The notes under the pieces are model-generated. The model was given only the letters and a program-made list of their open reading frames with translations, made no database searches and had not been told where the DNA came from. This document shows positions 1-46,353 of a stretch of DNA of 46,353 bases, one piece after another. The stretch is taken from NCBI RefSeq assembly GCF_004010195.1, contig NC_057719.1, positions 2,159,267-2,205,619 of the forward strand, in the 5' to 3' direction. The stretch is from Chiloscyllium plagiosum (taxonomy: Eukaryota). Numbering within the stretch: position 1 is the stretch's first letter; every line of letters starts with the position of its first letter. The translations under genes were made by a program, and so were the position numbers.

Positions 1-360
1 GAATTTCTTCCCAGGGTGGTCAGTTTGTTGAATTCTTCACCACAGAGCACTGTTGACACTGGCTCGTTCAGTATATCCAAGGCTGAGAGAGATGGATTTT
101 TAAATCAGGAAGGGAATCCAGGGTTGTGGGGGAAAAGGCAAGAAAGTGAAGCTGAGGATTATTAAATCAGCCATTGAATACTGGAGCAGGCTTGATGGGC
201 TGAATGTCATTGCGAGTGTGTTGCTGGAAAAGCACAGCAGGTCAGGTAGCATCCGAGGAGCAGGAGAATCGACGTTTTAGGCATAAGCCCTTCATCAGGA
301 ATGAGGCTTGTCTTGATGGGCTGAATGGCCGACTTCTACTGCTGTGTATTATCGTGTTCT
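1..360 (+). mobile_element. Decayed CR1-type LINE 3' end
   Basis: Resembles the other CR1 3' ends in the window (FF.QRVV..WN.L coding remnant, then the GATGGGCTGAATGGCC tail). Interrupted by the insertion at 207-311. Confidence 0.6.
207..311 (-). mobile_element. Short PLE-terminus element (family A) with mutated hammerhead core
   Basis: 16-bp direct repeat CTTGATGGGCTGAATG at 191-206 and 312-327. Minus strand reads CTGATGA-AGGGCTTATGCCT-AAAA-CGTC, so GAAA is lost. Confidence 0.8.
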
Positions 361-1097
361 GAGGTATAGTCACTGTTGTAAGCAACATAATCACAACATT
401 GGATTGGATTGGATACTCCTGCTGTTAAGGTTTTACTGATGCCTCATCCCAAAGAAGTATTGTTGCTCTTTATAAGTTAACAGGGGGAATGAAACAATAG
501 AAAATATTCCCAGTTCAGTTTGGGAGCTGTACTGACTGGTTTTTTGAACAATGTGATACTAATGTTTTCAGATTCTTTCAACATGAAGATTCTGATAGAT
601 GCAGTATAGCATGAGCTGTAGCTGATGTAATCTCTTCAATTTGAATTAAATTTTGGAAGGATTGATGGTGTTTTTTACTCAACTCCTTGATTTCGTTTTA
701 GTCCTTATCTTCAATTGTTGTGTAATATGCTACTGTAGCTTGGTTACACTGTTGATACAATCTAGTATATAGAACACAGAAGAGTATAGCACAGGAACAG
801 GCCCTTTGGCCCATCATGTCTGTGCTGGCCATGATGTTATTGTAAACTAATCCTATCAGCCTGCACATGGCCCATATCCCTCTAATCCCTGTCTGTTCCT
901 CTCTCTGTCTAAATGCCTCTTAAAGGTTGCAACAGTATTTGCTTCTACCACTCCCCTGGCAGTGTGTTCCAGGCACCTAACACCTTCTATGTAAAGTACC
1001 CTTTCACTTTCATATTTGACATTTACATCCTGGGGAAGAAAAAGACTCTAACTATCCACCCGATCCATGCCTCTCGTAATTTTATACACTTCTATCA

Positions 1098-1385
1098 GAA
1101 CATAGAACAATGCAGCGCAGAACAGGCTCTTCGGCCAGCAATGTTGTGCCGACCTGTGAACTATTCTCAGCTCGCCCCTCCTACACTATCCCAAAATCAT
1201 CCATGTGCTTATCTAAGGATTGTTTGAATCTCCCTATTGCGACTGAGTTGACCACATTAGCAGGTAGGGCATTCCACGCCCTTACCACTCTCTGCGTAAA
1301 GAACCTGCCTCTGACATCTGTCTTAAATCTATCACCCCTCAATTTGTAGTTCTGCCCTCTAATACAAGCTGACGTTATCATCCAG
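1098..1385 (-). mobile_element. Younger CR1 3'-end fragment nested in the older CR1
   Basis: Peptide RGQNYKLRGDRFKTDVRGRFFTQRVVRAWNALP, close to the copy at 16799-17184. Ends in a TGTTCTATG-type tail. Confidence 0.88.
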
Positions 1386-2115
1386 GTTGCCTCCTCAGCC
1401 TCCAACACTCTAGTGAAAACAATCCAAGTTTGTCTAACCCCTCCTTATAACTAATACACTCCAATCCAGGCAACATCCTGGTAAACTTCTTCTGCACCCT
1501 CTCCAAAGCCTCCACATCCTTCCTGTAGTATGATGATCAGAATTGCACAAGACACTCCAAATGTGGCCTAATCAAAGTCTTCTCCAGCTGCAACATCACT
1601 TTGCCAACTTATATACTCAGCACCCCAGCAGATGAAGGTAAACGTGCCGTATGTCTTTGTTACCACCTTATCCACTTGTGTTGCCACTTTGAGGGATTTA
1701 AGGATTTGCATCCCAAGATCCCACTGAATATCAGTACTCCCAAGAATCCTGCCACTTACTATATCTTTCCCAAAATGAGTCACCTCACACTTGTCCTGAT
1801 TAAGCTTCATTTGCCATTACTCCATCCAGCTTTCCATCTGATCTATATCCTGCTGTATCCTTACCAACTTTCCTCATTACCTACATCTCCTCCAATTTTC
1901 ATGTCGCCTGAAAACATAATAATCAGACTACCTAGACTTTCATACAAATCACTATTTTCATTTTGCATTTTAAAATTTCAAAGATAAAACCCTTCAGGCC
2001 TGAAGTACTCCCAATAATCTGCCGTTTTAATTCCTGCATTCACAATGGTATTTGCCCATGTAAACATGTCACATAGTAATTACAGTCTCCCAGCAGTGGG
2101 GGCATTCCAACATCA

Positions 2116-2475
2116 GACCCCATCAACTACTCCGATCCCTTGGCATCATGGTAGCCCACAAACCCACCAACACACTAAAATAGCAGCTAATGAACTTGAA
2201 AGACCCTATACAGACAATGAGCAAAACTAAGGTCATTTACAAAATACCGTGCAAGGACTGTAACAAACACTACATTGGACAAACAGGCAGAAAGCTAGCC
2301 ACCAGGATACATGAACACCAACTAGCCACAAAAAGACATGACCCTCTCTCACTAGTACCCTCACATACGGATGAGGAAGGACACCACTTCGACTGGGACA
2401 ACACATTCAGCTCAGCGAGCAAACCTACATCCAAAACCTCAACCTGAGCTACAAATCTTCTCAAAACTCGCTAAC
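2116..2475 (+). mobile_element. Penelope-like element fragment (GIY-YIG endonuclease region plus 3' end)
   Basis: ORF 2190-2447 contains VIYKIPCKDCNKHYIGQTGRKLATRIHEH (GIY-YIG). Flanked by TCCAACATCA at 2106-2115 and 2476-2485. Its 3' end matches 17585-17652. Confidence 0.88.
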
Positions 2476-2517
2476 TCCAACATCACTATTCCAAGGTCAC
2501 TTATTTATATATATAAA

Positions 2518-2662
2518 GTTAAAAATCACATAACACCAGGTTATAGTTCAACAGGTTTATTTGGAAGCACTAGCTTTCAAGGTGCTGCCTCTTGATGAAC
2601 TATAACCTGGTGTGAGATTTAACTTCGTCCACCCTTGTCCAACACCGACACCTCCGAATCAC
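2518..2662. mobile_element. Short fold-back element (family C), internally deleted
   Basis: Inverted arms GTTAAAAATCAC..ACACCAGGTTATAG / CTATAACCTGGTGTG, homologous to 11654-11865 and 42826-42996. Confidence 0.7.
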
Positions 2663-3821
2663 ACATATACAGTGAGAGGTCCCAGCAATGATGCTTGTGG
2701 AACACCTCTGTTCGCAGACCACCAGTCAGAAAAACACCCCTCCATAACTACCCTCTGTCTTCTATGACCAAGCCAGTTTTATATCCAATTTACCAACTCA
2801 CCATGGATCCCATGTGACTTCGTCTTCTGGACCATCTTACCATGTGAGACCTTACCAAATGCTTTAGTAGAGTCCATACAGACAACATCCACTGCCCTAC
2901 CCTCATCAATCATCCTTGTCACTTGCTCAGATTTCTGAGATAAGACCTTCCCTGCACACAGTCATGCTGACTATCACAAATAAGTCCATTCTTTATCAAA
3001 CGTGAGTAAATCCTGTCCCTCGGAATCTTCTCCAGTAATTTCCCTACCATTGATGTAAAGCCTATAATTTTCAGGATTATCCTTGTTACCCTGCTTAAGC
3101 AAAGGAACAACATTCACTATAGTGACACTGGAATAGTGATGTTGGAGTGCCCCCACTGCTGGGAGACTGTAATTACATGGGCAGATACCATTGTGTGACA
3201 TGTTTACATGGGCAGATACCATTGTGAATGCAGGAATTAAAACGGCAGATTATTGGGAGTACTTCAGGCCTGAAGGGTTTTATCTTTGAAATTTTAAAAT
3301 GCAAATATTAATGTATATTTCTATAAAAATTAGAATATTTTGTGAGCAGAATTGTTGATTTTTAATTACTAAATTAAGCTGGAGTATGTTTTTTTATAAG
3401 AAAAATGTGAATAATGTTGGCTGACTTTACCTGAGCGAGAACTGGCAATAGGCCTGTGGGGTTAAATTCCTTTCTAGTCTTTAATTTCGACTTGTATTAG
3501 ACTCCACTGCCACATACACTAGCTGCCAGATAACTCATCCAAATGACCAAATTACCATTTAATACTGGATCACCTTTTGCTGTTAGAAAGGAATAACCAT
3601 AATATTTGGGCTTTTCAAAAAAAACTTGGATTGATATTCATAATCTGATTCACTTATTTGTCCTGGAGTAGAAGAAAGCCATTCAGCCTATTAAGTTTGT
3701 GCTGGATCTTTGAACGAATTCTCCAGTTACTCCTATTGCTTTTTGGTTTCTCATCCTGCCCATAACCCTGGACAGGTTCTTTTCAAGTTCACGCAATTCC
3801 AGTTGAACAGTTATAATTTAT

Positions 3822-4133
3822 GGGTGGCACGGTGGTTAGCACTGCTGCCTCACAGCGCCAGAGTCCGGGGTTCAATTCCCGCCTCAGGCGACTGTCTGAG
3901 TTTGCACATTCTCCCCGTGTCTGCGTGGGTTTCCTCCGGGTGCTCTGGTTTCCTCCCACAGTCCAAAAATGTGCAGGTCAGGTGAATTGGCCATGCTAAA
4001 TTGTCCGTAGTGTTAGGTAAGGAGTAAATGTAGGGGAATGGGTCTGGGTGGGTTGCGCTTTGGCGGGTCGGTGTGGACTTGTTGGGCCGAAGGGCCTGTT
4101 TCCACACTGTAAGTAATCTAATCTAAAAAAAAA
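3822..4133 (+). mobile_element. tRNA-derived V-SINE (HE1-like)
   Basis: Head with Pol III A/B-box-like GGTGGTTAGC...GGTTCAATTCC, V-domain TTTGCACATTCTCCCCGTGTCTGCGTGGGTTTCCTCCGGG, and tail GGCCGAAGGGCCTGTTTCC followed by (AATCT)n. Confidence 0.9.
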
Positions 4134-4539
4134 TTTCATCTGTTGTGCATCTGGGTTTCTCATCAATTCCCCTTTGCCAGTTATCTTTATTTGGGAAGTG
4201 CATGAAGATCTTTTGTCGGGTATGGGGAAGTCCACTGCATAAGAAAGGTGTGTGTGGGACAAATGGCGTCCTCCCAAACATTACTGTGTTGTGTCTGATC
4301 CTCAAGCAGTGTTGCAATGTTGGCCTGTTGTGACCAGGGCTGGGTCCGGTGTAGTCAATACTTGATCACCAAAACCATGTTGACTTTGTGCTAAATGCCA
4401 GCTGGGTAGTGGAACAGTTCTGCCTTTTGATCCCATTTTCCCTAACCAAACATAGAGCTAACGTTAGTAAACTTCCTGCCCACCTGATGTTAGCTGTTTC
4501 TGCACCAGCTTAGCGCCCAAATTGGGCTAGTTTGTATGA

Positions 4540-5070
4540 AGGAAAGAAAACTTGAATTTCTCATAGCGCCTACCAAAATCCTTCATCCTAAAACACTTCA
4601 GCCACTCAAGTCACTGTAATTTACAAAATATGGTAGATAAAAGATGCACAGCAAGCTTCCACAAAGAACAACTTGAGTGGTTGGCATGTGGAACCAGGTA
4701 CCTTTGGAATATAAATCTTATAAAAGCATTAAAAAAACAAATGGATGTTGATGCTGATTGGATGGGCTCATAAGGAAATTTATCTTCTCCTGTGGTAGGT
4801 CCATGCTGTCAATGGCCAGTTAATCTGTTTATTGCTCTAGCCTACAGGGGAGATATCTCTTCCACGTTCAAAATATTAGTACGGAATATTTCACAACCCA
4901 TCTGAGAGAGCAGAGGGATCTTCAATTTAATGTCTCATGTAGAAGCTGCATGCATTGACAGTGCAGCACTCCCTCAGTACCGCGCTGCAACTGTTGACCC
5001 GGAGTCTCTGGTCAGGCTTGAACCTGGAACCTTCTGACCTAAAGTGACAGTACGACCCTGCTGGGCCAAA
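4540..5070 (-). mobile_element. Old Deu-domain SINE relic (SacSINE1/AmnSINE-like)
   Basis: Minus strand of 4957-4988 reads CAGCGCGGTACTGAGGGAGTGCTGCACTGTC, recognised from memory as the Deu core. A tRNA-like B-box lies near 5015-5030. Boundaries are approximate. Confidence 0.55.
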
Positions 5071-6179
5071 GTTAAATATTGGAGACGGTATTGGTGACCC
5101 AGCAGTATGTGAATAATAGCAAACGCTCACCCCTTTGTCAACATGTTAATCTACGCGGCCAGAGCAGCGTGGGAAGTGGGAGACTAGGGGAAGGAATGCG
5201 GAAACTCTGTGCGTATTTCAATGTCTGCCCTATCTAAAACACAGCACAGCATAAGTACGTGTCTGTTTCAGTTAGTCTCTCGTGCTGGATGGGTGTGGTG
5301 ATTCCAACAGTCTTGAGAAAATAGCTAGACCTGAGATTTGTTTTGTTTCAGAATTCCTTAGTATTTCCGTTCTGGCTGAAAAAAGAACTCCGAGCAGAAC
5401 TTCCTGCAAAGTTTGTGGGGAAACTCAAAAACAATGTGCAGTTATCAAACGGTGCAGGCCTCAGCTACTCCCTTCATCTTTGAAAGGTGAATGCTAACAA
5501 TCTTGGATGTTGATAGCTGAGATGATGAACTGAATAGACATCTTGATTTGTTTTTTCTCTCTCTTTCCCGGTTTTTATTGAATAGTTAATTCCTCCTTCT
5601 GGGGTGCTGCCCCAGACATCACCTAGACCTGCAGTCAAGTGCTCATGAACAAGTGTTGCTGTTTGACTGTTGTGGACACGATGGTCTATTCTAATCCTCT
5701 TCATGTTCCATGCAGGGATGTGTGCATGCTTGCATGACCAGGTCATCTGACCACCATCTTTTCCCCGTTCCCTTCTCTCCCTGAGGTTCCTCCACAAAAG
5801 TATTGAGAATAACTAATTCAATACAGGATCAATATTGGAGGTGGGATGAATCTCCCGTTTCTCTCTTACTCAGCTAATGATTATTAAACCATGAGGCAGT
5901 CTCTTCCAAGTGTCTGAAACAAAGCATAGAATGTCTTGGCTTCTCTCCGTCCACTCGGTTTCCTATTGATTTAGGTAGAATTTCAGATCACCGTGGAGTA
6001 ATGGAATCAGAATGGACGTTCTACCATTCTCTTGGATCCAAGCCTTTGAAAGTTGTTATGGTCCAGTTTTCTCAAGGAAGTTAGAAATTTTGCCTGGTCC
6101 CTTGGAGCTTATACTGACGAAAGAATTTTCGGAGAGAGACTCTCAATTTCTGCTTTATCTTCCTTAACTAGCTACTAAG

Positions 6180-6432
6180 ATTTGATTGATTTATTACTGT
6201 GCCTAGGTACAGTGAAAAGTTTTGTTTTGCATGCAGTACAAGCAGATTATGTCATATAAAATGCATTAGGGTAATAGAAAAGAGCAAGGAAAACAATGCT
6301 ACGGCAGCAGAGAAGGAGCACAAAGAGTGAGATCAACATTACATTTGAAATTTGAGAGATCCATTCAGGAGAGTAATAAACAGCAGGGAAGAAGCTGTTC
6401 CCAAATCTGTTAGTCTGTGTGGTTCAGCTTTT
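6180..6432 (-). mobile_element. Rex-Babar-like LINE 3' tail fragment
   Basis: Similar to 35770-36010 (TACAGTGAAAAG..TTGTTTTGC...GGGAAGAAGCTGTTC). Confidence 0.6.
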
Positions 6433-6465
6433 GTAATAGGCCTGTTAAACAAAAGGCAACCATTA

Positions 6466-6783
6466 GTCTAGGAGAAAGTGAGGACTATAGATGCTGGAGA
6501 TGAGAGTCAAAAAGTGTGGTGCTGGAAAAGCACAGTTGGTCAGGCTGCTACCGAGGAGCAGCAGAGTCGACGTTTCCACCATAAGCTCTTCATTGGGAAT
6601 GATCGCCTGATGAAGAGCTTTTGTTTGAAACATTGCTACCGAGGAGCAGGAGAGGCAGTGTTTCAAACAGAAGCTTTTCATCAGGCGGTCATTCCCCATG
6701 AAGAGCTTATGGTGGAAACGTCGACTCTGCTGCTTCTTGGTAGCAGCCTGACCAACTGTGCTTTTCCAGCACCACACCTTTTG
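6466..6783. mobile_element. Palindromic PLE-terminus element (family A) with four degenerate hammerhead-like units
   Basis: About 6507-6636 is nearly the reverse complement of 6655-6783. AACCATTA flanks it at 6458-6465 and 6784-6791. The ORF track gives almost the same peptide on both strands. Confidence 0.88.
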
Positions 6784-7661
6784 AACCATTAACATAGGGC
6801 CACCTTGGTTTTTTAAAACCAGATTTTCCAATAACTAAGGACCATAAATCCCATTTATTAAATCCCCTTGAAAGCTTTGTTTGTCTTTTCTCCAGAGTCA
6901 TTGATTTGTTTGTAAAATGCAGGTGACTCACTGCACATGTTAAGCTGCGGACTTCTTTCTTTGATAAAACTACATGCTTTTCAGTTCTGAAAATGTCCAA
7001 ACTGGTCTGTATCTTCAAATGTTTCACACAATCCTTTAGTGTAAGCATGTATTCCCAACGCTGGTTGTTAGATGAGGAACAATGGAGTGTAAACACTGGC
7101 ATGGACCTATCTGGTGGAGCTGAACAGTCTCTTTCTGTGCTGTAAAGGCTTGGTGATTCCTTGCCACTATGGATATTCCAAAGTGGATATTGCCAATAAT
7201 GTACTTATCTCTAATCACTGTCATGTAGGAAATGTAGCAGCTAATTTGTGGGAACTTGCATTGTGCAATGTAATAATGTCCAAAAGTTTGTGATAATGTT
7301 TGACGGTTAATTATCCACTGAGCGGACTTTCCAGACACATTTTAACTAGTCCAGTGGGGATCTGTAGAGAAGGCAGATCGATGGGGTTAGAATTGATATC
7401 AACTAGGAGAAAGAGACCTCTATCCGCCATGTCAAGGACCTCCAAGCCCTCTGTTTCTTCCTCTCCTGGTGTCCTCACTGATGCTCTCATTTGTTTGGCT
7501 GAACTGGTCCTAACCCTTAACAATTTCTCCTTTGAATCCTCCCACTTCCTCCAGACCAAAGGGGTAGCCATGGGCACCTGCATGGGCCCCAGCTGTGCCT
7601 GTCTCCTTGTCAGTTGTGTGGAACATTCCATCTTCTGTAGTTGAAATAGAATAGAAAGCAC

Positions 7662-8008
7662 ATAGAATCCCTACAGTGTGGAAACAGGCCCTTCGGCCCA
7701 ACAAGTCCACACCGACCCTCCAGAGAGTAATCCACCCAGACTCATTCCCCTACCCTGTTACTTTGCATTTACCCCTAACTAATGCACTTAACCTATACAT
7801 CCCTGAACACTATGGGCAATTTAGCATTGCAAGTTCACCTAACCTGCACATATTTGGCTTGTGGGAGGAAACCGGAGCACCCAGAGGAAACCCACACAGA
7901 CTTGGGGAGAATGTACAAACTCCACACATACAGTCACCTGAGGCTGGAATCAAACCTGGGTCCCTGGTGCTGTGACGCAGTAGTGCCAACCACTGAGCGA
8001 CCGTGCCC
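7662..8008 (-). mobile_element. V-SINE (HE1-like), full length, inserted in the PLE
   Basis: Reverse complement of the same head, V-domain and tail as 3822-4133. Confidence 0.9.
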
Positions 8009-8596
8009 ACATGTTACACCAGCACCATTCTCCACCTTTTCCTCCACTACATTAATGACTGTATCGGTGCCACCTCGTGCTCCCACGAGGAGGTTGAACA
8101 GTTCATCAACTTCACCAACACATTCCACCTCAACCTTAAGTTCACCTGGACACCTCCCTCCCCTTTCTGGACCTCTCCATCTCCATCAATGGTGACCGAT
8201 TCAATACTGACATCTTCTACAATCCACCAACTCCCACAGCTACCCGGACTACACCTCCTCCCACTCTGCCTCCTGTAAAAGTGCTATCCCTTATTCCCAA
8301 TTCCTTCGCCTCCACCGCATCGGCTCCCAGGAGGAGCAGTTCCACCAAAGAACACATCAGATGGCCTCCTTCTTCAAAGAGTGCCATTTCCCCTCTCGCG
8401 TGGTTGATGATGCCATCCAGTGCATCTCATCCATCTCCCACACCTCTGCCCTTGAACCCCACCCTCCAACCGCAACAAGGACAGAACCCCCCTGGTCCTC
8501 ACCTTCCACATGTCATTTACTGTAACTATTGCTCTCGACGCAGTCTCCTCTACATTGGGGAGACAGGACATCTTCTTGAAGATTGTTTCAGAGAAC

Positions 8597-8758
8597 GTTC
8601 TCCCCGTGTCTGCATGGTGAATTGGCCATACTAAATTGCCCGTAGTGTTAGGTAAGGGGTAAATGTAGAGGCATGGGTGGGTTGCGCTTCGGCGGGTCGG
8701 TGTGGACTTGTTGGGCCCAAGGGCCTGTTTCCACGCTGTAATGTAATCTAAAAAAAAA
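8597..8758 (+). mobile_element. 5'-truncated V-SINE inserted in the PLE
   Basis: TTCTCCCCGTGTCTGC start, then the SINE 3' half and a TAATCT(A)n tail. Confidence 0.85.
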
Positions 8759-9546
8759 CATCTCCGGGACACCCACACCCTCCAAATCCCACTGCCCCGT
8801 GGCCGAACACTTCAACTTTCCCCCCTCGCTCCTCCATCTCCATACCCTCAGCACCCAACACCTGGACGAAGAATGCCTCTGCCTTGGGACCCTCCAACCC
8901 CAGGGCATCAATGTAGATTTCACCAGATTCCTCACCTCACCTCCCCCATCTTTTCCCAGATCCAACCTTCCAACCTGTCCATCTTCCTTCCCACCTATCT
9001 ACTTCACCTTCCTCTCCGACCTATCACCATTACCCCCACCTCCATCTACCTATCGCACTCTCAGCTCTCTCCCCCAACCCCAGCTCACAGCCTCATTCCT
9101 AATGAAGACCTTTAGCTGGCTACGTCGACTCTCCTGCTCCTCGGATGCTGCCTGACCTCCTGTGCTTTCCAACACCGCACTCTCGACTTAGAATAGATGT
9201 CAGCCTGATCTAACTGAGGAACTGACTGGCCTCCTCCTGCTCCCATAGAGGAGGTGGGGACATATGGATGCTGCTGTTGGGAGTCATTACCCTCTGTAGG
9301 GGTAAGAACATTCTCAAACAGGCAGATGTCCCTATGCCATTGTTGGTGACAGATGATGTCAGGAATAGTTTAACAATGTGAATGTAGGTGAGCACACAGT
9401 TAACAGTGTTCACATTAAATGCAATTGGCTTGAGTGTTAATACCCACTTGTCCCTTGGCCATATTTATGGGATATAACTGCACTGTCCATTCTACATTTA
9501 AGATAAACTGAGTGGATTTGGTTTTCTCCTTTTCCTCTTTGTGTAG

Positions 9547-9801
9547 ACGAAGGGCAACTGATTGAGCGAGCTGCTCACACAGGAATGATCAACCCAGGGG
9601 CCCAGTGGATGACCTTGCAGCACCACGGAGCCGTGGCTCACTTTGAATACAGCATCCGTGTGAAGTGTGAGGAATATTACTACGGCACTGCCTGCAACAA
9701 ACTCTGCCGGCCCCGTGACGATGTGTTTGGTCACTTTGTTTGTGACCAGAATGGGAACAAACTGTGTATGGAAGGCTGGATGGGGAGCGAATGTACTAAA
9801 G
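9547..9801 (+). CDS. Jagged/Serrate-family Notch ligand, internal coding exon (end of C2/MNNL domain plus DSL domain; equivalent to JAG1 exon 4)
   Basis: Pyrimidine tract 9521-9540, acceptor AG at 9545-9546, donor GTAAGG at 9802. Length is 255 bp, phase 1/1. Translates [84 protein letters not shown], with the six-Cys DSL pattern and the Jagged-type GMINP motif. JAG1 versus JAG2 orthology cannot be settled by eye, so no symbol is given. Confidence 0.96.
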
Positions 9802-9994
9802 GTAAGGAGTCTGCTGTTATACAAACTGGACTCTCAACTCGCATTGATGGGATCCATCCATTTACAATTCAGGGCCTAGGAAAGGATACAGGGCTGGTAC
9901 CAGGGGAGGGAGATGGTGAAGTAAACTCGCTGCAAAACCTAGAGTTCTTCTTAAAGTCAGACAAGCTTAAAAGGGAGGAGCAAGTTACTGTAGG

Positions 9995-10552
9995 TGCTGG
10001 AACCTGTACTAAAAACAGCAAATGCTGGAGAACACAGCGAGTCAGATGGCATGCATGGAGAGAGAGCAAGCTAATGGTTTGAATCTGGAAGACTCTTCAT
10101 CAAAGCTTATTCATTTAGCTTTGCACGGTGGCTCAGTGGTTAGCATTCATTTAGCTTTGCACGGTGGCTCAGTGGTTAGCACAGCTGCCTCACAGCGCTA
10201 GGGACCCGGGTTCAATTCCCGCCTCAGGTGACTGACTTTGTGGAGTTTGCACATTCTCCCCGTGTCTGCGTGGGTTTCCTCCGGGTGCTCCGGTTTCCTC
10301 CCACAGTCCAAAGATGTGCAGATTAGGGTGAATTGGCCATACTAAATTGCCCATAGTGTAGGTGCATTAGTCAGGGGTAAATGTAGGGGAATGCGTCTGG
10401 GTGGGTTGTTCTTCGGCGGGTCGGTGTGGACTTGTTGGGCTGAAGGGCCTGTTTCCACACTGTAGGGAATTTTAAAAAAAAAGACTCATCTAGACTCAAA
10501 ACATGAGCTTGCTCTCTCTCCGTAGATGCTGTCTGACCCACTGTGATCTCCA
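9995..10552. mobile_element. Fold-back PLE-terminus element (family B) split by a V-SINE
   Basis: Left arm about 10025-10107 and right arm 10118-10123 plus 10481-10552 are reverse-complementary (GGAGAGAGAGCAAGCT / AGCTTGCTCTCTCTCC). Degenerate TGATGAAGAGTC..GACTC.AAA hammerhead units are present. Confidence 0.72.
10123..10480 (+). mobile_element. V-SINE (HE1-like) with duplicated 5' junction
   Basis: Full head, V-domain and tail; 36-bp tandem duplication at 10109-10144 and 10145-10180. Confidence 0.9.
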
Positions 10553-11653
10553 AGTTTATGGGGAGGTCAAGCAGAGGTATTCAAAATGAGGAATTTTATT
10601 TGGGGTGAGGAAGGAGGAACTCTGTGTTCGGGCAGAAGAGTTGATCATCAGAATGTAGCTTTAAGACAATTGATGAAAGAACAAAGGTATGATTAGAATG
10701 TTTTGACTACAGCTTGCATTTATGTGGTTTTCTTTAAGATAATAAAATACTCCAAAGTGCTTCACGTGAGTGTTAGCAAATAATGCAATGAGCCACATGA
10801 AGAGCTATTAATGCAGCTTGTCAAAGTCTAGATCGTAGTAATAGATTTTAAAGCACATCTTTAGGCAGAAGGAAAGTTAGGTTTGAGTTTGGGAGTTAGG
10901 AACCTGAAATGGTAGTAATCAGAGTCATGGATGCCAAAATTGGAATAATGAAGTTAGTTCCATCATTTACAGGGTGGAGGAGTTCCTGTCTGATGTGGAA
11001 TGCACTGCTAACAGGAATGCAAGCAGATTCAGTAGTAACTTGCAGAAAGGGTAAATACTTGAAAAGGAAAACATTAGCCATACTTTGGGGAAGAGCAGGA
11101 GAGACCAGAGCAAACCAGCAATTTCCCAAACCCATTAGCAGCATGATAGACTAAGTGGCCTGCGTTTGTGCTGCAAGTCTTCATAGCTTGATTATATTGA
11201 TGGGTTCCATTAAAATGAATATTGCATATCTTGGTCACAGGCTGTTACATTACTTAAGCTTCCTAATGGCAACTCATCTTCAACACTGTAGGGAGCCAGC
11301 ACCAATGTGGAACAGAACCAACATTTTATAATTTCAAATCTGATCTCTGGCCAACGTTGTGTTTGCTAGTCACTGGTGTCATGAGGGTTGCACTTGGCAT
11401 CGAAGGTGATTTTTGGTTGTAACTCAAGCTGTTTTTCATAAAAATATTGGAATGCGCTGGACCAACCAACATTGAGCTCCCCCCAGTTCACCTCTCTTCC
11501 AGTAGTCTGGTGTAGTATTGGATCATGGATTTTAAATAAAATATTGGCAAAGTATCACAAAAATATAGTTAACAAAACTGAAGCTTATAGAATATAGTCA
11601 TTGGGCAAAAATTTTGTTTAAGAACAGAAAATAGTGAGTCGTGGTAAACTGTA

Positions 11654-11865
11654 GTTAAAAATCACACAACACCAGGTTATAGTCCAGCAGGTTTATTTGT
11701 AAGCACTAGCTTTCGGAGCGCTGCTCCTTCATCAGGGAGCTAGTGACCTGACAAAGGAGCAGCGCTCCAAAAGCTAGTGCTTACAAATACACCTGCTGGA
11801 CTATAACCTGATGTTGTGTGATTTTTTAACTTTATCCACGCCAGCCCAACACCGGCCCCTCCACA
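11654..11865. mobile_element. Palindromic PLE-terminus element (family C)
   Basis: Arms 11654-11736 and 11747-11830 are near-perfect inverted repeats. TSD TCGTGGTAAA at 11639-11648 and 11866-11875. Confidence 0.88.
11704..11738 (-). ncRNA. Minimal type I hammerhead ribozyme motif (intact core)
   Basis: Minus strand CTGATGA-A-GGAGC-AGC-GCTCC-GAAA-GCTA-GTG: conserved boxes, 5-bp stem II, palindromic AGCT in place of helix III, CUA triplet. Activity is not shown. Confidence 0.68.
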
Positions 11866-12589
11866 TCGTGGTAAATCTTTAAATTGGTGGGTGGCAGACT
11901 GTATTGTTTGCCATGGGGCATTGATACGATCCCTGCTTTTGTTTATTTTATGGAAAGTTAAAGACTTGAGTATTAGAATACAGAGTAAAATTTCAAAGTG
12001 TTTTGATGATCCCAAATGTGAGGGAATGATGAACAGCAAAGTGAGTGCAACAGAATGTAGCCTAGCAAAATGGGCAGACAGATAGCAGATGGAATTTTAA
12101 TACAGAGCAGTGTGAGGTGGTGCATTTTGGAAGGAGGGCTAGTGAGAGACTGTGTGGACTGAATGGCACAGTTCCAGAGTGTGGCAAGGCAGCAGGAACT
12201 TGTGGTTCAGGCACTCTGATGTTCGAGGATTATAAGGCACATTGAGACAATAACAAATATGAGATCTTGGGCCTCAAAGGCTTTAAATACAATAAAAAGG
12301 AAGTTTTGCTGAACTCTAGTCACGGTCTAGAAGTTTTCTAGAGTATTGCATCTAATTCTGGTCACTGCACTTTCGGAACAATGTTAAAGTTCTCGAAGGT
12401 TGAGAGGAGATTTGCCAGACTGATTTCAGGAATGGGGTTGGAGTGAGTTTGGTTTTACTTTTACTTGCAAGGTTAGGTTGGCAAAATAAAGGAGAGTTAA
12501 GGAAGAATTGATATGTGACAGGCTTGGATAGTAGAGAGAAAAACCCTGTTTGGATGATGTTGAAGGGGCTTGGGGACATTGGCTTTTAT

Positions 12590-14330
12590 AGAACCCTGGT
12601 ATGACACTGTACAGAAGATGCCAATCAAGTCTGCACTGACAAAAACTCAATTGTCACTAATCTCATTTTCCCACACTAGGCCCATAACCTTGAATGTTAA
12701 GAAATTTCAAGTGCCCATCCAAGTACTCTTTAAAGGTTTCCCACCTCACCTGTTCTCCCAGACAGTGCATTCTATTCTGGATTGGAATTGTTATCTCTGT
12801 TTTCGGCTCACAGATGCTCCCAGACCAGCTGAGTTTCCCCAGCAATTTTGTTTTTGTTTCAGATCTCCAGTTCGTTGTTTTATTTTAGTACATTCCAGAT
12901 TCCTACCAGCCTCTGGGTGGTATGTTTTCCTCCTCAAGTCCCCTTTAACCCTCCTGCCTTGCATCTCAAAATTGTGCTCCCTTCTTAATAACCTTTCAGC
13001 CAGGAGGGATAGCTGCCTTCATTCACCCTATTCATGTACCTTGCAATCTTATCCATCTCTATCAGGACCCTCTCAGCCTTCTCTGCTCCAAAGGAAACAA
13101 CCCAAGCTGATCTAGTCTTTCTTCATAGCCAGACTGCTCCATCCCAGACACCATCCTGGTGAATCTCTTCTTCACGCCCTCCTGTGCAATCACGTCCTTC
13201 CTATAGTGTGGTGCACACAGTACTGAGCCATGTCCTTACCAAAGTTCTGTACAGCTCCAACAGAACGTCCTTGCTGTTATAATGTGTACCTCAACTGATG
13301 AAGACAAGAGTCCCATATGCCTTCTTTATGACCCTATTAGCCTGCTCTACAAGTACCCCAAGATCCCTGTGTTCCTCTGAGCTTCCTGGTGTCCTGCATT
13401 CATTGAGTACTCCCTTGTCTAGTTCCTTCTTCCAAACTGCACCACTTTCCAGGGTTAAACTCCATCTGCCACTGATCTTCCCATTTCACCAATCCATTTA
13501 TATCCTAACACACTCAACCACAAGCTTACTTATCACACACCTCCACCAAACCCCACCCGCCAACATTCTTATCTCCATCATTTATGACTATTGACTATTG
13601 CAAACAAGACACTGATCCCTGTGGTACATCACTGCACACTGGGTTCCAGTCACACTAACAGCCCTCTTATCGTCATTCTCTGTCTCCTGTTACTGTCCAT
13701 TTTGGATCCAACTTGCCAAGTTATCCTGGTCTAAAGCTTTTACCTTCTCCATCAGTTTCCCACGTGAGGCCTTGTGAAAGGCCTTTGCTGAAATCCATAT
13801 AAACCACATCAGCTGCACTACACCCGTCTATTTACTCGGTAACCTGCTCGGAAAATTAAACTAAATTCGCCAGCCATGACCTTCCCTTGACAAAGCCATT
13901 CTAACTACCCCTGATCAAGTCATGCCCCTCTAAATGGAGATTAACTCTGTCCTTCGCTATTTTCTCCAATAGTTTCCCTACCACTGATGTGAGACTCCCT
14001 GGTCTGTAATCCCCTGGACTACCTCTACCACCCTTCTTGTAAAGTGGAATCCCATTAGTTGTCTTCCTGTCCTCTGGCCAGAGAGGAATCAGAGTGAGAG
14101 CTGCTATAATTTCCTTTCCCATCTCCCACAGCAACGTGAGATACAACTCATCTGGACCTGGAGATGGTCGACTTTTAAACCCACCAAAACCTCCAACATC
14201 ACCTCCTCACTCCCTCCGTCGAACTGCGCAAGAATGTCACAGTACCTCCTCCTGAATTCTGTACCTACATTCTCCTTCTCCAAAGCTGTTTTGGCAAGGG
14301 ATGCTGAGAAATATGATTTGCTTTTAGACA
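12590..14330 (-). mobile_element. Decayed CR1 LINE
   Basis: Minus-strand peptide WPEDRKTTNGIPLYKKGGRGSPGDYRPGSLTSVVGKLLEKI (ORF 13901-14146). Contains a short family B piece near 12795-12885. Confidence 0.85.
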
Positions 14331-14835
14331 ATGAGTGATAATGATTGGGAATTCACTGCTCACAGAAATGGGGATCAATGATTTTGAAAGGATAAAGGAA
14401 GGGCACTTTATAAATATAATTTGTTGGGCTGTGAGGCTGGAGTGTGGAATAGTAATGACTAGATTGCTGTATAGATTTGATGGACCAACTAGCCTCTTTC
14501 TATATGTAACATCTGTGACTCTTAACACAGTTATTCACTCATTGAGAAAAGTCCATCTCTCCGCAACATATCCAGGTATCTGGTCCAAGACACCCAGTGC
14601 CCCAGGCCACTGATCATGCCTCACATTGTTCCACACTATCCATTGCTGATGGAGAGGCACGAACTGTCAGCTTAGCCTGTAAGCGTGCATGCAGAATGAT
14701 TGCCCAGGTTGGTTAGCGGGTCACCTGGTTGATATCTTGTGGACAAAGGCATTGGCCTCTCCACGGGGATGTGATCAAAATAATTTGACGTCTCAATGAA
14801 ATGACTCCTTCAGAATTTTCCTTTTGGTTTTGCAG

Positions 14836-14896
14836 CTATTTGTAAACAAGGCTGCCATTCGATCCATGGGGGATGTAAAGTTCCTGGAGAATGCAC
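14836..14896 (+). CDS. Jagged-family coding exon (N-terminal part of EGF1; equivalent to JAG1 exon 5)
   Basis: Acceptor TTTTGCAG ends at 14835 and donor GTAAGT starts at 14897; length 61 bp. Spliced to the previous exon it reads in frame [20 protein letters not shown](T). Compare JAG1 [20 protein letters not shown] and JAG2 [20 protein letters not shown]. Too short for the ORF track. Confidence 0.95.
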
Positions 14897-16798
14897 GTAA
14901 GTGAGCACCATTCTGGGCCAACAATTGTTTTCAACCAGCTGTTACATAACCACTGCTGTTTGGATGTTTGGTGATTGCACTATTTTAGTAGCAGTGGTTC
15001 AGTTTGAGAAAGATCCCTGAACAGTGTCTGCTTGTACCAAAAAACAACTCCGTGTTTAAATTTTTTCTTTTCCCTTTTCGGGGTGGGAATAAAAGCAAAA
15101 AGCATTTGATCTGGTCACCATGGCCTGTGATTAGTGGTGCCTGAGAAAGGAGTCTGGTTTTAGTCCACAATACTCTTGTGATTTGTTGTGTAGAGGGATG
15201 TGTGAGGACTCAGCAAGGCTACTTTGGCAATGCTATCTGTTTGTAGTTGTAAGCTCTGCTTTTAGAATTGCAACAGTTTGGTACCCATGATTCCAGCCTC
15301 TATTTTAAAACACAGCTGATAAAGGTTATGCTAAGTTTCTGCTGACCAGTCCCAATTCTGCCTGTGTGATTTACAATTAAAGAGCTGGCCATTGCTTTGA
15401 CCCCAGCACCATTTACATCACCTTTCGAGAAATATAAACCATTGTACAGCTTTACAAGAGCTGATGACCAGTAAGTAATATCGGAGAAACTGTGCCCTCC
15501 CTCTGGTAGGTTTTAGTGTCTATACGTTCAAACCCATGACAAGCTTTGTGGGTTTCCCTGTAACAGGCCAAACAGGGGAAAGCTGGAAAGATGCACTGAT
15601 CTCTCTTGCTCCGGGCTCTGTACAGCGGTTGTAAAATTGCACGTAGACACGCCAGGGTGTTTTGGCATTGATTGCCTGTCATTGAGTGCACAGGACTTGG
15701 AAAACCTCACATGCACGTGTCCTCCGTAACTCCAAATAACATGTGACTCATGGGTCAACGATCACGCTTGATGGTATCATAACAGTGAGTCCTGATGAGC
15801 TGGGGCTAAATATATTCTGGCTTATTAAATATAGCCTTCAGTAAATGGACAGGGTTGAAGCTGTGAATCATGCAGCCAGTAAACCATTTGAGACCGAAGA
15901 AGATGTTATTGGCAGACGTGACTGTGCGGCGGAGAGCAGCAAAGGGATGGCTTGGACTGACATGATGCCCACGTGCACTTTTCTTGTCATGATATTTCTT
16001 CCCCTCTGCCCATGGCCTAGTGCCATTCTTACACTTGCTTCTATGGAAAGGATCTTCCACGAGCTGTACGGTCATGGATTTTGCAGACTTGAGCTTAGAA
16101 TCCTTGGCTGATCCTACCCATTAACTCGCTGCAGTACTAAGAAAGTACCTCACTGTTGGCAGTATTCTCTTTGGAATGATTTGTCAAACTGAGGCCCTGG
16201 TCCACTCCCTCAGGAGGATGTAATCCAGAGGCCTAGGCTCATGCTGACATGATTTCAAATCCAAATGTGGTAACTCATAGTGGACCCATGCACTCACGCC
16301 CACTTCACCCTCAACAACAAAACCTACAGACAAACCAACGGAACATCCATGGGATCTCCAATATCAGGGTTCCTGGCAGGGACAGTAATGCAGAGACTCG
16401 AACAAACAGCTCTGTCCAAAATTTGGGTCCGCTACGTGGATGTCATCACTAAACGAAATAAATTAGAGGAAACCTTCAAGATCATCAATAATTCCCTTAC
16501 TGTCATAAAGTTCATATAGAGAAGGAAAACCACAACAAACGGCCATTCCTAGATGTCACAGTAGAGCAAACAGCCAATGGAGAACTTACAACCAGCGTTA
16601 ATAGGAAAGTAACACAAATGGACTAAATATTGAACGACAGAAGCAATCATCCCAACATCTATAAACAAAGCTGCATTGAAACATTATTTCAATGAGCCAC
16701 TGCACACTGCAGCGCAGAGGAAAACTCACCTATACTGTGTATTCAAAAAGAACAGACAGCCAATGAACACAGACTGCCGATTTCTCAGCAACAAACCC

Positions 16799-17184
16799 TC
16801 ATTGGAAAGAAGGCGGTTAAGAGGGGATTTGATAGAGACATACAAGATGATCAGAGGATTAGATAGGGTAGACAGTGAAAGTCTTTTTCCTAGGATGATG
16901 ATGTCAGCGTGTACGAGGGGCATAACTACAAATTGAGGGGTGATAGATTTAAGACAGATGTCAGAGGCAGGTTCTTTACTCAGGGAGTGGTAAGGGTGTG
17001 GAACGCCCTATCTGCTAATGTAGTCAACTCAGCCACATTAGGGAGATTTAAACAATCCTTAGATAAGCACATGGATGATGATAGGATAGTGTAGAAGGAT
17101 GAGCTTAGATTAGTTCACAGGTCGGCGCAACATCGCTGGCCGAAGGGCCTGTTCTGCTTTGTATTGTTCTATGTTCCATGTTCT
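16799..17184 (+). mobile_element. CR1 3'-end fragment nested in the PLE
   Basis: SLERRRLRGDLIETYKMIRGLDRVD...FFTQGVVRVWNAL; (TGTTCTA)n tail; AACCC at 16794-16798 and 17185-17189. Confidence 0.9.
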
Positions 17185-17382
17185 AACCCGAACAAGCAGA
17201 CAATACACACCCAGAAACCCTAGCCACTCTCTCTTACATCAAAGACATCTCTGAAATGGCTGCCAGACTACTCAGACACCTTGGCATCATGGTAGCCCAC
17301 CAACATACTAAAATAGCAGCTAATGAACTTGAAAGACCCTATATAGACAATAATTAAAACAAATTTCTGAGAAAAAAAACAG

Positions 17383-17468
17383 GAAATGACATCACCATAG
17401 GAAATGATGTCACCACGTGAAATGACATCACCATAGGAAATGATGTCACCACGTGAAATGACATCACC
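17383..17468 (+). repeat. 18-bp minisatellite (about 5 units, alternating to give a 36-bp period) within the PLE 3' region
   Basis: GAAATGACATCACCATAG and GAAATGATGTCACCACGT alternate A-B-A-B-A'. Confidence 0.9.
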
Positions 17469-17533
17469 AACCCAAGGAAACCTGAACATATAAATAGAAA
17501 GTGGGTTACACCATCAGTGCTTCATCTGGAGGC

Positions 17534-17573
17534 TCACTGAAGATGTTGCCTAGTATGGTGACGAAATGTCTGA
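17534..17573 (+). ncRNA. Minimal hammerhead motif at the PLE 3' end (family D)
   Basis: TCA-CTGAAGA-T-GTTGCC-TAGTAT-GGTGAC-GAAA-TGTC-TGA: stem I TCA/TGA, 6-bp stem II with G-U pairs, GUC triplet. The ACGT palindrome has decayed to ATGT. Confidence 0.68.
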
Positions 17574-17659
17574 AAAAGGACATTTCAGCTCAGCGAGCAA
17601 ACCTACATCCAGAATCTCAACCTGAGCTATAAATCTTCTCAAAACTCACTAACTCATCG

Positions 17660-18940
17660 AGTCAGAGCGTCCTACAGTACTGAGACAGGCCTTTTAGCCC
17701 AAACTGGTCCATCCCGACTAAAATGTCCATCACACTAACCCTATTTCCCTGCACTTGACCCATGTCCTTCTAAACCTTTCCTATCCATCTATTTGTCCAA
17801 ATGCGTTTTAAATGTTGTTAATGTACCTGCCTCAACCACTTCCACTGGCAGCTCATTCCATATGCGTACCACCCTCTGTGTAAAAGAGTTGCCCCTCAGG
17901 TTCCCTTTTATTCTTTCCCCTCTAACCTTAAACTGATGCCCTATAGTCCTCGATTCCCCAACCCTGGGAAAAAGACGGAGTTCATTTACCCTATTCATGC
18001 CTCTCATGGTCTTCTACCCCTATATAAGGACCCACACCACCCCTCAGTCTCCTCTGCTCTAAAGAAGAAAGTCCTAGCTTGTCCAGCCTCTCCTTAAAAC
18101 TCAGACCATTGAGTCCAGGCAACATCCTTGCAAACCTCCTCTGCATTCTTTCCATTTTAATAACCTCCTTCCTATAACAACGTGACCAAAACTAACTGCA
18201 ATACTCTAAATGCGGCCTCACAAATGTCCTATGTAACTGCAACATAACTTCCCAACTTCTATACTCAGTCCCCTGACTGATGAAGGCCAGTATGCCAAAA
18301 GCCGCCTTCACTGCCCTGTCTACCTGTGACTCCACTTTCAGAGAACCGTGCACCTGAACTCCAAGATCCCTCTGTTCCACGACACTCCTTAAGGCCCTAC
18401 CATTCACCATGAAACTCCTGCCTTGATTGGACTTTCCAAAGTACAAGACCTCTCAATTATCTATATTAAACTCCATTTGCCATTTCTCGGCCCACTTCCC
18501 CAGCTGATCAAGGTCCTGCTGCAATTTCTGAGAACCTTCCTCACTGTCCATGATAGTGTCATCTGCAAACTTACTAATAATCATGCCTTGTGCATTCTCA
18601 TCCAAGTCATTGATAACCCTAATCTTCTCAGCTAAGGCTATCTCATGCCCTCTTTTTTTTCACCCTCCTGATCTCCTTTTTCAGTAAAGTCCTGTATTCC
18701 CTGTATACCTCTAGGGATTCCCTTGATCCTAGCTACCTGTACCTGAGCTATGCCTCCTCCTTTTTTCTGGTCAAAACCTCAATATCTCTTATCATTCAGG
18801 GTTCCCCTGTTCCTGCCAATCTTGCTCTTCATCCTCACATCAAGACCTTGAACTCTAGCTATCTCACTTTTAAAGGCCTCCCACTTGCCAGAGGTCCCTT
18901 TGCCTGCAAACAAACTCCAACCAACCCCTGCAAGCTCCTG
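17660..18940 (-). mobile_element. CR1 LINE 3' portion
   Basis: Peptides YFGKSNQG...QRDLGVQVHGSLKV...VRPHLEYC and GNSFTQRVVRIWNELP. Confidence 0.9.
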
Positions 18941-19689
18941 GAATGGAACTAAGTTGAATTAACAAATTGAAAATTTGCAGTTGAAAACTAGGTTCTCACC
19001 ACGTTCATGAAATTTCCATCAATGATCAGGAAAAGCCCATCTGGTTCAGGGAAGGGAATCGGCCATCCTTACCTGTTCCTATAGCTTATCATCTTATGGT
19101 TAACCTGTGTCCTTCTGACTGGATCTTTACTCTCAATCCTTTGCCTCCCTTACCCCGTTCAGATTTTTATTTTACGAGTAAAATGTGGTTTCTACCGGTT
19201 CCTTTATGAAAATGTATTGCAGCTCACTTTTACTACAATTCATTCACGGCAGGTTGTAATTAGTTGTGGTCTTGCTCAGGTAAAGGAAGTATAGACAATA
19301 CTTTTTCCAAACCTTTGGTGTCCTTTGCAAATTTAAAAATTTGTTTTTATTGATTGCAAAATCTATAACATGAGCAGTGATTCCAGTTGTGATCTTAATG
19401 GAAAATCACTTTCCGGTCACTGTGAATAACTCCCCATTTTTGGCTAAGCCATGTTTTCTGTCTTACAGGATATCTTTGTAGATTTTTGGTAGGTTCATTG
19501 CAATGGTGCCACAATTTAGAGCAGAGAATTTAGAGATGGTTGATTAACAGTGACCTTGTCATCACCACCTCATGAAAGAACAAAACCCAATTAAATCTGT
19601 TCTGTTTTTATATTCACTCACGGAACGTGGCTGGGCCAACATTTATTGCCATTCCAAGCATTAGGATAAACTTTAGGAAACAGAGGGTA

Positions 19690-20480
19690 GGTATAGATGG
19701 GCATTTCTTGGGACCCTTGCTTTTGCTGATTTACCTCAACGATTTGGAGGTGGGGGTTGAGGGTAAAATCTCTAAAGTTGCAGATGGTACTAGGCTGGAG
19801 AGAATGAGGATGATGCTGAGGGACTTCAGAGGGACATGGGCCAGTTGGCCAATGGGCAGACACCTGGCAGATGGATTTCAATGGAGGGAAACGGGAGGGG
19901 ATGGTTAAAAAAACACACACACAGAGACAATACAGGCCTCAATGGGACAACTCTGGGGGGAGTAGAGGATCAGATGGACCTCGGGGATCATGTACATGAT
20001 TCTCTGAAGGTGACCAGGCAAGTTGTAGCAGTTGTTAAGTTGGTTTATAGGATCCTTGCGTAGAGTAGAAAAGCAAGGAAGTGACGTTACACCTCAACAA
20101 ATCATTGGGTCAGACCACATTTGGAACATTGCGTTCAGTTCTGGGCATCTTATTTAAGGAAGATGTTAAAACCCTGGAGAGAGCGCAAAAGAAGATTTAC
20201 TAGAATGATGCCTACAATGAGGGATCTTAGATATGAGGAATGATAGAGATATTGGGCTGATTCTCCTTGGAACAGACAAGGTTAAGAAGTGACCTTGTTG
20301 AGGTGTTCAAAATGCTGCACAATTCTGACAGGGTAAAGGAGGATGTTCTGTTTCCATTAGTTGGTATGTCAGTAACTCAGGGTCACAATTTCAAGATTGT
20401 CAGCAAGAGAGCTAGGAGTGAGATGAGGAAAAACTTCTTTACTTCAAGAGTTGTTAGGATTTGGAATGCGCTTTTGTAGA
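19690..20480 (+). mobile_element. Decayed CR1 LINE fragment
   Basis: LGPLLLLIYLNDL..GVEGKISKVADGT and RLRSDLVEVFK...FFTSRVVRIWNAL. Confidence 0.85.
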
Positions 20481-21209
20481 GAGTGGGGAGGAGGAATAAA
20501 TCTCTGGAAAATTCCTCTGTGTCTCTGGGCGATCAAAACAAGTCCAGGTGCTTTCCTCATTCTAATCACATCTTATCCTTTCCCAGGTTTATTGAGAATG
20601 AATCTCATTGTGAAACTTGACGATGTATATTGTGTTAGCTGAGGATTGGCTTGATAGCTGCTGGAAGTTTAAGACGTCAAAATATTTAAATGAGTGGGGG
20701 GGGGGGGGGAAGAAAAGCTGACAAATTTGCAGAAAACGATGGTGACATTTCCGCCAGTGTGAAGTATAATTCTGTGATTTTTTTGAGAGTCTGTTGAAGT
20801 TGTTGTGTAGTTCCTCCACTCCAAATTGGTTTGAACGGCACCAAGCTGGTGAACAGCAGCTCCTCGTGTTCGAGCCTGCTTGTGAACATCCTGCTCACAT
20901 GTTTTCCACTGAGTGTAATGGGCCTTTGCTGAAAATACCTTGTGGAATGCTTTCATGTCGACGGTGGATTAAGGTGAGAGTCAGCACTGCAGGAGGAAGT
21001 GGATACAGTCGGCGAATTGCCTATCCTGTAGCAGCATGTCATACCTACATTCCTGACGAAAATCTTGACAATAAAACAAAAAAAGAAAATGGGTCGGAAG
21101 TCAGCAAAGGGAGAGACTGGAGTTACAAGCTCCCCAGTCAACCCTAAACTGACCAGCATGAGCTTTCACCGCTGCAATGCAAAGAATTAGCCTCTGGTTC
21201 ATGGTGGCA

Positions 21210-21660
21210 AAAGTGAGGACTGAAGATGCTGGAAATCAGAGTCTGGATTAGAGTGGTGCTGGAAAAGCACAGCAGGTCAGGCAGCATCCCAGAGGCAGGA
21301 AAATCGACGTTTCGGGCAAAAGCCCTTCATTAGGAATGAAGGCAGGGAGCCTCCAGGGTGGAGAGATGGGTGGGGGGTGGGGGGAGAAGGTAACAAAGCC
21401 CATCCCCATCCACCTATTGTACTGTTGGCTACCTTTTTCCACCCTCCTCCCTGACCTATCACCTCCATCCCCACCCCCATCCACCCATTGTCCTCTTTGT
21501 TACCTTCTCCCCACCCCCACCCTCCCTCCCATTTATCTCTCCACCCTGGAGGTTTCCTGCCTTTATTCCTGATGAAGGGCTTTTGCCCGAAACGTTGATT
21601 TTCCTGCTCCTCGGATGCTGCCTGACCTGCTGTGCTTTTCCAGCCCCACTCTAATCCAGA
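21210..21660. mobile_element. Fold-back PLE-terminus element (family A)
   Basis: Arms about 21241-21385 and 21505-21662 are inverted. Flanked by CTCTGGTTC(A/G)TG(G/A)TG at 21192-21206 and 21661-21675. Confidence 0.88.
21565..21600 (+). ncRNA. Minimal hammerhead motif, sense to Jagged
   Basis: CTGATGA(21569)-A-GGGC-TTTT-GCCC-GAAA-CGTT. The triplet is GUU, probably CpG decay of GUC. Confidence 0.62.
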
Positions 21661-22154
21661 CTCTGGTTCGTGATGTTCTCTTACCATCTGATGATGGCCT
21701 TTGTCGTCAAATCTCCAATTTCACTTGCTGCTACAGAGAAACTTCACTCAGAATCATTGTAACGTGAAACTCATTACTGCAGGGAAAAAATTCAGTTGAA
21801 TAGCATCAATGCACTTTCGGGATATTTAAAAGGATTACACTCAGACTAAATGAATTAGAACAGGAGAAGGCTTGAGTGATTGGGCCAAGTGACCTGTTTC
21901 TGTCTGCTGTAAAGTTGATCTAATTGTAAAGCAACTCCAACTTCTGCAATTTGTTTGTATCTGAGACTGATTTAGCTCCCAAATGTCTTTGTATATGTAA
22001 AAGCAAAATACTGTAGATGCTAAAAATCTGAAATAGACACAGGGAGGAGTGGAGAAACTCAGCAGGTCTAGCAGAGAGAGCGAGAGACTAAGTTAACATT
22101 TGGAGTCTGGTGTGAATCTTCAGAGCTCTTTAAAGCTGAGTTAGATAGATTCTT

Positions 22155-22384
22155 CTAGGAGAAAGTGAGGACTGCAGATGCTGGAGATCAGAGCTGATAA
22201 TGTGTTGCTGGAAAAGCGCAGCAGGTCAGGCAGCATCCAGGGAACAGGAGAATCGACGTTTCGGGCATGAGCCCTTCTTCAGGAATCCTTCTTCCTGAAG
22301 AAGGGCTCATGCCCGATGCGTCAATTCACCTGCTCCTTGGATGCTGCCTGACCTGCTGCGCTTTTCCAGCAACACATTTTCAGC
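22155..22384. mobile_element. Palindromic PLE-terminus element (family A)
   Basis: Arms 22191-22285 and 22292-22385 are inverted. TSD TTAGATAG(A/G)TTCTT at 22141-22154 and 22385-22398. Minus-strand core is intact (CTGAAGA-AGGGCTCATGCCC-GAAA-CGTC); the plus-strand core has GAAA changed to GATG. Confidence 0.9.
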
Positions 22385-22957
22385 TTAGATAGGTTCTTGG
22401 TCACAAGGGAGTTGATAATCATCAGGGAAAGGTTGGTAAGGCTGCAATCAGATTATTACTTTATCAAATAATGGCACAGGCTGGTGGGGCTTTTAATCCT
22501 TTTGTTTGTAAGTACATTCAAAGCACTTGAGCAACAATATTAATGCTGGTTTGGGGGTAAATATTGGGATCGGGTCACTGGAGATAATCCCCTTGCTCTT
22601 CACATGGTGTTGAGATGATTGTGTTGAACACTTCAGGCAGGTGAGACTTTGGTTTTGTGTCTAGCTTTTTCTTTCCGTGCTGTCCAGTGGTGTGTTGCAT
22701 AACTCACTCTTTTTAATGTTCTTTTTCATTCAGTCGCTAACTAATTTCATTCAGACTGAGGAACTCAGTGAATTTACTGGAGGAAATTTAATCCTATTGA
22801 GTCATCTCATGGCTGCACCTTGCAAGTTGTTTTTGGGGGGAGGGGGTCACTATGGGTTCAGAGTTCATAAAGAAACTCATTTGAGATCAGATATGTCTCA
22901 ACATCAGACAGACTGGCTACTGGGTTTCCAATATGACAGGAGTCTCTGTACTTCAAA

Positions 22958-23370
22958 AGAATAGAGAGGCTGAACAGGCTGGGACTGTGTTCCCTGGAGC
23001 ATCAGCGGCTGAGGGGTGACTTTATAGACGTTTATAAAATCACATGGGGTATGGATAGGATAAATAGACAAGGTCTTTTCCCCAGGGTAGGGGAGTCCAA
23101 AACAAGAGGGCATAGGTTTAAGGTGAGCGGGGAAAGATATAAAACTTTTTCACGCAGAGGGTGGTGCGTGTAAGGAATGAGCTGCCAGAGGAAGTGGTGG
23201 AGACTGGTACAATTACAGCATTTAAAAGGCATCTGGATGGGTATATGAATAGGACGGGTTTGGAGGGATATGGGCCAAATGCTGGCAAATGGGGCTGGAG
23301 TAATTTAGGATATCTGGTCAGCATGGATTAGTTGGACCAAAGGGTGTGTTTCCATGCTGCACATCTCTAA
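22958..23370 (+). mobile_element. CR1 LINE 3' end
   Basis: ERLNRLGL.SLE.QRLRGD.I.VYKI...FTQRVVR remnant and 3' tail, similar to the reverse complement of 17690-18110. Confidence 0.85.
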
Positions 23371-23654
23371 GAGTTTAATTTTCTGTGTGGGGAGTTGTAC
23401 CTGAGAGATTCTCGGCAGAGTTGGGTGGATGAGCCGCAGTGTGAGCACGTAGCCCAGGTGTTGCTGGGATTCTACCTCTCCTGGTTGACAACCTGACATT
23501 TCAGTTCCAAATTCAAATGATTTATTGTTACACCTTGTGTCTGACAGTAGTGTCTTTGCAGGAACACATTGATTGCATTTTTAAATGAATCGCTCGTTCT
23601 TCCATCACAGTCTTGGTCACTGTCTGGGTCAAAACTGTATTCAGCTGAGGTCAG

Positions 23655-24290
23655 TCAGTCGCACACTCACCTTTGAGTCAGAAACTCATAAGTTCAAGTC
23701 CCACACAAAGAGATGAGTCAATCCTGCAGGCTGATACTCGCGGGCAGTCCTGATGACTGTTACGAGGTAAAAACAATGACTGCAGATGCTGGAAACCAGA
23801 TTCTGGATTAGTGGTGCTGGAAGAGCACAGCAGTTCAGGCAGCATGATGAGTGTTGCACTGCTTGAGCCATCCTTCAGACATGAAACTGAAAAGGATTAG
23901 TGTTATTTAATCTTGGGACCAGCACAACTCCCAGTTTTCCTCTAGGAAGTGGAGGTGAGCTACCTCCTTGAACTACTGCAGTCTCCATGTGGTGTAGGTA
24001 GACCCACAGTGCTGTCAGGAGAGAGCCCAGGAATCTTTACTTTTGAATGTGATGGATCCAATGACATTCTTTCAAAGAGCAGGGAACTTCTGTCTGATGT
24101 CTTGGCCAATATTTATTACTCTCTAATAGCACATTTAAAAATGCTCTGGTCATTCTCTCCATGTTATTTTGCAATCATTCTGTGTGCAAATTGGTTTCTG
24201 TTCATTGCATTACTGCAGCGACTACACTCCGGAGATGAACATCAGTGGCTGTAGAGTACCTTTGGGTTTTCTAGGATTGTAACACGTAGA
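23655..24290 (+). mobile_element. Old Deu-domain SINE relic with nested insertions
   Basis: tRNA-like head (GTTCAAGTCCCAC), GGCTGATACTC..GCAGT core and TGTCTTGGCCAATATTTAT segment. Strongly decayed. Confidence 0.45.
23764..23844 (-). mobile_element. Truncated family A PLE-terminus element (no hammerhead)
   Basis: Matches 44461-44540. Flanked by TGATGA(C/G)TGTT(A/G)C at 23751-23763 and 23845-23857. Confidence 0.8.
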
Positions 24291-25496
24291 AGAGCGAGTT
24301 TCCTTCATTACAGCCACTTTATTCCGTTGCCACCCCCACAAAGAAATGAAAATTAATAAATGCCCAGGTCTGCCGTGAATGACACGGACTGGTTCCACCC
24401 ATCTTGAATGCCTCAAAATAGAGCTCATCTGTGTTCATTTCCAAGTTCTTTGTGTTTTTTTTAAAATGTGATTTGCGAGGGGAGGAGAGATACATCTTTC
24501 TGGGTATGTGACGCAGTTTGCTGAATTGTCCCCAGCCATGCAAGTCCTCCAGCCTGGGACATGATCCGCGTCATAATGATGCTGAACCATTGGAAGGTCT
24601 CCACCATGTCCAAGAACAAGGCTAAATAAAGTACAGACTATAATTATCGCTGTTAATACAACCTGTGTTTATACTCCCCATTTTCCATATGTTTCCTTTA
24701 CTCCTGTTGATGACTCCTTCCCATCTATTTTGAAGGATCTTGTGCCAAGTTTTGTTTTGTTTTTATGTTTATGTATACGTGTTGTTTAACAAAAGACTTG
24801 GTGTACAGGTCTGTCTCCTCCCCCGTCTCCCGGAAGCATTAGCCATTAATAATGGAGTTAGTTTTTCACTCACTCTCGCTATCAATCTCTATCAGTCAGG
24901 CTGCAGATGACCCAGACATAAGGCCAAGAATACTCTTGGGAGCAACAGCTCCATAATCACCTGTTTCTTCCAAAACATGCTCCACTCGCCACACGTCAGA
25001 TCTCCAATTACTCAAGTACTGTACGCTAAAGAATTGCTTTCTGAAAATCAACCCTATCACTATCTTCTCCATCAAAAGCCTTTTGGAAGTTGAAGTTTAT
25101 TATGTCATGGGGCTTTTCACAGTCCATATGGACTCACTCGCTTCCTCAAAACAAGTCTGGGTTTTGATAGACACTGTCTTCCCCTTTCTGAGTAACACAA
25201 ATTAATTACTGAATGTAATGGATCCAACTTTGCTGATGATGTAAGGCAGGGCAGGAGTGTAAGCTGTGAAGGAGATTCAGTCTCCAAGGGGATATAGTTT
25301 GGTTAGTGTGAGGTTATTCAGTCTAACTGGAAACATGGGGCAGCAGATTCTTCTGTAAATTAATTCTGGTGCTCAAGTGGGATTGGAGTGCCCTTGTACA
25401 TGAAACGTAGGAAATCAGCAGTGATACAGAAAGCAATTCATTGTCAAACGCCACAGTGGCCTTTATTGCAAGACAGTTGTTGTGGAAAAATGAATA

Positions 25497-25832
25497 AGGG
25501 CAGCACAGTGGCCCAGTGGTTAGCACTGCTGCCTCTCAGCACCAAGGACCTGGGTTCAATTCCAGCCTCGTATGATTCTCCCCGTGTCTGCATGGGTTTC
25601 CTCCTGGTGCTCCTGTTTCTTCCCATGATCCAAAGATGTGCAGGTTAGGGTGGATTGGCCATGGGAGATTGCCCATAATGTTCAGGGATGTGCAGGTTAG
25701 GTGGGTTAGCCATGGGAAATGCACGGTTATAGGGTAAGGGTAGGGGGTTGTGTCTGGTTGGGATGCTCTTTGGAGGATTGGTGTGGACTTGGAGGGCCGA
25801 ATGGCCAGCTTCCACATTGTAGGAGGTTCTAT
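25497..25832 (+). mobile_element. V-SINE (HE1-like, older subfamily)
   Basis: Head, degenerate V-domain, duplicated GATGTGCAGGTTAGG segment and tail. Confidence 0.85.
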
Positions 25833-25954
25833 GATGAAGTCTGCCTTAGTACAGCATTGGGGAATCTGAGCCTGGATTGTAGGCCTCCAAAATCTGGAAT
25901 GACACTCAGCAGGTTACTTAAATCCTAACCCTGAAGACCACTAAGGACTGTTAT

Positions 25955-28876
25955 AGCTCTTTGGGAGGGTTTAAACTAATTCAGCAGGGGACAAATTTGT
26001 AGTTTGAGTATGCAGGAGGTTGAGAATAGTGAGGTCAGAACTAAGGTTTCAAGGTTGCAAGGTTTCAAGGTGCACCGGCAAGCAGGAAGGTGGTTTGAAG
26101 TGTGTCTACTTCAACGCCAGGAGCATCTGGAATAAGGTGGGTGAACTTGCAGCATGGATTGGTACCTGGGATTTCGATGTTGTGGCCATTTCGGAGACCT
26201 GGATAGAGCAGGGACAGGAATGGTTGTTGCAGGTTTCGGGAGTGAGATGTTTCAGTAAGAAGAGAGAAGATGGTAAAAGAGGAGGAGGTGAAGCATTGTT
26301 CGTCAAGGACAGTATTATGATGGCAGAAAGGATGTTTGAGGACTCGTCTACTGAGGTAGTATGGGCTGAGGTTAGAAACAGGAAAGGAGGTCACCCTGTG
26401 GGGAGTTTTCTATAGGCCTCCAAATAGTTCCTGAGGTGGAGAGGAAAGGATCACAAAGATGATTCTCGATAGGAGCGAGAGTAACAAGGTAGTTGTTATG
26501 GGGGACTTTAACTTCCCAAATATTGACTGGAAATACTATAGTTCGTGTACTTTGTCCTGTGTGTGCTGGAGGGTTTCCTGACACTGTACTTAGACAGGCC
26601 AACAAGAGGCGAGGCCACATTGGATTTGGTACTGGGTAATGAACCTGGCCAGGTGTTAGATTTGGAGGTAGGTGAGCACGTTGGTGACAGTGACCACAGT
26701 TTAGTTATGTTACTTTAGTGATGGAAAGGCATAGGCAAATACCGCAGGGCAAGAGTTACAGCTGGGGGAAAGGCAATTATGATGCGACTAGGCCAGATTT
26801 AGGATGCATAGGATTTTGAAGGAAACTGCAGAGGATGAGCACAATTGAAATGTCGAGTTTATTCAAGATACTGCGTGTCCTTGATAAGTATGTACTGGTC
26901 AGGCAGGGAGGAAGTTGTTAAATGAGGGAGCCTTGGTTTACTAAGGAAGCTGAATCTCTTGTCAAGAGGAAGGAGAAGGCTTATGTTAGGATGAGATGTG
27001 AAGGCGCTTGAGAGTTACAAGTTAGTCAGGAAAGACCTAAAGAGAGAGCTAAGAAGAGCCAGGAAGGGACATGAGAAGCCGTTGGCAGATAGGATCAAGG
27101 AAAACCCTAAGGCTTTCTATAGGCAATAAAAGAATGACTAGAATAAAATTACAGCCAGTCAAGGATAGTAGTGGGAAGTTGTGTGTGAAGTCCGAGGAGA
27201 TGGGGAAGCGCTAAATGAATATTTTTCGTCAGTATTCACACTAGAGAAAGACAGTGTTGCCGAGGACAATACTGAGATACAGGCTACTAGACTAGACAGG
27301 ATTGAGGTTCACGAGGAGGTGTTAGCAATTCTGGAAAGTGTAAAAATAGATAAGTCCCCTGGGCCAGATGGGATTTATCCTAGGACTCTCTGGGAAGCCA
27401 GGGAGAAGATTGCAGAGCCTTTGGCTTTGATCTTTATGTCGTCATTGTCTACAGGAATAGTGCCAGAAGACTGGAGGATAGCAAATGTTGTTGCCTTGTT
27501 CAAGAAGGGAATTAGAGACAACCCTGGTAATTATAGACCAGTGAGCCTTACTTCAGTTGTGGGTAAAGTGTTGGAAAAGGTTATAAGAGATAGGATTTAT
27601 AATCCTCTAGAAAGGAATAAGTTGATTAGGGATAGTCAACATGGTTTTGTGAAGGGCAAGTCGTGCCTCACAAACCTTATTGAGTTCTTTGAGATGGTGA
27701 CCAAACAGGTGGATGAGGGTAAAGCGATTGATGGGGTGTATATGGATTTCAGTAAGGGGTTTGACAAGGTTCCCCATGGTAGGCTCTTGCACAAAATACG
27801 GAGGCGTGGGATTGAAGGTGATTTAGTGGTTTGGATCAGAAATTGGCTAGCTGAAAGAAGGTGGTGGTTGATGGGAAATATTCATCCTGGAGTTCAATTA
27901 CTCATGATGGCGTACTGCAAGGATCTGTTTTGGGTCCACTGCTGTTTGTCATTTTTTATAAATGACCTAGATGATGGTGTAGAAGGATGGGTTAGTAAAT
28001 TTGCGGATGACACTATGTTGGTCATTGTGGATAGTGCTGGGGAATGTTGCAGGTTAGAGGGACATAGATAAGCAGCAGAGCTGGGATGACAGGTGGCAAA
28101 TGGAGTTTAATTTGGAAAAGTGTGAGGTGATTCACTTTGGAAGGAGTAACAGAAATGCAGACTACTGGACTAATGGTAAGATTCTTGGTAGTGTAGATGA
28201 GCAGAGAGATAGCTGTGTTCTTGTACATAGATCCCTGAAAGTTGCCAGCCAGGTTGATAGGGCTGTTAAGAAGGCGTATGGTGTGTTAGCCTTTATTGGC
28301 AGAGGGATTGAGTTTTGGAACCATGAGGTCATGCTGCAGCTGTACAAAACTCTGGTGTGGCCGCACTTGGAGGATTGTGTACAGTTCTGGTCACCGCATT
28401 ATAAGAAGGATGTGGAAGCTTTGGAAAGGATGCAGAGGAGATTTACCAGGATGTTGCCTGGTATGGAGGGAAGGTCTTACGAGGAAAGGCTGAGGGACTT
28501 GAGGCTGTTTTTGTTAGAGAGAAGGTTGCGAGGTGACTTAATTGGGATATATAAGATAATCAGAGGGTTAGTTAGGGCCTTTTTCCTCAGATGTGATGGC
28601 TAGCATGAGGGGGCATAGCTTCAGATTGAGGGGTGATAGAAATAGGACAGATGTCAGAGGTAGTTTCTTTACTCAGAGAGTGGTAGGGACATGGAATGCA
28701 CTGCTCACAACAGTAGTAGACTCGCCAACTTTAACAGTATTTCGGTGGTCATTGGATAGACATATGGACAAAAATGAAATTGTGTAGGTTAGATGGGCTT
28801 CAGATTGGTTTCACAGGTCGGCACAACATCGAGGGCCGAAGGGCCTGTACTGAGCTGTAATGTTCTATGTTCTATA
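25955..28876 (+). mobile_element. Near-complete CR1 ORF2 (APE endonuclease plus RT) with 3' tail; pseudogenised
   Basis: APE motifs LKCVYFNARSI..K, VAISETW, VVMGDFN and GDSDH; RT motifs KSPGPDGI, NYRPVSLTSVVGK, QHGFVKGKSCLTNL, YMDFSKGFDKVPH, SKFADDT and PHLEDCVQFWSP. Split over several frames; (TGTTCTA)n tail. Confidence 0.95.
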
Positions 28877-29227
28877 ACTTAATCCCCGAAGTCCAGAATC
28901 ACCTATGTTATACTCTGTCTGAGGCCAACCTTCTGAGAAAAGAAATTCCTCCTCATCTCAGCCTTAAATTGGTGCCCCTTTCTTCTAAGACTATATCCTC
29001 TGGTCCTGAACTCTCCTATGAGGGGAAACATCCTCTCAGCATGTCAAGCCTGTTAAAAATCCTCTATGTTTAAAAAAGATCACATCTCATTCATATGCAG
29101 GATCCCCTGTTCTCTGCAAATATGTTCAAGCCTTTTTGGAATAACATAGAAGCTTGGGAAGCCTGTGGTTCTCCATTGCTTTCACAATGGCAAAGTCTTG
29201 GCTGTCATTGACATACCAACCAATCAG

Positions 29228-29317
29228 GAGGAGGTGAGGACTGCAGATGCTGGAGGTCAGAGTTGAAAAATGCATCGCTGGAAAAGCACAGCAGGTCAGC
29301 CACCAAGGAGCCAACCG
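29228..29317 (-). mobile_element. Truncated family A PLE-terminus element (no hammerhead)
   Basis: GTGAGGACTGCAGATGCTGG end; 14-bp TSD TACCAACCAATCAG at 29214-29227 and 29318-29331. Confidence 0.85.
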
Positions 29318-30429
29318 TACCAACCAATCAGCACCTTTTTCCTCCCATGGTTTCAATTGTGAAAGTTTGAAATTTGGCATTCTTGTGTTTGTCCTGATGA
29401 GTACAGGACCAAAAGCCTCCGGAATGTTACTCTTCAGCAACAATCACAGTATATTTCTTGAGTTTTATCAGCCAGAGTTTAAAGAGATGATCCTGATGCA
29501 TTCATCAGGAAAAATACTTGCGCACACCAAAAATTCTAAAGTGGAATTACTTAGCAGAGATGTTCAAAATGTTCAAAATCTCCAAGCTCAGTTATTCACC
29601 TATATTTGTTCTTTCACATGCTATTTGGTGGGTTTCCAGCGATGTCTGCCCTTATTTGTTTCATAAGATGTTGAACTTTTTCACTCTTGAATGCTGTGAA
29701 TTAATTTGTATTCAAGTGTTTTCTTTAAGAATTCTTGCTGCTTTCCTGTTTTGCGTCGAATCTCTCTTCCTTCCTGGTGTGTGGGCACTTTTCATTTTTC
29801 TCTCTCGTTTTCCAGCAGTTATTTTTAGTCGATCATGGTCCTGGAATTTAATGCTATTGTTCTCTTCTTGCACAACCCCATCCTGTTCAATATTGTTATA
29901 AACAGTTAAAAGCTTTTCTTTTCCATTTAGCTGCTACATATTTTGAAAAAATCTTTAATTTTGTTTGTGTCTCTTCTCACTCTGAGGCTGGCAGCTGGTG
30001 AAATGTTTTTATTTTATTCACATTCCTTTTTAAGGCAGGAAACAACTAAAAAACACATGCAGACCGAGGAAGGAACAGGACGTGATTCAGATCTAACTCT
30101 TTGAACTCTGGTTGCAGGAGACAAAACTGGCCGGGTGAGGGGAAAGGATAGCTGGAGTTAGGTTTGGGAGGGTTTATCTGGTGCTCCATCTGTGGTTCAG
30201 TGAGTAACACACTCTAACCTCTAGTCGGAAGGTTGTGGGTCCCCTTTCCAGAGACTGGGTTCAGTAATCCAGACTGTCGTTTTCAGCACATTTCTGTTTG
30301 GGTGAGAAGTTAGGTGATGGTTCCCTGGTGTCTTGCTCAATATTTATCGGCCAGCTAACATCCTATAAAATGAGCAACTTACTGGCCATTGTCCCAAGTC
30401 TGTCCTCCTTGTTTGCAATTCACTTTCCC

Positions 30430-30785
30430 AGAATCAGAGTCATAGAGTAACACAGAATGGAACCAGGACCAAGCTGGTCCATGCTTACCATGATGCCCAC
30501 TCAACTAGTTCCAATTGCCTGCATTTGGTCCATATCCCTGTAAACCCTTCTCATCCATGTACCTCTCCAAATGTTTTTTTTCAAATGTCGCTATTGTGAT
30601 GTCTCCACCTCCTGATGCTGCCTGGTGTGCTGTGTTCCTCCAGCCTCCTGCCTGTCAACTCAACCACTTTCTCTGGCAGCCCGTTCCATATACGCACCAC
30701 TCTCTGCATGAAGAGGTTGCCACTCAGGTCTTCCTTAAATCTTTTCCCTCTCACCTTAAACCTGTGCGCACAGTTTTCAGTTCCC
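30430..30785 (-). mobile_element. CR1 3' end with a small PLE-terminus insert (about 30600-30657)
   Basis: Similar to 17670-17940. The insert matches 45482-45532. Confidence 0.75.
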
Positions 30786-31292
30786 CAGAGGAGGTAGAGC
30801 CATTATTCACAGCTGGGTTCAGCAGATATTTGGGTGATGAGGGACTGCCAAGAAAGTGGGGTTGTTGAGGCCACGTTTGACTCGCCATGGCCAGAGAGTT
30901 ACCCCTGCTTCTGTTACGATTGAAAGTGAATCTAGTTCATTGTAGTTTCTCAATGTCCAAACTCATGTGTGAGTACATTGTTGGCGAGCTAGAGACTGCC
31001 ATGTGTCTCTCAAGACTTCACTGAGCTCCCTCTGTATGTCTGACCTCTGATGTCCTGTGAATTTTGGTGTTTTGGTTGTAGTCATTTTCCTGTCTCGATA
31101 TTAACCATGGGAAGGATCGCACCATGATGTTCAGTGCCTTCAGTACTGTTGCTGTTCCTTGGTGTCACCTTTATATGGACAGCACCTTTGCACCCCATTC
31201 CTTTGCCAGTCAGCCTGCCTGCATTGAGCCTATAGTGGAAGCTGTAGCTGTGTTGTTCTGACAGGCTTCGAACTGAGTGTCACCTGAACAGA

Positions 31293-31390
31293 ATCTGGAT
31301 TAGAGTGGTGCTGGAAAAGCACAGCAGACCAGGCAGCATCCGAGGAACAGGAAAATTGACGTTTCAGGCAGTAGCCCTTCATCAGGAATC
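31293..31390 (-). mobile_element. Family A PLE-terminus element with intact hammerhead core
   Basis: 15-bp TSD TGTCACCTGAACAGA at 31278-31292 and 31391-31405. Minus strand CTGATGA-AGGGCTACTGCCT-GAAA-CGTC. Confidence 0.88.
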
Positions 31391-31657
31391 TGTCACCTGA
31401 ACAGACTGAGAGTGTGTAGGTCTCATTATCAATAATCCTTTGAAATCTTGACTGATTGAGAGGGTTCTCCTATTGACCGCATTACATTTGATTCTGTCTT
31501 TGTGAATCAGATTTTTTTTTTGAAATTATTGGTTTGTTGCAAATGTCCGAGCATGATGAGAGCAGCAGCTAGTTTTACACCAGTCTGGAGTATAACTACT
31601 ACATTGCCAGCACCACAACCTTTATGTTTATCAGCTCTTAATACAAGGAATTAAACG

Positions 31658-31941
31658 GGGCAATATGGTGGCTCAGTGGTTAGCACTGCTGCCTCACGGC
31701 ACCAGGGACCCGGGTTCAACTGACTGTGTGGAGTTTGCACATTCTCCCCGTGTCTGCGTGGGTTTCCTCCGGGTGCACCGGTTTCCTCCCACAGTCCAAA
31801 GATGTGCAGGTCAGGTGGACTGGTCGTGCTAAATTGTTCGTAGTGCTAAGTGTATATGTAGGGTTACTCTTCGGAGGGTCAATGTGGACTTGTTGGGCCG
31901 AAGAGCCTGTTTCCACACTGTAGGGAATCTAATTTAATCTA
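31658..31941 (+). mobile_element. V-SINE (HE1-like)
   Basis: Head, V-domain and tail ending in AATCT repeats. Confidence 0.9.
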
Positions 31942-31950
31942 AACCTGACA

Positions 31951-32263
31951 AGGGTGGCACGGTGGCTCAGTGGTTAGCACTGCAGCCTCACAGCACCAGA
32001 GACCCAGGTTCGATTCCATCCTCGGGCGACTGTGTGGAGTTTGCACATTCTCCCTGTGTCTGCGTGGGTTTCCTCCAGGTGCACCGGTTTCCTCCCACAG
32101 TCCAAAGATGTGCGGGTCAGGTGGACTGGCCATGCTAAATTGCCCATAGGTGCTTTGGTCAGGGGTAAATATAGGGTAGGGGAATGGGTCTGGTGGGTTA
32201 CTCTTTGGAGGGGCGGTGTGGAATTGTTGGGCCAATGGCCTGTTTCCACAGTGTAGTTAATCT
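31951..32263 (+). mobile_element. V-SINE (HE1-like), in tandem with the previous copy
   Basis: Full length; AACCTGACA at 31942-31950 and 32264-32272. Confidence 0.9.
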
Positions 32264-32733
32264 AACCTGACACTGCTATTCATGATACTGGGATTACTGT
32301 AAGAGGATGATTTGACTGGGATTGATGGATGATGTGGGAGCAGCACATAACTATCCACCAGTGTGGAAAGAGAACACCCATGTCATCAGGCTGAGCTCAA
32401 TGGCCTGTTCCTCAGATTGTCGGCTGCTGGGTAGGAATCAGTGACTGTGCTGTCTGTGAGACAACTTGAGCAAAGCAGGAAGATCCAGATATTGAACTTG
32501 GAGGACTGAAATTCCATCAGTGTTGGGATTACTTCTGTTCAGCTGCAGGGCTTCAGTTTAACATCATGTGCAGATGCTGGTCATCGTTTCAGTTCAGTTA
32601 ACCAGCATGCTGCTTGTTAGCCCTTAGCCATCAGTGTTTCTTAGCCAATACCATATTGAGGCAAACATTAAAGAGCCATCCTAAATTGGGATGTCACTCA
32701 GAAGATCGATGTCAGGGAAGCTGTGAGAGTAAA

Positions 32734-32940
32734 CTCCCACAGTCCAAAGATGTGCAGGTTAGGTGAATTGGTCATGCTGCATTATCTGTAGTTTCTAGGG
32801 ATGCATAGGCTTAGAGGATTAACTGTGGGAATTGGAGATGAAGTGGGTTCTGGGTGGGATATTATCTGGAATGTCATTGTGGACTCAATGGGCTGAATGG
32901 CCTGTTTCCACACTGGAGGGATTCTGTGATTCTCTATTCT
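32734..32940 (+). mobile_element. 5'-truncated V-SINE
   Basis: Starts at CTCCCACAGTCCAAAGATGTGCAGG and ends in a GGCCTGTTTCCACACTG tail. Confidence 0.8.
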
Positions 32941-34967
32941 AACCTGACCATGGAGGGAAACCATTTCTGGCAATGCTGCATCGTCTTGGTATATTTCTAA
33001 AGCAGAAGAATTCTGGAAATATCCTTTGCTTTCCATGGTGTTTGAGCGGAAAACAAGTTGGAATGTAACTCAACATGTCGACATTCACACCGCTGACTTC
33101 CGGGTGGCCCTAGCCAGCTGGATATTTAAATAAAAACATGAATGACCTGTGAATCACTGGTCGGTTTGGGGTTAGCATTTGGTGTGGAGAGACTGACAAA
33201 AGAGGAGAATTCCACTTCAGAAAGAGAAAGTGCTTTTGTTATCTGGGTAAGAATGGGGGAGGGTGGAAGAATGAATGTGAAAAGGTTCTGGTATGTGGTG
33301 GCTTGAATGTATAAAGACTTTGATCACCTGATACCATGGCTTCTTGACATTGAACTGGTTCCAGCTTTAGTTTTCCAGAGAGATGTGATGAGTGCAAACA
33401 GGAAGGTCTGTAACAATATACCGAGTCATTAAATATTGAAGAATGAATGAAAAACGTCACAGGCTCCACACACCGGCTCAATTAGCCAAATGGAGTGTAG
33501 CACGATGCTGCAGGAAAATGTGCCAATGTTTTCTATGCCTTCTTCAGCTCACTGGGGTAAATGAACTCTTTCCATTTGGTTGCATTTCCTTGCATGAGTA
33601 CCTTTGTTGCAACCACTTGATGTTCACATCCTAACTGCTGAAGATAGCTTTTCCCCTGCTCCTGTGCTTTTCAAACACAGTTTGGTTTCATTATCTAGTC
33701 TGTTTAGAATCCTAAAAGAAACCCAGGAATATGGACAGCAATGAGCCGTTTCACTTAAACCAGAGGACCCAACCTGTGCTTAAATGAAATTAAATTCACA
33801 ACTGTTTGCAAAGTGTATTTCAATGAGAAAGAGTTCCATCTATGGGACAGGCAAAGCTGATGGTAATGATTCATATAGAAGCAAATTAGATTTCTTTCAG
33901 GGAATCGATTTGGATATGATATCAATAATTTGAGACTTAACATGTGGTAACAGACTCTGGGAGAGCAAGTGCTTTTTGAATAAACCAGGAAGTGCTGCAG
34001 GAGTTCAGCTGGTCTGGCAGCATCTGTAAAGAGAGAATGAGAGGTGACTTTGAACCTTTGGTTTCCAAAGCACAGCTCCACTGGGGACTGACTTGCCTCA
34101 CACCTGGGTCTGTTACAGACTCGCCAAAGATTGATCATCGTGGTTAGTTTAAAATGCTGCTGTCGTGTCATGTAATGCCAGAATGGTAGATGGCAAAGTT
34201 TGATCTTTTTTTATAAACAAATTTACAAATGATTGTTGGGATATTTGATCTTTCAAGCCCACTCCACTGTTCACTAAGATTGTGATTTGATTGTGGTTTC
34301 AACCCCATTTTCTTAGCGATTGATTCATTCTCTTTTCATTCGCCTGTTAATCATGAAACTATCTCCCTCTGCCTTAAAAATATTTGCACCATGTTCTGGG
34401 GATTCGTGAGACTCGTGACCATCATTTAAAAAAACCAGTCCTACAGCAGTCTGCCCACCTGCTTTAACCAGCACTTCAGGTCTCCTTGTCGTCTCAAGGT
34501 TCCTCCATCCAATCTGATTCAACCAAAAGAAAGATTTGCATTTCTCTCACACCTTTCACAAATTCTGAATGTCCCCATGTTGTTGTTGTTGTTGTAGTGG
34601 AGGGAATCATCTATTTCTTATTCGTCAATCTGGAAACGATGGAGTCCGTTACCTCGTGAACTTTGTTTTCAAATACTGTTCCTTTTAATATGATTTTCAA
34701 AAGGTTATTTTTAGCAGAAGAAGTATCAATTTTGCATCTTCATAGGGAATTGAGAGGAGCTGTTTGTCCAGTTAATTTTCCAAGTTTTCTCCCTTTCTCT
34801 CCCCCTGTTGTTGCTGTTCAGGTTGACTCTGTACCGAATTGATTGATCTTTTGTTGTCAGATGTACTGAGATACAGTGAGAAGTGTTGTTTTGCATGCTA
34901 TACGGGCAGGTCACTCCCAATCCTTCTGGGGTCAGCCAATTGAATCCTTCAGTCTCTGTTGAATTAG

Positions 34968-35148
34968 CGTCTAGATTAGAGTGATTTATCTCTCCACGCT
35001 TCAGGCACTCTGCCTCTATTCCTGATGAAGGGCTTTTGCCCGAAACGTCGATTTTCCTGCTCCTCGGATGCTGCCTGACCTGCTGTGCTTTTCCAGCACC
35101 ATTCTAATGTAGAATCTGGTCTCCAGCATCTGCAGTCATTGTTTTTAC
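34968..35148 (+). mobile_element. Family A PLE-terminus element, sense orientation
   Basis: 14-bp TSD CTCTGTTGAATTAG at 34954-34967 and 35149-35162. A very short inverted 5' piece (CTAGATTAGAGTG) precedes the main arm. Confidence 0.9.
35018..35053 (+). ncRNA. Minimal type I hammerhead ribozyme motif, fully intact core, sense to Jagged
   Basis: CTGATGA (35022-35028), A, stem II GGGC-TTTT-GCCC, GAAA (35042-35045), CGTC. ACGT palindrome is retained and the predicted cut is after C35049. Stem I is weak (TC/GA). Confidence 0.72.
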
Positions 35149-35268
35149 CTCTGTTGAATTAGGGTCAAGTTTCTGTTAAAGTCGATGCAAGGGCTGTGGG
35201 AGTCACTAACAAGAGCAGTATTTATTGTCCATCCTAGCTCCAACCTGGTGGGTGGGAATTTACTTATC

Positions 35269-35390
35269 TGTGGGCAGAAGTGAGGACTGCAGATGCTGGA
35301 AACCAGAGTTTAGAAAAGAGTGGTGCTGGAAAAGCACAGCAGGTCAGGCAGCATCCGAGGAGCAGGAAAATTGACGTTTCGGGCAAAAGC
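35269..35390 (-). mobile_element. Family A PLE-terminus element truncated inside hammerhead stem II
   Basis: 11-bp TSD ATTTACTTATC at 35258-35268 and 35391-35401. Confidence 0.88.
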
Positions 35391-35769
35391 ATTTACTTAT
35401 CCACGCTACTTAACTCTGCGATCTGCCTGTATTGCTCGCAAGATAAAGCTTTTCACTGAGCCTCGGTACACGGGACAATACATTCAATTCAATTCAATTC
35501 AGCAGCTACAGGAACATCTACACTGCTGGGTTATGAAAGCTTCGTGTTTAGTCATTGCTGGAGTCTTGAGTTTGAAGGAATGTGGATACCTGATTGTTTT
35601 TAAAGAGATAAATGAAGGGACATTATTTTTCATGAGTCATTTCTTGGTAGTCACATGTCTTCTGATACCTGCTTGTATACTAGTGACCTCTTGCCTGGGT
35701 TTATCCTGGTTGGATTGCAGGGTTTGCTTTGACTGTTATTTGGATCGATCGGGAAGAGGCCTCTTGAAA

Positions 35770-36548
35770 GAATTGATTGATTGTTGTCACATGAATAAGA
35801 TACAGTGAAAAGTGCTGTTTTGCGTGCTATACAGGCAGATCGTACCATACAGATTGTATCAGGGTAGTAGAACAGAGTGCAGAATACAGTGTTACAGCTG
35901 CAGAGAAAGTGCAGAGAGAGATCAGGATCAACGTTTGAGGGATCCGTCCAAAGGTCTGAAAGCAGTGGGGAAGAAGCTGTTCTTGAATCTATTCAGACGT
36001 ATATTCAAACGTTTACATCTTCTGCCTGACGGAACAGGTTGGAAGAGAGTATAATCGGGGTGGGAGGGCTCTTTGATGATGGTGGTTGCTTTCCCGAGGC
36101 AGTGGGAAGTGTAGGTGGAGTCGATGGATGGAAGGCTGGCTTGTGTGATGGACTGGGCTGGGTTCATGACTCTAGTTTCTTGCGGTCTTGGGAAGGGCAG
36201 TTGCCATGTCTTACTGTGATGTATCCAAGTAGATGCACCACAGAAAGGTTGGTGAGAGTCCTTAGGTACATGCCAAATTTCCTTAGCCTCCTGGGGATGT
36301 GGAGGCATCGGTGTACTTTTTTGACCATCGCATGGGTGGTCCAGGGCAGATTGTTGGTGACCGTCACTCCCAAGAACTTGATATGTCTCCACCTCAGCTT
36401 CATTGATACGGACGGCCGTGGCCTCTACTCTGCTTCCTGAAGTCGAAAACCACTTCCTTTGTTTACTTGGCATTGATGGAGAGATGGTTGTCTTGACACC
36501 ATGCCGCTAAGCACTCTACCTGTATCCTATATTCTGTCTCGTTGTTTG
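35770..36548 (-). mobile_element. Rex1/Babar-like LINE 3' portion
   Basis: Peptides KFLGVTVTNNLPWTTH..VKKVHRCLHI.RRLRKFGM and IIKEPSHP..TLFQPVPSGRR...RFKNSFFP. A related tail piece lies on the + strand at about 35405-35500, ending in (CAATT)n. Confidence 0.75.
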
Positions 36549-36616
36549 AGCCAAGGCCTGTAACAGAAGGAGGTTTTTCTAGCTTGGCTCCCCTGTTCTG
36601 GTGATGAGCCCCTGAG

Positions 36617-36739
36617 GAGAAAGTGAGGGCTGCAGATGCTGGAGATCAGGGCTGAAAATGTGTTGCTGGAAAAGCGCAGCAGGTCAGGCAGCATCCAAGG
36701 AGCAGGAGAATCGACGTTTCGGGCATAAGCCTTTCTTCA
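36617..36739 (-). mobile_element. Family A PLE-terminus element with hammerhead core
   Basis: 17-bp TSD GGTGATGAGCCCCTGAG at 36600-36616 and 36740-36756. Minus strand CTGAAGA-AAGGCTTATGCCC-GAAA-CGTC. Confidence 0.9.
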
Positions 36740-36965
36740 GGTGATGAGCCCCTGAGCCCACCTAAGACAGTACCTGGAGTCCAGCCACTCTTAACATGTG
36801 AAATGGCTGAAATAATTTATTGCTGTTCTCTGAATGACTGACTGTGTGTCTGTATAGGCCCTCAGAGACCACTGCATATGTTCAGCAACTTCCATCTTGG
36901 TGCACCAGAATGGCACCCTAACAGCCACTGGAACTCTCAAACCCTTACTGCTTTTCTTCAGGAGT

Positions 36966-37142
36966 TCTTTTTAACTTGTTCATGGGATGAGGGCATCACT
37001 GGCTAGACCAGCATTTATTGCCCATCCCTAATTACCCAGCAGGCAATTGAGAGTCAACCACATTGCTGTGGGGTCTGGAGTCACGTGTAGGCCAGACCAC
37101 GTAAGGATGGCAAGTTCCTTCCCTAAAGGACATTAGTGAACT
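36966..37142 (-). mobile_element. Dispersed SINE-like repeat (further copies about 38070-38370 and 44660-45700)
   Basis: Shared CATCACTGGCTAG.CCA.CATTT and CCTAAAGGACATTAGTGAA blocks. The 38070 copy ends in a reverse B-box (GGGATTTGAACC). Family not identified. Confidence 0.6.
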
Positions 37143-37734
37143 AAGACTTATTGGTCAAAAATGTTGTTTAAATCTCTGCAGAGAGCTATCCATTTTTGCC
37201 TCCTTTACCATGAGGGTGTGGGGAGTGGGGCGTGTGTATTGGGTTGTTTAGAAATATAAGCATTAAGTTTGAATTATAAAAATATTGGTCAGTTTCGCAT
37301 CTTTGTGGAATAAGGTTTTTGATTTTCAGTATGTTTATTTAATAAACCTGGTGGTTGCAATGTTTTATTTGGATTGGAATGTACAGAAAGCATTGGTCAT
37401 TTCTGGACTGGGTACAACAATTACATTGATATTAAGATGCGTGGAATAATGGGACAAGGGAAAGTCCTTCCATCTCAGTCATAACAGCTATTAGGGAGGA
37501 AGTTCCTGGATTTTGACCCAATGGAGATGAGGAAATGTTAGTGACATTTTCAAGTTAAAGTGGTGTTTTGTTTAGAGGGAATATGCCACTGCTGATGTTC
37601 AGGTAAACCAAATGTCATCCTCTTTCTAGACACTAGAGGCATTTATTTTGAGAGTTGCTGCTAAATGTTCCAAATGAAAGACCAGTGTTTAAAGCCAGCG
37701 CTCCAGTCAGTTCCTGCTGATTGTTATTGTCACT

Positions 37735-38950
37735 CACTAACAAGTATGATCACTCACCTAGGAATCTCCTTGTCACTGGTCAGGGGTTCCACGGATCCTT
37801 GTGGCTGATGAGCCCAATCCTACAGGCACATCTCCCATCCCACTCGGCAGGTTTTTCCGGGAGATGGGATTGAGATTGTGGGCATTCCTTTCTGCAATTC
37901 CTTTTCCATACTTGCTCTTGCTGATGGATGTTCTCCCTTCATTCAGGAGCTACCTTCCAGTCGGTTTCTTCTGAATGATTGTGTCGAGCGCGTTGATACC
38001 GACGTTGCATTTCTTGAGGGAAAACTTCAAGCAATCTTTGAAAGCTTCCTTTGTCGTCCTCCAGTTCTCTTTTTTTATATTTGTTAATGGGATGTGGGTT
38101 TTGCTGACTAAACCATCTCGAGCGGGCATTTAAGAGTCAATCACTTTGCTGTGGGAATGGAGAAGGCCAGCAGATTCCTACCTTAAAGGACATTAGTGAA
38201 ACGTATGAGTTTTTCCTGACAGTCGGCATTGCTTTCATGGTTTTCATTAGACCTTTAAATTCCAGGTTTGTACTGGATTCAAATTTCACCATATGCCATG
38301 GTGGGATTTGAACCAGGGTCCGCAGGATATTGCCTGGGTCTCTGGATTAATAGTCTAGTGATAGTACCGTTATACCCAATGCCTGGAGTGCTTTTCTTGA
38401 GCTGACTCAAGATGATTTGCTTTTTTAAGTTGTAACTCTGGCATCCCAAATGCGTGGCTGGCCCAGTGGAGTTGGTTTAGGGTGGCATCGCTGCTGGTGC
38501 TGTGGGCTGCTTCAAGGACACTGATGTTAGGATGCCTGTCTTTCCAGCTGATCTGGAGAATCCGTCTCAAACAGTGTCAGTTGTAGCTCTCTGTGGACTT
38601 GAGGTGACGATGAATCTGATGAAGAGTCATCCAGACTCGAAATGTTAGCTTGGTGTCTGTCCATGGATGCTGCCTGACCCCACTGTGATCTTCAACCTTT
38701 GTTGTTTTCAGTACAGATTCCAGCATCTGCAGTAACTTGCTGCTCCAAGACAGCTTCCTCCCCCTTTCCACTGCCGTCCAGTTGAGTATTCTGAATGATG
38801 GTGAGTGCCAGATCCATCGGCATGATTCAGACTTCCACACGGGAAATTGACTCAGCTCAGTCATGCACCTGCTGATTGATGTTGGAAGTGTAAGACATCC
38901 TGCTCGGGGAAGACTTTGGATTCCTCTTCCCTCTTACTGAAGCATCCAGT
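37735..38950 (-). mobile_element. Decayed RTE-clade LINE relic with nested insertions
   Basis: Minus-strand RRILQISWKDRHPNISVLE...QLHWASH..GMPE is typical of the RTE ORF C-terminus. Confidence 0.6.
38613..38742 (+). mobile_element. Family B PLE-terminus element with hammerhead core
   Basis: CTGATGA(38616)-A-GAGTC-ATCCA-GACTC-GAAA-TGTT, followed by the GATGCTGCCTGACC...TTCCAGCATCTGCAGT tail. Confidence 0.78.
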
Positions 38951-39649
38951 TGTTCTGCAGCTAACCCTGCTTTTTTAACAAAAACGTGAAATCCCAGTTT
39001 ACCATCTCATTACAGCAAGACAGAGAGGAAAGCTTTAGAGAGAGAGATTTATCCTTTTCTAATGCTATGATACTTTTCTCCGTGCTGTTTCATTCTCGTT
39101 TTCACAACCTCTGTGATCCAAAAATGCTTTATGATCATTGGAGTGCTTTTATGTTCAGTGTGCCGATGGTTTCACCATACCCTTGTTTCCTGTGATTTCT
39201 AGTTGGTGATGGTTCTGGTCAATTGTTGAAGATGTCTTGGTGAATTGTTACACTGAATACTGTGGTTAGTACACGCGCTAACTACACGTGATGACCTGAG
39301 GAGTCTTATGACAGTTTCTTTGGAGAGTTCAGGCATGTGCAATAGCCATTGGATAAGACCCTGGCAGTGACCTGCTAATTCTGCAACACAATCACAGACA
39401 AAAGGAGTGGGACAGCAATGTGGTCCCATCATCTTCATCAGGTGCAGTGGGCTCTTGATGAACCCATCCCATTGCCAGAAGGTTCCTGGGGATGGCAACA
39501 TGTTTACATTCCTGAGCCCCTTTAATGTTTTTATGTAGTGTTTTCTGTTCCTCTGGTTTGAATTGCTGGATAAGTCATTGGATAGGCTTTGGGACGAGGA
39601 ATTGTGGAACAATTAATTTTATCTGGACTTTGTGATGTTCCCAGGACAA

Positions 39650-39942
39650 GGGTGGCACAGTGGTTAGCACTGCTGCCTCACAGCGCCAGAGACCCGGGTT
39701 CAATTCCCACCTCAGGTGACTCTCTGTGTGGAGTTTGCACATTCTCCCCGTGTCTGCGTGGGTTTCCTCCGGGTGCTCCAGTTTCCTCCCACAGTCCAAA
39801 AATGTGCAGGTTAGCTGAATTGGCCATGGTAAATTGCCCGTAGTGTTAGGTGTAGGGGAATGGGTCTGGGTTGGTTGCGGGTCGGTGTGGACTCGTTGGG
39901 CCGAAGGGCCAGTTTCCACACTGTAAGTAATCTAATCTAATC
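39650..39942 (+). mobile_element. V-SINE (HE1-like)
   Basis: Full head and V-domain; (TAATC)3 tail. Confidence 0.9.
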
Positions 39943-40170
39943 TTAAGTTGTTTGTGAGCTGATAAATCGCCTGTTGCAAATTGAGCTCTGAATCCAGCTC
40001 ACAACCATTGAGCCCGGCATTACAAATTCAAACAGGCTCAGAGGGTTAAATCGGAAAGCTGTCAAATTTCCATAACCCAGTTCGATGAACTCCAAAGCAA
40101 TGGGATATAATATTAAAATTAGAGCTGACCCATCAGTATTGAAAGCAGAGGGGACAGTTACTACACCACA

Positions 40171-41066
40171 AGACAGCACAAAGGTTGGAGGTGTCGTTGA
40201 CTGTATAGAGGGCTGTTGTAGGCTGCAGCGTGACATTGACAGGATGCAGAGATGGGCTGAGAGGTGGCAGATGGACTTCAACCTGGATAAATGCGAAGTG
40301 ATGCATTCTGGAAGGTCGAACTTGAAAATTGAGTACAGGATTAAAGACCAGGATTCTTGGCAGTGTGGTGAAACAGCGGGATCTTGGTGTGCAGGATATA
40401 GATCCCTTTAAATTGCCACCCAGGTGGACAGGGTTATTAAGAAAGCATATGGTGTTTTGGCTTTCATTAACAGGGGGATTGAGTTTAAGAGTCGTGAGAT
40501 CTTGTTGCAGCTCTATAAAACTTTGGTTAGACCGCACTTGGAATACTGCGTCCAGTTCTGGTCGCCCTATTATAGGAAAGATGTGGATGCTTTGGAGAGG
40601 GTTCAGAGGAGGTTTACCAGGATGCTGCCTGGAATGGAGGGCTTATCTTACGAAGAGAGGTTGACTGAGCTCGAACTTTTTTCATTGGAGAAAAGGAGGA
40701 GGAGAGGGGACCTAATTGAGGTATACTAGATAATGAGAGGCATAGATAGAGTTGATAGCCAGAGACTTTTTCCCAGGGCAGAAATTGTTAACACGAGGGG
40801 TCATAGTTTTAAGCTGTTTGGCGGAAAGTATGGAGGGGATGTCAGAGGCGGGTTCTTTACGCAGAGAGTTGTGAGAGCATGGAATGCGTTGCCAGCAGCA
40901 GTTGTGGAAGCAAGGTCATTGGGGATATTTAAGAGACTGCTGGACGTGCATATGGTCGCAGAAATTTGAGGGTTGGTACATTAGGTTTACCTCACATTAG
41001 GATCAATGGTCGGCACAACATCGTGGGCTGAAGGGCCTGTTCTGTGCTGTACTGTTCTATGTTCTA
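40171..41066 (+). mobile_element. Relatively young 5'-truncated CR1 LINE
   Basis: DSTKVGG...WQMDFNLDKCEVMH, LVRPHLEYCVQFWSPYYRKD and FFTQRVVRAWNALP; few disruptions; (TGTTCTA)2 tail. Confidence 0.93.
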
Positions 41067-42825
41067 AGTGGTGGGAGACTGTCATGTTGCAGTCCCAGCC
41101 CACTGTGAGCTTGTGTCTGAGGTGGAGAGCTGCTCTCACTCCTCTATTCCGATGCTTTTAAATCAACCAGTTTGCACTTGCTATATAACACCTTCAGCAA
41201 GGGGGAGACTTAAACCCGGACCTTTACAGCTAATCCTTCCCCCTCGGTCAGTTTTAAAATCAACTTCTGTTGAGACGTGCTATGGGACTTCAGCCTGGAC
41301 CTTCTGACCTAGAGGTAGGGGCATTACCACAGCAGCCACCCTCCCCTTTTCTGTGCTGAGTTTAAGGGGTCAGTCTAAATCGCAGCAGAGAGGCATTTGT
41401 CTTAACAACAAGTTTCGGTTTATTGTACGATAGGAACAGGGAAGAAATTGAGTTGGTTAGTGAGACAGAATCCCAGAGATTCTCAGGAGCTGGAGATGAC
41501 ATGTCTGATAACTGCTTGTCACTCAGCCTTTGGGTGGAAGTCATCAGATTCTTCAGAACGTAAAACAACTTCAACATAAATTCTGTCAGAGCCAGTACCT
41601 TCTACAACAGGAATCTGGAGTACTCTTGCTGGGCAACATTGTGGATATTGGAATTATTTTGAGCTTTCAAGGCAGAGATCAGCAGATTTTAGTTGGCTAT
41701 GAAGTAGCAGGAAACAATGGCAGGGATAGTGAAGTGGGCTCAACGATTAGCCATGATCTCATTGACTGGCCGGACAGGCATGAGAGGCTGAGAGAAGTCC
41801 TTCTGCTCCAGTACTGTACTCAGGCTGAGCTAGCAGCTGGTTCAGTTATGGTGCATTTCTTAAAAGCAGAGACATGGATTTGAGAGCAGCTTAAAGAATG
41901 TGATATTGAATGTACCATCCCTGTGGGACTATTTCCACTTCCTGAGTTTAACCCCCTCTTGACCTTAGGGTTAACAGCCAGTGCTGCAGTGTGTTAGCTG
42001 TCACCCCCAAATACTCCATTCTCCGAATTCGGAAGTCTAAGTGTCCTATAAGGCTAAAGAGCTTGTTGTTACGATGGCATTGTCAGATCCTTCTGCATTC
42101 TGTGCTGTTGTTGGACAGAGCACAGGTAACTTGGACTTCCCCTGGAGTCTCAGCCTGGTTTTTATGTTTTCAGTATTTAGAGCCTGCCCTGAAACCACAA
42201 AGGCATTTTCTGTCATAACCTCTGCCCTTCCTAAATTACTTTACGGCCAACTAAGTTCACAGTTTTGAAGTGTAGACCATTGTTGTAACTTAGAGAAAAG
42301 TGGCAGCCATTTTGTACATAAGCTCCCTCAGCCAGCAAGGTAGTGATTTTAGATGTTTGTGGATGAATTGTAGAAACAGGTAACAGCAGAGTCAACTTCA
42401 TACCGTCTCATAAAGGTGTTTCGAAATTTGTGTCATGCAAAAGCACGATACAGTGGATGCTGGAAATGCTCAGCAGAATCTGTTGAGTGCTAAACAGTTA
42501 ACATTTTAGCCAACTGCCTATCTTTAGAATCGGCTGACTATTTCCAGCATTTTCTGCTTTCTGTTTGTATAATATAGCTCATCTTTATTTAGCACAACCT
42601 CTTTGTCTGGGCTTGATGCAAACAGTATATGCGCCCACATTCCTGTGACACCATCTTCTCGTAATTTCAGATAGCTACTTGCCAACGAGCGGTTCTGAAG
42701 GCCAGGAAGCAAACTTACTGCCTTCCTAAGTGAAAGTCCAGCCTCTATTCTCTTGTCCAAAGGACCAAAGTCAGCCATTAATCTCAACTGAAGATTTTGT
42801 CTTCTCCTCTTCTGTCTTTGTCACT

Positions 42826-42996
42826 GTCAGAAGTCACACGGCACCAGGTTGTCGTCCAACAAGTTTATTTGAAATGGCAAGCTTTCGAAGCAGAGCTCCA
42901 AAACATTGTGATTTCAAAAAAAAACCTGTTGAACTATAACCTGGTGTCACGACTTCTGACTTTGTCCAGCCCAGTCCAACACCGGCACCTCCACAC
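42826..42996. mobile_element. Fold-back element (family C variant), centre collapsed
   Basis: Arms GTCAGAAGTC...CACCAGGTT / AACCTGGTGTCACGACTTCTGAC; 12-bp TSD CTTTGTCACTGT at 42816-42827 and 42997-43008. Confidence 0.8.
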
Positions 42997-43079
42997 CTTT
43001 GTCACTGTGATACCTCAGCCCACCTTCAATAATACCTATTGGTAAATCTGTATCAGTAGGATCTTTCCTGATTGTGAAC

Positions 43080-43312
43080 TGAAACCTAGAAACTGCTAGA
43101 GAAACTCGACAGGTCTGACCGCAGTTGCGGGGAGAGAGAAACTGTTAACATTTCGAGTCCAGAGACTCTGCTTTGAAACTCCACAGTTCTGAAAAAGTGA
43201 ATTTGGACCCAAAACGTTAATTCTGTTTCTGTTGCCACAGATGTTGCCAGACCTGCTGAGTTTCGCCAGCACTTTGTTTTAATTTCAGACCTCTAGCATC
43301 TGCAGGATTTTG
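43080..43312. mobile_element. Old fold-back family B-like element
   Basis: GAAACTCGACAGGTCTG...TTAACATTTCGAGTCCA is inverted relative to TGGACCCAAAACGTTAA...CAGACCTGCTGAGTTTC. Confidence 0.65.
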
Positions 43313-44247
43313 TTTTGAGTTCGTTGTTTATGTGCTGTAAATATCCTTACTTTAGCCTTCCTGCCAGCAGTATGACAAAACAGCTGTAACTCGATGCTTT
43401 TACCTTTTAAACTACAGAACCAAACATTGGTAATATATTAATTATTTTCCTTGCCCTCTGAATAGTTGGAACATTGGTTGGAAAGATATTAATGTAGAAT
43501 TTGCAGCAGAGAACCAGCTCAGTTATCAGTGTTTCTGGTCCAGACAAACCGTTTCCACCTTCCTTGATTTCCTTTTCTCCCTCATTCTCAGCCAGCTTTC
43601 CTTTAAATACCGATTTGCCCATGTGGTAGCTTTTGTTCAGGCAGCGTATTTGGGAGTTTTGGCAGAATTGCGAGTGTTTTTGGGTGAAATGTGAATAGAA
43701 CACCTTCAGCCTGAGCCCGGATTTCCAGTAGGAATCCTTCAGCTGGAATCTGCACATCTCCGTGACGTGGAGCTACACAATGACTCTGATCCCTGCGAGG
43801 CATCCAAAAATAACTTTTCCCCGGAATAACGGTGGGACAGTTGTGGTTTCAATCATTGCCAGCAATAAAAATAGCTGCCTGCTGGCCTGTGACAATGGAT
43901 GAGTAACTTTGCACCAGATAGCCCCTGCTTCTCTCCCCACCTCTGGCAAGCATCCAGTCTGTAAACCGGAGGGATGGTGTGTTGTTGCAGTAAGGCACAC
44001 GGTCAGGTCGTGCACGAGGAAGCCATGTGGTCCATTGTGCCTGTACTGGCTCTTTGAAAGAGTAATCCAATTATTCCCCTTTCCTTAATCCTTTTTCCAG
44101 AATTTATCCAATTTTCTTCAATGCTGTTGAACCTTTCACCGTGTGCATCCCAGATCATCAATAAAGCAGCAATTCACAAATTCTGTCTCTTCTGGTCACC
44201 AACGCTTCCAACTCATAACTGTCTGACATTAGCCTCGTGGTCTTATA

Positions 44248-44431
44248 CAGGTCGTTCTGCTATAACGTGACAGTTGTGTCCCTCTGCAACCTCATGCTAT
44301 AGAAATTCTCGCTATGGAAAACCACTGTAACCGTTCAGTGAGTTTGCGTTATTCAAACAGCGTTCACAATTTGTCAATCACTTTATAGCCAATTTGCGTT
44401 GATGAAATGTGCATTATACCAGAACGACCTG
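44248..44431. mobile_element. 184-bp MITE, Tc1/mariner (pogo/Tigger-like)
   Basis: TIRs CAGGTCGTTCTG(C/G)TATAA(C/T)G at both ends; TA duplication at 44246-44247 and 44432-44433; no ORF. Confidence 0.85.
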
Positions 44432-44454
44432 TAGCTAGACTGTTAATCCGGAGA

Positions 44455-44590
44455 TAAAAAGGGTAAAAACAATGACTGCAGATGCTGGAAACCAGATTCT
44501 GGATCAGTGGTGCTGGAAGAGCACAGCAATTCAGGCAGCATCCGAGGACAGGCAAAATCGACGTTTCGGGCAAAAGCCCTTCATCAGGAT
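44455..44590 (-). mobile_element. Family A PLE-terminus element with intact hammerhead core
   Basis: 14-bp TSD TGTTAATCCGGAGA at 44441-44454 and 44591-44604. Minus strand CTGATGA-AGGGCTTTTGCCC-GAAA-CGTC. Confidence 0.9.
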
Positions 44591-44774
44591 TGTTAATCCG
44601 GAGAGGCAGTCAATGTTCTGAGGTCCTGGGTTTGAATCCCACCACAGAATAGTTTTTTTAAAATATTTGTTCACAGATGTAGACATCACTGGCTAGGCCA
44701 ACATTTTTTTTACCATTCGCTAGTTACCCAAGCGGCAGTGGGTCTGTAGTCAATGTCAGCCAGACCAGCAAAGG

Positions 44775-45565
44775 ATAGACAAGCAGGAGGCTGGAAGAAC
44801 ACAGCAAGCCAGGCAGCATCAAAAGGGGGAGAAGATAACGTTTCAGGTGTAACCCTTCTTCAGGACTGGGGGTGGATGTAAAGGGAGCTGCAGATAAAGG
44901 GAGTGGGGGNNNNNNNNNNNGGGAGTGGGGGTGAGGGAGGGTTTTGGGTAGGGAGAGGGGTAGAGTGATGAGGTGGGGATAGGAACACAAGTAGAGGGTA
45001 CAGCATGGTTGCTCGATGAGAGGAATGAATTGGCCTCCTCCATTGCCACGACATTCACCACCCGTTTTAATTCCTCTTCCCACTCCTTTTCCGACAAGAC
45101 CATCCTCTGCCTCCTCCATTGCCACAGCGAATCAGACTGCAGATTGGAGGAACAGCTCATCTTCCGCCCGGGCAGCCTACAGCCTGGAGGACTCAACTCT
45201 CCAATTTCAAATAACCTCCTTTCCCATCCCCCGACTCCCTTCCCAGTCCCTCCCTTGCAGTCCTCTGACCGACCCTTCATTCCAGCTGCCATCCGGAGTC
45301 ATTCCTCCCATCGGCCAACCAGTTCGTACCCTCCAGCTGTATTCACATATCCCCCACCTCACTACCCCGACCCTCTCCCCACCCATTACCCTTTCCTCCC
45401 CTTCCCCTCCTTTATCTGCAGCTCCCCCTTACACCCACCCCCAGTCCTGAAGAAGAGTTACACTTGAAACATTGACTCCTGCACCTCCTGATGCTGCCTG
45501 GCTTGCTGTGTTCTCCCAGCCTTCTGCTTGTCTTCCTTGGATTCCAGCATCTGTGTTTGTTTTTG
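44775..45565. mobile_element. PLE 3' fragment with inverted terminal arm
   Basis: 44777-44905 is the reverse complement of about 45405-45533. The + strand carries RLEEQ.LIFR.GSLQP.GLN (PLE C-terminus). Hammerhead-like units at 44835-44865 (-) and 45444-45476 (+, decayed). Confidence 0.82.
44910..44920. other. Assembly gap (11 N)
   Basis: Run of n within a G-rich inverted repeat. Confidence 0.99.
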
Positions 45566-45704
45566 TCTCAAGCCAGGTAAGGATGGCAGTTTCCTTCCCT
45601 AAAGGACATTAGTGAACCAGATGGGTTTCTACAACAACCAAGAATGCATTCATGGTCATCATTAGACTCTTAATTCCAGATTTTTACAGAATTCACAATC
45701 CACC

Positions 45705-46353
45705 AGGCCTTGGAGGGAGGTGAGGGGGGAGGTGTGGGCACAAGTTTTGCATTTCTTGCGGTTGCAGGGGAAAGTGCCGGGAGTGGAGGTTGGGTTGGTG
45801 GGGGGTGTGGACCTGACGAGGGAGTCGCGGAGGGAGTGGTCTCTCCTGAATGCTGATAGGGGTGGAGAGGGAAATATATCCCTGGTGGTGGGGTCTGTCT
45901 GGAGGTGGCAGAAATGACAGAGGATCATACGATGTACCCGGAGGTTGGTGTGGTGGAAGGTGAGGACCAGTCGGGTTCTGTCCTGGTGGCAATTGGAGGG
46001 GCGGGGTTCAAGGGCGGAGGTGCAGGAAGTGGAGGAGATGTGGTGGAGAGCATCGTCGACCACGTCGGAGGGGAAATTGCGGTCTTTGAAGAAGGAGGCC
46101 ATTTGAGTTGTTTGGTATTGGAATTGGGCCTCCACCTCCTGCACCTCCGCCCTTGAACCCCGCCAGAACTCCCGACAGACCCCACCACCAGGGATATATT
46201 TCCCTCTCCACCCCTATCAGCATTCAGGAGAGACCACTCCCTCCGCGACTCCCTCGTCAAGTCCACACCCCCCACCAACCCAACTTCCACTCCCGGCACC
46301 TTCCCCTGCTACCGTAAGAAGTGCAAAACTTGCGCCCACACCTCCCCCCTCAC
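45705..46353. mobile_element. PLE internal fragment present as an inverted duplication (runs off the window)
   Basis: Minus-strand peptide MASFFKDRNFP...LVLTFHH..LQTDPTTRDIFPSPPLSAFRRDHSLRDSLVRS...GTFPCNRKKCKTC. 45719-45900 is the reverse complement of 46173-46353. Confidence 0.85.

Follow-up and report, generated by a model that had tools for sequence, protein, structure and literature searches.

We interpret the short insertions scattered over a stretch of the Chiloscyllium plagiosum genome as terminus-only products of Penelope-like elements (PLEs), and consider most of them to be, more likely than not, run-off ('strong-stop') cDNAs that reach back to a predicted RNA 5' end located directly before the hammerhead ribozyme. 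The analyzed stretch, referred to as the window, comprises 46,353 nt (GCF_004010195.1, contig NC_057719.1, positions 2,159,267-2,205,619, forward strand). It was complemented by a genome sample of 1,354,304 bases (1.35 Mb) and a set of 290 family A arms. Positions within an insert are counted from the C of CUGANGA, target-site duplications (TSDs) were scored as their length minus 3 per mismatch, and the other families are distinguished by helix II, which is GGAGC/GCTCC in family B, GAGTC/GACTC in family C, and GTTGCC/GGTGAC or GGGT/ACCC in two further families.

Insertions in the window

An earlier sequence-only reading had recognized Penelope-element termini with minimal type I hammerheads, an identity that is borne out here. 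The insertions it counted (at least 15) are real, but this number is too low, as we obtained 34 BLAST rows representing ~33 arms and, counted by eye, ~27 insertions. The TSDs it listed are all present: direct repeats flank 13 of 13 inserts (scores 16, 8, 10, 9, 11, 8, 14, 15, 15, 11, 18, 12 and 14), whereas a score of at least 8 was reached in 8 of 150 random intervals and a score of at least 10 in none of the 150. Inserts are flanked by TSDs of 8-18 bp. A strict hammerhead descriptor matched the window 12 times, where 50 shuffles averaged 0.16, in agreement with the proposed excess of minimal hammerheads; the match at 22756 is probably accidental. Both catalytic boxes are kept in only 11 of the 34 rows.

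Family A is represented by single stubs at 207-311 (minus strand; short tail, decayed G12 of the GAAA box, 16-bp TSD), 31293-31390 (minus; start at -4, preceded by a single additional G, 15-bp TSD), 36617-36735 (minus; long tail, 17-21-bp TSD) and 44455-44590 (minus; intact core, long tail, 14-bp TSD), and by a single copy at 34972-35148 (plus; reaching to about -38, with an intact core, a long tail and a 14-18-bp TSD). Three further TSD-flanked inserts lack CUGANGA because they start downstream of it: the tail-only stubs without a hammerhead at 23762-23844 (minus; 11-13-bp TSD) and 29228-29317 (minus; 14-bp TSD), and a stub from +10 at 35269-35390 (minus; 11-bp TSD). Head-to-head pairs of this family occupy 6466-6783 (a long-tailed and a short-tailed arm with a nested inner hairpin, 8-bp TSD), 21204-21660 (arms reaching about -65 and -170, 12-15-bp TSD) and 22155-22384 (long arm from -4, 14-bp TSD).

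Family B includes head-to-head pairs at 11649-11865 (left-arm core intact, 10-bp TSD) and 42828-42996 (both arms without CUGANGA, 12-bp TSD), as well as a decayed arm with an adjoining tail piece at 2517-2655, for which no TSD was found. The members of family C are a single stub with a decayed core at 9970-10102 (minus; flank repeat of only 7 bp), an arm without CUGANGA at 10481-10553 (plus; no TSD found) and a single copy with both boxes at 38612-38746 (plus; no TSD found). Family C-like sequences comprise an old tail piece at 12809-12870 (plus), an old arm at 22000-22135 (minus; no TSD found), a short old piece at 33990-34027 (minus) and an old copy at 43085-43316, probably a pair with its right arm at 43190-43316. 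The GGGT/ACCC family has a tail-only piece at 30603-30656 (plus) and a head-to-head pair at 44771-45553, which holds PLE 3' body sequence between two arms with intact cores and for which no TSD was found. A lone CUGAUGA-bearing stub of a further family lies at 29391-29454 (plus; decayed GAAA box, 11-bp flank repeat), and no relatives of it were found in the 1.35-Mb sample.

Coding remnants include a 5'-truncated Neptune/Nematis-type remnant with reverse transcriptase (RT) and endonuclease (EN) parts at 7402-9187 (plus; interrupted by SINE pieces, with a 14-15-bp TSD containing 2 mismatches) and a 5'-truncated RT remnant of a second PLE lineage at 16279-17649 (plus; split by a LINE piece, with an 8-bp TSD and an RVT_1 match at E 9.7e-4). 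We take the second lineage to be Poseidon-like, and the clade names Neptune, Nematis and Poseidon are likewise our assumption for the elements here. The two remnants had been thought to share one terminus; instead, the former ends in a decayed family A terminus and the latter in a GTTGCC/GGTGAC one. Nor does the latter hammerhead occur as a tiny insert in the window as proposed, its sole copy there (at 17537) being the one on this coding remnant. Most copies of the GTTGCC/GGTGAC family extend far upstream. A GIY-YIG fragment with a tail of the same family lies at 2116-2475 (plus; 10-bp TSD, PF01541 at E 1.8e-4, just under the cut-off).

Two host exons were located, one at 9547-9801 (plus), which encodes the MNNL/C2 end and the DSL domain of a Jagged-1-like protein (PF01414 E 1.2e-20; Jagged-1 E 4.4e-40), and one at 14836-14896 (plus), where the first EGF repeat starts as judged from translation only. 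A special link of the insertions to this Jagged-type gene was considered and rejected, their density being genome-wide. An Rfam scan of the window returned 20 matches, with no hammerhead family and none at gathering score. The Rfam microRNA matches are hairpin pairs, and one window pair scores as mir-577.

Hammerhead conservation and genome-wide abundance

In the 1,354,304 sampled bases the strict descriptor found 119 matches, whereas the 5 Markov controls gave 0-5. These matches show the features of minimal type I hammerheads, namely conserved boxes, helix II, a palindromic 15.2/16.2 (positions 15.2-16.2 pair in 81 of 119), a short helix I, and a spare base before G10.1 (114 of 119). Helix I pairs 1-3, which lie outside the descriptor, form in 102, 105 and 58 of 119 matches versus 78, 67 and 44 after shuffling (0 of 1000 shuffles for each pair, the shuffle ignoring kinship), and pair 4 is not significant by the same kinship-blind shuffle of the 119 matches (51 of 1000). 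Pairing covaries around fixed boxes, as had been claimed. Helices I and II and the palindrome all show covariation between families, so the ribozyme has been kept in the source lineages. Core positions of family A mismatch less than others outside CpG (2.1% versus 4.3%, P 4e-4). We do not read this difference as selection after insertion, since arms were picked by a match to the 5' box and the mismatch rate outside the core is raised by hidden source variation.

The previously estimated density of roughly one terminus per 3 kb holds genome-wide (about one per 2.9 kb). Arm density in the window is 7.1 per 10 kb versus a median of 3, as measured with seeds taken from the window, and at least 7 was reached in 16 of 140 random stretches. 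Exact matches in the genome number 21,376 for one young-subfamily motif and 27,316 for a family B motif, and the descriptor extrapolates to about 300,000 hammerheads.

Relation to coding elements

In 15 of 16 long-ORF loci, the ORF is directly followed by family A. The locus L301 has a 736-aa frame with an RVT_1 match at E 1.7e-6 (below the curated cut-off) and, by eye, a GIY-YIG-like stretch. The layout is that of endonuclease-positive PLEs, with RT followed by GIY-YIG in one ORF and the terminus behind it, 5' truncation, an inverted 5' copy and a tail at one end; the second lineage adds a PF01541 match. The translations also contain a Cys-rich, zinc-finger-like linker between RT and EN, a feature of the Neptune/Nematis clades (PMC8557442). 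Tail-to-body junctions and short tandems were seen, and none of the 16 long-ORF loci gave a complete partial-tandem source copy. In a random sample, coverage of a near-full element is 28 immediately before the ribozyme and steps up to 146-218 across it.

Fixed insert ends and promoter-like geometry

Our main finding is that the inserts have a sharp 5' boundary, or wall. Among 82 young family A arms, 53 start at -6..+9, one at -14..-7, 13 further upstream and 15 at +10..+45. Family B has its wall near -8: 12 of 41 arms are long (judged by eye, three of them with indels), and 26 of the other 29 start at -8 or downstream of it. The B wall depends on these 29 arms, and two of three family B arms starting at -13..-10 overlap their TSD. 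In the young subfamily, the 3' ends are fixed at +87 and +124..126.

Both walls have a promoter-like geometry. TTATCT occurs at -34..-36 in 45 of 56 long family A copies, which have an A at -4 in 95%, and TATAA occurs at -36..-40 in 16 of 55 family B upstream regions, with an A at -8 in 14 of 17 TATAA-bearing ones. Each wall coincides with an initiator-like A placed 30-31 nt behind a TATA (or TATA-position) box, and the offset of ~4 nt between the walls matches that of the initiator-like A. The family A box is not a canonical TATA. The promoter reading draws on the rules for initiators and for box-to-initiator spacing. We infer that the wall would be the transcription start of a terminal-repeat promoter made up of a TATA or TATA-position box and an initiator. 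The RNA reads echo the family A wall independently, 78 of them having varied loose ends exactly at -4, and no spot where many molecules begin or end was seen in the one informative run, a polyA single-cell set of which ~2% was read and which is not a 5'-end method. Of 100 copies listed, 57 have a G immediately before -4, versus 26% expected. As a possible cap-templated signature this enrichment is confounded: among 30 loci viewed, 11 of 20 such Gs belong to inverted joins and another 5 fall within the TSD.

The wall might also be the 5' edge of the ribozyme, if RT primed at the 3' repeat of full-length RNA and then stalled or released on leaving a folded, protein-bound hammerhead. We regard this as unlikely. 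The family A wall does line up with the 5' strand of helix I, 5' truncation among the long copies produces an ordinary ladder, and the anole ribozyme is protein-assisted (PMC11167929), but the wall is hard (1 of 82 starts within the next 8 nt upstream), that of family B lies near -8 though helix I spans only -3..-1, promoter-like boxes stand at the right distance in both families, and monomer folds are weak (z -0.6 to -2.2).

We see very little room for inserts that are retrozyme monomers, that is hammerhead-cleaved, possibly circular RNAs that were reverse-transcribed and inserted, and for family A this reading is already largely refuted. The cleavage site at +28..30 is the start of only 2 of the 82 young arms (in the mixed sample a small bump of 16 of 290 starts lay at +28..31, but the young set does not reproduce it), and copies hold sequence upstream of the site with no circular permutation there. 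Head-to-tail neighbors are at chance, with 19 within 600 bp versus ~18 expected from the density of the 290 arms. Units are neither arranged in ribozyme tandems above that level nor bounded by cleavage sites, and the same polyA single-cell run has no pile of read ends at the cleavage site. In favor of retrozymes are the cross-family covariation of helix I, helix II and the palindrome and a report of retrozymes with dispersed monomers in one chondrichthyan (bioRxiv 10.64898/2026.07.22.740005).

Head-to-head pairs and the source of short copies

The 290 family A arms include 83 head-to-head pairs, and 60 of the 64 classifiable ones join a long-tailed and a short-tailed arm (P 7e-14 against 50%), which fits priming from both cut strands. 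The short arm extends further 5' than the long arm in 36 of the 60, so fold-back of the long arm cannot produce these pairs and was ruled out as their origin. Most junctions are unique, and a few recur four times among the 83 pairs. Identical inverted junctions recur with the long and short arms swapped and must therefore have formed independently.

These data bear on the proposal of a SINE- or MITE-like class, in which short masters or hairpin pairs would be transcribed and the PLE protein would insert them anew as units. Terminus-only copies do vastly outnumber coding ones, as the sequence-only reading held, but a self-propagating SINE or MITE lineage is not supported, and we judge one to be improbable. 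Unit-like lengths, TSDs, the huge numbers of exact motif matches and the few recurring junctions would suit it, and Li et al. argue for non-autonomous PLE derivatives (bioRxiv 10.64898/2026.07.22.740005). Short copies, however, share subfamily markers with long, ORF-bearing ones and have no source lineage separate from the partner element; family A subfamilies mix both, and 8 of 9 clusters list a copy reaching at least 180 nt upstream. Moreover, neither the upstream promoter-like box nor body sequence from beyond the tail is present in the stubs, tandem arrays are absent, TSD lengths vary around 13-16 bp, and the recurrent joins are arm-swapped.

Proposed mechanism and implications

According to the run-off model, reverse transcription would start about 90 or 130 bases into the element RNA. 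The element's own RT-endonuclease would prime at the start sites in their 5' copy and run off the RNA end. Short homology would then link most cDNAs to the target or to another cDNA, and a minority would jump to the 3' repeat and proceed into the ORF, regenerating the pseudo-LTR; template jumps are visible in L124, L169 and L205. Priming by both strands of the cut target, each from a different start site, would give head-to-head pairs. In the inserted copies the ribozyme is a passenger, and its cleavage site does not set their ends. Any RNA begun at the terminal-repeat promoter could serve as template, including ORF-less RNAs copied in trans, and in this weak form the idea of a non-autonomous class survives. 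Penelope itself is described as starting transcription inside its pseudo-LTR (PMC2377424).

More tentatively, and with slightly less than even confidence, we suggest that PLEs replicate in a retrovirus-like two-step manner, in which RT primes close to the 5' end of a hammerhead-first RNA and yields a 90-130-nt strong-stop cDNA; copying of the ORF and restoration of the pseudo-LTR would then require a jump of this cDNA to the 3' repeat. The genome would then keep about a million failed jumps, the densest hammerhead landscape that we found on record. If the stubs are such aborted first-step copies, they offer a clue to how PLEs rebuild their ends. Hundreds of thousands of young fixed-end stubs yield single-base predictions, namely RNA starts at -4 (family A) and -8 (family B), and a second prediction is that two primed strands give long-plus-short pairs. 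The stubs also concern annotation, as about a million inserts of 80-450 bp would be misfiled as SINEs, MITEs or microRNA hairpins.

Comparison with known systems

The link between the ribozyme and PLEs and the inverted layout are already known, the individual parts of the model are in print, and the insert families may already be catalogued in Dfam/Repbase. In retroviruses, minus-strand strong-stop DNA is primed near the RNA 5' end, runs off, and jumps through the terminal repeat to the 3' end in the first strand transfer. The analogy is functional only, since here nicked target DNA would prime and short products would be integrated.

The minimal hammerheads of metazoan PLEs (Cervera and De la Pena 2014, PMC4209133) likewise lack helix III and have a palindromic 15.2/16.2, a spare base before G10.1 and a short helix I. 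They also form many families per genome, mostly as single motifs ascribed to truncated PLEs, with some close opposite-strand pairs. About 4,000 motifs are given for coelacanth and 9,000 for Xenopus, versus ~300,000 extrapolated here with a different descriptor, and in the available text of that paper we found no mention of shark, TSDs or a fixed 5' start.

Endonuclease-positive PLE units carry an inverted 5'-truncated copy and a one-sided 30-40-bp tail (Craig et al. 2021, PMC8557442; Arkhipova et al. 2013, PMC3846280). They resemble the inserts in their head-to-head arrangement, tail at one end, TSDs, palindromic junctions and solo pseudo-LTRs, and differ in that the unit here is mostly terminus only. 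Palindromes were attributed to self-priming on an antisense template (PMC3846280), whereas the arm geometry here favors two independent primings.

Non-LTR retrozymes (Cervera and De la Pena 2020, PMC7229834; Li, Clavereau and Pollet, bioRxiv 10.64898/2026.07.22.740005, which lists shark families in its supplements) share the non-coding nature, type I hammerhead, PLE-terminus origin and dispersed monomers, but are defined by head-to-tail tandems of at least 2 ribozyme units, an arrangement not above chance here.

An experimental counterpart is Poseidon of Anolis carolinensis in vitro (Frangieh et al. 2024, PMC11167929). It differs in that family A here is Neptune/Nematis-type and that, in the available text, cDNA end positions are not addressed. 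As in our model, its tail is bounded by two internal RT start sites that follow the hammerhead at a distance of about 110-130 nt (they lie 111-118 nt into the ORF, and sequence beyond them is required), both target strands are cut, primed and extended, and ribozyme cleavage is dispensable.

Families and abundance of the terminus copies

We numbered element positions from the first C of CUGANGA (position 0) and assigned terminus copies of Penelope-like elements (PLEs), here called arms, to five families by their stems: GGGC/GCCC (A), GGAGC/GCTCC (B), GAGTC/GACTC and look-alikes (C), GGGT/ACCC (D) and GTTGCC/GGTGAC (E); this lettering differs from that of the sequence-only reading. Seeds taken from the window yielded 34 rows there, corresponding to ~27 insertions, and both catalytic boxes are kept in 11 of the 34. 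The population of minimal hammerheads noted from the sequence alone was confirmed, with 12 strict-descriptor motifs in the window versus 0.16 per shuffle, while an Rfam scan of the window gave no match to any hammerhead family. All 13 target-site duplications (TSDs) measured previously were recovered by a direct-repeat search of the insert flanks, whose control reached a score (length minus 3 per mismatch) of at least 8 in 8 of 150 random intervals and of at least 10 in 0 of 150. Profile and protein matches place a Jagged-1-like host exon at 9547-9801. No further EGF-pattern exon was found in the window past 14896, and the remainder is therefore presumed to be intronic.

A genome sample of 140 stretches of 10 kb, taken at round coordinates on the 32 largest contigs (1,354,304 non-N bases), contains 463 terminus matches, or one per 2.9 kb, and 119 strict hammerhead motifs versus 0-5 in controls. 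Arm density in the window is ~2-fold the sample median and inside the sampled range. Extrapolated to 3.56 Gb, arms would number about 1.2 million and intact cores about 300,000, provided that small scaffolds are alike. Exact whole-genome counts agree in scale: 21,376 matches to one young A-subfamily motif, 17,743 matches to copies with a non-native base directly before -4, and 27,316 matches to a family B motif.

Parentage of the inserts

Translation of the remnant at 7402-9187, and likewise of the piece at 45720-46353, gives reverse transcriptase (RT) joined by a Cys-rich linker to GIY-YIG-like sequence, and the linker region of this lineage gave 81,149 candidates in a first look at the genome. 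The remnant at 16279-17649 belongs to a second lineage that ends in family E. Family A lies behind the ORF in 15 of 16 loci, all picked for long frames, and an inverted arm is often found upstream of the ORF in these loci. Sample coverage of a near-full copy climbs from 2-9 (5' ORF) through 10-28 nearer the 3' end to 146-218 at the terminus. A copy extending at least 180 nt upstream is listed in eight of nine A clusters, among them the youngest (1.3% divergence). The terminus-only copies belong to the same families as the coding elements, as their short members. The SINE/MITE-like class suggested by the sequence-only reading is only partly supported. A self-propagating class of that kind is quite improbable; we are highly confident that the inserts are PLE terminus products and form no separate lineage.

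The ORF piece at 45720-46353 is an inverted pair (185 bp, 96% identity), probably where the arms of a larger twin-primed insertion meet; that insertion would extend past the window end. The second lineage has in its 3' UTR a short tandem repeat with a CATCAC-containing unit (17387-17466), which lies upstream of TATAAAT at about -48 from that lineage's hammerhead. Two stretches outside the window (L311:621-2850 and L313:1-1355, oriented coordinates) are free of stops over 390-730 codons in each of the three frames and are probably low-complexity repeats.

Conservation of the hammerhead fold

A single spare base followed by G, a feature outside the descriptor, is present in 114 of the 119 strict motifs. 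Helix I pairs 1-3, also outside the descriptor, exceed shuffled partners (0 of 1000 shuffles each); pair 4 is not significant in these 119 motifs. The covariation of pairing between families, noted earlier for stem II, holds for helix I as well, which is TTC/GAA or GAT in A and CAC/GTG in B; family E has GCA/TGC, TCA/TGA and CCA/TGG. Comparison of the majority sequences of six A subfamilies shows variation at 16 of 83 positions, all outside the fixed core. Monomer folding energies are unremarkable. Since helix I changes in step between families and the core does not vary among the A subfamilies, these comparisons indicate that the fold is maintained in the source lineages as a predicted ribozyme.

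3' ends and head-to-head pairs

Young A arms end at +87 or at +124 to +126, in agreement with the pair of RT start sites on either side of the tail in the anole Poseidon element (PMC11167929). In the genome sample, 166 of 290 A arms sit in 83 head-to-head pairs, with a TSD score of at least 8 in 51 of the 83. By tail, 60 pairs are long+short, one is long+long and three are short+short, the 19 pairs with a broken arm being excluded from this test. The short arm reaches farther 5' in 36 of the 60 long+short pairs and the long arm in 14, the other 10 being tied (ends approximate), a geometry that rules out fold-back of cDNA from the long arm. Two junction types occur four times each, in one case with long and short arms exchanged. 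The pairs are best explained as two primed strands linked via short homology. A retrozyme origin is hardly credible: retrozyme arrays consist of head-to-tail units according to Li et al. (bioRxiv 10.64898/2026.07.22.740005), who describe PLE-derived retrozymes with monomers, including one chondrichthyan, whereas head-to-tail neighbours among the 290 A arms occur at chance level only, and the pairs and arms are thus not retrozyme arrays in that sense.

For many inverted pairs at L011-L150, the TSD on the side of the long tail ends in the tail's own last bases, G or AG, which suggests that the outer start site involves primer-template pairing of 1-3 bases. In family A (L124, L205, L169), the long tail resembles a branch point with pyrimidine tract and AG directly before the body, so that the RT start region looks like the 3' end of an intron; PLEs carry an intron at the tail/body boundary (PMC8557442). 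The A pair at 6466-6783, scored below threshold as mir-577 by Rfam, holds another hairpin nested inside it (6600-6692) that bears a decayed hammerhead at 6607, which suggests that two or more joins went into a single insertion. Elsewhere in the window, an inverted repeat (1962-2115 and 3137-3305; 154-169 bp, 89% identity) flanks a 1-kb region containing a GIY-YIG fragment and a family B copy.

The 5' wall and a possible run-off mechanism

The young A set comprises 82 arms selected through a motif 3' of the ribozyme, which leaves their start positions unbiased; they are the first places on contig 1, with no random draw. Their starts form a sharp wall, 53 falling at -6 to +9, one at -14 to -7, 13 farther upstream and 15 at +10 to +45. 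In family B, 26 of 29 short arms begin at -8 or later. Cleavage in family A lies after +27, and two of the 82 starts fall at +28 to +30.

TTATCT is found at -34 to -36 in 45 of 56 long A copies, together with pyrimidine-A-TTC with its A at -4; long B copies have TATAAAT at about -38 to -40 and CCA with its A at -8. In core promoters, TATA lies ~30 nt ahead of the initiator A, and both walls coincide with the start predicted by these rules. An extra G at the cDNA end is expected when the template RNA is capped; one precedes -4 in 57 of 100 copies versus 26% expected, but partner arms and overlap with TSDs confound this count. In RNA reads, loose ends fall exactly at -4 and +125/126, which embedded copies would be expected to produce, and no pile of molecule starts was seen. 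Penelope transcription begins inside its own pseudo-LTR (PMC2377424); in Drosophila virilis the start is about 120 nt upstream of the hammerhead, a distance made up of 46 nt and a 75-nt intron (PMC4209133, PMC2377424).

We infer that the RNA begins at the wall. The anole protein requires RNA beyond the RT start sites (PMC11167929), which the transcript's 5' repeat would supply. Priming at this repeat would yield run-off cDNAs of 90-130 nt, most of which would integrate unchanged, single or paired, while a minority would switch to the 3' repeat, continue through the ORF and restore the pseudo-LTR. Template jumps joining one copy's 5' end to another's post-tail body sequence occur at L124, L169 and L205. 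The account builds on observations of parentage, of 3' ends at two points, of TSDs, of long+short pairs and of the wall; as a whole, from RNA start to jump, we consider it reasonably probable. That the wall is instead set by RT stalling at the ribozyme is unlikely.

Other repeats in the window

A 300-340-bp repeat family with at least 9 copies (68-87% identity) occurs at 3822-4126, 7647-8006, 8616-8758, 10159-10482, 25496-25835, 31667-32268, 32734-32941 and 39650-39946; it is tRNA-SINE-like by eye and presumably resembles the shark HE1 SINE. Many LINE fragments, which we take to be CR1/L2-type, are present (1097-1876, 16799-17179, 17699-18616, 25990-28875, 40214-41066). They have a common short tandem-repeat 3' tail, and the longest (~2.9 kb) retains endonuclease and RT remains.

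Comparison with known systems

A literature search with most subscription journals outside its scope returned no description of 5' starts fixed at a predicted promoter and no strong-stop model for PLEs; nor, with Dfam and Repbase also outside the scope, did it return comparable abundance in sharks. Up to 120,000 hammerheads are reported in the axolotl (PMC7229834, section title). Already described are single minimal hammerheads, abundant and ascribed to truncated PLEs (PMC4209133), inverted copies with a one-sided tail (PMC8557442, PMC3846280) and RT starts at two sites, on both strands (PMC11167929). The inserts are a real, variant product of this known system, and through them an open step of PLE replication becomes testable.
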